Notes under the pieces: generated by a model
What the model saw: the letters and a program-made list of their open reading frames with translations, nothing else
Told to the model about the DNA's origin: nothing
Databases searched by the model: none
NCBI GenBank assembly: GCA_965644295.1
Contig: CBFFRP010000151.1
Span: 1 to 64,000, forward strand
Reading direction: 5' to 3'
DNA: 64,000 nt
Origin: Paraphysomonas bandaiensis
Taxonomy: Eukaryota > Protista > Chrysophyceae
Translations under genes and position numbers: made by a program
Part shown: positions 1-64,000 of the stretch, one piece after another
How the letters are laid out: each line of letters opens with the position of its first letter
How positions within the stretch are numbered: the stretch's first letter is position 1

Positions 1-3000
1 TAACATAACATGCCTATCATCCATATATAACATAACATGCATATCATCCATATATAACATAACATGCATATCATCCATATATAACATAACATGCCTATCA
101 TCCATATATAACATAACATGCATATCATCCATATATAACATAACATGCATATCATCCATATATAACATAACATGCATACCATCCATATATAACATAACAT
201 GCCTATCATCCATATATAACATAACATGCCTATCATCCATATATAACATAACATGCATATCATCCATATATAACATAACATGCATATCATCCATATATAA
301 CATAACATGCATATCATCCATATATAACATAACATGCATATCATCCATATATAACATAACATGCCTATCATCCATATATAACATAACATGCATACCATCC
401 ATATATAACATAACATGCATATCATCCATATATAACATAACATGCATACCATCCATATATAACATAACATGCATATCATCCATATATAACATAACATGCA
501 TATCATCCATATATAACATAACATGCATATCATCCATATATAACATAACATGCATATCATCCATATATAACATAACATGCCTATCATCCATATATAACAT
601 AACATGCATATCATCCATATATAACATAACATGCATATCATCCATATATAACATAACATGCCTATCATCCATATATAACATAACATGCATATCATCCATA
701 TATAACATAACATGCATACCATCCATATATAACATAACATGCATATCATCCATATATAACATAACATGCATACCATCCATATATAACATAACATGCATAT
801 CATCCATATATAACATAACATGCATATCATCCATATATAACATAACATGCATATCATCCATATATAACATAACATGCATATCATCCATATATAACATAAC
901 ATGCATATCATCCATATATAACATAACATGCATATCATCCATATATAACATAACATGCCTATCATCCATATATAACATAACATGCATATCATCCATATAT
1001 AACATAACATGCATATCATCCATATATAACATAACATGCATATCATCCATATATAACATAACATGCATATCATCCATACATAACATAACATGCATATCAT
1101 CCATATATAACATAACATGCATATCATCCATATATAACATAACATGCATATCATCCATATATAACATAACATGCATATCATCCATATATAACATAACATG
1201 CATATCATCCATATATAACATAACATGCATATCATCCATATATAACATAACATGCATATCATCCATATATAACATAACATGCATATCATCCATATATAAC
1301 ATAACATGCATATCATCCATACATAACATAACATGCATATCATCCATATATATAACATAACATGCCTAACACCCATATATAACATAACATGCCTATCATC
1401 CATATATAACATAACATGCATATCATCCATATATAACATAACATGCATATCATCCATATATAACATAACATGCATATCATCCATATATAACATAACATGC
1501 ATATCATCCATATATAACATAACATGCATATCATCCATATATAACATAACATGCATATCATCCATATATAACATAACATGCCTATCATCCATATATAACA
1601 TAACATGCATATCATCCATATATAACATAACATGCATATCATCCATATATAACATAACATGCATATCATCCATATATAACATAACATGCATATCATCCAT
1701 ATATAACATAACATGCATATCATCCATATATAACACAACATGCATATCATCCATATATAACATAACATGCATATCATCCATATATAACATAACATGCATA
1801 TCATCCATATATAACATAACATGCATATCATCCATATATAACATAACATGCATATCATCCATATATAACATAACATGCATATCATCCATATATAACATAA
1901 CATGCATATCATCCATATATAACACAACATGCATATCATCCATATATAACATAACATGCATATCATCCATATATAACATAACATGCATATCATCCATATA
2001 TAACATAACATGCATATCATCCATATATAACATAACATGCATATCATCCATACATAACATAACATGCATATCATCCATATATAACATAACATGCATATCA
2101 TCCATATATAACATAACATGCATATCATCCATATATAACATAACATGCATATCATCCATATATAACACAACATGCATATCATCCATATATAACATAACAT
2201 GCATATCATCCATATATAACATAACATGCATATCATCCATATATAACATAACATGCATATCATCCATATATAACATAACATGCATATCATCCATACATAA
2301 CATAACATGCATATCATCCATATATAACATAACATGCATATCATCCATATATAACATAACATGCATATCATCCATATATAACACAACATGCATATCATCC
2401 ATATATAACATAACATGCATATCATCCATATATAACATAACATGCATATCATCCATATATAACATAACATGCATATCATCCATATATAACATAACATGCC
2501 TATCATCCATATATAACATAACATGCCTATCATCCATATATAACATAACATGCATATCATCCATATATAACATAACATGCATATCATCCATATATAACAT
2601 AACATGCATATCATCCATATATAACATAACATGCATATCATCCATATATAACACAACATGCATATCATCCATATATAACATAACATGCATATCATCCATA
2701 TATAACATAACATGCATATCATCCATATATAACATAACATGCATATCATCCATACATAACATAACATGCATATCATCCATATATAACATAACATGCATAT
2801 CATCCATATATAACATAACATGCATATCATCCATATATAACACAACATGCATATCATCCATATATAACATAACATGCATATCATCCATATATAACATAAC
2901 ATGCATATCATCCATATATAACATAACATGCATATCATCCATACATAACATAACATGCATATCATCCATATATAACATAACATGCATATCATCCATACAT

Positions 3001-4203
3001 AACATAACATGCATATCATCCATATATAACATAACATGCATATCATCCATACATAACATAACATGCATATCATCCATATATAACATAACATGCATATCAT
3101 CCATATATAACATAACATGCATATCATCCATATATAACATAACATGCCTATCATCCATATATAACATAACATGCCTATCATCCATATATAACATAACATG
3201 CATATCATCCATATATAACATAACATGCATATCATCCATATATAACATAACATGCATATCATCCATATATAACATAACATGCATATCATCCATATATAAC
3301 ACAACATGCATATCATCCATATATAACATAACATGCATATCATCCATATATAACATAACATGCATATCATCCATATATAACATAACATGCATATCATCCA
3401 TACATAACATAACATGCATATCATCCATATATAACATAACATGCATATCATCCATATATAACATAACATGCATATCATCCATATATAACACAACATGCAT
3501 ATCATCCATATATAACATAACATGCATATCATCCATATATAACATAACATGCATATCATCCATATATAACATAACATGCATATCATCCATACATAACATA
3601 ACATGCCTATCATCCATATATAACATAACATGCATATCATCCATACATAACATAACATGCATATCATCCATATATAACATAACATGCATATCATCCATAC
3701 ATAACATAACATGCCTATCATCCATACATAACATAACATGCATATCATCCATATATAACATAACATGCCTATCATCCATATATAACATAACATGCCTATC
3801 ATCCCTATATAACATAACATGCCTATCATCCATACATAACATAACATGCATATCATCCATATATAACATAACATGCCTATCATCCATATATAACATAACA
3901 TGCATATCATCCATATATAACATAACATGCCTATCATCCATATATAACATAACATGCATATCATCCATATATAACATAACATGCCTATCATCCATACATA
4001 ACATAACATGCATATCATCCATATATAACATAACATGCCTATCATCCATATATAACATAACATGCATATCATCCATATATAACACAACATGCATATCATC
4101 CATATATAACATAACATGCATATCATCCATATATAACATAACATGCATATCATCCATATATAACATAACATGCATATCATCCATACATAACATAACATGC
4201 CTA
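1..4203. repeat. 27-bp minisatellite (TAACATAACATGCATATCATCCATATA)n, about 155 copies visible, continues beyond window start
   Basis: Direct tandem repeat with 9-aa periodicity in both strand translations; few variant positions (GCCT, GCATACC, CACAAC, ATACAT); one 2-bp slip near 1350. Confidence 0.98.
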
Positions 4204-4234
4204 TCTATACGGCTGTTGATAGATATATACGTAC

Positions 4235-4366
4235 ATGGAGTAGTCTGGATGTGAGTGTTGTGATGCGATTATATTCGGAATCATTTTGAGTTGTATCAAT
4301 TACATCACATTGTAGTAATGTTTGTATCCTTTGAGCTTCATTGAGATGAGAGTCTTTAGTTTTCAT
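4235..4366 (-). CDS. First exon of a GAF-domain sensor protein (rest of gene lies beyond window start, across the minisatellite intron)
   Basis: Manual translation MKTKDSHLNEAQRIQTLLQCDVIDTTQNDSEYNRITTLTSRLLH matches the 'E..RL..L....ILDT..e..fdriT.La.rl' entry into GAF domains; followed by a GTACGT donor at 4234. Confidence 0.7.
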
Positions 4367-4451
4367 GGTGTTAATATATACAAGTGAGCATAGAGGTGAA
4401 GTATGTTTATATATATGTATGTGTGTATATATGTGTGTGTGTATGTATATA

Positions 4452-4493
<42 letters not shown>

Positions 4494-4498
<5 letters not shown>

Positions 4499-4624
4499 CG
4501 GTAGTCAGCATCTTCTTTTTCGGAAATATATTGAAGCAAAAAGCTTCCATAGTACTGCAGTACAACTACGGCTAGAATACAGATAATTATTGTCTCAATA
4601 TTAGAGGCATCTTCGAACAAAAAT
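4494..4624 (-). mobile_element. 151-bp module/MITE family A, copy 1 (5'-truncated)
   Basis: Reverse complement contains GATGCCTCTAATATTGAGACAATAATTATCTGTATTCTAGCCGTAGTTGTA...GACTACCGATAC, as in the other six copies. Confidence 0.9.
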
Positions 4625-5019
4625 TGAGTATGTATGTATGTATGTGTACGCATATATATAGATCTGTACGTATGTATGTATATAACGCTCTGAAGTGAGT
4701 AAAAGACGATGTTAGATTTTTCACTGACGATGTACTTCTATAGAGGGATTTACATAAGTACATGGAGGTGTATGTAGAGGTACAGTGAGGGTTGTTGGTA
4801 CCTACATGTACATATACAGAATGCAGAGGTACAGAAGTACAGTACGAAGGTACATGACCTCTGTGTGTATGTATGTATGTGTATATGAGTTACATACCGT
4901 ACTGCTTCATATACCACACACAACTCTCAACCTCTTCATCCAATCAAAACAGATTATAGTATAAAGTAGCATTCTCATTGGTGTATATCTCTCTCAATAA
5001 TTATCCACTCCAACCATCT

Positions 5020-5121
5020 GAATGCATTAAGAGAAGAAGATGAATGCATAAAGAGAAGAAGATGAATGCATTAAGAGAAGAAGATGAATGCATTAAGAGA
5101 TGAAGATGAATGCATTAAGAG
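5020..5121. repeat. 22-bp tandem repeat GAATGCATTAAGAGAAGAAGAT, about 4.5 copies
   Basis: Seen directly. Confidence 0.9.
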
Positions 5122-5940
5122 TGAGGAAGGAAAAACTTTTGATTCTCAACATAAGAAATCATGAGATCAGCTTCACGTAAAGCTGCCCTGATCTGTTGGC
5201 ATCTCAGCCTTCGTGCTGCTTGCATGCTGAGCCCAGTGGACCATCCTGCTTATCCTTGACATTATCTGCATTCCCATTTCTGATGACCATCATCAAAGTC
5301 CTCGAGTTGAGTAGAAACACCCTTGAAATGGATTCTGGTGTGAAGTTGTCAGACACCTCTAGACTATGATACACACACTCTGATGATATAATCGACTGAG
5401 TATGATATTTATATGACCAAAACTCTAAATATCCAGGTTTTTGACTGCAGTAAAAAGTAAAAAGCCCTGATAATACCATACCCATTCCGGTGCACGTCCA
5501 GTTCGTAGTGAACTTCAAATCCTGCAGTATCCTGTAAGGCAAGGATCGGTAAGAGCATGATTGCTATTAGGATTCATCTTAATACAAGATAGTATGTGTG
5601 AATTATGATGTTCAATGAAATATATCATGAACTGAATTAATGGTTGTATGTGGAAGATACTTGATCGTCATATCGTCATCGTAATGATCATCATTGTCAG
5701 TAATACTTCTAACTATTCCGTTGTGTATGATAGTTGTGTTCCACATTACTGTGTTCATCACTTTATGCTCTAGTAGTCACAACGTTCTTCTTACTATTTC
5801 TAAGCTAAAATCTGCATTATTGCCAAACTACTTAGAGATAACCTCAACAGTGTGCAAAGATATATAAAAGACAAATCCTTATTATATTACAATACACATA
5901 CTCTTCCTACTTCCTATATTTCCGCTTTCCACTATATCTA

Positions 5941-7626
5941 CTATGGTTCTTCCTCTGGCATATACTTCACAAATACCCACTCAGCTAATCTAAACACATA
6001 TTGCTTTATAGATAGCGGTAGAGTCGTATCTATAGAATGCAGTAGTTTCATAGACATATAAAGTGATGTATTTGTGTGTGTAGAAACTTCAATAATTCCC
6101 ATATGTTGGAATACAGGTAATACGTAGCTTAAGAATACGGTCGGAGGGGACATTAATGGGACTGCTACACGACCTTCTACATAATGCCTGTGAGGATATG
6201 GTGATCCGAGAGCATGTATGACACTATTCGTTACAGCTGCATTAACACTCGGCTGCAATACGCAGAGATAAGATGTCAGGAACAGATTATACGTATAGTG
6301 TAAGAGTAACTCACTGGTAATGGACGCTTCATCTGTTTGTTCTTAGTCCTCTTTCTGGATGCTCGCCTTTGCTTAGCTCGTCTTTCCTCTTGAACTTCTA
6401 TACTCTCTATCTCTAGTGGGGACGTCTCTGAGAAAAAGTGGTTCACTTGACCTACAGGTACCTCCACGAGAGACACCCTAAATTGGACACAAGATGAAAT
6501 AGCTATATGTTGTACTAGGTCCATACTACAACGAGTGCATACACAACAACCATACATGAAACAGGCGATCCCTCCCAGCCATAAAAAGTCAATCACGTTA
6601 GCATATACGCACCGATTATCTCCTAATTGATGAGAAGCCAGTTCGAAAGCTGTCCTGTCAAACGCACACGCTATTCCGCAGCCCATGTGAACCATACTGC
6701 GCATTAAATATTACGATAAGACAAACAAATCGTTATTACTCATACCGGTGTAGATAATTCTCTGCAGTCAAAGATTTGACGAAAACCACTCGACTATTGC
6801 TTGTGTTCATGTATTCCAGACACGCTTGTAGTATGCGTACTGGTCCCTGAAGGCGTTGCTGGTACTGTTCATGCAAATGTACCACATCCAGATCCATCGC
6901 CTGTCCCGTATTCATCTCCTCCGGATGGTCTATCAGCACTGCACCCACTAGGCTCCGACCCTGCCCCGTTTGCAGCTCCTGCACACGGTACATAGCTGTG
7001 GCTATTTGAGCAGGGTCCGTGAGGTCCAGAAGTACCGTCTCAATGCCTAATATACACGGAAGGTAAGAAGACGATGTTGTATACAAGGACGAGCAGGACA
7101 TATGTATACAAATATTAGCACATCTGGAAACCCATACGCAATAACTCAATACACATCACAGTATAGTAGTGACATGAAACTCTTACAGAAGAATACAAAG
7201 CGACCTCCCTCATAGTATGTTTATCTATCTATTGTATCTCTCTCTCTATATATATATGTATGCACGTAAGTATGTATCTCTCTCTCTATACGTATGTATG
7301 TATCATGTAGTATGGCAGTGTATATGTACGTATGTATGTTATGTATGTATACCTTTAACAGATGAGTACATAAGAGACTTCCTCTCTGCTTCAGAACTCA
7401 CACCCACTAAAACAAGACCACCTGCTTCAACTAATTTGAATGCAATTTCTCTACCAGGACCAGATAATGAGGATACTAATATAATACTATGAGACAAGGC
7501 TCTCGAGGAGTATACAGGCATCTCCATAGGGGTTTGAGGGTGACGGGGAATAACCCCCATTGAAGATAATGCAATAATTACAATAAATATTGCAATTAAA
7601 AGTGTATAGATAGAAATATATGTCAT
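5941..7626 (-). CDS. Membrane-anchored atypical short-chain dehydrogenase/reductase-like protein (multi-exon)
   Basis: Exon 1 (7626-7353): TM anchor plus IILVSSLSGPGREIAFKL (degenerate TGxxxGIG). Exon 2 from 7046: VLLDLTDPAQI...SRVVFV. Last exon: VTNSVIHALGSPYPHRHYVEG, like 17b-HSD/RDH C-termini. Middle exon boundaries not resolved. Confidence 0.7.
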
Positions 7627-7866
7627 ACTTGTTGAGTTTAATGAGTGAGTGATATGTATATATAGATGAGACTGTGTCTTCAGGCAGCTGGCTGCATCAT
7701 ACCACTCTACCTATTTTTGCATACTAACTCTAATTTTGGTATATTTTCATATATTTTCATATATTTTTCTAACTTTCTCCATATTTTCCGCTTTTTTATG
7801 TCCTATCTAAATAGTATAGCATACCTACTGCTGTATGTATATACACTGTATATCGAATATACTGTA

Positions 7867-8017
7867 CGTATCGGCATCGTTTGTATATTTTTGTTCCAAG
7901 ATGCCTCTAATATTGAGACAATAATTATCTGTATTCCAGCCGTAGTTGTATTGAAGTAATATAGAGTATTTCTGCTTCAATTTAATCCCGAAAAATATGA
8001 TGCAGACTGCCGACACG
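7867..8017 (+). mobile_element. 151-bp module/MITE family A, copy 2
   Basis: Termini CGTATCGGCA...TGCCGACACG plus the conserved core. Confidence 0.93.
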
Positions 8018-8316
8018 GATGTATGTATATGTATGTATATGCATATCTCCATACATAGAGTCATGTATGTATATGTATGTGTACAGCAGTATATACACAC
8101 ATATATATATACATATACATATACATCCATCCAGCATACTAACTCCACAACACATACATCCATACATCACCATATCTATCCCTCTCTCATTCTCCCACCT
8201 CATCTCACTCACTCTTTCACTCTCTCTCATCCTCTGTATCTCTGTATCTCTATAGACATACATACATACACACATACACACATACACACACATATATACA
8301 CATACATACACACATA

Positions 8317-9255
8317 ATGTCAGATTTATCACTCTCTTTATCACAAATTGAAGAAGAATTAAATACAATCACATCTCTTGCTAATTCAGGTCAATCATTT
8401 AATGAAAATCGACTTGATGTCCTCTTACAGCTAAGAGAGGACAATGAAGAGTATCAGATACGTCTAAAGGGACAACACATGCAATGGATGAAAGATTGGG
8501 GGGATTTCTGTTATCAATGTTTACTTATAATGCGTGGATATATCCCTCATACAATATTTGAATCATCAATTGAAGATTTAGAGAGAGTGTATCCATTACC
8601 ACTTGCAAGAAGACTGTTTCAGAAGCAGTGTCTGTGGTTGGTAAGAGAAGATAAGAGTGAGATAGCAAGAATGCATGAGTCGGTATTATTTAGTCGGTAT
8701 AATCCTGAAGGACATGACTTGGATGTAGTTGAATTGAGTGCATTATATTGCTGTTTACCGGAAAAATTTTCTAATGACAAGAAAGAGAAGTGGCGCGCAC
8801 GTATCGAGGCTCGAGTTAAAAATATGACGCACCGTATGGAGTCAAATATCTTACCGTTGACTGCGTTACGACATGAATGTTATACTGATGTTGAAGGTGC
8901 TTTCTCTGACTTAGAGTCAGTTCACCGAAGGGAAGTTGTGAGCCACGAAAATGGGAGGAGGAAATCTTTTACCGATGTATGCCAGCGTCATTCACTATTG
9001 AGCAATATCAGGGAAGAACGTGATAAAAATGAAAATGCAGACACACTTGAGCAATTGGAAACTGATCCCAGTTCTTTGCCCCTCTCCGGGGACAAGACCA
9101 CGGAGCCCAAGGTGGATATTGCGTCAAGTACCCCTAATGTTAAAAACTCTGTTGACGAATCTCCTGCTTCAACGCCAACTAATAAGAAGAAAGGCTCTAG
9201 AAATTCTACGAGAAGAGAGAAAGTCAAAAGCCAAATCAGAGTAGCTGATATATAG
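8317..9255 (+). CDS. Hypothetical protein, 312 aa, single exon
   Basis: Clean ORF after a CATA/CACA tract; globular core (LWLVRE...LDVVELSALYCCLPEKF...KWR) and low-complexity tail. Confidence 0.8.
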   Translation: MSDLSLSLSQIEEELNTITSLANSGQSFNENRLDVLLQLREDNEEYQIRLKGQHMQWMKDWGDFCYQCLLIMRGYIPHTIFESSIEDLERVYPLPLARRLFQKQCLWLVREDKSEIARMHESVLFSRYNPEGHDLDVVELSALYCCLPEKFSNDKKEKWRARIEARVKNMTHRMESNILPLTALRHECYTDVEGAFSDLESVHRREVVSHENGRRKSFTDVCQRHSLLSNIREERDKNENADTLEQLETDPSSLPLSGDKTTEPKVDIASSTPNVKNSVDESPASTPTNKKKGSRNSTRREKVKSQIRVADI

Positions 9256-9876
9256 TATTTTAGTTATTCTCCACATTAATGAATGATAAATATATCCCGT
9301 TTTTAGCCTAGTAGTTCATTGTATGAAAGTATTACCAGTATCACGTTGATTTATTCAAGAGTTTTGTGACATTATATTTTGCTGAGGCACCGAGTTCGTC
9401 CTAGCTCCATAGATCACTCGTGTCATGTATAGATCAAGCGATTTAGTTTCGATAACTATAATTCATTATCTCTCTTATGGGTTAGTTGAACAATTAAATA
9501 CTCTAGTATCTAGTTTCCTGTTCTGTATCGTATGTATGTAAAAGTATGTATCTTGAGAGGATGGTACCTACTTATTGCTGGAAAATTACAACTTATTATA
9601 CTAGGTACTAGTTATAGTGAATACTACACTTATTGGAAAAGTTAGATTTTTGATTATTAAATATACAACTACAGGACGATATTACTACGACGTCGTACGT
9701 ATAAAGAATGTCCTCTACCGACAAAGGCAATAGTATACTGCTTACGGTCGCTGCAATCCAGATGATAGATCAGCACGAAGAAATAGTAGTTCTGCTGGAT
9801 GGAAAACTACGACAGTATATCTTCTTTCCGTCAGAGGGCTGTTTATATATACATATGCACATACGTGTATTATTTC

Positions 9877-10157
9877 TGCAGTGGCTTCATTCACATGATC
9901 CTCCTTGTCCATGGGATGAAGAGACATTTTGTGCTTCTGCAAGTGGTGGACACTTGGATATTCTGCAGTGGCTTCGTTCACAGGACCCTCCTTGCCCATG
10001 GAATGAGATGACTTACATTGCTGCTGTTTGTACCGGACACTTGGATATTCTGCATTGGCTTCGTTCACAGGACCCTCCTTGTCCATGGGATGAGATGACT
10101 TGCATTGCTGCTGCTGGAGGCGGACACTTGGATATTCTGCATTGGCTTCATTCATAG
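9877..10157 (+). pseudogene. Ankyrin-repeat fragment, PCPWDE-TC-AA-GGHL-LQWLRSQD type (75-bp units)
   Basis: About 3.5 tandem 25-aa repeats ending in a stop; no convincing 5' part. Confidence 0.75.
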
Positions 10158-11017
10158 AATCTTCCACAGTCATGGGTAGGATTGACAATGGGATGTTCTG
10201 AAGTGTGTTTGTTGAACAATATTGTTCCCTATCCCTGCTGTTCATATGTAATATAGGCTTGTATGCGGGATATGTTCATATTTATATGCAGCAACTTAAG
10301 AAATCGACGGTATTACGTATTTATATACTACAATATATGTAGGAAATAGTAGCAGAAGTATGTTGAATTCATGTTTTAAAAATCAGCAACAGAAAAGATA
10401 TGCTTCTTTCCTTACAGCTTTTAATTGCTCACAAACAGCAAACTCAACATTACTGAAATAAATGATCTTACTTAATAATGTCTTTTAGAGTCCTAGTGAT
10501 GAATACGGCTCATGAAAATTCTTTGCAAAGGATATTAACACATTTGCTCGAAGCATAAGTAGCGCTTTCTTTTCGAGAGAAACAGTTAGAAAGTTTCTCA
10601 AGTCTCTCGATTTCACGCTGTATATATTTCAATACACGCTCTACAATCTTCTCTGCGTATGACACATACAAGTCAGCAGAATCATTATTTTCGCCCGCTT
10701 CAGCCATTGAGTTGCAATTACAATACGTAATATTGACTTGAATCCCATAATAGACGACTATTCGAACATGATAAACGAGTGTCAAAAATCAAATAGCGGA
10801 TATACATGAATATTACGTGAAATGTTTATAGTTTATGTTACTGATAATAATTCTTTCATGAAGGTGCGTACATTGTGTAAAACAATGCAAGTTTAAGGTT
10901 TACGTAGTTCGAAGTTGACTTCACCGATGTATCCAAATTTTAAATATGTATTTTTTGAAAAGGCGATGCTACATAATACATAGAAATTACATAACTGACT
11001 TTGTATGAGACAAGAAG

Positions 11018-11090
11018 CACTAGTGAAATAAAAGTAGTTCATTCGACTGCCATATGGACTTTCATATGAACTGCCTCCATTTCACTAGTG
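11018..11090. mobile_element. Miniature CACTA (EnSpm-type) element, 73 bp
   Basis: 25-bp imperfect TIR CACTAGTGAAAT...ATTTCACTAGTG with identical 3-bp flanks AAG (11015-17 and 11091-93). Confidence 0.8.
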
Positions 11091-11141
11091 AAGTAATCAT
11101 AAAAATGAGGCGTTATATAGTTAATGCCTGATTCTAAATAG

Positions 11142-11236
11142 CAGGGCCTGGTAACCATTAATGGCCTATTTATGGGTGCCCAGTCTCCCCGGTAGTAATA
11201 GTGGCATTACCGATTATTCGAGTAGGGTAGGCCCTG
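11142..11236. mobile_element. Possible degenerate hAT-type MITE
   Basis: Termini CAGGGCCT...AGGCCCTG; 8-bp flanks CTAAATAG and CCACATAG match 6/8. Confidence 0.4.
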
Positions 11237-12112
11237 CCACATAGTAATATACGTGAACGCTGCAGGAGCTATAGAGGGAAAGTACACTCATGCAACAGAG
11301 TTATCGTTACTAGTTCATGATCATCTGTGGTGTGAGCTTTATTTTGCATGGAAACCAATTGGAAGGGATGACCTGGTCTGAATAAAGACCGCGGGCCTCA
11401 TAGATACTAAAGCAAGATATGGTTAAGATTGCGTTACCGTTACATGTGTACATATATACTGTGTACTGCAGTACACTATGGATATATACTCCAGTACGCT
11501 ATGGATATATACTGCAGTACGCTATACATATAGCAGGCAGTGTATATGAACACACATATATACAGCAGTGTATTATCACTTTTACAACGTACAAATTAAA
11601 AAAAAATGAAATTACAAACAGGTTTTTATATTAAACTTGACGAAATTACAATTTTTAGAAATTGTCCAATAAAATAAATATTAGAATTCTTTTTTTTTTC
11701 ACAACAAAAATTTTGTATAGATATAATACGGTATATTCCGTTATGTATTTCACGTCAGGTATTTAGAGAATTGAAAATTTCAATCTTTCCTATCCAATCA
11801 TTATATATTTAATTGGTTAAAACTGATTTTCAGTTTCCACTATCGTTTCAAGATATGGGTAAAAAGGGAAGTCGATATGAAGAAAGTGAGTACGATGAAA
11901 GTACCATATGTGTTCGATGGAATCCCTTCTACTACATACATAATTCTACACCACCACTTCATGTGTATGTGTGTGTATGTATATACATACATATTGATGA
12001 CATGACCATAATTCGAGTCATTCTATATATAAAATTCATTAATAGAAATAGATAGAAGAACATACTATTTCAGTAATATTGATTAATAGAAGTGTTGATA
12101 GAGATTGATCAG

Positions 12113-14479
12113 ATGGGACAAGGGAAAAGTTTAATAGGAAAGACATCATCTGAGTGTGTTATACATGAATCTCCATTAAATAAAGATAAAGATGAATATG
12201 CTCATCTTGGAACTGTTTCTGTTAAGCTTTCATGGTTGACAGCTAATGTCCGATACACTCCTGAACAACAGAATGATATTATAGTGACTGGAAAAGGTGG
12301 AATCTTTCATGGGACCTCTGCTGCTGCTCTTGCTGTGATGAAAGGTGAGATAGAAGGACTATAGGGAGATAGATGTGTGTATATGGGACTATAGGGAGAT
12401 GTATGTGTGTGTATGGGGCTATAGGGAGATGTATGTGTTAGGAGCTATAGGGAGATGTATGTGTGTGTATGGGGCTATAGGGAGATGTATGTGTGTGTAT
12501 GGGGCTATAGGGAGATGTATGTGTGTATTTTAAATGTATGTGAGATACATATTGGGGCTATATATATTTATATGTATCTCGATAGAGAAATAGTGTGTCA
12601 TGAATAAATTGGTCTACAAATGGCTTACGTGTGTGGTGCAGAGTTGGCCAAAGCGAAATTGTTTCCGAAAGAGATTCCTCTGTTGGATTCGAGGGCGCAT
12701 CAGCTTTTGATTACATACTCAAACGGATGGCACGCCATATCCTCCCCTGAAATTTTTTCACGTCATTCTGGCACGTGTATTATAATAGGTGATCGTGTGA
12801 ATCCCGGTAAGCCTTATCCAATCAAACTTGGAGACTGCTTTCGCTTGGGATCTGTGGGGGTAGTTGTTTCGGAAGTGAAAACCGATAAAGGTGTCGAGCA
12901 GAGACTTGACACCAATAGACTCCAGTATTTGCGAGAAGAAGCATTGGCTTTTGAAGGAGATCAGGATGAGGCCGCATTGGCTGCTGAGGAGGACTCTGAC
13001 AAGAAGAGCCGGGACGAGGACGGAAACACGCAGCGAGATACGGTTGCTCCCTTTTGTTACATGTGTTACGAGACTCACGACACCCCAGAGGACCACCTTG
13101 TGGCTCCATGTGACTGCAAAGGTGACACGCGGTATCTTCATGTTCAGTGTCTGCAGAAATGGTACCAAAGCTCAGTATGTGGCTCCCGAGCGCTTGTAAT
13201 CCGTACTACTGGTAACGGGGCACCTGCGTGTAAAATATGCGGTGCTGCGTACAAAACCGCTTTTCGATCTAATGGTGTCAAAACTAGCCTTCTTGAGGTG
13301 GATCATCCAGGGCCCTATATTTCTCTTGTTGTTGTTACGCGACACGATACCTCTCCTGGCCTTTTTAACACGAAGTTCCGGCTCAATTTCGGACCTGGTT
13401 ACAACGCAACTGAGCAGCAGTTGCATGAAGATCCAGCCCCTAGTGAATTGACGATTGGGCGATCAAGTGTGTGTAATATGGTTCTCGACTACCGTACTGT
13501 GTCGACTGTTCACGCAAAACTCAGCTACCGCAACGGTCAGTTCTATGTGTCTGATGCAAGGTCAAGCAATGGTACGATGGTTTATCTCCAAGGTCCCCTC
13601 CCACTTCAGAATAATCAGACTGTGCGTTTGCGCATGGGTCGTTCGACCCTGGCTATTCAAGCTCGCCGTTCGTTTTCCGCCTCCCTTAAGGGAACTCTTC
13701 AGCGAGCACCCAACCGTGTCCCCTGCACTGCATCTCTAAATGAGCTGCAGGAGGTAATGGCCTTAGCACCCCCGTATATACCGAAGTCCATTAGGAATGT
13801 TCCAGATGAAGGGTCGCCGGCGCCAGATGGTATGCGCCGCGCTTTATCTCGCGGGAACTCTCACTTGTCCGAGGGTGCTGTCGAGTCTACTAGCGTGACT
13901 GCAGCGGCCAATCCAGGAGGCATATCTGGATCAATAGCGGAGACTTCTTTGGATCGTGGAGGATCAGTCGCGCTGCCGTCAGAAGGTATCGACGGGGCTC
14001 TTATATTAGGCGGAGACATGAGAAGATCTCGTCCCAACAGTGCAAATACTGAGACCAGGGCAGATAAGGAGAGGGGTGGTGTAGCTGTGGTTCAGATGCT
14101 TTCAGACGCATCTGACGAGAAGGACAGCAGTAGCAAGCTCAGCTCTCCTAACCGATCTCCAAGAGGGGACAGAGAGAGACGCAAAAATGACACCCCGCAA
14201 CAGTCACCATATAAAGCAGAGGGAGCGCCAAGCAATACAATAGCAGAGGGATTCCGGTCCCTAGACAGTTCGGGTCCTTGTAGTCCTTTGGATGACGTGG
14301 AGGAGGGACCGGGTGTGTTGAGTAGTCCGAAAGCTAGACAGGGGGTTTGGAGAGATGATAAAAATGAAGAAGAAAATGAATGTGGTAAGGGAGGTCTAGG
14401 AAGTGGGGGCGTCGTCTCCAGTTTTTCGAAGGCAATGGTAAATGACATAATGGCATCTGCTACTTCAGATAGAAGATAA
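12113..14479 (+). CDS. FHA - RING-CH(RINGv) - FHA putative E3 ubiquitin ligase; join(12113..12344,12642..14479)
   Basis: RINGv CYMC...APCDCKGDTRYLHVQCLQKW...CKIC; FHA motifs IGRSS..SxxHA..SSNGT and IKLGDCFRLG; phase-1 GT-AG intron joins the frames; N-terminus MGQGKS. Confidence 0.9.
12355..12530. repeat. About 30-bp intronic tandem repeat (GGGCTATAGGGAGATGTATGTGTGTGTAT), about 6 copies
   Basis: Seen directly inside intron 12345-12641. Confidence 0.9.
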
Positions 14480-15348
14480 CATGGCCTGTACAACCGTCCC
14501 TCTTGTTCGTCTCCATCACTGTTTTTATGTCTCACTGTTTTTTAGACGAGTGGCTACAACTGTACCGTCTAGCCTAGATTAATATCTACCCTCTGTGTTT
14601 ATTCTGCAATTATCAATTATATTTTTATTCACCGTGCGCATTTGATGTATGCGCAAATATGACCGTTTATCACATGCGGCAATGAAAGGTAAACGGAGTA
14701 TACATTCGTGTCGATTACATCCCACATGTTGCCGACTCGTAATTGCATTTAAATCTACGACGAGAAGTTGGGATTTTAAATTTGTATACACCTTTACCTA
14801 GTACGATACAACATAATATGATGGAAATTATTTTGAATAAGATATATATGACTAATGACGTTACGTAATAATTACAGATTATTTTATATGCCAATATATT
14901 AACTGTTGTAGATTGTGGCTATCTAAAGTACGATTATATTGATAGGTAGTCGTGATCAGGCTTAACAATTGCAATTACTTACCAAGCATCCAATTAATAG
15001 TCTTCAATTCTGTTGATTTTTCGAATAGCTTTCTGAACTATAACCTCATCCCAAAGGCCAAAGGTGCTGGGATTTAATCGTAAGACATCAACAACATCAA
15101 AATCTCATCCACGCATATGAGCAGGGCTGCGTAACAATTAACTAATTACAGCTAATTGCAATGAGCAGTTTCCCCCCTGCAGATGAGTTACTGTTGGAAT
15201 CCTCATCTTCATTTTGGACTCCACAGCAACATCTCCTTTTGTATAAACAGCAAAACGGAGCAAAACAGTGTTCTCCAGCACAACGCCTTCGTCAAAAACT
15301 AAATACTAATATAGCGTATATCTGCTATCAGCTTATGCTAGTAGGTAT

Positions 15349-17000
15349 TAACAGAAGTTGACATTATTTGCTAAGGTTTACTATTCTCAACTGATAAGAT
15401 GAAATTATAAACATTACATGATAAAGAACCTAAGTTGTGTTCGATGTGTTCAACACCATTCATTTACTACTATAGTGTACAAACCACCCACTCAGTGATC
15501 GTATCCTGTATAGTCATCCACTTCTACTTCAGTTTCATACTACATAATATAATGTACTAATTACATATATATCTTTCGATCCTTGCATCTCACATAATAC
15601 TGCACTCAATTGCAAGTATATAGAATCTTCAGATCTCAACACTCCCCCTCAATTGAGTGTTGTACTTATGACGCCTCCCAGCTATTGAATGCCTGAGATA
15701 AAAAAATTCTTGACAGTAAAATAGACTCATCTCTAAGTCTAAACCTCTGTCTAAAAAACTCAGTACCTACTTGCGCCTTCTTTTATCCCTTGGTCCCTCA
15801 TTAATCACTTCAGTGGAACTCTTAACTTTCTCTCCAAGATTTCTCTTTCTCTGCTCCATATATGATAAACCAACCAATGACTTTGTATAAATATCTGCTG
15901 CTTGTTGCGATGTATGCACATGCACTAACTTAATCGTATTGAACTGATTGGGATCCACGTGCTCTCTCACCATGTGATACTTAATCTCAATGTGCTTCGA
16001 CTTCTTGTGAAACACTGGGTTTTCGGCCAAATCCTGGGCACTCTGACTGTCGATGAAGAATGGTGTGGGTTTGATGAGCCTCAACTTAATCTCACCCGTC
16101 ACCCCCCGAACCCATAGCACTTCTTGGAGACCCGAGTAAATACACTGATACTCAGACTGCATGCTTGACGTTGCCACTGTCGTCTGCAGTTTGGACTGCC
16201 AGACTATAGGCCCTCCCGCTGCAAACCCAACGTACCCCGACGTGGACTTCCTGGAGAGCTGATCTCCCGCCCAATCCGCGTCAGTAAACATATGGAAGTC
16301 GAACCGTCTACTCCCATATTGAATCCCTTTGTCAATAGAACCACGAATATATTGCCATACATGTGTTAATAGCTTGCATACTTCAATATTCACCTTATTA
16401 CTGAACCGAGACAGTACTCCCACTGCATAGGCAATATCCGGCCTCGTGTTCATCGATAGATATAGTAATGCACCTATCAGCGGCCGATATGGGAAGTTAT
16501 CTACTATAAGCTGTTCCTCCTCGGTATGCTCATGCCGCGCCCCTTTTGCCACTAAATCCATTGCTTCCGCCGGTAGAGGACTCTTCCGTACCTTTCGCGG
16601 TGACCCAAGATACTTTTCAAACTTTTCTAAGATCTTAGCCGCATATACTGATTGGTCAAGACGAATATACTCTGGCGTTCTTGTGACTCGAACATTCAGA
16701 AAATGTTCCATCTCGCCCATATCCTTCATATCAAACCGGGCACACAGTTGAGCTTTAATATCCTTCACTATGTTGACATCACGACCTAACACTAGGATAT
16801 CATCCACATATATCGTTAATAATATCAATTCATCGCCCTTATACTGATAATACAAACACGGGTCTAATACACATGGTTTAAAATGCATAGATCGTATGAA
16901 TTTATCCAATGTTTTCCACCACGACCGCGGGGAACTCCGAAGCCCGTATAACGACTTCTTCACGACGATCATGGTGGGGGTACTCAGTTTGTACTTTGCC
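15349..17000 (-). mobile_element. 5'-truncated Ty1/Copia LTR retrotransposon: RT-RNaseH, PPT (15642-15650) and 3' LTR (15349-15641)
   Basis: PPT GAGGGGGAG immediately precedes TGTTGAGATCTG; the LTR is homologous to 22452-22744; pol ORF lies upstream. Confidence 0.93.
15767..16972 (-). CDS. Copia pol fragment (reverse transcriptase + RNase H)
   Basis: KSLYGLRSSPR, YVDDIL, TRPDIAYAV, DADWAG..RKSTSG, KHIEIKYH, ADIYTK motifs. Confidence 0.95.
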   Translation of the reverse strand: MIVVKKSLYGLRSSPRSWWKTLDKFIRSMHFKPCVLDPCLYYQYKGDELILLTIYVDDILVLGRDVNIVKDIKAQLCARFDMKDMGEMEHFLNVRVTRTPEYIRLDQSVYAAKILEKFEKYLGSPRKVRKSPLPAEAMDLVAKGARHEHTEEEQLIVDNFPYRPLIGALLYLSMNTRPDIAYAVGVLSRFSNKVNIEVCKLLTHVWQYIRGSIDKGIQYGSRRFDFHMFTDADWAGDQLSRKSTSGYVGFAAGGPIVWQSKLQTTVATSSMQSEYQCIYSGLQEVLWVRGVTGEIKLRLIKPTPFFIDSQSAQDLAENPVFHKKSKHIEIKYHMVREHVDPNQFNTIKLVHVHTSQQAADIYTKSLVGLSYMEQRKRNLGEKVKSSTEVINEGPRDKRRRK

Positions 17001-17699
17001 GTCGATATTTGACATACTTTTGCGCGCTGAGGTTAAAATGTACACTGATCCTGATACTGTCACACAATTATGACTTATATAATATAATAAAGTAACTATG
17101 TTGTACTTAAATTCAAGCTCTTCTATATTATGCTAACAGATAATGAGTTTGTACATCTATGATCAGTAGATATTATACAGCTTAAGAGGCCATATAATTA
17201 AGCCGGTGAATTTGTAGAAGTAATAATAATTCCAATTGTCACACCAATTGATTGTTACTGTCTCATTCCGACGGTGTGGTCATATAGAGTGTATATCCGC
17301 TGGTACACCACATATAACACCAAGATTTTGCGCGGATTCTACGTAGTCACACGCCCGCCACCCATTTACCACCTTGGCTGACCATATAAGTTGCGCGCAG
17401 GTTTTGTGAGAGCCACCATACTGTCCCACTCGTGTTCGCCTTTACAAGATTTTTCATAGGTATGCAAGACTTAAGGATGTAATTCTCACAGATTTTAGCA
17501 AGAGGCCATGTTCACCTTCTTCCCGTCCCCTTATAAAGATTACGCGGAGCTTAGCGCAGGCCTAGCATGAAATTTGCTAAAGCTCCTCCTCCCTAGAATG
17601 GCGGGGTTTGTAGTAATAATGATGTATGAACTATGCAAGTCTATAGTGTATATCTAGCTGGAGAGCTTGCTTGTCACCACACAGAAGGAAACACGCCGG

Positions 17700-17852
17700 A
17701 ATTTAATCCTAAAGTCAGTAGATTCAGCTTGCTCATTGCGTTTACTTTTACGGATAGAGCGAGAGTGGTTGCATCTTGGTGCTTGCGATGATTCACAAGC
17801 AGCTTTCGTAGCGCGAAATTGTAGGATATCAGAGTTAAACACTATTAGTTAA
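17700..17852. repeat. Dispersed repeat shared with 47425-47595 (unclassified TE remnant)
   Basis: Aligned blocks AATCCT.AAGTCAG.AGAT, GCTTGCTCA.TGCG, AGTGGTTGCA.CTT, CAGCTTTCGTAGCG, GTAGGATAT.AGAGT. Confidence 0.75.
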
Positions 17853-19776
17853 ATTGCAATGCTAATAATAAGACATTTATTTACTACTACTACTACTACT
17901 ACGGGATTTTAATAAAAATCTAAACGTTGCTATAAGTTTTATCAACACTAGCACTTTACTACGATGTTGTAGAGCCCGCTCTTTGAATATAGATTTAGTG
18001 AATATGAATGAAGTTGATGATTGATACTTATATTATGCTGAGGTAAAAAGCAATTTCACCAGGTTTCATATCTGTAATTTGTATATGAGAGGTTAAGGAT
18101 AAAGAAAAAGTCGCTATAATAGTTGTTATTTTAGAAGTATTTATTGCGTTACAAGTTGCCCCTGCTACTTCTGTTTTGTAATGCCATATTCTCATATAGC
18201 TGCATTTACCATCCAACTGAATAGCCTGATATTTTGTATATATTGCATATATATAGCTATCTTCACCACTACGACATGCAATAACACCACTACTACGTAC
18301 AGTAGTTTTATAGTACCTATGCTCGGAGACGACGCGGCAACAGCCGCTGGGGGCACATTACTAGTAGGTGGAGGATTATCCGCAGTTAGGTGATCATGAT
18401 TTTCTCTCATCAAAAGATCACGAAGTTTTGCTAGACCGGGCATTATGTCCTGCCGAAGTTCAGCAACAGCGAGAGGTATCAGATCTGCTTTCGACCCCAC
18501 CATTATCTTAATATAAGTATTAAGTAACGCACCTTTGATAATACTAGTAGTAGTTACTGTACACGATAAGTTATAGTACTGGAATGTATTGTAAGTTAGC
18601 TTCTCAGACACCATGCATATATAATGTTTCCTTCTAGTCCCACTTCAAAGGATATTAATATCAATAATTAAAGCACTATGGGTTCAAAGAATAACATAAT
18701 TTATTTGACGATTATACTGAACTAAATCACAGAACATGAAGATGTTACATACTCTGAATTAACTAGAATAGTGATATATATATTCATCAATCCACCCAAT
18801 ATTGAATAGTCTGGTGTTAAAGTTTTGCTTATATGTAGGCAAGTAAAACCTTTATTTAAGCTTTTCTTAAATTATGATCATTACTTGAAGAATACAGTAG
18901 CTGAAAACTGTGTCATAAGAATTAATGGAATGGTAGGAATTGTATTAGAGTAAAAATGAAATGTATTCTCTATGTAAGATCTTGTCTATCTATGATCTGA
19001 AAATAGTAATTGGAGAGGTAACAACTAAAGATGTCTGATTCTTGACTGAACTCTATAAACCCTCCAAATACCCTATAGAAACTCTATAAAACTTGGTTAA
19101 AGTTGTGATGACCATTTCTCATTATTCATCCCAACTTACTACTGATAAGTTATACCGTGTGATATAGTATGTTAGTCGTGTGTCAATATATATTTACATG
19201 ATAGACAGTCATGCAATTTACATTTTATATATTCTAACACCAGCGTTAACGATTTATTCGTAAGTAACGACTTTAACTCTAAGCCCTAAAACTACTGCAT
19301 TCAATCACTCAAATTTAAGCGAAGCGCAACACAGATAGCTACTGTATTTGTCGATCTCAGTTTCAAACTAAAATTCTTACGCTACAGATTATAATGTCGT
19401 TGTTGGATAATTAATCGTACAATGTATGATATGAAATAGATCGACAAAAACTGCAATCAGGCTATTGCTGCTTCACTGTCGCAATAGGTAAGCTAAAGAA
19501 TATGTGAAATTACAAATAAACAACCTAGTCATCCACATCGCATACATATCTAAAAATACTAAGCAAAATAGTTAATTATAAGTATTATAGATGACGGCAT
19601 CTTTACGAATGGCGAATCACTGCCAAACTCTCATATTGTTACACTTGTTTTACATTTGAAATTCATATCCATATAAAACCGCTCTGTTACTGATCCATTC
19701 TTTTGCTTCATTGCAGTGTCCCCAAATGTACATTATATATCTTGTACCATGAGCACTGATCACTGACATTTACTGA

Positions 19777-20547
19777 TTAATACCATTGACTTATAAATTC
19801 ACCAAATCTGGATGCACGACTGATTCCAAATATGTTTCCAGCGATATACATGTACCAGGACGGCAAGAAATGAAGATCTTCAAAGGTACTTGTCAATATT
19901 CCATTTGCAATGACTTCAGATTGTAGACAATTCAAACCAAAATACTTTTGAGGTTGTGTTTCTCTTTCTACTGATACAACAGAACATACTTGTTTATTAT
20001 ATGAATAAACAGTATCTCCATATTGTAATGATACAGCAGTTTGATATCCATTCGATGTAACAACTAAATGATTATCAGTAAGACGTAATGTATGAATATG
20101 TTGATGACATTGAACAGTAAGGATGACACCAATCGATTGTATGATATGAGGAATATAACACTCTGATTGTTTGTCTTGTATGAGATCATTCATAGATAAC
20201 TGTGTATGATTATATTCAATCAAAGTATTTTCATGATAACATTTTTTTATATTACTTTCACATGTATATGAATGTAACTGACATTGTAATGTATGACACC
20301 AAGTGATACATTCATCTTCCATATCATCATCATCACTACATTGAAATTCATAACATGCTATCGATGTGATGTTGGTTATACAGTTCTCACTAATATAACG
20401 TCCATCTAAAAGGGTTTTACATGAGAGTAAAGCATCGTTACAGTCATGGATGGAACATCCAGTACATTTACATGTACCATCATCATCATGTTCACTATGT
20501 GAAAGTATGTATTGTAGTAGAAGAATGAATAGATGGAAAGATTTCAT
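19777..20547 (-). CDS. Secreted Cys-rich protein with C-terminal Hint (Hedgehog/Hog-type autoprocessing) domain
   Basis: Signal peptide; 12 Cys in aa 26-96; Hint start CYHENTLI (C103), block B LRLTDNHLV, LQYGDTV, VVSV, VIANGILTSTF; short amphipathic tail. Confidence 0.85.
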   Translation of the reverse strand: MKSFHLFILLLQYILSHSEHDDDGTCKCTGCSIHDCNDALLSCKTLLDGRYISENCITNITSIACYEFQCSDDDDMEDECITWCHTLQCQLHSYTCESNIKKCYHENTLIEYNHTQLSMNDLIQDKQSECYIPHIIQSIGVILTVQCHQHIHTLRLTDNHLVVTSNGYQTAVSLQYGDTVYSYNKQVCSVVSVERETQPQKYFGLNCLQSEVIANGILTSTFEDLHFLPSWYMYIAGNIFGISRASRFGEFISQWY

Positions 20548-20700
20548 TGGATGAATATGAAACTATGAGGAGGTTTAATGAAACTGATTGATTGATGTAT
20601 GTATATATGTGTGTATATAGAGCTATGTGTGTATGTGTGTGTATATATATGTACGTATATATGTGTATGTGTGTATATATATGTATGTATGAAGCAACAA

Positions 20701-20830
20701 TTCGGAAATAAATTGAAGCAAATATTCTCTATGTTACTGCAATGCAACTACGGCTGGAATATACATAATTATTGTCTCAATATTACAGGCATCTTGGAAC
20801 AAAAATATACGAAAATATACGAAGGATGCC
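20701..20830 (-). mobile_element. 151-bp module/MITE family A, copy 3 (ends eroded)
   Basis: Reverse complement has GGCATCC...AATATTGAGACAATAATTAT...AGCCGTAGTTG...TTCCGAA. Confidence 0.9.
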
Positions 20831-20843
20831 CACAGACAGAATT

Positions 20844-20978
20844 CTGTTTGTGGGAATATGTCGTCCAGGCTAAAAAATCCCAATTTTTCGTTGTTTGAGA
20901 ATACTGTATATATTCAATATATTGCTCATCAAAAAACAGTATAGAGCTATAAACCAGGGATTTTCCACCCATAGATAG
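20844..20978. mobile_element. MITE family B, degenerate copy
   Basis: CTGTTTGTGGGAATATGTCGTCCAGGCTAAAAAATC ... CCCATAGATAG, similar to the element at 33079-33240. Confidence 0.6.
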
Positions 20979-21746
20979 CAGCATATGGCTCCTAGCTAGC
21001 TATCCTCCTAGGAGACGTTTTTCGACAAAGTGGATGTAGGACCGTAGATGGTCCCACTCGACCTAAAAAACAGGCACTCATCATCACCACACCCAAACTC
21101 ACACTCACCATCACCACCATTTTCACGTATGAGTATACTGCTGTATACCGGTATACAATACAGTGGAACAGGAGATGAGACTCTGAATATATGTATGGAA
21201 TTATCAGATACAGTCATCACTTACAGCTCGACAGCATGTACCACCTTCACAGAGACATTAAAGTGCATACATCATAAGTATATTTGCTATGGCAGCGTAT
21301 GATCTAAGAAATAGATGATTTTATCGAAAGATATTATTGTAATATGTCATAACAATACAGATATCAGCCTCCTATAGATTGCAACCCCCAGGAGCCGTTG
21401 GACGACCCTCAGAGGGTGACCAACACGACAGATACATTGTAGACTATATATACATTGTTAATGAAGCCGTAATTTAGCATTTATATACGTATTAAACATA
21501 TTTTTCTTCTAATTGTACCGCTATCACATGCACCGCCACGTGCCACCCCAGACGCCCATAGATCACCCCCAGAGTGCAAAGTAGACTTCCGGTACATTAT
21601 AAACCATGTGTCTAATATATTTTTTCTATAACATTACATTACCATATATATATGTGATTTAATACATTTTAATATTAAGTACCCCTATTTTATTTTCTGT
21701 AATACCATAGGCACCGGTATGGACCACCCCACAAGCCCCCAGAGCT

Positions 21747-22150
21747 TTGCTTGTAGACGACCTGAGAAAGTTTGAAAGCGTGTCTAAGCTACTTCAAACA
21801 GGAGACTCTAGTCAAGTGAATCTTTATGAAGACCGGAACATTTTTGACGGCTTATTGATGGACTTCGGGGCTAGGTATCCCAAACCTGCTTTAAAGAAAA
21901 CAGTTCCATTGCTAGTGATCCGAATTCTGAGAATGGAATTAAAAAAAATCCAAGCAGGCGAAGAATTTGAGTTGACAAGATCTGGGAAAGATGCTGTTAG
22001 AATATATCTCCGTTCAGACAGTAGTGGTTTCTTCAGTGAGCTAATAAAATTAAGAAATGAAAGATTGAAATATCTATGTACAGGTGCACGAGTCTTGTAG
22101 TATGTACTTCCAATACACTTGAACGCCAATGCAGTAGTGGTTTTGGATAT
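21747..22150 (+). pseudogene. hAT-like transposase C-terminal remnant (frameshifted)
   Basis: LRKFESVSKLLQ...RNIFDGLL, then (other frame) SSIASDPNSENGIKK, KIQAGEEFELT, and CTSNTLERQCSS resembling the hATC dimerisation motif; similar to stramenopile hAT-type transposases. Confidence 0.6.
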
Positions 22151-22451
22151 CATGTGATTTTAATGACTAATACTAAAACTGGAATCTACGGATGTGTTTA
22201 CTTACTGATTAGTGCTACGTGATACTCATATGTACGGATACTCCGTCGATACAACCCTATTTAGCAACAGTATTGCAATATATTGTTCCCTAGCCCTGCT
22301 ACAAGGACTTAATAATAAGGTGAAACAATGGATGATGCTGTTTATTGAATGTTAACATATTTATCTTAATGTTTGTTAAGCGTATATTTATATATTATTG
22401 TTTTTACTTCTTAGATTTGATTGTACCAGATACCTTTTTTTGATTTGTACT

Positions 22452-22744
22452 TGTTGAGATCTGAAGATTCTATATACTTGCAATTGAGTGCAGTATTATG
22501 TGAGATGCAAGGATCGAAAGATATATAATTAGTACATTATATTGAGTAGTATGAAACTGAAATATAAGTTGGTGACTATACAGGATACGATTACTGAGTG
22601 TGTGGTTGTACACTATAGTAGTAAATGAGTGGTTGTGAACATATCGAATTCAACTTAGGTTCTTTATCATGTAATGTTTATAATTTCATCTTATCAATTG
22701 AGAAGAGCAAACCTTAGCAAAATAAATAATGTCAACTTCTGTTT
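22452..22744 (+). mobile_element. Solo LTR of the same Copia family as 15349-15641
   Basis: 293 bp, begins TGTTGAGATCTGAAGATTC, colinear with the other LTR, flanked by GTACT on both sides (22447-51 and 22745-49). Confidence 0.93.
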
Positions 22745-22820
22745 GTACTACTTAAGGTTATTATCATTCATAAATGTGTTACAATTATCGTACGATTTCT
22801 GGAGACGGAAGGACTAAAGG

Positions 22821-24300
22821 CTAAAGGGGCGTTATTTTCTCTCTCGTTTTCATGCTAATCCAAGAGGAAATCTGACCAACAGTAAGCCATTTCCAAGGCT
22901 CTACAAAGTGTAATTTCATGTACCGTCGGATTGTCGGAGCCTGTCTTTTATCAGGCATATCATACTGTATTGTCAACCAGTCTTTCATTTCTTCAGTAAA
23001 TGATTCCAGTATGTTTTCCTTGTTTAGTCGACGGGCATATCCTGGACTGAGGGGAAATACTTTCCGAGGTCCCATGGTGAAATGACAAATGAGAGAATCG
23101 TTTTCACAGGAAAATGTCCTATGTAAAAATTCAACCATACCCTCGTGGAGATGGGCTGCACTGATCACTATGTCATTTACTTTGTGCAACTTTATTCCCA
23201 CTGAAATCGTCGCGGCATTGATTGAAGAGCAACTAACTTTCGAGACAACGTTCCCTTGAACATCCATTTGGGGTAATTCCTGTAAGGAAGATATTCTGAT
23301 GCTTATCTCTTTCTGTGATATATCCATTTTCCCACCTAGCAGTATGTTCGAGGGATGAGATTTCATGCCAGAATCCAGCAGATCTAGAATTCGGACTACA
23401 GGTGTCGGAAATTTGCGAGTCGTGGAATGAGTTTCCACAGTAGCTGACGTTGAGGAAGAGTCTGTCGACCGTGCAGAGGGAATAGTAGGTTTGTACTGGC
23501 TTAATACGGACTCTACTCTATCACACTCCATTCGATCTTTCATTAATCTCTTCGTCTTTGCGTCAAGCTTTCTCTGTTGAACCGCCCTCTTAATTTTGAG
23601 CCTTGTTTCGTGAGTCGGCTTCGGTAATAGTTGTCGACTAATTGCTTCAACAGACTGCACTGATGACTCAACAATATGTGCCCCGGTTGGCACTAGAGAC
23701 ATCACACCTCTACGCTTACTTACAAGATCCTACTCAAAAAATTAGCATTATCAGACGGCAGTATTAGTGTTGAAAAGAATTATTAAACAGCAGATTATTA
23801 CACTTACTGTGTAAGGTAATATAACTCCTTTTCCCAAGGGTGGTACTTCCTGCAAAACAACCGCTGAAGGCAAGAACTTATACCCAATTATGTCGCTGAT
23901 CCCTTTGATGGCGGATGTTGCTCTGACAGACTTTTTGTGTCGAGGTAGAAGCATCTCTTGAACATGATACCCAACAGGGGATTTTTGTTGAAGTTCGTTG
24001 ACAACATCAGCGGCATTGACAAAACTCTTTCCATCATTTCTTGCCCTCTTTACAGTCCCTTTGATAAAAGCAGTGATGGTACAGTAGCTAGCTCTGTGTT
24101 TACTCTGTAGGCCAGCACCATTGAATTATCTTCAGTATCATTTACTATCGAAGAGGGTTCAATAGTGTGGGGGGAAACAATACGTTCATGCAGCTTCTCC
24201 TCCACACCTTGCACACCTAATTGTATAACCCCTGGAATATCCTCCTGTCCAGCTTTTAATGTCTTTGCAACGTCAATGAAATGCCTCGTTACCCATGTCT
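22821..24300 (-). pseudogene. C-terminal part of the transposon-encoded protein (probable transposase), spliced or frameshifted
   Basis: 294-aa ORF 22821-23705 with an HTH-like end (WLTVGQISSWIS); upstream segments TVKRARNDGKSFVNAADVVNEL and IKGISDIIGYKF...GKG lie inside the TIRs. Family assignment is from memory of motif style only. Confidence 0.5.
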
Positions 24301-24882
24301 ATTCAAACAGAAATAATTTATACTACTATACATGCGTAGCTATATATAATATCTACAAGGCATACCTTCATTCTGTGCTTTGTTTGCTTTTTTAAATCAG
24401 ACACAGCCTCATACTTTTTTCCAATTCTCGGAATTTCTAAATTGCCATAAAACAATATTATATTAAAATATATATGGTGGTTGATCGAGAGTATATAGCA
24501 ATGAGCGATATATAAAATATATTATGTAGCTAATAATAATAGTAGGGTGTTATGTTGTGAGCTCTAGTTATCTACTTGGTAATTGTTTATAATTTCTTAC
24601 CTGCAGTGAATGCCGTATCAATCTTTCGCTTAGCCCCACTTATATTTGGAATATGATCTGATGTATATGTGGTCAGTGTAATAGTAACAACAGTGATATC
24701 ATGAATGACTACATATTAGCGTGCATACAGTATATGATGTAATGAGTTTGTTTATAAGTATGTATGTGTTGAGTTCTACAACTATGCATATATATAGTGA
24801 CAAATTCATACCTACAGTGTAAACATAAATGCGTTCTACATAATATTAGCATGCATGTATGCCATGATGTTACCAGTATTTA

Positions 24883-25413
24883 TTATGGATGTATTGCTTC
24901 GCCCACCCGGGATATCGGAAGTACTAGATGCAGCCCCGATAACAGTATTGGGCCCCACATGGGGGTGTCCAGGGTCAGCAGTCCTGGACACTGGGAGTTC
25001 TGAAAAGACAATGCCACCAGCTGTCGATACACAAGTCTCTCATTGCCGGGAAGATTAAATGTGTTTATGAAATATGCTGCTGATTCTAGTGGGTAGAAAG
25101 CCCCCTTCAATACGCTGCCCCCTCCGTCCACATCTCTGATGTAGTTACAAGTACGCTGCGGGAAAAGCCTCGCAAATCTGCTGCGCGCACTGCTGCGTGA
25201 ATGGACAAGATTTCTACTGGATGGGAACGCCTCAAACAGAAAATCAAAAAAGTCAGAGCTGTGCACCACGCGCATGTCCTGAACGTCGAAGCAACGCAAC
25301 TGCCGCTCGAACTGTGGGGTGTTAAAAGATACAGTCACCATCTCCGACTGGGAGATGGTCTCCGGCAGCAAGGCGAGTCTTCTTGCCGGAGTTTCTTCCA
25401 TCAAGCTCAACAA
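24883..25413 (-). CDS. 176-aa ORF inside the Sola-like element (5' exon or accessory ORF)
   Basis: GC-richer coding-like ORF starting 190 bp inside the right TIR. Confidence 0.4.
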   Translation of the reverse strand: MLSLMEETPARRLALLPETISQSEMVTVSFNTPQFERQLRCFDVQDMRVVHSSDFFDFLFEAFPSSRNLVHSRSSARSRFARLFPQRTCNYIRDVDGGGSVLKGAFYPLESAAYFINTFNLPGNERLVYRQLVALSFQNSQCPGLLTLDTPMWGPILLSGLHLVLPISRVGEAIHP

Positions 25414-25615
25414 TATGGGTCTACACTACAATAATACACACTTTTTATTCTCTATCTATATGGATATGGCGCCTGGCTCCTTAATAGAAATTGTGGTTAT
25501 TTTGACAACAATTTCAAAGCTCTACACTCATATTCCATACGAAAACATCAACACAAAAAAAAGAAGTGGGACCGCACTGGTCCGCTTTGTCGAAAAACGC
25601 CTCCTAGCTAACTGC

Positions 25616-25766
25616 CGTATCTGCATCCTTTGTATATTTTTGTTCCAAGTTGCCTCTAATATTGAGACAATAATTATATGTATACCAGCCGTAGTTGTAT
25701 GTAGGTAATATAGAAGATTTTTGCTTCAATTTATTTCCGAAAAAGAAGATGCTAACTGCCCATACG
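25616..25766 (+). mobile_element. 151-bp module/MITE family A, copy 4
   Basis: Termini CGTATCTGCA...TGCCCATACG plus the conserved core. Confidence 0.93.
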
Positions 25767-27052
25767 ATGCTCTTCCAGCCTATCAGTCTACACTATTAAG
25801 ATTGAAATCTATATCCCTCTTGCATTAAAACATGAATGTATCATCAACTACAGTGTGTTATGCTCCTATAGAGACGTCCGTTACTCCAGTGCCTCCTATA
25901 CAAGCATCACATCAAACTATATAACAAACTCATTCAATGCATCATTACAATGCGGATCTGCTCAGTATCTACACTACAGTAGAATCATAGTGTGGTTGGT
26001 GCTGTTGGTAGCATTGATAGTACTGTGACTGCTGTATTGTATAACCAACTCATCTATATATAAGTCATATACGGATAGTGTTCATTCATACACATTCATT
26101 AGACAGATACACTGCTATTCATTACAAGGTGCCAATGAGATAAGAGTGACAATCTATCGTATCTCATGATATACTGATGATCAATGTAGTATTATCGATG
26201 ATGAACTACTACGTTCACGTAATGTCCATATATCTAAAAGCGTGAACCATTTTCACCGCAAGCACTGAATTTAATCGCTCCTCCAATAAAGAGAATCTTG
26301 TGTAATACGGACGTATTGGCATTCCAGTGTTATACTTTGTGTACGTCATTATAGAGAACTGCACTAGATAAATAATATGAGATTTTAGACCATTTACTTG
26401 CGGGAGTGTATTATGTAGCACCTTCTGGTGAATAAAATGTGAAGTACTTAGAGGTGTCTCCTTTTTGTTCACATTTTGTATCCACGTTTTATCGTAGTGA
26501 TCCCATTCCAAAATTAACGGCATGCAGTGATTAATGTATTAAGTTTTGCTTATGATGGCAAATGTATATGTTGCCGTTTGTCGTTTCCAAAGATATAAGA
26601 ATGTAAGATAGCTATTCCTGAGATTGATATTTGATTATCTGAATGTAGTCTAAGATTGATTGGTGAGATATAGTTCAATATAGCTAAGTTAAAGAAATGA
26701 CGAAAAATGATTTTCATATTTGTAATTGAGTGATTTCTGAGTTTAGTTACTAAATTCTTTGAATCAACATGTAAATTTTGATACTTGTTGGGTCACAGGC
26801 GATGGAATATAGGCCTGGCAGTTTTTAGTCGCTAGCACCGAAACAAATATAGAGTCGACTTCGAAACAAGTCACATTTCGCCATAATTTTTATTGTTATG
26901 TTTTATGATGAGTACTGTTTGCCATGCAACAAGTAGTAGCCAGCATATAGGTCATCAAAACTCATCTTCAGTAACAGTTTTTCCAAAACTGTACGTACAA
27001 GAGAATACTTGCACCTAATTACATAAACGACAAAGTGCTTACATATATACAG

Positions 27053-29647
27053 TCAGTATAACGCATAGATTGCAAAGCGTGCACCCACTTCAGCTGCTTC
27101 AATGCCTCTGTCAGGGTTAGAATCTCCGGGTTCTCTTTTACGCTTGCTTCCTTCACTTCTCCATAGAAAGATAAACACAATACCAGCACTAAAAAAGAAC
27201 AAAGTAGATAGATACACATCAGCCGACTGGTTTCCTCCCCCAGCACCTGAATCGTACACCAACAAGGCGATCTGCATGGCAATAGCCGTAACATTCAGAC
27301 ACATCTGTAAATGCATATCTTGGGTTTCCTTATAGGGCTTATGATAAACAGTTATAGCCGCTGATATAGCGAGAGTGAACACAGTTAATATCCCCTGTAG
27401 AGTGCCACTCCTCACAAATGTCAGCCATAAAACAATTACAAATTTCTTTGGCATCTCCACCTGACTATCCCACAACTCGTACGAGTTTTTATAGTAGCAT
27501 ATATTGTGTTCGGATGACAGTTCCTCATCAACCCAACATTTTGTAAAATGAAACCACAGTAGATATATTACTAAGAGTAACAGCGCCAGCGTTGCATATC
27601 CCGCCCACTTCTTAGGAGGATCTTCAAAGCACCGCACAGAAGGATCCCAAGACAAAACATAGTACGCACCGTCATTTACAGGCACACAATCCCACATACG
27701 TAGTGATTGAGAAAAGGCAAATACATAAAGCATAGATACATATATTCCAAGAGCTTTTAATCGCACACGGTCACCGTTGAAACACTTCACACTCGCTTCA
27801 AGACCAATGTAAACCAAAACGGGCAGAAATACAAGCATTATCCATGTATTAAAAGAGGTGAATTCGTTGTAGCAACCGGGTGAGAATAGTAAATCACTTA
27901 CAAATTGCCCTACGAATAGTCCAAACCATTTAACAATAGCATTGAATCCTGGAGGCAAAGTAAGGTGAAACGATGTCATCATGCACAAAATCTGAAACTG
28001 GGTGATTGATATGCTAACAATTGCCCTTGTCATGGTAATAACACTCCCAAAGAAAACAATGATCGCGCCGACAACAAGAGATCCAAGCAGACCCAATGTG
28101 TACAGATACCCAATATGTAGCGTAGAGCACGGATGACATGAATTACCGAGCAAAAAATAGTCATCTATGCACTTAGAACACCCGTATCCTTCATGCTTGT
28201 CCGCACAATTAGTACCATCTGGACACCACTCCTTATGTAAGCATGGTATACAGGACTCCGTGACTGGGTCCAGCACACTTCCAGCTCTACACAGCGACGA
28301 GTACGGTACACTGCACTCGCTGATATCAATTGCACCTCTACCAATAGTGGTAAACTGCTGAGGACACTCTTTGCAGTCCCAGGCTGATCCACTTCGATAG
28401 TATCCCTTATCGCAACGGAACTCATGCACATAAATTTTATTGGAGAATTTGGACATTGTCACAACGTCCAATCCAACAACAGTCGTATTCATGTAGGCAA
28501 TAGTCACTGATCGTGGTCCCCCACTTCTTCTAATAATATGGTATGGAATAAAATTCATGCTGTTATTGTCATTTTTATACAGCGTGACTCTGTTGCCTTG
28601 TGGCTGGGAAAGCAGTACATCAAGGTCTCCATCCTCGTCAACGTCTGCTACGCTGATCGATGAGATGGGATTAGCAAACCGGTTCTTATAAAATCTAGAT
28701 TGTGCAAAAGTTCCACTAGATATCTGTTCATGCAAAATGCAGAATCCTGGACGACGGGTGTGAAAGTGTTCTTGACTAGAATGTGAGGTAAGTACATCCA
28801 AATCACCATCACCATCAATATCACCCACGGCCAGTGACATGGTGCGCGCAACATTTAAAATTGTGTGAGGGGTAAATATATTGTGTCCATCCCACTTGTA
28901 CCACATCACACCGGGGGAGTATGCAGCAAGGATGATGTCTAACCGTCCATCACCGTCAACATCATGTATAGCCAGAGAAGCTGTGTGACGAACGTTGTCT
29001 TGTACCAGCACCCCATCCACCATAAACTCACCGACACTCACTTGGCGGTAATACCGAAGCATGTCGCCACTCACCGCGATTATATCTAATCTGCCATCAC
29101 CATCAATATCCCCAGTAGTAACTGCCCATGCACCATGAGGATATCTACATTCAACGCATGATTTTTTTTTTATAACTGTACTTAATACTTTCTCTTCAAA
29201 GAATGTACCACCATGATTTATATATAACACAACACTAAATTGATACTTATATCCCATAGATACAATAAAGTCAAGATGGCCATTATCATCAACATCAGCT
29301 ATAGCAACAGCTTTAATCATTTCAATTTTATAATTTTCACTAAGTAATTCATATATCACTTTATAGTCATATTCAGTTTGTTGTAATATAACTAGTTTAC
29401 TCCAATAGCCAGTTTTCTTTTTCTTTTTTGATCGTAATACAGCTAATATATCATTGTATCCATCATTATTAAAATCACCAACTTGATGAGCCCATAAATG
29501 TCCACCAGTTGATTTATATACAGCTTGATTATGAAATCGACCGTTTTGACATGATATGATCTCAATATGAATGAGATATATAAGAAATACAAACCATAAT
29601 TGCATGAATATCATTGTATGTATATTGTGAGTTGTGAATAGATTCAT
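27053..29647 (-). CDS. FG-GAP/VCBS beta-propeller + Cys-rich ephrin-receptor-like repeats + multi-pass TM domain (receptor-like), single exon
   Basis: Signal peptide; repeated GD[FI]NNDG/DVDDNG/DIDGDG..D motifs; CDKGYY...CKECP...TT..RGA...SEC; C..GYGCSKC...CHPC; about 8 hydrophobic segments including DPSVRC. Confidence 0.9.
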   Translation of the reverse strand: MNLFTTHNIHTMIFMQLWFVFLIYLIHIEIISCQNGRFHNQAVYKSTGGHLWAHQVGDFNNDGYNDILAVLRSKKKKKTGYWSKLVILQQTEYDYKVIYELLSENYKIEMIKAVAIADVDDNGHLDFIVSMGYKYQFSVVLYINHGGTFFEEKVLSTVIKKKSCVECRYPHGAWAVTTGDIDGDGRLDIIAVSGDMLRYYRQVSVGEFMVDGVLVQDNVRHTASLAIHDVDGDGRLDIILAAYSPGVMWYKWDGHNIFTPHTILNVARTMSLAVGDIDGDGDLDVLTSHSSQEHFHTRRPGFCILHEQISSGTFAQSRFYKNRFANPISSISVADVDEDGDLDVLLSQPQGNRVTLYKNDNNSMNFIPYHIIRRSGGPRSVTIAYMNTTVVGLDVVTMSKFSNKIYVHEFRCDKGYYRSGSAWDCKECPQQFTTIGRGAIDISECSVPYSSLCRAGSVLDPVTESCIPCLHKEWCPDGTNCADKHEGYGCSKCIDDYFLLGNSCHPCSTLHIGYLYTLGLLGSLVVGAIIVFFGSVITMTRAIVSISITQFQILCMMTSFHLTLPPGFNAIVKWFGLFVGQFVSDLLFSPGCYNEFTSFNTWIMLVFLPVLVYIGLEASVKCFNGDRVRLKALGIYVSMLYVFAFSQSLRMWDCVPVNDGAYYVLSWDPSVRCFEDPPKKWAGYATLALLLLVIYLLWFHFTKCWVDEELSSEHNICYYKNSYELWDSQVEMPKKFVIVLWLTFVRSGTLQGILTVFTLAISAAITVYHKPYKETQDMHLQMCLNVTAIAMQIALLVYDSGAGGGNQSADVYLSTLFFFSAGIVFIFLWRSEGSKRKREPGDSNPDRGIEAAEVGARFAIYALY

Positions 29648-30096
29648 AAGAGTTGTGAATCTATGGATGAGTGATCAATTCCATATTCCATAGATATGGA
29701 TTCTGATTTCTGGTAAATGTGAACAAGCAATTCCTCATTCAAGAACCCAATCCAATAAAAACAGGGGGTTTCAAGAACACATACCACACTATGTTGGGGT
29801 TTTCTAATCAATTAAATATAAAAATATGAGAAATATACAGTATAAAATCTGGAATATTTGATTTAATGTATTTCTATATTTTAAGAAATGAGGATAATAA
29901 TAAAAATGTACTATTTTTCACAAAAAATTGTTATGGCCGTCCCCTTCCCAACACGACCCCCTCAGTTTTTAGTTCCGTAAAAACCCCATTTTTATATATC
30001 AGATGATTTGTACATGATATGAGTGTGTTTGTACTGCTGTACATAGGAGTGTGTGTACTGATGTATGTAATATAGCAGTACTCAGCAGAGCCCACA

Positions 30097-30247
30097 CGTA
30101 TCGGCATCCTTTGTATATTTTTGTTTAAATATGCCTCTAATATTGAGACAATAATTATGTGTATTTCAGCCGTAGTTGTATGTATGTAGTATAGACAATT
30201 GTTGCTTCAATTTATTCCCGAAAAATAAGATGGTGACTGCCTATACA
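30097..30247 (+). mobile_element. 151-bp module/MITE family A, copy 5
   Basis: Termini CGTATCGGCA...TGCCTATAC plus the conserved core. Confidence 0.93.
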
Positions 30248-31756
30248 TCCCAGTATGATGGAGTGAGCATATCTTACTATTAATAGCATTGTGGTTGCAT
30301 TGTTTCGGTTAGTATCCATTGATCGAAATGAGGAAACAATCTTCAAACAGATAGCGATTGTTCTCATCATTGAGATGAATGTCTGGAGATCTGGAGCTGT
30401 GTGTGTATGTTACTGTATGGTTATATAGTGGAGGGTAGAGTAGACCACACCTTCCTCACATCCCTCCTACTGTATCAGATATTGATGAGACTTGGAGCTC
30501 TTATGAAGCCGGACGTATTCGTATTTGACTCGATACATGCATACATCCCATATGAGGAGAGCATTGCATGACTGTGTGCATAGTAGTGTATAATAAGCTC
30601 TGTGTTTATACGCAGACGAGCTGCTATCACACTGTCATGCCCCAGTGAAGTTTGTCATTATGTGTGATGTCAAGTAATGGTTTCACTAGGTAGATAGCAA
30701 ATAACATATGGGACTTAATCAAGTATTAGTTAGACTCCCAACCGGATGATATCGCAGTTACTGCTGAGTACAAATTCGGGTTGAGATCACTGCTAGTAGT
30801 GTATACTAAGTTATGTCTATGTACAGAATAGTGCAGTCAAGTAATGGTTGTGTACTTCACATTTGAGGTGAATCCCTGTGTTTATTCATATGAATTCATT
30901 TTACGATATAACCTACACTACAGTAGAGTCATCGGGTGGTTGGTAGCATTGATATTGTTCTTTTGTACTGGAGTGAGTCGTAAGTTGATATTTCCATAGA
31001 TTAGTTAGTGATGAAGAGCGTAGAAATATATTTAATAAGAAGCGTTCAGTCTGCACACTACAGACGAGTGGATAACTTGTACAATTTAGATATCACGTAT
31101 ACACAATACACACACATCACGACAACGAAAGGAGTAATAATATGAAATCTGCACTACTTTTCGCCCCTCGATGGAGGATCACAATGTTCATTAACCAATA
31201 CTTCAACTGAAGCCGCTACAGTAGCTTACTCTGTTTTATTGTCCTCGATATTATTAATCATATAACTTTCAATTTGAAAGTAAGTGTTGCTAAGTGTCGA
31301 AAATGTATATATAAGTATACTATATAGTGTTACTAAGTTGTTACTAAGTGTGAATAGAAGTAAGTGTTGCTAAGTCAGCTACATACTCTTCTAAACTCTC
31401 CTATGTTTGGATCTCGGTATTGAGTAGATCACAAAGACCATTTCCCTGGGATGTTGTCCAATGAGTAGCATGTAAGGACTAGATTTTATTCCGGAGAGAT
31501 ACCTGCTGTTTTTCACTTTGGATAGGCCTCTACGAAGCCAGTTCTGGACACTTTGAGTATACGTAAAAATTAATATTAGCTTTAGGCCGAGAGGTTTCCT
31601 ACACATTCTCCACTGAGTATGTAATACACACGATTACATAATTATCATTAGATTGTTATTACTTCTTGTATTATTTAGAATAATAGACAGCTCCTAAAAT
31701 ATAGGCCATAATGCATAATAAGAATAAAGACATTTCAAAGCATTCAAACGTCCACA

Positions 31757-32489
31757 CTACGGAGCAAAGTGGAATATCCTCCCAAAACATGGACATGGAG
31801 GGTCCTGTGAACGAAGCCACTGTAGTACATTCAAGTGTCCACCTTCTACAGCAGCTTCGCAAGTATATTCATTCCATGGACATGGAGGGTCCTGTGAACG
31901 AAGCCACTGTAGAACTTCCAGGTGTCCACCACCTGCAGCTGCACTGCAAGTGTTTTCATCCCATGGACATGGAGGGTCCTGTGAACGAAGCCACTGTAGT
32001 ACATTCAAGTGTCCACCACCTGCAGCACTACCGCAAGTATATTCATTCCATGGACATGGAGGGTCCTGTGAACGAAGCCACTGTAGAACATCCAAGTGTC
32101 CACCCCGTGCAGCTGCACTGCAAGTGTTTTCATCCCAGGGACATGGAGGATTCTGTGAACGAAGCCACTGTAGAACATCCAAGCGTCCAGCAGTAGCAGC
32201 AATAGTGCAAGTATATTCATTCCATGGACATGGAGGGTCCTGTGAACGAAGCCACTGTAGAACATCCAAGTGTCCACCCCGTGCAGCTGCACTGCAAGTG
32301 TTTTCATTCCATGGACATGGAGGATTCTGTGATACGAAGCCACTGTAGTACATTCAAGTGTCCACCCCGTGCAGCTGCAGTGCATGTTTCTTCACCCCTG
32401 AGACATGAAGGATCCTGTGAATGGAGCTGCTGTAGTTCATTCAAATGTCCACCCTCAGCAGCAGCATTGATGAGAGAGATATCAGACAT
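31757..32489 (-). pseudogene. Ankyrin-repeat gene (PCPW-type, about 9 repeats) with a frameshift near 32333
   Basis: ORF 32304-32489 and ORF 31757-32353 form one repeat array in two frames; GATACGAAG replaces GAACGAAG. Confidence 0.8.
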
Positions 32490-32731
32490 ATGAATACTGA
32501 TAATACGATGAGATTGTAGGAGACTAATCGAGTCTTAATACACAGCGACACAATGAGATGAGGGTCTATATATACATACATACACATCTCCACATCCAGA
32601 TACACATACATACAGTACATACATACACGAGACAGACTACATCAAAGAAATTTCTTCAATAGTGTACACCGTCTCGTACGTACAGGTATATATATATGCT
32701 GTATATGTATACAGTAGAAGAAAATTCCTCA

Positions 32732-33036
32732 ACATACATACATACATACATACATACATACATACATACATACATACATACATACATACATACATACATA
32801 CATACATACATACATACATACATACATACATACATACATACATACATACATACATACATACATACATACATACATACATACATACATACATACATACATA
32901 CATACATACATACATACATACATACATACATACATACATACATACATACATACATACATACATACATACATACATACATACATACATACATACATACATA
33001 CATACATACATACATACATACATACATACATACATA
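32732..33036. repeat. (CATA)n microsatellite, about 76 perfect units
   Basis: Seen directly. Confidence 0.98.
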
Positions 33037-33078
33037 ATACATGTACATATGTGTATATGGTATATGGTGTAGGGGGCT

Positions 33079-33240
33079 CTACTGATGCCGTCTGTGGGAT
33101 TATGTCGATCCAGCAAAAAAATCGACCTTTTTTCGTTATTTTTGTGAAATATATTCGTCAAAAAACAACATGCATCAAAAAAGCCTGGATTTTTTTTGCT
33201 GGATGGACATATTCCGCTGGATCGATATTCCCACAGACAG
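33079..33240. mobile_element. MITE family B
   Basis: Inverted arms GTCTGTGGGATTATGTCGATCCAGCAAAAAAATC / GATTTTTTTGCTGGATGGACATATTCC..CCCACAGAC. Confidence 0.75.
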
Positions 33241-33535
33241 GATGGTATAGGTATACCAGTGTACCGTATCAGGATGAGATGGGTAGAGGGAAAGTACAAA
33301 GTGTGCTACAACACTATATCTATCCAATCAAATAATATAAATTCTCTTTCTCTTGAAATGATTTGTTATATATATATTTCTTCAATATTGTAGTTGAAGT
33401 AAATTCATATTGAAGTGAGTATGTGAATTAGTATGTATGTAAGTTTGAAATGATTTGACATCATCTTCATAATTTCATTAAGTCTCATACATACATACAT
33501 ACATACATCGATCTAATCTATTGAATTCTTTTATA

Positions 33536-34933
33536 ATGAATTTAATGAAAGAAACAAGTAAAAGATTTCAACATGTCTTAAGTATGGAACAGAAAAGAGT
33601 ATATGATTTCAATGAAGGGGATGACAATAGAGTGTTGTATGGTATAAAGGGCTCTGATCTATGCGTATTAAACAAGATGTTATTACCAATTCCACCTGGT
33701 TTTATTCTGACAACTGAAAATTTTATAGAATATATGAATACAGGCGAAAAATTAAATGAAAAATTAAAAACAGAATATAGAAATCATATACATGCATTAG
33801 AAAGACATACTGGACGTAAGTTTGGTGGTGCATCGAATCCTAGTGGAACATCGAATCCTAGTGGAACATCGAATGATAAGAAATTACCATTATTATTATC
33901 TGTACGTGCAACAGCTCCTATTGTTGTACCTGGGTATGTGGATTGTATTGTATACTATATATGGTCTTATTATTGTATATATACAGTCTTATGGATACCA
34001 TACTTAATGTTGGAATGAACGATGTTGTGGTGAGTTATCTGACGGGACTTAATCAAGGATACACTAAGTTTGCTCTGGATCTTCATCGACGCTTCTTGTA
34101 TATGTTTGGTGTCCTCGTGCTACGTAACAGTGCTGCGAAGTACGAACGGGTTTTGGCGACGGCAATGGATATGGATGAGGTGGACAATGTGGCTTCGTTG
34201 ACCTGTCAAGGCCTTGCATATGTGGTTGGGGAATTCAAGAGGTTTACTGCTGCACCGGATGATCCATACGAGCAGCTGGATATGGTCATCGAGGCAATGT
34301 ATCAGCACTCTCTTTCGCCGAGGTACTGATAGATCGGATGCATATGTTTTTGTTGACTAGTTTACTGTGTGTAGAGTATCTGAGTACCTGGACATGTACA
34401 CGTCTTCTGTTCAACAGACCCCAAGGTCCTTGGCTATAATAGTTCAGATGATGGTATACGGCAATCTCAACAGAAATTCGGGTAGCGGCGTGGCCTTCAG
34501 TAGGCCCCTCAGTGAGAGCCAGGATAGAGATGGGGATGGTTTCCCTGTAGGAGAGTATCTGGTCAAAGCAGAGGGTAAAGAGGTGTTAGAGGGAGACAGA
34601 GACCCTTCCCCAATGGAGGTAAAATACTGCAATACAATACTTTAATTATCATTTGTTAATACTTTTTACTTGCAGGACCTCAGATACACTATGCCTAATG
34701 TTTATAGAGAACTCCTTCAGCATATGTGGACCATGGAAGAGAAAGACAGAGCCATTGAATATGTGGAATTTACGGTAGAAGATGGCGTACTGTATGTGCT
34801 CGAGACAAGTGCGGTGAATCTACGGCCTAACAGGAAGGATGCACGGTTTGTTGTGTACTATGACCTTCTTCGGAAACTGCAAGAGGAGGAAGAAGATGAT
34901 GAAGAGTACAAAATGAGAAAGGATTTCAAGTAA
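33536..34933 (+). CDS. Stand-alone pyruvate phosphate dikinase N-terminal (ATP-grasp) domain protein; join(33536..33933,33987..34322,34375..34618,34676..34933)
   Basis: YGIKGSDL, LPIPPGFILTT, PLLLSVR, PGLMDTILNVGMN, QMMVYGN..SGSGVAFSR, GEYL, VEFTVEDGVLYVLET; three in-frame GT-AG introns; stop before the His-carrier domain. Confidence 0.88.
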
Positions 34934-35269
34934 TTTGGGTTTCTTATCAACATAGAGTCTTGTTATTGTACATGGCGTGATAATGTCGGTGATTTTCTAT
35001 TTAGAAACGTACCTAGCAACTGTTGGTGAACTTTGAAGAATTTTCTATACTTACTTAGTCTGATAATAAGTTAGTTTGAACGCTTGTCCGTATGAGTTGA
35101 TTTAAGTCTTTTTCAGTGGATTGTACGTCGCCCACGCAGTACAATTCTTAGTTGTGTGGACTAGTTATATACCTGTCAACTACTTGAATGCAGTAAATAG
35201 TGCTTGAAAGAAAATGAAATAACTGAAAAAGACTTTCACACTATGCTGAGATTATATATTAGTAACATA

Positions 35270-35410
35270 TAATATAAGTAAGTGAAGTATAGTAAGTTGT
35301 TACTTAGTGTGAATAGAAGTAAGTGTTACTAAGTACTAAGTAATATAAGTAAGTGAAGTATAGTAAGTTGTTACTAAGTGTGAATAGAAGTAAGTGCTAC
35401 TAAGTAAGAT
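35270..35410. repeat. TAAG-rich ~71-bp duplicated unit, also related to 31300-31377
   Basis: GTTACTAAGTGTGAATAGAAGTAAGTG occurs twice here and once near 31340. Confidence 0.75.
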
Positions 35411-35947
35411 AAACTTATGATCGCCAGATTCATGTTGGCTCCACTACCAACTACCAAGAATCATTTCCATGCAATCTTAGGTATCACGATCTTATACGGT
35501 CAACTTATTTCAGTTTCGCTAATATGATTACTATCATAACATTAGTTCTCGTAATTAACAGTCATAATTCAAATACCTTTGAACTACAGCAAAACTCAAC
35601 AAATAATAAATGGCCATAATAAAAGATTCGTAGAATACTGTATATTATCCGTCACTGTATTGAATTTCATCATAGCTTTAATTAGCTCTAAGCATACCGC
35701 ATACCAGTTCAAGTTAATGGACTAGTCATCTGTCAACTACTTAAATGCACTGAATAGCTATATAGTGAAAATAGTGGTCATTTACGTAAAAAAATTACTG
35801 GAGACGAGAGGTTACTCTATCACTATGCACTTCATATATATAATACTACCTTATGTCATATTCAATCAAAATGTCATGAACGTAAGTACAGCTCCCATCA
35901 ACACCCATAAAAATAACTAAATCTGATACAAGAATACTCCTAACTAC

Positions 35948-38900
35948 TCACGTCAAGAACCGCTCGTCGACTAATGTTTTTCTTGCAATAACGTTCTGTT
36001 CAATAATTAGACATAGTTATGGATTCACAAGAATTGACGATTTACCTGGCCGATATCGTCTCTGAGCTTGCATATAAGCAAGTCCAGCAAGTAGCAGAGA
36101 AGTATGGAGGTAGCAGTGGAGTTGAACCACAAGTCAAACATAGCATATGAGAGTACATTCAAAAGTAGAAGATCAAGCTCGCGTCCAAGAAAGAGAACAG
36201 AGGAGTAACTAAAATACTCGTCCGGATAGAAAACACATGGTTGACCTGGCGCTGTAAGATCGGGAGGTACTCGCATGAGCTTTTCAAGATAAGTTGGAAG
36301 CTTCACCTTCCTTCTGAGATCTGGAACATTAAAATTGTTTTCTATGAAACCCTGGAGGAAAGCATTTAACTCCCCCCAAGCTTTGATAACTCTGTCTGTG
36401 GGAGTTGCTCGATTCTGACCGAGTGAACCACGCCCCTGCCCTCGACGAGAGGCAGCAGTGGAGGCAGCGTTGCTTAGCAATCCACACAGGTCACCAGTAT
36501 CTGGTGGTACCAGAGTAGAGCATATTTTGTCGTATCTTCTGCGCCATTCTGCCGTGACGAAAACTTCAAAGCTCTGAACATCGGGAGGAGCACCTTCCAA
36601 CGAGCGGTCCACCGTTAATCCTACTTCCTCTTTGTGTAACATGCTAACTAACTCAGACATCGACCCATCCGCATACTGATGTGGTGACCGGCAATGAAGA
36701 TAGAAACCGTGATAGGGCTCGTCCATTACAATCAGACTCACCTTCGCAATAGTGCACATATCCACAAAAATTTGCTCTTTCGGCTCGGATATGTACCGCT
36801 CATAAATGATGAAACGCCAAAGCAGCTGAGCGGAAGACACCACGAACCACCACCACGTTGTGTTGGCGAACCTCAATATGATATTGTGTCGACCATCCTG
36901 GAGGTTATCCAAGTCAGGCTGTTGTGTAGCATTGTTTTCAAGCCCCAGTCCAATCAGAAAGAAACCAATGAAGAGCAACGAAAAGCGTACATCTGTGCGC
37001 CGAATTGATTGCATTTCATTCCACTCATTAGCCACAAGTATGGTCCGCCAAACAGATACTCCGCCTGTTCCATCTTTAGCTTTACTCTTCGACGGTTCCC
37101 AGTCAATAAAAAATATGTCAGCGTTCGCCTGACGGTACACCATATGGGCAACATACCCTAACTGGAAAAAGAATAAGAGGTGCAACATAGAAACGAAGAC
37201 GTTATAGTCAGATCCCGATGAATATATATCTTCCATTGGCGGGAGCATGACCGCCACGGTGTCTTGTATCTTGAAAAAAACGAACCAGTACTGACACACC
37301 AAAAGGGTCATTGGAAAGAACACTTGTACCCAACAGTGCATGGCGATAGCAGACACATCCATTAATACGGATAAAGTTAGCCCATTAGTTCCCTGCCCTT
37401 GTACTGCAACAGCAGCAAGGGGGCGGGTGTTGCGTGTTCGCCAATTGAAGTACCTCAACAGAAAAAGCAGAACGAACAACACAATCCCAGCGATGAAGAA
37501 GCCGTCAAGAATAGAAAAAAAATCATCGGTGTTCATAGAGTACCGAGCATCGAAATGTGTTTCTGTATAAGCCTCAGACCGGCGCGACTCCCAACCACTG
37601 GTAGAGGCATCTTTGTACTGAATTGTTAAGACAGGGACGTATATCTGCTCCGGGTCGTCTTCTCGAATTTGTACATCGAGAAATATTGTGTCTGCATACC
37701 TCACAACTACTGGGGCATATGAACCGTCAGACAAAGGAGTCTGAAAAGACGCATCGGTTAACCCGGATACGATGTCGAACAGCATGAACCGCCGGACGTG
37801 GACCTCGCCTGAGGCGCACACCTCACCATCTACCCGTAGAGAGTTAGGGCTAGAGCCGTCCTGCTTCAGATTAGTGACACGAACTGGAACCGGCACCAGT
37901 CCCCCAGTTTTACTGTCCAATAGGTAGAGATCGTAAAAAAACTGCTCTTGGTCGAGTAGCATAAACAGGTCGCATTTAAATGATAAATACTCTGTGCTGC
38001 CAAATATTTGCCATTGTGTGCTTGATGAAGTTCCCCCACCCCTATCAGACGCCGGGGCAGCACGTGGGCAATAAGAAAAGAGAGTCTCCACATCCTCGTA
38101 ACCAATAAATGTGCCGTTCATTGCGTATTTGGCCACTACATATTGCAAATGTAAAGAATCAAGATTCATTTTCATCTGTACACTCTTGTCTTTGCAAGGG
38201 TTGCCACTATCGGAGTAATAGAGCCAAGGCATACCATATCCCCAATTAGGAATACCATTGAGGATGTTCTCATCCCGACCTGCTGTAATACTAGCAAATG
38301 TAGAGCATGGCAAGGCATCACTGTCGTACAAGTGCAGCACACACAGGTTCGCCAGCACCTGACAATCAAAATTGTTTTCTGGAGACCCATAATACGTGCA
38401 TCCTGTGGCGGCTTTAGCATAATAATGCTGTATGGTTGTAGAGGTTCGGGTGCCAATACTGTAGGTCACTTGAGACGCCTGGGTCGTCGACGACACAAAA
38501 GGAGACGCAAGGGATGTTAACAAACAACTCTGAGATCCAATAACTGTCTGCCCAACCTTCGTGTACCCAGAAGCACAAGAACAGGAGGCAACATCACCAG
38601 TAATCGCCATAGACATATGTTCATCGGGACAAGACTGACAGGCATATGGATTTGCCTCTAGCCACACCCCCGCCACTTTCTGAGATACGGAAATGACTCC
38701 TTTCCCGGCGGGACAGTCACCGCACTGCTTAGACGGAAGTTTGTTACCAGCGGCATCTGTTTCTAGCAATACCTCGGGACATGTACACTCACCATCTTCT
38801 AAACCACCTGTAGTGGCTCCACATGGTACACATGAAGTATCATCAGAATAACTTGTATTACCAGATGATAAACATGATACACATGTAATTCCTTGACATG

Positions 38901-39222
38901 TTCCTGATGTATCCTATTATACAGATCAATCTCAAACATTTCATATGATCTCAATAGTTTAGATCTTTACCTGTGAACAATCATTCTCTATCTCCATATA
39001 TCCATCACGGCATATACATGAGAGCATATTGCCATACATATCCGTTATAGAGGAATCAGGTATGAGATCATACCCTCCTGTATGATTACAATATTGACAT
39101 GTTAAAGATGCAATATCATAGTATTGATTTGTGAAACACTGAGTGTTATATGTATGAATTAATTGAATAGAGTGTGTATATATGAGAAGATGTGTATATA
39201 TGAGAAACTGGATAAAGAGCAT
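35948..39222 (-). CDS. TMEM67: Meckelin (ciliary transition-zone protein), 3 exons
   Basis: Cys-rich N-terminus, CQVLANLCVL, DIFFIDWE, SVWRTILVANEWNEMQ, HGFYLHCRSPHQYAD; last exon NVIARKTLVDERFLT* (35995-35948). Confidence 0.96.
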
Positions 39223-39663
39223 GATTTAATGAGTGATCATATGATGAATCAGATAGGAAGATAGTGGGAATGAAGAGGGAAAGAGGATTGAAGAGTTGGA
39301 TTGATGTTATGAGATATGTATGTATATCTTATGAGATAAATTAATTATGATGTATGTATGTATGTATGTATGTACCTGTTAATTATATAATAGATGTACT
39401 GATAGATATATGTATGTACTGATGTATGTATATATGTACTGATAGATGTACTAATAGATGTGATGATGTTATAAGTACTGATATGTGTGATGATATATGT
39501 ATGAATGTATGTACTGATGTATGTACTGGTGTACCAAAAGAAGTTACTAAGGAAGACAGATAGAAGAGTTAAGCCTATGAATATACAGTTCAGTGAAGTG
39601 ACTGAAGTTAAAGTAGAAGTGAAGAGAGTGATTTAAATACACCACACTCCTATTTGAAATTTG

Positions 39664-39665
<2 letters not shown>

Positions 39666-39695
<30 letters not shown>

Positions 39696-40214
39696 TGTAT
39701 GTATGTATGTATGTATGTATGTATGTATGTATGTATGTATGTATGTATGTATGTATGTATGTATGTATGTATGTATGTATGTATGTATGTATGTATGTAT
39801 GTATGTATGTATGTATGTATGTATGTATGTATGTATGTATGTATGTATGTATGTATGTATGTATGTATGTATGTATGTATGTATGTATGTATGTATGTAT
39901 GTATGTATGTATGTATGTATGTATGTATGTATGTATGTATGTATGTATGTATGTATGTATGTATGTATGTATGTATGTATGTATGTATGTATGTATGTAT
40001 GTATGTATGTATGTATGTATGTATGTATGTATGTATGTATGTATGTATGTATGTATGTATGTATGTATGTATGTATGTATGTATGTATGTATGTATGTAT
40101 GTATGTATGTATGTATGTATGTATGTATGTATGTATGTATGTATGTATGTATGTATGTATGTATGTATGTATGTATGTATGTATGTATGTATGTATGTAT
40201 GTATGTATGTATGT
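39666..40214. repeat. (TATG)n microsatellite, about 137 perfect units, between divergent genes
   Basis: Seen directly. Confidence 0.98.
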
Positions 40215-40328
40215 GGTATGCAGTCCTTATATATGTAGCATATATACTCACTTATATATATGAGTATACACATATATATGTATATATATATCGAGAGTGT
40301 CATCTTATCTATCATCTGAATATCTCCG

Positions 40329-41186
40329 ATGAGATTAAATGGCTTTACAATCATTCGACTGCTTCTGTTTGTATGTTCTCTGCAGTATACGCTCTCTTTG
40401 AGGTATATCAGTATGGTTAGCGGGGGATGTCAAGGGAGCTCCATTACACAGCATTATCTTCGTGTATTTCTAGAAGAACTTGGACATGTTTTATGTAAAG
40501 CTCCAAGCGAACCGTTTCATGTGATATTTCCGGATAGTACACACGATGTAATGAACTTACAGCAATTTCAATACTATGAATCGCAGTGCTTATCATCAAA
40601 TGCCACTGCTTTCATATATAAGTTATCACATATGAAGAATGATACTGTGAATACGTATCTGGCTGAAAGAAATGCGATGAGATTTCGTCTGATTCGAAGA
40701 AATGCACTTGATCACAAAATATGTTCAATTAGAGACTGCTTTGACCGAAGTCCGAAACATGGGTTTCCTTGTGATAGCAAAGGCAATCCTAACCACGTAT
40801 GTATGAAACGACGTCGCGATCCCAATGCCACTAGCCTGGCTTGTGTTAATCCAGAGGGGTTTATCTCGGTAGTGGCTAATATGCATAATGAACAGAAGCG
40901 AGTGATAGCTACTGACCCTACTACTGTCTTATCTGAGAATTTGTTGGCCTTTCAGTACAACTTCGACGGTGCGCTAGATATAAGCATGCAAGAGTGGCAT
41001 CGCCTTTTATCGAGCATTGGTGAAAAAGTGACATTAAGAAGAGTACAACAACTTCTTTGGGAGCTGGATTGGACTCCTCGAAGCTACACTCCTCAACGGA
41101 AGGAGATATACAACTATGACGCTTTTGAAAAAGCACTTATGGGGCATGGAAAAGAGGAGCTTATTGCTATGCTCCGGCGGTATTGA
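40329..41186 (+). CDS. Signal-anchored protein, possibly P-loop sulfotransferase-like
   Basis: N-terminal hydrophobic segment; SGGCQGSS and IRRNALDHKICS resemble degenerate PAPS-binding motifs. Confidence 0.6.
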   Translation: MRLNGFTIIRLLLFVCSLQYTLSLRYISMVSGGCQGSSITQHYLRVFLEELGHVLCKAPSEPFHVIFPDSTHDVMNLQQFQYYESQCLSSNATAFIYKLSHMKNDTVNTYLAERNAMRFRLIRRNALDHKICSIRDCFDRSPKHGFPCDSKGNPNHVCMKRRRDPNATSLACVNPEGFISVVANMHNEQKRVIATDPTTVLSENLLAFQYNFDGALDISMQEWHRLLSSIGEKVTLRRVQQLLWELDWTPRSYTPQRKEIYNYDAFEKALMGHGKEELIAMLRRY

Positions 41187-41950
41187 CTTTTGTCACTTGA
41201 TATATTCTTTTAGAGCGATATTTCGCTAGTTTGGTGTAACTAATTGGTGTTTGGTTCGCCTCTATTGAAGGGAAACGTGGAGTATAGATTATAGATTCGA
41301 GAAAACATGTATAGACGGAGTTTAAGAAACTATAGTACGTTGATGTGCATTTAGGCTGACTTTGAACAACTCTGTGTAGTAGCTAGTAGCTAGGTATCAG
41401 CTAATTCTCTAATATAACCTTTTTCGTGATTGAACACAAGAACAAGAATAGGATGGCATGCTACTGTTATATGTACTAATATACTAGAAAAAGAGTATGA
41501 TGAAAACTATGACTGAAGATATTCATTAAATTTTTAGAGTATTTTTCCCATCTATTAGATGTGTATTATCGAATTATCCAATGATACTGTCGAACTTTAC
41601 AAAATTAGCCATGAAGTTATTGCACTTTGAATCTAAGGGAGTAGCAGAAAAGATCCAGATGGCAGGATGTGACACTCCTACCTCCTACTAAAGTTAAATG
41701 GTCTTGATGAGCCAGGACAGGATGTATGATGCAAACATCATACATCCTACTTATACACGCAAATTTTAAGCATGCATACTGCACTTGAACTTAATGTATT
41801 TTCTTCATCAACTACGATGAAAATAAATTTTCATAGTCAGTTATGACTAGTCTGATACACCGATATTGAATACGGTGCGTTAATGCACAGGGATTCGTAG
41901 TTAGACTGATACCACTAATTAGTGATAGTAAGATGCAATACAATTATTGG

Positions 41951-42478
41951 AGCTTATCTAAGCCTATGTAAGCCTATCTAAGTGTATCTAAGTCTATGTA
42001 AGCCTATCTAAGTGTATCTAAGTCTATGTAAGCCTATCTAAGTGTATCTAAGTCTATGTAAGCCTATGTAAGTGTATGTAAGCCTATCTAAGCAAGTGTA
42101 TCTAAGTCTATGTAAGCCTATCTAAGTGTATCTAAGTGTATCTAAGTCTATGTAAGCCTATGTAAGTCTATGTAAGCCTATGTAAGTCTATGTAAGCCTA
42201 TGTAAGTCTATGTAAGCCTATGTAAGTCTATCTAAGTGTGTCTAAGTCTATGTAAGCCTATGTAAGTCTATGTAAGTCTATGTAAGTCTATGTAAGCCTA
42301 TGTAAGTCTATGTAAGCCTATGTAAGTCTAAGTAAGCCTATGTAAGCCTATGTAAGTCTATGTAAGCCTATGGAAGTCTATCTAAGTGTGTCTAAGTCTA
42401 TGTAAGCCTATGTAAGTCTATGTAAGCCTATGTAAGTCTATGTAAGTCTATGGAAGTCTATCTAAGTGTGTCTAAGTC
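41951..42478. repeat. 10-bp minisatellite (AAGTCTATGT / AAGCCTATGT / AAGTGTATCT variants), about 52 units
   Basis: Seen directly. Confidence 0.95.
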
Positions 42479-43170
42479 GTGCTCTTGCCATTTATTATTA
42501 CTATGTACAAGCATCAAGAGCCCATATGTTTGATAGGGCTATACATGCTACAGGGATCATAATCTCAGAGGAGTGAATCAAGTGAGAGGGGATAAGATGG
42601 TGTAGATGTGAACTATATATACATGTGATGAAGTAATGAGGGGCTCCATGCGGTCTATGCATGTATGTGTGTGTGGGTGTTCTGTATGTATGTGTGTGTA
42701 TCTGCTGCGGTATTATTCATATGATCATACGAGTCTCTCTCCTCATGAGGAGCACACACCACTATACACCACTATGACCACACACGGTTGATAGTCCTCA
42801 CTCGTGTCTGTGAGTAGAGGCAGCAGCAGAGCCTCTGAATCATGTACTCATATATGCATATATCCACATCACATTCACTTCGAAGTGACTCAGAGGTATA
42901 CCCCCATATACGCACACGTATACCTATGTATACCATATACACAGTATACAGAGAATACCGGTAGGTATATGTACGTATGTATGTAAGTAGGTACAGGTAG
43001 CTAGGTACAGGTAGATATTCATGATTGGTCATCATTTATTTCATCGAAAAGTTATTGTTTTTTTATTGAAAAGTCACTTTTTTTCACTTTTTAACTAAAA
43101 AAACGATGATTTTTCAATGAAAAAAAACAATGAACAAGTCAATAAAATCGATATGCACTGCTTTGTCCAG

Positions 43171-43341
43171 GGGGTGGTTGTGCATATCGATTTCATCGAT
43201 TTGTTCATCGTTTATTTCATTGAAAAGTCATCGATTTTTCAGTGAAAAGTGAAAAAAAGTGACTTTTTAATGAAAAATCGATGACTTTTCAATGAAGTAA
43301 ACGATGAACAAATCGATGAAATCGATATGCACAACCACCCC
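43171..43341. mobile_element. Foldback MITE with ~71-bp TIRs and CAG target duplication (PIF/Harbinger-like), with an older inverted copy at ~43025-43160
   Basis: GGGGTGGTTGTGCATATCGATTTCATCG...CGATGAAATCGATATGCACAACCACCCC; CAG at 43168-70 and 43342-44. Confidence 0.88.
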
Positions 43342-43424
43342 CAGTACTAACTATACTATACTATCGTACACTACTATACTACGTACTACTTTGTACACTC
43401 TCCTCTCCACCCCATATCACAATA

Positions 43425-43788
43425 TACATACATACATACATACATACATACATACATACATACATACATACATACATACATACATACATACATACATACA
43501 TACATACATACATACATACATACATACATACATACATACATACATACATACATACATACATACATACATACATACATACATACATACATACATACATACA
43601 TACATACATACATACATACATACATACATACATACATACATACATACATACATACATACATACATACATACATACATACATACATACATACATACATACA
43701 TACATACATACATACATACATACATACATACATACATACATACATACATACATACATACATACATACATACATACATACATACATACA

Positions 43789-43818
<30 letters not shown>
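43425..43818. repeat. (CATA)n microsatellite, about 98 units
   Basis: Seen directly. Confidence 0.98.
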
Positions 43819-43819
<1 letters not shown>

Positions 43820-43861
43820 TCCTACATACATACATACATACACCATACAGCAGTATATATA

Positions 43862-44014
43862 CGTATCGACATCCTTTGAATATTTTTGTTTAAAGATGCC
43901 TCTAATATTGAGACAATAATTATCTGTATTCTAGCCGTAGTTGTATTGCAGTAATATAGAAGAAATTTTGCTTCAATTTATTTCCGAAAAAGAAGATGCT
44001 GACTACCCGATACA
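43862..44014 (+). mobile_element. 151-bp module/MITE family A, copy 6 (153 bp)
   Basis: Termini CGTATCGACA...TACCCGATAC plus the conserved core. Confidence 0.93.
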
Positions 44015-44086
44015 CATATGCATATGAATCAATTCACATTTATAAGAAGCGCCATACCACACACTTATAGATACCATACAACAACA

Positions 44087-46614
44087 ATGAATTCAATACA
44101 AGATATATGTTATCAATATCTTCATGGACTTGATACAGATATACTTCATTATATTATTGATCTCATTGAATCATATGAAGATACGGATATCACTGAATTA
44201 CAAACTATGATCAGTGAGTTTCTTACTAGCACTGATTATATAAATACAGATGATGAAGCATTACAATATACAAAAAAACTATTAAATGATTGTAATCTTA
44301 AGAATTCATTCAATACGAAACATGACCATGAAAATACACAAGTATTATCGGATGAAATTAAAAAAAAATTAATTAAGATCGATACTATACATACACAACA
44401 TCACACTGTGTTTAATGCAACATCATCAACTTCATCATCATTACCATCAACTTCATCATCATTACCATCAACTTCATCATCATTACCATCAACTTCATCA
44501 TCATTACCATCTAAAGTTTCAATACCATTTATAGAAAAATGTCATGAAAAAAAAGAAAATGAAAAGAAACATAAGAGTAATAAACATATTCCTCCTGTGG
44601 ATAAGGTGAAAGGACAAGTTCAAGAGATTGATAATGAATTAGAAGCTGCTCAAATTGCTGCTGCAATTGCTCGTTCACGAGAGGGGGCATATAATGGTGC
44701 CTTGGAAGCATCTGGATTCACCCTTGCGAACCCAGGTGGAGGACCTCCATTGCTAGAGAATGCATCTTGTACACTTCTACGTGGCCGTCGGTATGCACTT
44801 ATTGGGAGAAATGGAAAGGGAAAGACGACTTTGTTAAGGGCTTTGGCAGCACGTCAAGTGGGAGACATTCCAGTCAATGTCACGGTCCATTATGTTTCAC
44901 AGGAAGTTAAACTGACCCCTACCACACGAGAGTGGACACCCGTACAGTGTGTGCTTGAGGCTCATGTCGAGCGACGCTTATTGTTATCGGAGTCACAGCA
45001 ATTGGAGGAGAAAAGTATAAAGGAGGGATTAACTGAATCTGAAAGAGAACGACAGTGTGAAGTAATGGAGCAACTGGAGCTCATCGATTCTGATTCCGCG
45101 GAAAGGCGAGCTGAAGAGCTGCTGAAAAACTTGGGTTTCTCTGAAGAGATGCGCGCCCGCCCATTAAAGGAGCTCTCCGGAGGGTGGAGAGTTCGAGCCT
45201 CATTAGCAGCTGCGATTTTTGCCGAACCAGATTTATTGCTTCTGGATGGTAAGTTCTGATACAACCTTTGTTACGGTGTCGCGGTGTGTACATCCTAGCC
45301 TATGTGATTATCTCTTTGGAAAGATAGTAACTTGTTTTTATAGAGCCTACCAATCACCTTTCTATTTTGGCCGTCCTCTGGTTAGCTCGTGAGTTATCTA
45401 CTTCCGATGTGTGGAAGGATCGGATAGTTGTGGTGGTGTCTCATGATAGGTATTTCATTGATGAGGTGTGTACTGATACGCTTCATATTTCTGGAGTAGC
45501 CAAGAGGCTCACTCAAACTAGAGGGAATTACTCTGCCTGGTCTTCTAGGAGGAAAGAACAGCAGCTTGCCTTTTCGCGAGAAGCTGCAGGACGTGAGGCC
45601 GAGATTGAGCGGTTGAAGGAATACGCTGGTCACGGATTTCGGTATGGGGGATCGTCTTCGCAGATTAACAAGATGCAAATGAAAGCCAAACAAGCCGAGA
45701 AGCTCGAGTCGGAGGCGGCTAATCAGGCAGAAGAGCTGGCAGCATTGCAGGAAGATGTTGAACTGCCTTTAACTCTCCATGCTGGAGGAGAGGTGGAAGG
45801 ATTCCTAGTCCAAATGCTTGGGGTTGGTTTCGGATATCCTGGACATGCTAAATTGTTTTCCAATGCAGACTTCAGTGTCACAAGTAAATCGCGTATAGTG
45901 ATTCTTGGAGAGAATGGAAATGGCAAAACTACACTTGTGAAACTCATGTTAGGCGAACTATTACCTACAGAGGGCGAGATCAAGAGAGACCCTAGAGGTC
46001 GTTTCGCCCTTGTAAACCAGCACCACGCAGACCAGATCCCCCTCGATATGACGCCATTACAGTTCATGTTATCGAAGTTTCCTGGGGATGGAAGTTATGA
46101 TCATACCCTAAAGTTGAGGTCTCAACTAGCCAGTTGTGGAGTTACTGGTGGCGATCCAGATCTTCAAAACACCCCATCTCTTGCGCTCTCTGGAGGTAAG
46201 AGTGGTGTGTTATCTACGAATGCTTTGTAGTATCGCCAATGTGATAGATTTCTGATGTACTGATTTTTTGACGTGTGTAGGTCAGCGTTCACGAGTGGCA
46301 CTCGCTGCAGTTTCTTACACGAGGCCACACGTTCTTGTGCTTGACGGTAGGTGTATGCAAATGGTAGCGTGCTCTGTTGATTTGCGCAATTTTTAGAGCC
46401 CACTAACAACCTGGATTTGGAATCTGTGGCAGCCTTGGCGCAGTCCGTTAAAAATTTCGAAGGGGCGGTTGTTGTAGTATCACACGATCATTACTTTGTA
46501 TCAGAAGTGGCTGATGAAGCTTGGGTTGTTAATGGGGGCACTGTAACGCGAATTTCGTCGTTTGAGGCTTATCGGAACAAGCAACTTGCAAAGTTGAACA
46601 AAAAATCAAAATAG
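44087..46614 (+). CDS. ABCF3: ABC-F family translation factor (GCN20/ABCF3-like); join(44087..45248,45344..46195,46281..46346,46397..46614)
   Basis: Two NBDs (GRNGKGKTT/LSGGW/LLDEPTNHL and GENGNGKTT/LSGGQR/VLDEPTNNLD), no TM segments, ABCF3-like helical N-terminus. Confidence 0.9.
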
Positions 46615-47424
46615 TTGATTGTAGTCACTTATGTAAGCGATATTAAAGTAAATGATTTAGCAACTTAATAGCTTAAAATACCTCTTTAACTAATAGTTTT
46701 TTGGGAAATAGCAACATATGTTCTATGTGCACTTGTGCATTGAAGCTTTACGTTATAAGACTGCATGAATTTACAGCGCACACTGAATGCTGAATTTATC
46801 CTATATAGTATCGAAAAAGTGCTTTATCTCTCACCTCTCACTATGATAGAAGGAGCTATGATATTTATATAGTAACTATAAAACTATAATTGTGTTAGGG
46901 AAAAGTCTCTAATACGGTATTTAATTATTGATGCAAACCTCAGCATGTACATATTTTTTTATGTTCGTGAATACGCTACCTATGCAATGAATGAATATAA
47001 CTATTATAACATTGTAACTCACTATGCAAAGTCTGTGACTGTACGCGATATGCTTGTATACTATTAGTTTTCTAGTACCTTTAGCTTTTAGCAATAATAT
47101 TAGGTCTTATTTTTTATTGTAGAGTCTCGCTCTAAAAGGTTGAATAATCATTATAGAATCTAACCCTCAACAAAGTCGGACTCTGGTGTTCTGGGGGATA
47201 AGTACCAGAGATATTTCTATGGGGCACGACGTGAGCCGCATATATAGTCAGCGGATAATATCTGCCCACTCATAGGACTAATTACTAATGCTTGTGTCAT
47301 GTGTAGACGTCTTTGGGCCTTGACGAATAAACAGGCATCCAGGAATGGGCCCACATTAAGGGTATCCGTGGTATTTGGCTGCTTGCTGAAGTCAAGCATC
47401 CGAGTTGTTTATCTTAAGCACTCT

Positions 47425-47595
47425 AAAATCCTGAAGTCAGCAGATGTCAGGTATATCACCTTTCTGCTTGCTCACTGCGTCTACTTTGAGTGATAGAAGA
47501 GCGATAAAGTGGTTGCACCTTCGTACTTGCGGTGACGCACAAACAGCTTTCGTAGCGTTAAATAGTAGGATATTAGAGTGAAGTGTTAGTTAACA
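47425..47595. repeat. Dispersed repeat shared with 17700-17852
   Basis: See the partner copy. Confidence 0.75.
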
Positions 47596-47718
47596 CTATC
47601 AAAACTAACAGAAGATTAACTAGAACAAATATTTTGAAGATAATTCTACTAAGTAAAATACTACCAAACTATACGATGTGATGAAAAACACACAATCTAA
47701 CTACTAGATGCATGATCA

Positions 47719-49251
47719 TTATACTTCAACAGTTTTGCTAGTTGAGGATTTCTGCTGCACATCGCTCCGTGGCGGTGCTACATGGTGTGATGAGTCGGGA
47801 AGAATTGGATCTCTATCCGACACCATGTTGGGCTTTGTAGTTTTAAACGCAAAAAGCACCATCACCAGGACAGCAACCACTGATATTACAATAATAGAAA
47901 GAAATACTGCATATACAGTGCCAGATCCAAGAGCACCCTCCTCACCATTATCACTATAGTTCGCACCATCTTCCGGCTCAGACACCTCGAACAGAGCAGA
48001 CATGCCCGCCATTCGGTGGCTCTGATGTCCACTGACCAGTGGCCAGATTCCAATCGACTCTGGGATCATATCTACTGTTGCATACCCTGGAGAAGAAAAT
48101 GCCACATAGTCCGAGTAATGTCCTGTGGAATCAGTTACTGGGTTGTTGGTCCACTCCACACGCTCTGTCTGTACATAGCTGTCGTCAGAGGCAGAGAGAA
48201 TATGCCAGCGCACCCTAGACTGGGCTGGGAAAGTTAGACCCATAGATGGGCCAAGGTTACCGAACATATAGCCGTTTATAGTTTTCCGGTAGGAGTTCGA
48301 TATTAGATCCTCGTCTTGGTACAAGTTGTCATCATCACCCTCCAGAGCTTTTAAGCTTTCGATCCAGAGCCTTATGATAGACATAACAAAATACCATCAA
48401 TTTATTGGAGTTGCAGAGATAAAATAAGTGAAAAGTGCACGATGCTTACCAGCTCTGTGACTCATCAAACTCGCTCAGCATAAGAACATGCTCGTGATCT
48501 ACATCACAAGGTCGGGCGGCACTTCGTTGTGAGTTCGAGGTTATAGCATTCGCGCGGACCACAACGATGGAACCTAAGAGGCCAGTATGCGAATCTCTGC
48601 CTAAGCTAGAGTCCGAATGGTACATCCATACCCTTGAGGAGAAAGACTGTCCATCCGGTCCAGAATCAGACAGAGCTAACCATGTATAAGTCGTTTCTTC
48701 ACCGTAGCCAATCTTATCGTCGAAACTCTACAGGCAAATCACCACAATTGCGGTACAGAAAACATGCATACCTGAGTATAGAAGAGACCATGAGGGCGTA
48801 TGTTGTAGTACTGACTTGAACAATTATTGTAGAAATGCACTTTAACTGTGTCCCCAACAACAGCTATAAGCAAACATAAGCTTCATACATATATATATAA
48901 TACTGATATATAACCTCTTATTGTTGGTCCTGTAACACCATTAACAGATGAATGAGTAAGTGGTATTGACCATTCACAACGATTCTTCTTCTTATTATAT
49001 TGATACTGTCGATAGACGGCTTTCTTAAATACTTTCCCAATATTCTTATCACTAGCTGTAAGTATCGCTTCCGCTTCATCTTCATACATGCCTGTAAGAT
49101 CCATTGTACTATTAAATGACATTGGTGCATAATTCCAATTAATATGATCAGCAGATATACAGTAATGACGTGTAGTTGTATGGTATGTGTATTGCTTATG
49201 ACATGATCCATATACAGTGATTAAACTAATCAAAGATATGAATATATGCAT
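47719..49251 (-). CDS. Two-domain ceruloplasmin/hephaestin-like cupredoxin membrane protein, 4 exons (49251-48915, 48863-48772, 48727-48450, 48370-47719)
   Basis: RHYCISADHINWNYAP, IGKVFKKAVYRQY, GPTIRAVVGD, WMYHS...TGLLGSIVV, INGYMFGNL, TVDMIP..GIWPL..HQSHRMAGM; signal peptide and C-terminal TM. Confidence 0.85.
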
Positions 49252-50038
49252 ATCTGTATATTGTTATTAAATTGAGAAGATAAGAATTGAATTGAAATCA
49301 ATTTAATTGTAATGAAAGTAATGAACTTAATGTATATATATATGAATAGATGAGTATATACATACATACATTCATACATATATATATATGCTTTAACGGC
49401 ATTTTTATATATAAGGGAAGAAATTTTTTTTTTTACAACAAGGAATTTTGTAATAGAATTGTAATTTTGTATAGATGTATACTGTATAGCGTTTTAATAG
49501 AGGGGGAAAAAGAGACAATTTTTTCATGAAAATTGTTTTCTTGTTGTATGTAATTATGTAGAACGGTATAATGTATATCTAGATATTGAAATTTTTGTAG
49601 GGGAATATTAAAAATATTAAAATTTTGGTGAGGGAATATACGCTTCGTCATAGGGGAAAAAATGGGGTTTTATAGATGTAATTTTATGGGGCAAATTTTC
49701 ATAAAAAATTATTATGTATATATTGCTACTTGTACACTATAAAGGGACAGGAATACATTGTACTGTACATAGTACCAGGCTATCGGTATACAGCAGGCTA
49801 TCGGTATACACAGTAGTGCAGTGGACGCTGTATGGTAGATACTCTTGTTATAGTGGACTGGAATACATTGTAGTCATGAGGTATATCCAAGAAATTCTTG
49901 GTGTTTTATATGACATTCCTCGCATATTTCTTTACCTTCTTCAGGGGCTGTATATCACTGTATACAACAGTCCAAAGTAGAAGATACAGCAGTATGTTTC
50001 TTAGGATAGGGATATATACACACCCATCTAGTAGTATA

Positions 50039-50189
50039 CGTATCGCCTTCCTTTGTATATTTTTGTTCCAATATGCCTCAAATATTGAGACAATAATTAT
50101 ATGTATTCAAGCCGTAGTTGTATGTAGGTAATATAGAAGATTTTTGCGTCAATTTATTTCCGAAAAATAAGATGCTGACTGCCGATACT
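50039..50189 (+). mobile_element. 151-bp module/MITE family A, copy 7
   Basis: Termini CGTATCGCCT...TGCCGATAC plus the conserved core. Confidence 0.93.
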
Positions 50190-50412
50190 ATAGTAGGATA
50201 GTATGCATGCATGCTGCTGCATGGTGTCTTCGTATCATATCATACATAATGAAGTCATATGAAGAACACTTCATCATATAGCCATACCATACATACACAT
50301 CCCATATATACACATTCATATATATATACACCCATATATATATATATACATAATCATATCTATTCAATAGATAGTTTCATTTTCACGATTTAGATCCATT
50401 TCATTCTAAATC

Positions 50413-53400
50413 ATGAATAGATCAGAAGAGAAATCTAATCAAAGGACTCTACAGGTATGTATGTATATGACATGAAATGATTATAAAAATTCTATAATTT
50501 AAAGGATCAAACGGATGAATTCTCTACATTAAATTCATTAAATAAACCGATGGATAATGAAGATGTAACTAGATGTCTTGTTTTTATTATAGAAATACTC
50601 ATATATATATATAGGAGTTAGTGTTTACTGCTGATGAGGACAGTAATATACATATAGATGAAGATGAAGATGGTATATATGCAGTTAAACAAGTGTATTA
50701 TTATCATATGATGTATATGATATAGAAACAGAGATGAAAGTAGATTCATTGGAAGATACTAATCAACATATGTTGCATGGTTTCCCTCACTCAGACCAAT
50801 CAACTGGTCCACTTCATGCAGAGGATACTGAAGTGGCTATAAAATGGGACTTTAGGGAGGCAACACTACCTCCGGGAGTGGAAGTAGTTGGAGCTGAGCC
50901 AGAATTTGTGCTTCAAAAAGATGGTTCTACGGCTCTGCTTTTGCCACCCATGAGTTATTTGAAGGTAACCGTATAGCTACTTACTAGTATCGCGAGTAAA
51001 CATGCAATAGCTTTCGTTTGATAAAAAGGAGGGGCAGATGCCGACAGGACTGGGAGGCAAACTAATCAACGACTATACTCTTACTGTTGATATGCTACTG
51101 GACCGGTAATGGGACACATATATACGGAGTTGTAGAAAAGTTCTTCCATTATTATCTAAAATGCATATCATAATATTTTGTTATATTGACTGGTCAGTTG
51201 TACTGTAGGCTACCATCGGAGTCGATGTCACTCTTTCAGTGCTCTGGAGTGGCCGGGTCCACCGAGGGTGAAGCATTCGTATACGCCACTGGTGGAGTGG
51301 GAATTTTTGGGGAAGTAGGGGTTCCAGAGGCAGGACTACAACCAGGAAAATTCAATAGAGTGGTAGTAACTGTTGGGCCTACTGAAAAGCCTGCTATTAC
51401 AGACCGGTCAAGACAACGTCCGTTTCGTAGCTCTCAATTCAATTCAATGCTACCGGAGTATGAGGATGAAGATGAGTTTACGTTTTCAAGACAGCCCTCC
51501 GTTTCCCGTGAAATGCGTACGTATGTAAATACCAAGAAGTGCGCCACGATATCATCTGATAAGCGTGGGGTTTTGGCGCAGACTGACGGAAGGTTCGCTG
51601 CTCATACAGATGTAAGTATCATCGACTTAGACGATGTGTTTCACTCTGCTGCATGTGTAGGGGATCACTGTGTTTGGGAGTAATCGTATTGAGTCGATGG
51701 GTAGTGGCAAGTTAGTGAAATTCATTGAGTTTCGCCGCGGTGCCTTAAAAGAGTCTGTAGTTCGTAGTCACGGGTTTAACAACCGTACCTACTCCCTGTG
51801 GGACAAGCAACGTAAAGCAGAGATTGAGGCACGCCAGAGGCAGCTTACGCTGAAGCCAGTATACAAAAATCCACCTCCATTTTGGATGCATCCAATGCTA
51901 TGTGCCGAGTTTGGAGATGCATTTTTAGAAGGCACAGGGCTAGAGGGTGGCGATTTGGCAACTTCTACCTCTGCCTATGAACTGGTGCTGAATCGGTTGG
52001 TGAACGAGCTCGCAGGAATTCAGGATGACCAGGATAGAGATAGAAATTCTGATAGTAAGGAAACGAGTTCTCGGGTCGAAGCTCTGCTAACGGACTTTAA
52101 CTTCTCTCATGAAGAACTCCAATCACTTAATTACTTAAGTGTTGCGTTTCAGACCACCCGATTGTTATGTAGGCGTTTTGAGCTCACCAAGAAGAACGGC
52201 ATTCAGCAACTTGTACATTATTTCAAAGTTCTGAAGAAGACCTTATCAGGCCTTCAGGATGGACAAATTCTGATTGCACCAGGTGGAATCGGAAGCAATG
52301 CGGTGATTTATATTGTGGAGAGGGAGGGAGCCGATTGCTTTCGGTTCTGTGTCGTGAACACTAATCCCACTTCGGGACTGGAATGGCACGTATGCACACC
52401 AGAATATGCACCCTATATAAAATACCAGACTGTGCTTGTTGTTAAAGGGGTCACACATGCCAAAATTATGGATGAAGCATTCTGGGGCATACTTCTTAAG
52501 CTTGCGGTGGTTCCGTCTAAACAAAACACGCCGGACAAGTTGTATAACCTACTACTACCGTTTTTAGTGGACAAACCGACTGAACAAATTGTGTGTGAAT
52601 CAGAAGTTGATGAACACATTGAGGTTCGTATGCCGCAAAGGTCTAATACATCTTATGTACGATGTATTACGGAAGCTTCTTACTATGTTCTACGCCGAAG
52701 GGGCCTCCCAGTCGCTCGGTGTCGCCAGATGCTGTTCGCTATTGAGCTCCAGATGATAGAATTCATCCGGCACGACTTAGTTTTTATGCGCTCAGTAGGC
52801 AACAATGACAAGAAGATTATTCGTATGGCGTGTACGGAGCTGGCTCGCACAGGTGCTCAAATGGGAAACGACAATGAGCTATCTCTGATACAGATGCAAC
52901 ACTTGAACAGCTTTGTATCCGCTGTGAATGATTCTTCTGAATCACTTCCTTGTGACGATGCAGATGCATCTGCGGACCAGTCTCCGGTGGATTTACAGGA
53001 GTCTTCAGAGCAGAGACAAGACTCTCATTTACTGTTTCCACTAATGGACCGGTTGCGCAGGCTAGATGATGTAGATGGACTTGCAGGGCCCCCGATTGTT
53101 CTGCCGAAATATGTTCCAGTAGATATGCTGCAAATCCCAGAGCAAGCACGGGATCTCGATGCTGCCATTTCCGCAATTCGATACTGTGATCGCTTATGCA
53201 CTCTTATATCTGTGCAGCCGCATTGTATAAAGAACCGATCCCTGTTGAAGGTCTCTCTTATTCAGCATACCTTTACCTCAGTGTTGCCGTGCCCGAGAGC
53301 GAGGTCGGCAACTGACTTCTCGTCCTGCATTTGGCAAGCGCCAATGACTTACTCAATTCAATTGGACATCGCGATATGTCTGGGGAGAATCATGGAGCAT

Positions 53401-56400
53401 TTCATATCATCTGTGTTCGCCCTTTATAACACAAAATCATTGGATGCAATCAAGATTGTTGTAACTGGATGCATTGCTGCCGTATTGGATGTGACATTGA
53501 GGAAGGTCGCCACCGATCAGCCTTCCGAGTTCTGTTTGCACTATATGGGCTCCCGGTGGGGAGGTCGTGGAAAAGGTTATGGCTTGTCGATGGCTGCGTT
53601 TGATACACAGAGCGAGACGATTGAACTACATACACCTGAACTAAGCGTTTCCCGAGCGTGTGTATTAGATTACTTTGCTGAGCAAAAGTCCCTGACGAAG
53701 ATATTGAATTGGCAAGACGGACACCACTTAGATGAGCATACGACTGAGTTTCTCGTTGCACTCTGTGCAGACTTGGCGTTTCCATCTGATATGAAGGCCG
53801 TAGCGGGGTATATAACTACGTCTAATCAATTAATCAACAAAAATTACCCGGAGTTCCACATCTTAAGAGATATTTCTCTGTTTGTGAAGTACGTACAGAA
53901 TGTAGATCCTAGAGCGTTCCCACAACAACACGAGTATTCCCAGATGTCTGTGGAGCCTAAGTGGGATTTCCAACAGGGCATGTTTGTAGTAGAGGGATTT
54001 CAAAGAGGATTTATGATCAAGTGTTACCCAGATCCTCCTTTTACGAGCTCCTCTTCGCGTTATCCATCCGCAGCCTTGGCATCTAACCTGGCTTCCCCTC
54101 ATGAAATCAAGACTGAGGACGATGTGTTGCATATAAAAAACCTCCCGTCCTTCCATGGATGCCTTGGACAGCAGGACTCGGAGCTACTACTGTCGTTTTT
54201 AACTGTGCCCTATCTACGCATTCCATTGGTGCTGACATTCTTCTCTACGGAGGACCGAATTCACTCTCTCAGAAGTGAAGAATTACAGGCAGTGTTGGAT
54301 GCTGTCCTATTCGAACCTGGAAGGTTTCTTCATGCGGATGTCATTGGTACAGTCGTTAGTTTTGCGTATAATTGAAATGTTAATGACGATAATGTATGTA
54401 GGCGAGCCAGAGGAGGTCCCCTGTCGTGCGACTGAGCACATGGCCACCTCCCACGGTCTACTCATGAACGAAATTCATAGATCTCCTGATGTATTTTTGG
54501 ATAGTATTATCAAGCTTCTTTCACTCAGTATGGATCTCGATGTGGGAACTTTTCACTCGATGACAGTTCCTATTATTCTATACATTTTGCGCCTTTCATC
54601 TCGCGTTGAATCTTTTGTGTCATTTCTCATTGATCACGGCAGGAAGGGGCGCACTACTGTTGATTGTGCTTTACGGTCCATTGAGCTCGATTCCAGTACT
54701 ATTGAGGTGCTTCAGAACGGCATTAACCGTATGCGTTATTTGATGCGATCGAGATTACATCCCATGTTGGAATCCTGGTGCACTGAGCTCTCTGCAGACT
54801 GCGAGGCTCTCAATACAGACGACGATGCAGTTATCGATGCAAACTCTCGCTCTGCGTGTCAATTGCATGCTCACTTGTTGCTTCTGTATCGCAATCTTAA
54901 CGTTGAGGATTATAACTTCAACTTTGCCTCTACGATAAGCTCCTCTTTCTTGTTTTTAACTACTCGACATACATGGAATATGAATCTATTGGGCATTCCT
55001 GAACACGAAATATTTGAAATGCTTGCTACACAGCGACGCAATTTGATATTATGGAGCCGATCTCAGTCTCAACAGACTTTGAATGAGCTTATGGAAGCCA
55101 CTATCCGAGTAACTGTTGGCACTGGGGGGCGCAGTAAAGGGGCGGACCCCATGTTAACTGACTCCAATCGCGTATGGGCTTTCATCAGAGGAGACAGGTC
55201 TGTGGGTAGATTTTCGGTTGCGTCAACTAGAAGACTGGGTACAACTGGTGTAGTCGATAACACACCTATACAAACGATGCCTGATGATGTGGAACTTGGA
55301 ATTGAGATTGATTTCCAGACCGTTCAGCTTACTCTCAAGTCGTCCCATTTGAAAGCCTTGGACACTAATATTGCGAATGATCTTGATGTACAGACTGTAT
55401 TTGGAAAGAAGTCCATGCAAGGGTCAATCACAGAATCTACTGAGAACCGTTTATGCGTAAACCTCATTGGTAGAGGACACAGTATACATTTCTGGCGAAC
55501 CCCGGATGAACGCTCGTGTGTGCAAGACTTTGATCGTCTTTACTCGGCAGGAGAAGTGGAGGAGTCAGAACAGTGGATTGTGCCTATTTTCGAGCCAGTA
55601 CGTCTAACATATATGACACAACCCTTTGAGCTACAGGTTTGTATGCCGGAGGAACCACTCTCCGCTGACGCTGATGTGGCGTGTCTAGTGGGAATCCACC
55701 CCAAGAACGGTGGTACATGGAAAGAGATATTTGTATTCAAGGCTCTGCAAATGGTGCAGGTATACAATGTAGCCAGCCATGGACGGCGATTCTACAGGGT
55801 GCTGGAATATACTACGAATTGTAAATATACATTACGGGAGATGCAACCCTCTCTTGATGACAGACGATCGCTCTGGCCCCCATGGGAACGGCATGGGGCA
55901 GGACATCCTTATGCCGACCATTGGGCCAATCCTCTTTCTTGTGTCATTCATCGCGGGTGGGACTATGAACAGAATCTCTCAGGTGGAGAAGAAGTGTACC
56001 TTCCCTCGAGACTATTGTATGGGTTGCTCCCAATGTCACTTCTGGATAGTCATATGTTTTGGCAGGATGAAAATGATAACATTCGTGGTTATCCACATGA
56101 CAAATCGAGCCCATACTTAATCCTTGTTGAGCTTGTTGATGTAGATCGCGTTGCCTGTACTGGCGTACGTGGGACATGTGCACGTGTGAAGCGTGTTCTG
56201 AAAGCACCACTCGAACAGCGTATGCGGAAGCAGATGGACCTCCTTACTTTGCTGGACAAAGCACATATGGTGAACGAGAAAGATTGGAAGGTGGATGCTA
56301 GCCTTCTGGAGCGCCTTGGTGGAGTTGTTGATTATGGATGCCACCAAGAAGACATTGATGGCTTTGTGGAGGCTCTCAAAACGAGTGGAGTGATTTACGA

Positions 56401-59400
56401 GCATTTGGATGAACTCATCACTGAGATAGAGGCCTTTGCAATGGAGCAGGGAGTAGGGTTAATGGATGTTGTACAGGGTGACGAGAGCACGATGTGCAGT
56501 AAAAAAGGTCCGAATCAATTGGAGACTGCTGAGCTCACATTGGTTAGTGCATGTTACGCTGCGTCTAGCACAAAATTTGCAACCATCACGAGAGCAGTTA
56601 CAAGGCTGGAAAACTGCGGGCACATTCTCTTCTGGACAATGGCAGCACTTAACACTACCGCATTCTCCGTCTCGCCAGCAGGGGAGTCGATTGAAGTTAA
56701 CTTGATTGAGATGCCACGACTGAAACTGAATTTTCACGAGAAAATGGACGAAAATGGGGTAAACCGACTCTACTCACTAGATCATTCCCATCTGTTCGTT
56801 TCAAACTTCCGGAGTGATTTAACTAACCGTCTGATGACTGGTCTTCCTCACTCTTTGATGATGTCATCGTCGAACCACGAGCTTCATATTTTGGTGCCTG
56901 CTGTCGATCCAGTTCGTCCACGCATCGCCTCCAGCCCCTTCACTACAGAACTGGTTATGAATCGCAATATGGCTGAGGAGTGGAACGCCTCACTCGATAC
57001 ATTCTACTACTTATATCCCATTCATGTCTCTTTATCGTTTCTTTTTTCGCCCACACTCTCATCAGCGTTGTATATGTTGTTGGTGCGCTTTCTGAATCGA
57101 AATTATGAGGAGGTGTTTCGCCTTGCAAGCACCATTGGGACGGACACAGAGCTGTCTCCCGAGGAAAAACTCATATTTCACACTCTAGGGAGGTCTAATA
57201 GTGACAGTCACCCCGATGCCCATGCCTGTCGCCTCAAGATATCTTATGTGACCATGGATGCGCCAATTAATTGTCCGTGGGACTTGACGCGCCAATGTAG
57301 TCGGTATATCACCAAACTGACGCATATTAGCTTGGTCTGCCGATTGACGCTTGAAGAGGAGTATATGCTACTGCAGAGATGTATATGTGACTCTAGTGAT
57401 CCGCGATTCTACGACATGGAGGGAAAACCCCTCTATACTCTTTATGAGGTGACTTTGGTGAAAAATCGGAAGCATTATCTGGAAGCGATGTTTGGAGGGC
57501 ATGGTCAAGCAGCAGTTTTCACTGTACCTCGAGAAAAGGGCACACGGTGGACGGTTGATCGCAATATGACGGCTTTCATGTGCGATCCAGACAGCTATGC
57601 TTCTATGGAAGTGCAGTACGCAGCTCCAGCTCAGTTGTCTGGTCATGCACTTTTGGAAGTGGTACATCGCTTTTGGTCAGGTCAAGAGGACTCTACTGGG
57701 TTGTACAGTAAGATGGGATTTCTGTTTATTTACGAATTACTAACTGGTACCAAAACTGCCAAGCTGCTAAACCAAGATGTGTCTCGCTCACTGGCTATAT
57801 TTTTATTGGAAATGTTGGCAGACAAAGACCAAGAAACTTTATTGCCGTCCATTCTATCACTGATGTGCCGAGTTCCTTATTTAGCGGGTATGATGCCAAA
57901 GTACAGCGATAACAGAACCTTTAAAAATATTACAGTTAAAGCCTATGCAGATGATAGAGACCCCATCAGTCCATTGGGATCATTGCTTTTACAGTGCCTA
58001 CAGGTACTGCAGATGCAAATATCAAACGTGATGGTGGACCACGAACAGTGGACGGGTCATCCCAACGAGGCGCCGACTACATGTGTAGTTCTAACGGAGA
58101 AGCAGCTGACGTGGACAGTCCCTAGTCTCACTGATTTCTCGTGCTCACGAAGGGTGTTGTCTGAGATCAAAACGCTGAATCAGGCCCTTATCCTGAGCCA
58201 GTCAGAGCTCAATGACTTTGCAGGTTATCCTCTGGCTCCTGTTGGAGTGTCGCATTACACGTCTTTTGTTTCTCGGGAAGAGAGTGGGCTACCTATGATT
58301 GATACAGAACTTCCATTCGATGTGTCAAAACACAGCCAAGCGAAGACCGCTGTTGCCGTCTCTATGATATCACGCCTCAAGAAGGACGTGAAAGAGTATG
58401 CAGATTCTCAGAACTCAGGCGTAGTTCCTAAGTGCGCTTTCCTTACTGATGCCTATCAGGCACTGGGTATGATTGCCCCTAGTAAGTCCGTTTTAACTAG
58501 CATGGATACAAGCAACGGGTCACAACTTCTATCTAGACAGTCCCTTGCTGACTTGATTAAAGATATAGAAGCACTCAGGAAGCAGGATGAAGAATATGTA
58601 CAAAATGCTCTTGCTTGGCTCACTGAAAATGCCAATGCTGTACACCCCACTTACTCAGAATGCGAGAACGAGGAATTGGAAAAACGTAAGCTTTGTTTCC
58701 TTTTGAGGCGATTTTGTCGTTTGGAGGCATCCATATGGCTAGAGTTTTTATTTGGAAGCGTGCTTTCTTCCACTCAATTTGCTGATTTGTCTCGTTTGAA
58801 CCCGTTTGTGACCGATGATACTGTAGACAGCATTACTGATGTGATTGTAGCAACAGTGCTCCACGCCAATAGAATAAGTCACGCTAACAGATGTATTTTG
58901 GATGCACGTGAGTTAGATAAGACTCTTGCTGATATTGAACGAATTAAGATGTCCGGTGCCTTAAAATCCACTCATAGTGACGATATTGAAAGTTCCCAGA
59001 AGATTTTTGAGCTTCGCGCAGCGTTGTCGCTGAAAGATGAGTCCTTAAGCCGAAATCTCAATATGGAGAGGCACTATGTGGACAAGAAAGCAGTGGTCGG
59101 CGGGGAAGAGAAGCGACAGCGCGTAGAGATGACTTATGATCCTCGTTTTCTCTTGTTTGAGTTCACTTGGAGTATCCTCCTACGCAAGTCACAGGTAAGC
59201 TTACCTGCGGATGTTTGATGTACGCTGTTTGTAAATCTTCGTATAGGTAGAGATCGTGAACGAGTATATGTCAAACATTTCCCAGGGAGTCAGCACTGTG
59301 AAGCAGATGATCATGGGTGCCGGTAAAATATGTCTTGAACTAGTTTGCTATATATCTTATCGAAATTAATGCCGTAGGCAAGACAACTATAGTATGTCCT

Positions 59401-62400
59401 CTCTTAACTCTCATGCTTGGAGATGGGAAAAACCTAGTGGTGCAAGTGGTCCCCCCTGCACTGCTTGAGCTTAGTCGTACAGTTATGCGATCTACTTTTT
59501 CTTCCATTATGCACAAGCGGGTATTTACTCTCAACTTCGATCGGTCGTCCGAGGCGGATCCTACTATATACAAGAAGCTCTGTAGCTCGATTTCCTCGAG
59601 GGGGGTTGTTATTACTACACCGACGACAATAAAGAGTATGATGTTAAAATTTATGGAGTGGATGTACGTACTCAATGATCGGAACAGTCCGAGGTCAGCT
59701 CTCATGGAGGCGGACTGCCAGGTAATGTATGCATGAAGTATGTTTCAAATCTGGTGATATACATGTTTCCACCTATGTAGGAACTTGGGAGAGTACTTAA
59801 ACTTTTTCGGGACGCTATTCTCATAATGGACGAAGTTGATCTGATTCTTCACCCAATGAAGAGCGAATTAAATTTCCCAATTGGTAGTTTGTCGTATCAA
59901 AATACAAAAGTATATGACAACTATGCTGTTTAGGGGATCGCCTGGAGCTTGACTACAGTCCTCAACGCTGGCAGATGCCCATTCATTTGATGGATGCAGT
60001 CTTTTATGCAGAACACGACCGTATATCCGTGGGGTTTAAGCAGTCCTCACGTGCTCTGGGAATTTTGGAGCGGCTGAAAGCGACGGTTGCGAAAGGATAT
60101 CAGTCTCGGGCATTACAACGCAATCCTCACATCGTTCTTCTCAACACCGAGTGGTACCACAACATCTTAAAGCCTTTAATGGCTGAGTGGTTGTACATGT
60201 GGATTGAGACCCAGCATATAGCTTCTATCAGTGAAGCACAAACTATACAATACCTTCTTGAAGGTGCTACGACATCATATAACTCCCACCTTGCGAAGAT
60301 AGTGGAGTGTAATGTCTCACATGAGCACAAGAAAATGCTCAATTTGGGTCGTGACTGGTTGTTAAGTTACTTACCGCACGTTCTGCAAAAGATTGACCGC
60401 GTCTCATACGGGCTACTAAACAAAGGAGACTATGAGCGCGCTATCAAGTTAGACCCACACATGCCTCGAACGAGGGCTAAGCTGGCGATCCCTTTTGTAG
60501 GAAAAGATGTTCCGTCAAAGTCTTCCGAATTCGCTCACCCTGATGTCATTATTGGTCTAACCATTCTTGCCTATCGGTACAACTTACCTCCGTGTTTTAA
60601 AATCACTAACGTGTCTTTGTGCTGTTGTTAATGTAGATATGAGGGGTTACGTTGGACGGACTTTGAAGACATCATATCCAATCTCAGATCCACCATGACC
60701 AAAGAAATTGGTCCTTTCAAGCTTCGCAAGTCGAGTTTGCGGTACAGTGGATGGGTGAAAGATGCAGGTGGGTGCGTTAAGGGTGAGTATACAACTAGCG
60801 GGGATATGGGTCTGTCTGCTGAAGGCGATAGGGTGTCGATAAAAGGGGAGTACAATGTGGAGAACGAAGTTGTACCGCTGCGACTTCTAAAACGGTCCAA
60901 TGAGGAGCAGATGAAGAAGTTGTACAGTTTGTTACAAAACCACCCCGACACTATACACTTCTACCTGGAAAACTTTATTTTCCCCGCGCACATGGATAGC
61001 AAGGTGCTCAAACTTTCTGCTGCTGGGCAAGAGCTAGGGGGAGAGATGTTATTTAAAAAGCGCATTGGGTTCTCAGGTTCTAGACATGTATTACATACGT
61101 TTATCTACCTGACGCATGAATACGATGTAGGTACACCGTCTGATTTACTCCCGGTAGAGCTAGGCCGGTGTGGTTATGAGAAGGGATCTGATGGACAAAT
61201 GATACACGTCATGACTTCTCCTTTGGTTTGTTCATTTGAGATAGTACCTCTTTCGTGGTCGCCAAAATCCATCCTCCACCGCATTTGTACAGCATCTGAT
61301 GACATGCGCTTCCACGCACTGATCGACACAGGAGCTTTAATTACAGGTATTGGTAATGTACGCGAATCGTAACTATGCTGAAGATATCGTTGTATTCAGG
61401 CATGACCAATCTAGAGGTTGCCACTTTTCTACTGCATAATGGAATGCCTTGGTGTGAAGGAGTGGTGTTCCTGGACGACTATGACAGGAAGATGGTGCTC
61501 GTACGATCTACTGGCAGAGTCCTTAAGATGGCTCAATGTGGCATACCAGCTGAACAGCGGTTCGCATTCTATGACCAGGTACCAGATATTTGATAAATTG
61601 TTAGAGTACCGGCTTATTTGTGTCTTCAGGTTCACACAACAGGAATGGATATTCAACATACTCTTAATGCAAGAGCAGTCTTGACTCTCTCTAAAGACAT
61701 GGTATGACAATTGTACATGCTATCAGTAATTTTTTCTACTCTGTAATGACTGTATCAGGTGTTTCGAGACTATGCTCAGGGTGCGTATAGAATGCGTGGC
61801 ATTAACAAGGGACAGAAGATTCACGTTATGGTCATACCGGAGGTGTGCGATCTTATTAGCCGAGAACTGGCCAAGATAGGCGTACAATCAAAGATTTTAG
61901 AGGCCGTGCATCGTTTATCCCCACGATCAGATGAGCACGTCCTGTCAACCTGCTTCGGTGTGGAAGATGTCCGACAAGTACTGCGGGACATTAATGCCTG
62001 GCTGGTCATAAATTCGATGCGTTCAGAGAGAGTTCAATTCAACCAGCTGTGCATTCAGAATGTATCAAATGTTTGGCGCAAGAAAGCATACGCAGTGCTG
62101 TTAGAAAACCACAAACGCTTTTCTGTTGATGAAATACCAGACCCAGCCTCTGAGGAGGCTAAATCACTGGATGTTTTTTGTGAAGCGATTAATTTCAACT
62201 TGAATGCGATGGTCCCGTCACCTACTCCATTTGCAGATAGCATCACTCGTCGTGTTGAAGAGCATGCCTCCTTTATTCCAGAAGGCGCTCAACACGAAGT
62301 CGTGAAGGGAGTACTGGATCTAATTGCTCTTTCAGGAGGTGGAAATGAGTTTGACGAGGAAGAAGATAAAGCTCGTCTGTTGGGAGCAGAAATGGTTCAG

Positions 62401-64000
62401 GAGCAGGAGCAAGAGAGAGAACAGCAGCAAGAGCAGGAACAAGAACAGGAGATTGAGATTGAAAAATATGTGGATCTCGCCTACTCTAGAGACCATGAGG
62501 AACAGATACCATGGCTATTTTCTTCTCTTGCTAGTCCAGTGTTTGCTCGGGAAGATGGGGGAAAATTAATTTCTACTGGACATCCGGAGCAGTTCTATCC
62601 AGCTTCGTCCTTCAAATTGATTAAAAGAGAACCTCTGATGTTTCCCCATAATATGCTGGTCTCGAGTAACTACTTCAATCTGCGATGGTCGGGAGCTCGC
62701 CGTATCAAGAATATTATCATGACTTTAGAATGGGTGCCGAAAGTAGAAAGTCTTCATCCTCGCGTGGTCTCTTTAGAGCCCCTTTCAGATTCGCAAGAAA
62801 TTGCACTTATGACTGCACTCTCGTTGTTTGATACAGAAGGGAAAGGATCGCTCACTTTGTCGGAACTTACTCAGGTGTGGATATTTTTCTTACCTATACT
62901 GTGATTGTTAATATTGCGTTATTGTTTCCTATTCATAGGTACTGAAGGCATCAGGGCATTATTCGGGCATGTCAAGTGGCTACCTTGAAGCCTTGTTGAA
63001 AGAATATGGGTATACCTATGACGAGTCCGGTGCCTCTTCTCTACATATATCTCTGGAGGTTATGCGTGATTTGCTCACGAAAGGTCGTCTCTCCCGTGTG
63101 CAAGAGGGACGTAGGGTGGTTGCCGTATCTCTAGCCGAGGCCGAGACAATCCGTCGCATTTTGCACTTAAAGAACGGGCATAATTTTAGTTCTATTTCTG
63201 CAGGTCTCTCATCTAGTGGCTGTAATAGCTGGAATATCGATGGGTCAAATGTTGCTGTTGCCCTGCGTTGTATATCTGCTGGTAACATTGTTACCGACAA
63301 ATCGACCAATTTCATAAGTGCCGAGGAGACCGGTGATTTCGATGGCGAAACTTATCCATATACTACACTATCAGCTTATGAATCCTTTAGGTTCCTCAAC
63401 TGCGATATGTTTTTCTCAGAGAAGTCTCTCAATATTCTTTTGCGTGCCTTACATTCGACCAGTAAACGGCAGCGTAAGCACTTTTTCAAGAACATTCTCA
63501 TGTGTCGTAGGCGAATGACGAAGAAGTGGAACACCTCCCCCATTGCTAAAGTATTCACTCTCTCAGATCAGTTTGGTATGCTCAAGCAGCGAGCACTATC
63601 AGCAAGCCTCGCAAGCGCCATAAAGCGCAGCGGTCTTTTGTTGTATGATGCTTTTTGCAAGTTCGATTATTCCCACAATGGGTTTTTGACTCCTGGAGAG
63701 GTGTGGGGCGGATTTGACTACCTGGGTATTGATATGACAGCTGCTGACGTGTTGGATTTCGTCAATGCGGCTGACAGTGATAGGGACGGTTTGCTTAGCT
63801 TCCGGGAGTTTGTAGATGTCCTTCAGGACCCTGATAAGGTTCAAGATATCGATGGTACTTTTTCTGTTGGTGGAGTAGTGAGTCCTTCAGGGATAGGTAG
63901 TAATTTGAAGTCGGAGGACAATGAAATGATGGATGATATTGCCATGGGCTCTCCGGCTATGCAACGACAAGTGTCATTGACCCCAGTGGTTCCAAAAGGG
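50413..64000 (+). CDS. Giant multi-exon DUF3638/DUF3645 protein (SF2/SecA-like P-loop) with EF-hands; more than 4000 aa, 3' end outside window
   Basis: Consecutive + strand exons; QMIMGAGKTT, DEVDLIL, LAIPFVGKDVPSKSSEFAHPDV, ALIDTGALITG, FYDQVHTTGMDI, QGAYRMRG, QEQE tract; EF-hands FDTEGKGSLTLSEL, FDYSHNGFLTPGEV, ADSDRDGLLSFREF. Confidence 0.9.

Follow-up and report, generated by a model that had tools for sequence, protein, structure and literature searches.

Why should the genes of a protist begin in one base composition and continue in another? The question arises from a 64,000-nucleotide window (positions 1 to 64,000 of contig CBFFRP010000151.1, assembly GCA_965644295.1) of the chrysophyte Paraphysomonas bandaiensis. 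There, a first-pass annotation had proposed that most host genes open with an AT- and ApT-rich, CpG-poor coding segment that switches abruptly to balanced GC after about 400-600 bp. The observation held up in this window. All eight segments picked out in that annotation are AT-rich (GC 0.27-0.34), CpG-poor (CpG o/e 0.18-0.67) and ApT-rich (o/e 1.17-1.49). In 10 of the 11 host genes whose 5' end could be placed, third-codon-position GC (GC3) is 0.12-0.25 at the start and 0.39-0.54 downstream. The coordinates of the individual features are collected in the table below.

Table. Features of the 5' zone and adjoining gene parts within the 64-kb window.
Feature	Coordinates	Strand	Composition and structure	Support
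FG-GAP gene, AT-rich 5' coding zone	29081..29647	-	189 codons, GC3 0.16; encodes FG-GAP repeats	Pfam FG-GAP_3, 57.4 bits within this zone alone
FG-GAP gene, balanced downstream part of the same exon	27056..29080	-	GC3 0.42	
ABCF3-type gene, AT-rich 5' coding zone	44087..44680	+	198 codons, GC3 0.12; includes a 21-nt x4.2 perfect repeat at 44424-44511	Relatives cover 99% of exon 1 at 42-51% identity
ABCF gene, balanced part	44681..46209	+	ABC_tran domains, GC3 0.43; one 95-nt intron	
Meckelin gene, 5' zone	38791..39222	-	Exon 1 (39222-38971), intron 1 (38970-38914, GC 0.26) and the first 41 codons of exon 2; GC3 0.20	Exon map from the 100%-identical spliced product P0001; N-terminus aligns with orthologues
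Meckelin exon 2, balanced part	36046..38790	-	GC3 0.48	
FHA-RING gene, exon 1 plus intron 1	12113..12640	+	Exon 1 about 12113-12340, GC3 0.19; intron about 300 nt; balanced exon 2 from about 12641, GC3 0.45	Spliced product P0163 (100% identity) maps to 12113-12328 and 12641-14476
PPDK_N-like gene, exon 1 plus intron	33536..33988	+	Exon 1 GC3 0.19; 53-nt intron; downstream exons GC3 0.50	PPDK_N profile positions 5-61 in exon 1 and 160-217 in a downstream exon; splice sites read from the sequence
Gene 48886(-), exon 1 plus intron	48858..49251	-	Exon 1 GC3 0.22; 51-nt intron; downstream exons GC3 0.47	Model inferred from reading frames and GT-AG sites only
Giant gene (to at least 64000), 5' exons	50413..50780	+	Four short AT-rich exons, three introns of 50-53 nt (GC 0.18-0.23); balanced composition from about 50773-50790	DUF3645; 5' exon model inferred
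ORF, AT-rich almost throughout	19780..20547	-	256 codons; GC3 0.16 for 226 codons	No Pfam match
ORF 8317-9255, weak 5' zone	8317..8580	+	GC3 0.23 vs 0.39	Not significant by permutation
Short-chain dehydrogenase-like gene, likely first exon	7342..7620	-	GC3 0.25 against 0.54 downstream at 6760-7047	Weak Pfam support; model inferred
ORF without a clear 5' zone	40329..41183	+	GC3 0.33 vs 0.43	Not significant

To locate the switch, we fitted change-points to GC3 and compared each with 200 permutations. In the FG-GAP gene the change falls at codon 189 (0.16 to 0.42), with an LR of 44.8 against a permutation maximum of 20.6. In the ABCF gene it falls at codon 198 (0.12 to 0.42; LR 47.7 against 17.3), and in meckelin at codon 41 of exon 2 (0.02 to 0.48; LR 43.2 against 16.6). 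A step fits better than a 20-codon-wide transition for FG-GAP (dNLL 3.7) and meckelin (2.7), whereas ABCF is compatible with either. The switch is therefore abrupt in two of these three genes. The polarity is also uniform, as a 5-state HMM with symmetric switching found AT-state to GC-state junctions only in the direction of transcription, with six non-repeat cases and none running the other way.

There are weaker cases and exceptions. The split in ORF 8317-9255 is supported only by a Fisher p of 0.01 on an HMM-chosen split. The ORF at 19780 is AT-rich almost to its stop, about 680 nt, and the ORF at 40329 is the one apparent exception. The FHA-RING gene looked like another exception until the spliced product P0163 placed its true first exon.

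The AT-rich parts are real, conserved coding sequence. One possible reading, that they are lineage-specific N-terminal extensions, is ruled out because they encode FG-GAP repeats, the start of PPDK_N, the cysteine-rich meckelin N-terminus and an ABCF N-terminal region shared with relatives. These searches used single exons. In addition, two spliced products in the protein database, P0001 and P0163, include the AT-rich exons; each lies on a contig barely longer than its coding sequence and so probably derives from a transcript. The region from 51 to 64 kb was also considered as a mobile element, but it is one giant host gene with its own AT-rich start. Rfam and tRNA scans of the window found nothing. 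The first-pass claim that N-termini become rich in I, Y, H, T and N was also confirmed: I, Y, T, N, H, C and K go up in the zone, and A, R, V and P go down.

Does the switch follow the exons or the distance from the gene start? It lies inside exons in the FG-GAP, ABCF, meckelin and giant genes, and at the first intron in FHA-RING, the PPDK_N-like gene and gene 48886. Across seven genes, the distance from ATG to switch is less variable in genomic coordinates (367-594 bp, CV 0.18) than in mRNA coordinates (220-594 nt, CV 0.38), with all distances measured from the ATG in place of the TSS. Introns inside the zone are more AT-rich than downstream introns (GC 0.22 vs 0.33, Mann-Whitney p=0.0016) and have twice the ApT density (21.7 vs 10.7 per 100 nt; o/e 1.45 vs 1.01), although several intron models are inferred and three of the six zone introns come from one gene. 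The effect therefore acts on DNA or pre-mRNA, not on codons. Four-fold sites behave similarly, with GC 0.15 in the zone against 0.42 downstream.

Compared with synonymous-codon shuffles, ApT is over-represented only in the zone (523 vs 477.9+-6.2, z 7.3, against z 0.6 downstream). Codon-junction o/e values in the zone are AT 1.53, TA 1.02, AA 0.72 and TT 0.55. The preference of ApT over TpA and the AA/TT deficits also exist downstream, albeit more weakly, and could reflect homopolymer and UpA avoidance amplified in AT-rich DNA. The excess lies in SATS (97 vs 70.6, z 6.2; 8 of 8 genes) and VATB (z 5.4) contexts, not in WATW (z -0.3), and there is none downstream. A 2025 paper reports SATS and VATB contexts as best methylated by AMT1, with the highest methylation at SATS and poor methylation in WATW/TAT (PMC12695648). 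Thus the sequence context agrees with that substrate preference, though only as a sequence correlate and not as evidence of methylation. An aggregate ApT profile of 8 genes showed no readable nucleosome-scale periodicity.

The first-pass interpretation was a TSS-anchored chromatin or mutational domain, tracking distance from the gene start rather than exon structure, with symmetric 6mA at ApT deposited by an AMT1/MTA1 complex as one candidate. This interpretation is partly supported: tracking of distance from the gene start rather than exon structure is supported by our data, whereas the data leave both a mutational and a selective origin possible and bear on the methylation candidate only indirectly. 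A profile search of the genome's contigs gave one MT-A70 (PF05063) hit, on contig C68 (G000:C68:13755-14093, + strand; 74.7 bits, in a 466-aa open frame), which could belong to the AMT1, METTL4 or METTL3/14 subfamily. There were no Dam-type (PF02086) or N6_N4 (PF01555) hits. CpG decay driven by 5mC would call for a DNMT1/3/5-type cytosine methyltransferase and a depletion specific to CpG. A search for cytosine methyltransferases gave only one weak DNA_methylase hit (34.9 bits, partial profile); CpG o/e is 0.53 in the zone, but GpC is also low (0.64) and the loss of GC3 affects all contexts.

We consider a DNA-level compositional domain anchored at the gene start to be the best explanation, with moderate confidence given about 11 genes from one 64-kb window. 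In this view, the domain runs from the promoter through the 5' UTR, the first exon(s) and the first intron(s), and ends about 370-600 bp after the ATG. What the analysis shows is that weakly constrained sites within it (four-fold sites and introns) are pushed to GC 0.15-0.22, that ApT is over-represented and AA/TT under-represented, and that conserved protein domains are still encoded there, with amino-acid usage dragged towards AT-rich codons. What we infer, from sequence alone, is that the domain corresponds to a promoter-proximal chromatin territory of about three nucleosomes, whose DNA is kept AT- and ApT-rich by a fixation bias tied to that chromatin state. This could be selection for ApT or low-stability DNA, or protection of ApT, and the most concrete candidate is ApT adenine methylation by an MT-A70 enzyme. 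The zone length would fit the three post-TSS 6mA peaks of the stramenopile Aurantiochytrium (PMC12695648). However, the ochrophytes sampled in that paper lack AMT1, and it found no effect of 6mA on base composition.

Taken furthest, this chrysophyte-like stramenopile would have hard-wired a promoter-proximal adenine-methylation territory into its DNA, with selection, or protection from mutation, keeping ApT (especially S-flanked ApT) dense across the first three or so nucleosomes of most genes. It would be strong enough to drive synonymous sites, introns and even protein N-termini to extreme AT-richness. This would be the first case of a 6mA system visibly shaping base composition and protein sequence genome-wide, in an ochrophyte lineage where AMT1 has so far been reported absent. 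The evidence does not exclude this reading, but it is unlikely.

Of the alternatives, a purely mutational domain survives best, though we regard it as doubtful. Here, initiation-associated damage, or a repair or gene-conversion pathway excluded from the promoter-proximal nucleosomes, would give a stronger GC-to-AT bias near the start, with no function attached to the resulting sequence. Accordingly, introns, four-fold sites and upstream DNA all shift together, CpG is more depleted in the zone than downstream (0.53 vs 0.79), TpG/CpA are in excess, and the amino-acid drift looks like passive AT pressure. However, a generic GC-to-AT bias predicts neither the ApT-specific excess over synonymous shuffles nor its SATS/VATB context. 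Surviving C is enriched after T and is not depleted after A, which does not fit APOBEC- or AID-type deamination, and the coding strand has A>T and C>=G at four-fold sites, which does not fit non-template-strand deamination. Abrupt steps are also hard to obtain from a diffuse mutational gradient. Substitutions among the seven copies of a promoter-associated repeat were too few to be informative (equilibrium GC 0.37, CI 0.19-0.64), and a metagenome scan with a 20-nt core of this repeat, which may have left out records of the window's own genome, returned five unrelated chance matches.

Less likely still, the gene body could be the derived state, with GC-biased gene conversion or codon-usage selection raising GC3 in exons from about 500 bp onward and the 5' part showing the neutral AT-rich baseline. 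Some exon-specific GC-raising force does exist, since downstream exons (GC3 0.46) are richer than downstream introns (0.33) and 3' flanks (0.32-0.40). But the zone lies below the baseline and not on it, as its introns and four-fold sites are poorer in GC than downstream introns and all non-coding DNA (0.35), and this model does not explain why the ApT excess is confined to the zone.

Selection on the mature mRNA or on translation is very unlikely. Codon usage in the first 125-200 codons does differ strongly, and 5' codon ramps and reduced start-proximal structure are established in other organisms. However, introns, which are absent from mature mRNA, share the low GC and high ApT, the zone is 4-6 times longer than known ramps, and the switch is better anchored in genomic distance. 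A nascent pre-mRNA effect, such as avoidance of R-loops, is not excluded by these points. Equally improbable is a peculiarity of this contig end or of our gene models, for although the only other piece of the genome analyzed (contig C1, 200001-212742) showed no AT-state coding at all, that piece looks repeat- or element-rich and holds no clear host gene starts, spliced database products match two of the models exactly, and conserved domains span the switch.

If the pattern holds genome-wide, it is a clean natural experiment on what sets base composition inside genes, as a two-state boundary about 500 bp from gene starts ignores exon-intron structure and overrides codon usage and part of the amino-acid choice in conserved proteins. 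The sharp boundary would give a sequence-only read-out of a promoter-proximal chromatin territory. Two open questions would become directly testable in one organism: whether a TSS-proximal mark such as 6mA leaves an evolutionary footprint, which the largest survey so far says it does not, and how much of protein N-terminal composition is dictated by DNA-level forces. Practically, gene finders and codon-usage tables for this lineage need two coding states. A single-state coding model could under-call first exons, as even a two-state HMM missed the first exon of FHA-RING.

Literature searches found no description of a reversed, step-like 5' AT zone, but several known systems resemble it in part. 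In the 5'-to-3' GC3 gradients of grasses and other plants, and in the GC-rich 5' ends (CpG islands) of vertebrate genes, synonymous-site composition likewise depends on distance from the gene start and can change within or between exons, and it is usually explained at the DNA level, by recombination/gBGC or by methylation. Related papers are PMC4316631 and PMC2895627. A gBGC-type gradient is highest at the 5' end and declines gradually, whereas here GC3 is lowest at the 5' end and rises in a step, with an ApT-specific dinucleotide excess and a drag on amino-acid composition. As the first-pass annotation had stated, the sign is the reverse of that in plants and vertebrates.

The post-TSS 6mA territory of AMT1-encoding unicellular eukaryotes (Tetrahymena, Chlamydomonas, early fungi and Aurantiochytrium limacinum; PMC12695648, PMC7145601) is compatible in size and may match in position, covering the first few nucleosomes after the TSS, where the mark is confined to linkers downstream of the TSS of active genes; it also matches in its target dinucleotide ApT, with a preference for S-flanked ApT. 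That, however, is an epigenetic mark reported not to shape base composition, while here only a sequence footprint is seen alongside a single unclassified MT-A70 gene. Translational ramps and reduced mRNA structure at the start of coding sequences also alter 5' codon usage, but they cover about 30-50 codons and concern mRNA only, whereas this zone is 125-200 codons long and includes introns. Finally, the AT-rich isochore-like blocks made by repeat-induced point mutation in some fungal genomes share sharp AT-rich/GC-balanced boundaries in a compact genome. Those blocks are repeat-rich, gene-poor regions of many kilobases, whereas here each block is a promoter plus the first about 500 bp of conserved single-copy genes.

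Introns in the window are short (44-95 nt, with one of about 300 nt) and follow the GT-AG rule. Pfam searches identify a meckelin, an FG-GAP protein, an ABCF-type ATPase, an FHA + RING-variant protein, a PPDK_N-like protein, ankyrin-repeat genes, a Copia-type RT fragment, and a gene with DUF3645. The best named relatives of two of these proteins are chrysophytes: Ochromonas (61%), Ochromonadaceae sp. (62%), Paraphysomonas (74% over a short stretch), and Epipyxis (43%). The organism is therefore a stramenopile near the chrysophytes. The region at 51-64 kb is not a mobile element but the body of one giant host gene, which has a uniform GC of about 0.46, few short introns, and no internal AT-state segment, and which runs off the end of the window. 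The Copia-type fragment has a balanced composition and no AT-rich start.

Coordinates of genes, repeats and related matches, with third-position GC (GC3) of each gene split at its change-point or at its first intron (positions refer to the window unless another contig is named)
Feature	Position	Strand	5' GC3	Downstream GC3	Remarks
Meckelin gene	36028-38913	-	0.20	0.48
Meckelin, database protein P0001	39222-38971, 38913-36046, 35995-35951				1055 aa, 100% identical spliced product
FG-GAP gene	27056-29674	-	0.16	0.42	AT-rich part 29081-29647
ABCF-type ATPase gene	44003-46227	+	0.12	0.43
FHA-RING gene	12608-14476	+	0.19	0.45
FHA-RING, database protein P0163	12113-12328, 12641-14476				689 aa, 100% identical spliced product
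PPDK_N-like gene	33482-34906	+	0.19	0.50
Gene 48886			0.22	0.47
Giant gene	50413-64000		0.19	0.46	at least 13.6 kb; start codon at 50413; DUF3645 match at 59918-60628
SDR-like gene			0.25	0.54
ORF 8317			0.23	0.39	weak
ORF 19780-20547	19780-20547		0.16 for 226 codons	0.40 in the last 30
ORF 40329	40329-41183		0.33	0.43	not significant
Ankyrin-repeat genes	9874-10154 and 31788-32466	opposite strands			both built from an 87-nt tandem unit (3.2 and 7.8 copies)
Copia-type reverse transcriptase fragment	15785-17032	-			RVT_2, 103 bits
Upstream repeat, seven copies	43900-44015(+), 4493-4606(-), 7905-8011(+), 20701-20788(-), 25654-25765(+), 30135-30241(+), 50077-50188(+)				about 112-135 nt, copies 85-95% identical
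Tetranucleotide arrays	32732-33042, 39666-40214, 43424-43842				near-perfect, 78-137 units
Satellite at contig start	1-4205				27 bp, about 156 copies, 97% identical
10-bp tandem array	41955-42478				52 copies, downstream of ORF 40329-41183
Tandem repeat in ABCF coding zone	44424-44511				perfect, in-frame, 21-nt x4.2
Minisatellite in FHA-RING intron 1	12355-12526				30/56/86-nt
MT-A70 hit	C68:13755-14093				74.7 bits
HSP70 matches	C264:1614-3425, C264:7592-9403, C426:321018-322829, C290:62073-63884				870-874 bits, intron-free
Second stretch examined	C1:200001-212742				contig end, GC 0.40-0.57

The first-pass annotation described most host genes as starting with AT-rich coding DNA that switches abruptly to a balanced composition, and within this window the observation holds. 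The eight segments it singled out all have GC 0.27-0.34, CpG observed/expected (o/e) 0.18-0.67, and ApT o/e 1.17-1.49, whereas the whole 4235-50800 span gives 0.38, 0.71, and 1.16. In 30-codon bins, the FG-GAP ORF reads GC3 13, 16, 13, 16, 10 and then 40, 43, 53, and ABCF exon 1 reads 3, 20, 16, 13, 0, 20, 20, 23 and then 43, 50, 40, 56. Maximum-likelihood change-points on third positions far exceed 200 permutations. In FG-GAP the change falls at codon 189 (GC3 0.16 before and 0.42 after; LR 44.8 against a permutation maximum of 20.6), in ABCF at codon 198 (0.12 and 0.42; LR 47.7 against 17.3), and in meckelin exon 2 at codon 41 (0.02 and 0.48; LR 43.2 against 16.6). A logistic fit prefers a width of 2 codons or less for FG-GAP and meckelin, where a 20-codon width costs 3.7 and 2.7 log-likelihood units, respectively, whereas ABCF is compatible with either a step or a transition of about 20 codons. 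Thus, the description as abrupt holds for two of the three intra-exon cases.

The AT-rich segments are coding and lie at gene starts. Two database proteins, P0001 and P0163, are 100% identical to spliced products of window genes, and as each sits on a contig only a few hundred bases longer than its coding sequence, they probably come from transcripts. P0001 shows that the AT-rich exon 1 of meckelin is part of a spliced product on record. P0163 matters because the long FHA-RING ORF has no AT-rich start and looked like a counter-example. Its true first exon has a low GC3 and is followed by an intron of about 300 nt, and then by a balanced exon 2. The AT-rich parts also encode conserved sequence, as seen when exons were searched singly. 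FG-GAP_3 and FG-GAP repeats score above threshold within the AT-rich part of the FG-GAP gene alone, PPDK_N profile positions 5-61 lie in the AT-rich exon whereas positions 160-217 lie in a balanced exon, the meckelin signal peptide and cysteine-rich N terminus align with orthologues, and relatives cover 99% of ABCF exon 1 at 42-51% identity. The possibility that these parts are lineage-specific extensions is therefore rejected.

The pattern is found in 10 of the 11 genes with a placeable start, a count that leaves out several other genes, including the two ankyrin-repeat genes, whose 5' ends could not be placed. We also trained a five-state HMM on the window (non-coding, plus AT-state and GC-state coding on each strand) with symmetric penalties for switching between the two coding states. 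It placed every non-repeat AT-to-GC junction in the direction of transcription (six cases) and none the other way. The model mislabeled microsatellites and the 27-bp satellite as AT-state, and these calls were discarded; the satellite is ApT-rich and open in several frames, so that it gives spurious 950-aa ORFs. In the second stretch examined, at the end of contig C1, there is no AT-state coding; it has a higher GC, a duplicated block of about 1.2 kb, and a 748-codon ORF (GC3 about 0.63) that runs off the contig. Elsewhere in the assembly, four HSP70 matches score nearly equally, two of them 6 kb apart on one contig.

To determine whether the effect is on codons or on DNA, we pooled the coding sequence of both compartments. 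GC at the first, second, and third codon positions is 0.41, 0.35, and 0.18 in the 5' zone and 0.54, 0.41, and 0.46 downstream. At four-fold sites, the fractions of A, T, C, and G are 0.47, 0.38, 0.08, and 0.07 in the zone and 0.26, 0.33, 0.19, and 0.23 downstream. The key new result concerns introns. Six introns inside the zone have GC 0.18-0.26 (mean 0.22), whereas nine introns further down the same genes have GC 0.23-0.43 (mean 0.33; Mann-Whitney p = 0.0016). ApT density is 21.7 against 10.7 per 100 nt, and ApT o/e is 1.45 against 1.01. Two of these introns are fixed by P0001, but the rest were inferred from reading frames and GT-AG sites, and three of the six zone introns belong to the giant gene. 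The 300 nt upstream of the nine start codons have GC 0.30, and all non-coding DNA called by the HMM has GC 0.35 and ApT o/e 1.09. So the 5' zone lies below the non-coding baseline and is the anomalous compartment, rather than merely a part of the gene that lacks a gene-body GC boost.

The distance from the ATG to the switch is 367, 395, 432, 452, 528, 567, and 594 bp in genomic coordinates (CV 0.18), whereas in mRNA coordinates it is about 220, 340, 375, 400, 228, 567, and 594 nt (CV 0.38). With n = 7, this is suggestive but not decisive. Together, these results argue for an effect on DNA, or at most on nascent pre-mRNA, that is measured from the gene start.

The ApT signal was examined with control for codon-position-specific base composition. 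ApT o/e is 1.30 in the zone and 1.00 downstream, and CpG o/e is 0.53 and 0.79, respectively; in the zone AA is 0.82, TT 0.75, and GpC 0.64. At junctions between codons in the zone, the o/e values are 1.53 for AT, 1.02 for TA, 0.72 for AA, and 0.55 for TT. Compared with shuffles of synonymous codons, which keep the protein and the codon usage of the zone, observed ApT is 523 against 477.9 ± 6.2 (z 7.3) in the zone and 1459 against 1451 ± 14 (z 0.6) downstream. The excess is context-specific. With the ABCF tandem repeat removed, SATS is 97 against 70.6 (z 6.2, above expectation in 8 of 8 genes) and VATB is 235 against 202 (z 5.4), whereas WATW is 182 against 183.5 (z -0.3). Nothing is enriched downstream. 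However, weaker deficits of AA, TT, and TA exist downstream too, so part of the signal may be homopolymer and UpA avoidance amplified in AT-rich sequence. The preference for T over C at two-fold sites is about 0.90 after A, C, or G but only 0.70 after T, which does not fit TpC- or WRC-directed deaminases.

Repeats accompany several of the gene starts. The upstream repeat, with at least 902 candidate copies genome-wide, lies 70-300 nt upstream of start codons and in the same orientation as the downstream gene in the four cases with a clear gene (ABCF, the giant gene, ORF 8317, and ORF 19780-20547). It may be a promoter-carrying MITE-like element or a shared core promoter. It has no Rfam or tRNA match, and a metagenome scan with its core returned only chance matches. 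Each of the three tetranucleotide arrays reads (ACAT)n on the sense strand of the adjacent gene that has a strong 5' AT zone (PPDK_N-like, meckelin, and ABCF), whereas the genes on the other side of two of the arrays (the ankyrin gene on the minus strand and ORF 40329) show a weak zone or none, although the numbers are very small. The unit of the 10-bp array contains a GTAAGT motif, like the consensus 5' splice site. Two tandem repeats, the one in the ABCF coding zone and the minisatellite in FHA-RING intron 1, lie inside the 5' domain.

Six-frame Pfam searches of the whole 62.5-Mb, 669-contig assembly revealed one MT-A70 hit, on contig C68, which is identified at the family level only. The same searches gave one weak, partial DNA_methylase hit (34.9 bits) and no MethyltransfD12 or N6_N4_Mtase hit.

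What the analysis establishes directly is a two-state, polar compositional domain anchored at the gene start, which covers exons and introns and carries an ApT-specific excess. That this domain mirrors a promoter-proximal chromatin territory of about three nucleosomes, with a fixation bias toward AT and ApT, is an inference from sequence alone, as is any adenine methylation within it. The interpretation in the first-pass annotation, of a chromatin or mutational domain anchored at the transcription start with 6mA at ApT as one candidate, is partly supported: the switch tracks distance from the gene start rather than exon structure, whereas the 6mA candidate has only sequence correlates behind it. 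We consider the chromatin-linked, non-neutral reading somewhat more likely than not, whereas a 6mA system as its basis is a minor possibility within it. A purely mutational domain is the strongest alternative, though it seems unlikely. Gene-body GC enrichment is improbable, as the zone lies below the non-coding baseline. Selection on the mature mRNA and a local artefact are both very unlikely.

One close comparison is with the 6mA system of AMT1-encoding eukaryotes, which carry symmetric ApT 6mA just after the TSS, co-extensive with H3K4me3 (PMC12695648). In that study, SATS is the best-methylated context, and WATW and TAT are the worst. The stramenopile Aurantiochytrium limacinum encodes AMT1 as its only MT-A70 gene and shows just three 6mA peaks, whereas the ochrophytes sampled have no AMT1 (Aureococcus has only METTL4). 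The same study found no effect of 6mA on base composition. Although membership in this system remains unproven and the prior from relatives is unfavorable, the sequence footprint described here matches it in place, size, and context.

Follow-up and report, generated by a model that had tools for sequence, protein, structure and literature searches.

The 64-kb stretch of Paraphysomonas bandaiensis DNA analysed here (the window) carries seven copies of a short repeat element. Sequence comparison within the window recovered all seven at the places and on the strands reported in an earlier note on this DNA, as follows:

4494..4624, minus strand: MITE copy c1, 5'-truncated, consensus positions 21-150
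7867..8017, plus strand: MITE copy c2, full length, 151 bp, in a divergent intergenic region
20701..20830, minus strand: MITE copy c3, incomplete at either end, aligning to consensus positions 14-126
25616..25766, plus strand: MITE copy c4, full length, 151 bp
30097..30247, plus strand: MITE copy c5, full length, 151 bp
43862..44014, plus strand: MITE copy c6, 153 bp
50039..50189, plus strand: MITE copy c7, full length, 151 bp, in a divergent intergenic region

The element starts with CGTATCGGCATCC... and terminates with ...GACTGCCGATACG, and the 10-bp TIR described previously is seen in the window copies (CGTATCGGCA at the 5' end and TGCCGATACG at the 3' end). The statement that four of the five full-length copies are exactly 151 bp long also holds (c2, c4, c5 and c7), the fifth being c6. 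Approximately 20 nt are missing from the start of copy c1, where a (TATGTG)n/(CATA)n array is found instead. Two internal motifs, a 20-mer (AATATTGAGACAATAATTAT) and an 11-mer (AGCCGTAGTTG), are unchanged in all seven copies at a constant spacing of 9 nt, as had been claimed for the window, and this sharing is beyond the shuffle expectation (0.00 and 0.60 matches, respectively).

The surroundings of the seven copies are variable. Copy c1 adjoins a 27-bp minisatellite (window positions 1-4205). Copy c2 is located 241 bp from the start of a minus-strand ORF (7626) and 300 bp from a plus-strand ATG (8317), and c7 is flanked by a minus-strand gene (RNA contigs 47646-49210) and a large plus-strand gene starting after ~50734. 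Copy c3 lies 154 bp upstream of a minus-strand ATG (20547) and is directed toward that gene, and c6, which is preceded by a (CATA)n array at 43424-43818, ends 4 bp before the in-frame ATG (44018) of an ABCF ORF. Approximately 200 bp separate c4 from the start of a minus-strand ORF with a weak score (24883-25413), and c5 is located 450 bp upstream of the start of an FG-GAP gene (29647, minus strand); both are directed away from these neighbours. For the ABCF gene, the RNA contigs start at 44482-44585, ~470 bp past c6, and not at the ATG; this displacement is suggestive only, and contigs cannot fix transcript starts. By a rough measure, the RNA-to-DNA contig depth is ~0.013 over the element versus 3-6 over the neighbouring genes.

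The earlier note had counted five copies pointing at a downstream same-strand start codon. This count could not be reproduced. Because c2 and c7 lie between divergently transcribed genes, either orientation would point at some start; with c3 and c6 directed toward the adjacent gene start and c4 and c5 directed away from it, the window is therefore split into two copies toward and two away. The fifth copy in the original count, c1, faces only an ORF (1340-4198, minus strand) that is the 27-bp minisatellite in translation and yielded no Pfam match; this ORF is apparently what had been taken for the start of a 'GAF' gene, an assignment that we rejected. Furthermore, the nearest real gene presents its 3' end to c1, contrary to the statement that none of the copies lies in a 3' region.

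Genome-wide, the element is an ordinary MITE, that is, a non-autonomous cut-and-paste DNA transposon. This origin had already been suspected, and the TIRs, TSDs, size, copy number and transposition all fit it. Searching for the core at ≤3 mismatches yielded 991 matches, compared with 31 for a reversed control, and thus ~960 core-bearing copies are present in the 62.5-Mb genome; the 5' block has 666 and the 3' block 556 genome matches, and the two genome strands are balanced. In most sampled copies, the 5' terminus is CGTATCGGCA and the 3' terminus is the reverse complement of this TIR. A 2-bp TSD was identified in 21 of the 32 full-length copies (0-8 of 32 in shifted controls), and 26 of these 32 copies are exactly 151 bp long. 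The family shows no coding capacity, and its copies are small and homogeneous, as is characteristic of MITEs, with a mean pairwise divergence of 11.7%. Three pairs of copies are 100% identical, whereas their flanks are only 22-30% identical, which is the chance level. Because these identical pairs occupy unrelated loci, the MITE has been recently active. All six members of the pairs are located 4-613 bp from the 5' end of a gene.

The 2-bp TSD and short TIRs are features shared with Tc1/mariner (TA), CMC-Mirage and ISL2EU elements, the latter two being superfamilies with 2-bp TSDs in Repbase summaries. The matched TSDs (n = 21) consist of AT (8), TA (4), GT, AC, TC and CA (2 each) and AA (1). 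Since only 4 of the 21 are TA, derivation from Tc1/mariner (a Stowaway-type MITE) is unlikely. The TIR starts with CG, and not with CACTA or CCC. Within the 90 genome loci analysed, every TIR match coincides with a MITE copy, and neither these matches nor metagenome scans revealed an autonomous partner or a transposase with the same termini. Of two metagenome scans for copies in other organisms, one gave zero hits and the other six chance 21-mer hits in AT-rich contigs. A search for orthologous or allelic loci found no record encoding the FG-GAP protein, and a literature search found no paper on transposons of Par. bandaiensis. A small RNA gene or SINE was also considered and rejected; Rfam and ARAGORN (tRNA) searches were empty, and the element has no stable fold (z = +1.1).

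The association with gene starts proved to be far stronger across the genome than is visible in the window. Position statistics were obtained from 95 copies (84 independent loci), representing about 10% of all copies, with genes called on ~1.4-kb flanks by a crude ORF and codon-score caller that uses neither annotation nor mapped transcription starts. Among the gene ends that face the element at the 84 de-clustered loci, 70 of 74 are 5' ends and 4 are 3' ends (ORFs ≥150 aa; p = 1e-16), and looser gene calls on all 95 copies gave 105 5' ends versus 12 3' ends (105 of 117). Under the looser calls, 27 copies lie in divergent, 8 in tandem and 1 in convergent intergenic regions. A predicted 5' ATG is present within 500 bp of 65 of the 95 copies, at a median distance of 231 bp, and no sampled copy overlaps a called ORF. 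By comparison, just ~52% of the intergenic DNA in the window is 5'-proximal, and the window contains convergent intervals of 1.1-1.5 kb, one of which is occupied by a different repeat family. When 10 flanking ORFs were analysed with Pfam, domains were detected in only 2, and the case for the reality of these ORFs is their length (205-476 aa in a genome of 38% GC). Nine adjacent pairs of copies are separated by <400 bp; at the six junctions inspected between stacked copies, the gaps are 2-34 bp and every relative orientation occurs.

The orientation of the element relative to genes is random, which does not agree with the orientation specificity proposed in the earlier note. The nearest 5'-facing gene is located downstream of 30 copies and upstream of 27 (p = 0.79), or downstream of 44 and upstream of 34 with the looser gene calls (p = 0.31). 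The distance to the ATG is also alike on both sides (311 and 280 bp, p = 0.43).

The motif identity seen among the seven window copies is a mild outlier and not a property of the family. Only 127 of the ~960 copies contain the exact 20-mer; the genome consensus departs from it at a single base, with C in place of the T of the window form. The exact 11-mer is present in 35 of 58 non-window copies and in only 13 of 30 copies in the least biased sample, and its CpG has decayed to TG in several copies. An invariant run of at least 20 nt occurs in 2.6% of random seven-copy sets drawn from the genome (p about 0.02). Local subfamily structure or local hopping was considered as the source of the T form in all seven copies and received no support beyond c4-c7 and c1-c6, the only reciprocal nearest pairs: the divergence within the window (0.121) is similar to that of random copies (0.117, p = 0.65). 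It had been argued that the interior was spared while the TIRs eroded. However, once 11 hypervariable, subfamily-diagnostic columns are set aside, decay per column is near uniform, at a background of 5.6% per site, and the motifs, the TIRs and the remainder decay alike: the 20-mer, which corresponds to block 43-62 and is slightly less variable than the background, at 4.4% (p = 0.09), the 11-mer at 6.2% (p = 0.46) and the TIRs at 5.0-5.4%. No column block is significantly protected in the sampled copies, and the best-conserved 20-nt windows are found at about positions 122-145, outside both motifs.

Because the copies lie in either direction and their inner motifs vary genome-wide, the element looks like a promoter-targeting transposon rather than a tamed promoter. 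Given the random orientation and the near-uniform decay, both of which the earlier note had listed as results that would overturn its model, the best fit is the fallback offered there, preferential insertion into open chromatin: the 151-bp MITE probably integrates preferentially in open promoter DNA in either orientation, and its copies then decay roughly uniformly. The transposase acting on it would pick open DNA, probably depleted of nucleosomes, immediately upstream of genes, with preferred sites above all between divergently transcribed genes, where insertion would occur in either orientation and would be followed by roughly even decay of the inserted copies. As judged from fixed rather than de novo insertions, the 5' bias would reflect the choice of target sites during integration rather than subsequent selection or function, although rapid selection against copies landing elsewhere would leave the same pattern among fixed insertions.

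A more specific cause is possible but unlikely: the transposase may be guided by a tether to a factor bound at promoters or to a particular nucleosome state there, or many copies may have been co-opted, independently of orientation, to regulate genes or organise nucleosomes, so that several hundred promoters would be rewired. The second of these, taken as a full account in which enhancers, boundaries or nucleosome-positioning DNA at hundreds of mostly bidirectional promoters are retained for that role, is itself doubtful. The extreme confinement to 5' regions and divergent promoters, the very uniform length (151 bp in 26 of 32 full-length copies) and the slightly lower variability of block 43-62 would agree with it. 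However, significant protection is seen in no column block, promoters still harbour truncated copies (c1, c3 and others), and identical, newly inserted copies are already located there. The pile-ups of copies 2-34 bp apart in all orientations are also more readily explained by an insertion hot spot than by a dosage-sensitive module.

We consider it still less likely that integration is random and that purifying selection in a compact genome tolerates only promoter-proximal copies. The genome is gene dense, and the lack of any overlap with called ORFs is what such selection predicts. However, convergent or 3' intervals of 1.1-1.5 kb exist and host another repeat family (>3,200 candidate copies), while only 4 of the 74 gene ends facing the MITE are 3' ends; moreover, insertion into a promoter is not usually the least harmful kind, and the stacking at 2-34 bp and the promoter sites of the 100% identical copies point to target choice. 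Least probable by a wide margin is a domesticated, orientation-specific promoter or TF-binding module in which the two motifs are under selection and drive a same-strand gene 70-300 bp downstream: the motif identity in 7 of 7 window copies, the rarity of such a run in random sets and the same-strand start codon downstream of four of the seven copies (c2, c3, c6 and c7) favour it, but they are outweighed by the minisatellite ORF faced by c1, the family-wide variation and ordinary decay of both motifs, the random orientation, the even split of the window copies and the low RNA-to-DNA contig depth over the element. Directional, wholesale domestication of a transposon family would be rare, if true, and the evidence does not support it. 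The MITE does resemble exapted TE promoters and cis-regulatory modules in that a TE copy lies within a promoter, where it could contribute binding sites, but differs from them in showing no orientation bias and no motif-specific constraint in the sampled copies.

The preference for open promoter DNA, our favoured reading, has parallels in other transposons. The P element and maize Mu integrate preferentially in nucleosome-free 5' regions, in either orientation, with recurring hot spots. Our family is similar to Hermes/hAT, P and Mu in its 5' bias regardless of orientation and its recurrent insertion hot spots, but these elements have TSDs of 8-9 bp and known transposases, whereas here the TSD is 2 bp and targeting is deduced from fixed copies rather than from de novo insertions. 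Hermes insertions prefer nucleosome-free promoter regions, as mentioned in PMC7534453 with reference to Gangadharan 2010 (PMC3009821), and the regions upstream of TSSs are enriched in Stowaway MITEs and mPing (PMC6881990). Like rice mPing and potato and carrot Stowaway, the family is small, non-coding, TIR-bounded and present in high copy number with a burst/subfamily structure, and it shares with mPing and Stowaway the enrichment upstream of TSSs and the depletion in gene bodies (PMC6881990). Unlike Stowaway (TA) and Tourist/mPing (TAA/TTA), it has a 2-bp TSD of variable sequence, and unlike in plant MITEs, the host is a stramenopile-type flagellate. Compared with what is usual in plants, the family seems more strongly biased toward 5' ends (about 90-95% of facing gene ends) and toward divergent promoters.

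The family is a recently active MITE with a 2-bp TSD in a little-studied stramenopile-type flagellate that marks the 5' ends of genes with about 90-95% specificity. It represents a candidate system for studies of promoter-targeted integration and probably gives rise to promoter differences among strains, and it is useful for annotation, as a copy signals that a gene start, often that of a divergent pair, is close by. The analysis also illustrates that motifs that seem invariant in a few local copies need a genome-wide check.

The association of the element with (CATA)n arrays, which is prominent in this window, is minor genome-wide. These arrays were considered as the true insertion target and rejected, as an array is present within 150 bp of only 13 of the 95 copies.

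The seven copies listed in the earlier note (c1-c7, numbered by position) were confirmed in both place and strand: AATATTGAGACAATAATTAT (20-mer) and AGCCGTAGTTG (11-mer) both have exactly seven matches in the window, with shuffle expectations of 0.00 and 0.60, respectively. Alignment of the seven copies also confirmed a unit of ~151 bp with the ends CGTATCGGCA and TGCCGATACG.

Window copies of the 151-bp element; completeness is based on comparison with the family consensus
4494-4624, minus strand: c1, consensus positions 21-150 covered
7867-8017, plus strand: c2, full length
20701-20830, minus strand: c3, consensus positions 14-126 only
25616-25766, plus strand: c4, full length
30097-30247, plus strand: c5, full length
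43862-44014, plus strand: c6, 153 bp
50039-50189, plus strand: c7, full length

The assembly containing the window is eukaryotic (62.5 Mb, 669 contigs), and the window contains spliceosomal GT..AG introns and a Meckelin ciliary gene. A genome search yielded 899 first-look candidates for the element. At ≤3 mismatches, a 31-nt 5′ block and a 30-nt 3′ block had 666 and 556 matches, respectively, and the core 20-mer, with Y at its single polymorphic site, had 991 versus 31 for a reversed control; strands were balanced in all of these searches. The window and 90 fetched loci (~3 kb each) together contain 95 distinct copies flanked by ≥900 bp. The exact length of 151 bp is found in 26 of the 32 full-length copies, and 21 of them have a duplication of the two bases that immediately border the TIRs, versus 0-8 in shifted controls (AT, 8; TA, 4; GT, AC, TC and CA, 2 each; AA, 1). 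All TIR matches in the 90 loci lie at copies of the element. No stable fold of its strand was found (z = +1.1), nor any match to Rfam or tRNA models. The 151-bp element is a genuine MITE, and the variable sequence of its 2-bp TSD speaks against a Stowaway/Tc1-mariner origin. Recent mobility of the family is indicated by three 100% identical pairs of copies with unrelated flanks, and the presence of older copies by the mean pairwise divergence of 11.7%.

In a sub-group of copies (the central copies of loci L035, L051, L054, L055 and L057), the 3′ end reads ...AAGATGC|ATACG and lacks 9 bp of the 3′ TIR region, TGACTGCCG; this deletion variant was found at several unrelated loci. Some copies gained in number because their host loci were duplicated, segmentally or in tandem (flank identity, 0.69-0.98), rather than by transposition, namely those at L009, L011 and L013 (G000:C483, C180 and C124) and at L068/L069 (G000:C41:20063 and 22273).

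The placement of the MITE at gene starts, as claimed from the window, is correct there and holds genome-wide. When flanking genes were called by a window-tuned caller based on ORFs and codon scores, 105 5′ versus 12 3′ gene ends faced the 95 copies (p = 1e-19); of the copies with genes called on both sides, 27 lie in divergent, 8 in tandem and 1 in a convergent arrangement. With strict calls, limited to ORFs of at least 150 aa and to a single copy at each of 84 loci after removal of segmental duplicates, the numbers were 70 and 4. A predicted 5′ ATG lies ≤500 bp away in 65 of the 95 copies (median, 231 bp). Only ~52% of the intergenic DNA in the window is 5′-proximal, and three convergent intergenic intervals of 1.1-1.5 kb are present, one of which contains a different, ~430-bp repeat with >3,200 genome candidates. 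The 5′ bias is not explained by space alone.

The proposal that the element is a selected, orientation-specific promoter module was not borne out on either of the two tests set for it in the earlier note. The MITE has its nearest 5′-facing gene on the downstream side in 44 copies and on the upstream side in 34 (p = 0.31); strict calls give 30 versus 27 (p = 0.79), and the ATG distance is alike on both sides (311 versus 280 bp, p = 0.43). The window copies are split concordantly, with two (c3 and c6) oriented toward the adjacent start, two (c4 and c5) oriented away from it, and c2 and c7 flanked by divergent genes. The remaining copy, c1, adjoins a minisatellite with a 27-bp unit; the ORF below c1, apparently the 'GAF' gene start assigned to this copy, is the minisatellite translated.

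Nor are the internal motifs protected. The exact 20-mer occurs 127 times in the genome among roughly 960 MITE copies. The window copies carry T at a site where the family consensus is C. Of 58 non-window copies, 12 show the T form and 14 the C form; the exact 11-mer is present in 35, and in several copies its CpG has become TG. Columns were scored only in copies selected via another part of the element, as a guard against ascertainment bias. The mean non-consensus rate over all columns was 8.7%, to which 11 hypervariable, subfamily-defining columns contribute much; outside these it was 5.6% per site, and the corresponding values were 4.4% for the 20-mer (p = 0.09), 6.2% for the 11-mer and 5.0-5.4% for the TIRs. 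The lowest-variability 20-nt windows lie at ~122-145, outside both motifs. The impression of a spared interior and eroded TIRs is mostly due to truncated copies and subfamily sites. Of random 7-copy genomic sets, 2.6% contained an invariant run of ≥20 nt, and random 6-copy sets had 94.9 invariant columns on average, versus 96 in the six window copies of sufficient length for scoring. The window pattern is thus a modest small-sample outlier.

Selection may lie behind the 5′ placement, but target choice is more probable, being favoured by the uniform decay of the MITE, the persistence of truncated copies, the promoter-proximal identical pairs and the stacking of copies. Each of the six copies in the identical pairs has a 5′ end 4-613 bp away, and both orientations are represented. 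Nine adjacent pairs <400 bp apart were found among the 95 copies, versus ~1 expected by chance from the genome-wide density; at the six stacked junctions examined, 2-34 bp separate the copies, which are arranged head-to-head, tail-to-tail or in tandem. At L050 1334-1637 (G000:C218:165923-166226), two copies lie tail to tail with only CG between them, and at L046 1066-1544 (G000:C151:96405-96883) a stretch of 480 bp contains three copies, separated by 23 and 5 bp. Such abutting copies suggest that insertion is self-proximal or confined to a very narrow hot spot. A similar preference for promoters or upstream regions is known for Hermes, which prefers nucleosome-free promoter regions (PMC7534453, citing PMC3009821), and for Stowaway MITEs and mPing, which are enriched upstream of TSSs (PMC6881990). 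The best explanation is probably a recently active, promoter-targeting MITE family.

Assembled contigs of public runs were compared with positions 43825-49800. They begin at 44482-44585 in the ABCF gene, which has three GT..AG introns, and cover the minus-strand gene at 47646-49210; single-copy intergenic DNA within the compared stretch had no contig coverage. Summed depth over the MITE was ~1,700 in X1, an RNA run, and ~133,000 in X18, which is DNA-like; that over neighbouring genes was 270-500 and ~82, respectively. These contigs, which show neither transcript starts nor levels, suggest that the MITE is poorly represented in RNA and place c6 ~470 bp upstream of the transcript-contig beginnings.

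The ~430-bp repeat, whose first-look candidates match at 74-86% identity, occupies 47160-47600 in a convergent (3′-3′) interval. Its representation in RNA contigs is very heavy, with a summed depth of up to ~82,000, whereas the neighbouring gene has ~500; the repeat may be a non-autonomous element, SINE-like or of another type, that is transcribed. In X18, single-base differences from the assembly occur across 43973-49567 at roughly single-copy depth, with the variant at 44279 accounting for about half of the summed depth, and may represent allelic (diploid) variation or a close strain.

The minus-strand ORF at 15767-16972 encodes a reverse transcriptase domain of the Ty1/copia type (RVT_2, E = 3e-29) and is a retrotransposon fragment amid genes. 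Long (CATA)n/(TATG)n arrays flank c1, c2, c3 and c6 and occupy 43424-43818; since only 13 of the 95 copies sampled genome-wide have an array ≤150 bp away, this association is largely local to the window. The minisatellite at 1-4205 consists of ~156 copies of the 27-bp unit TAACATAACATGCATATCATCCATATA (97% match) with a GC skew of ~ -0.73, and is open in both strands, thus producing artefactual ORFs of 973 and 952 aa.
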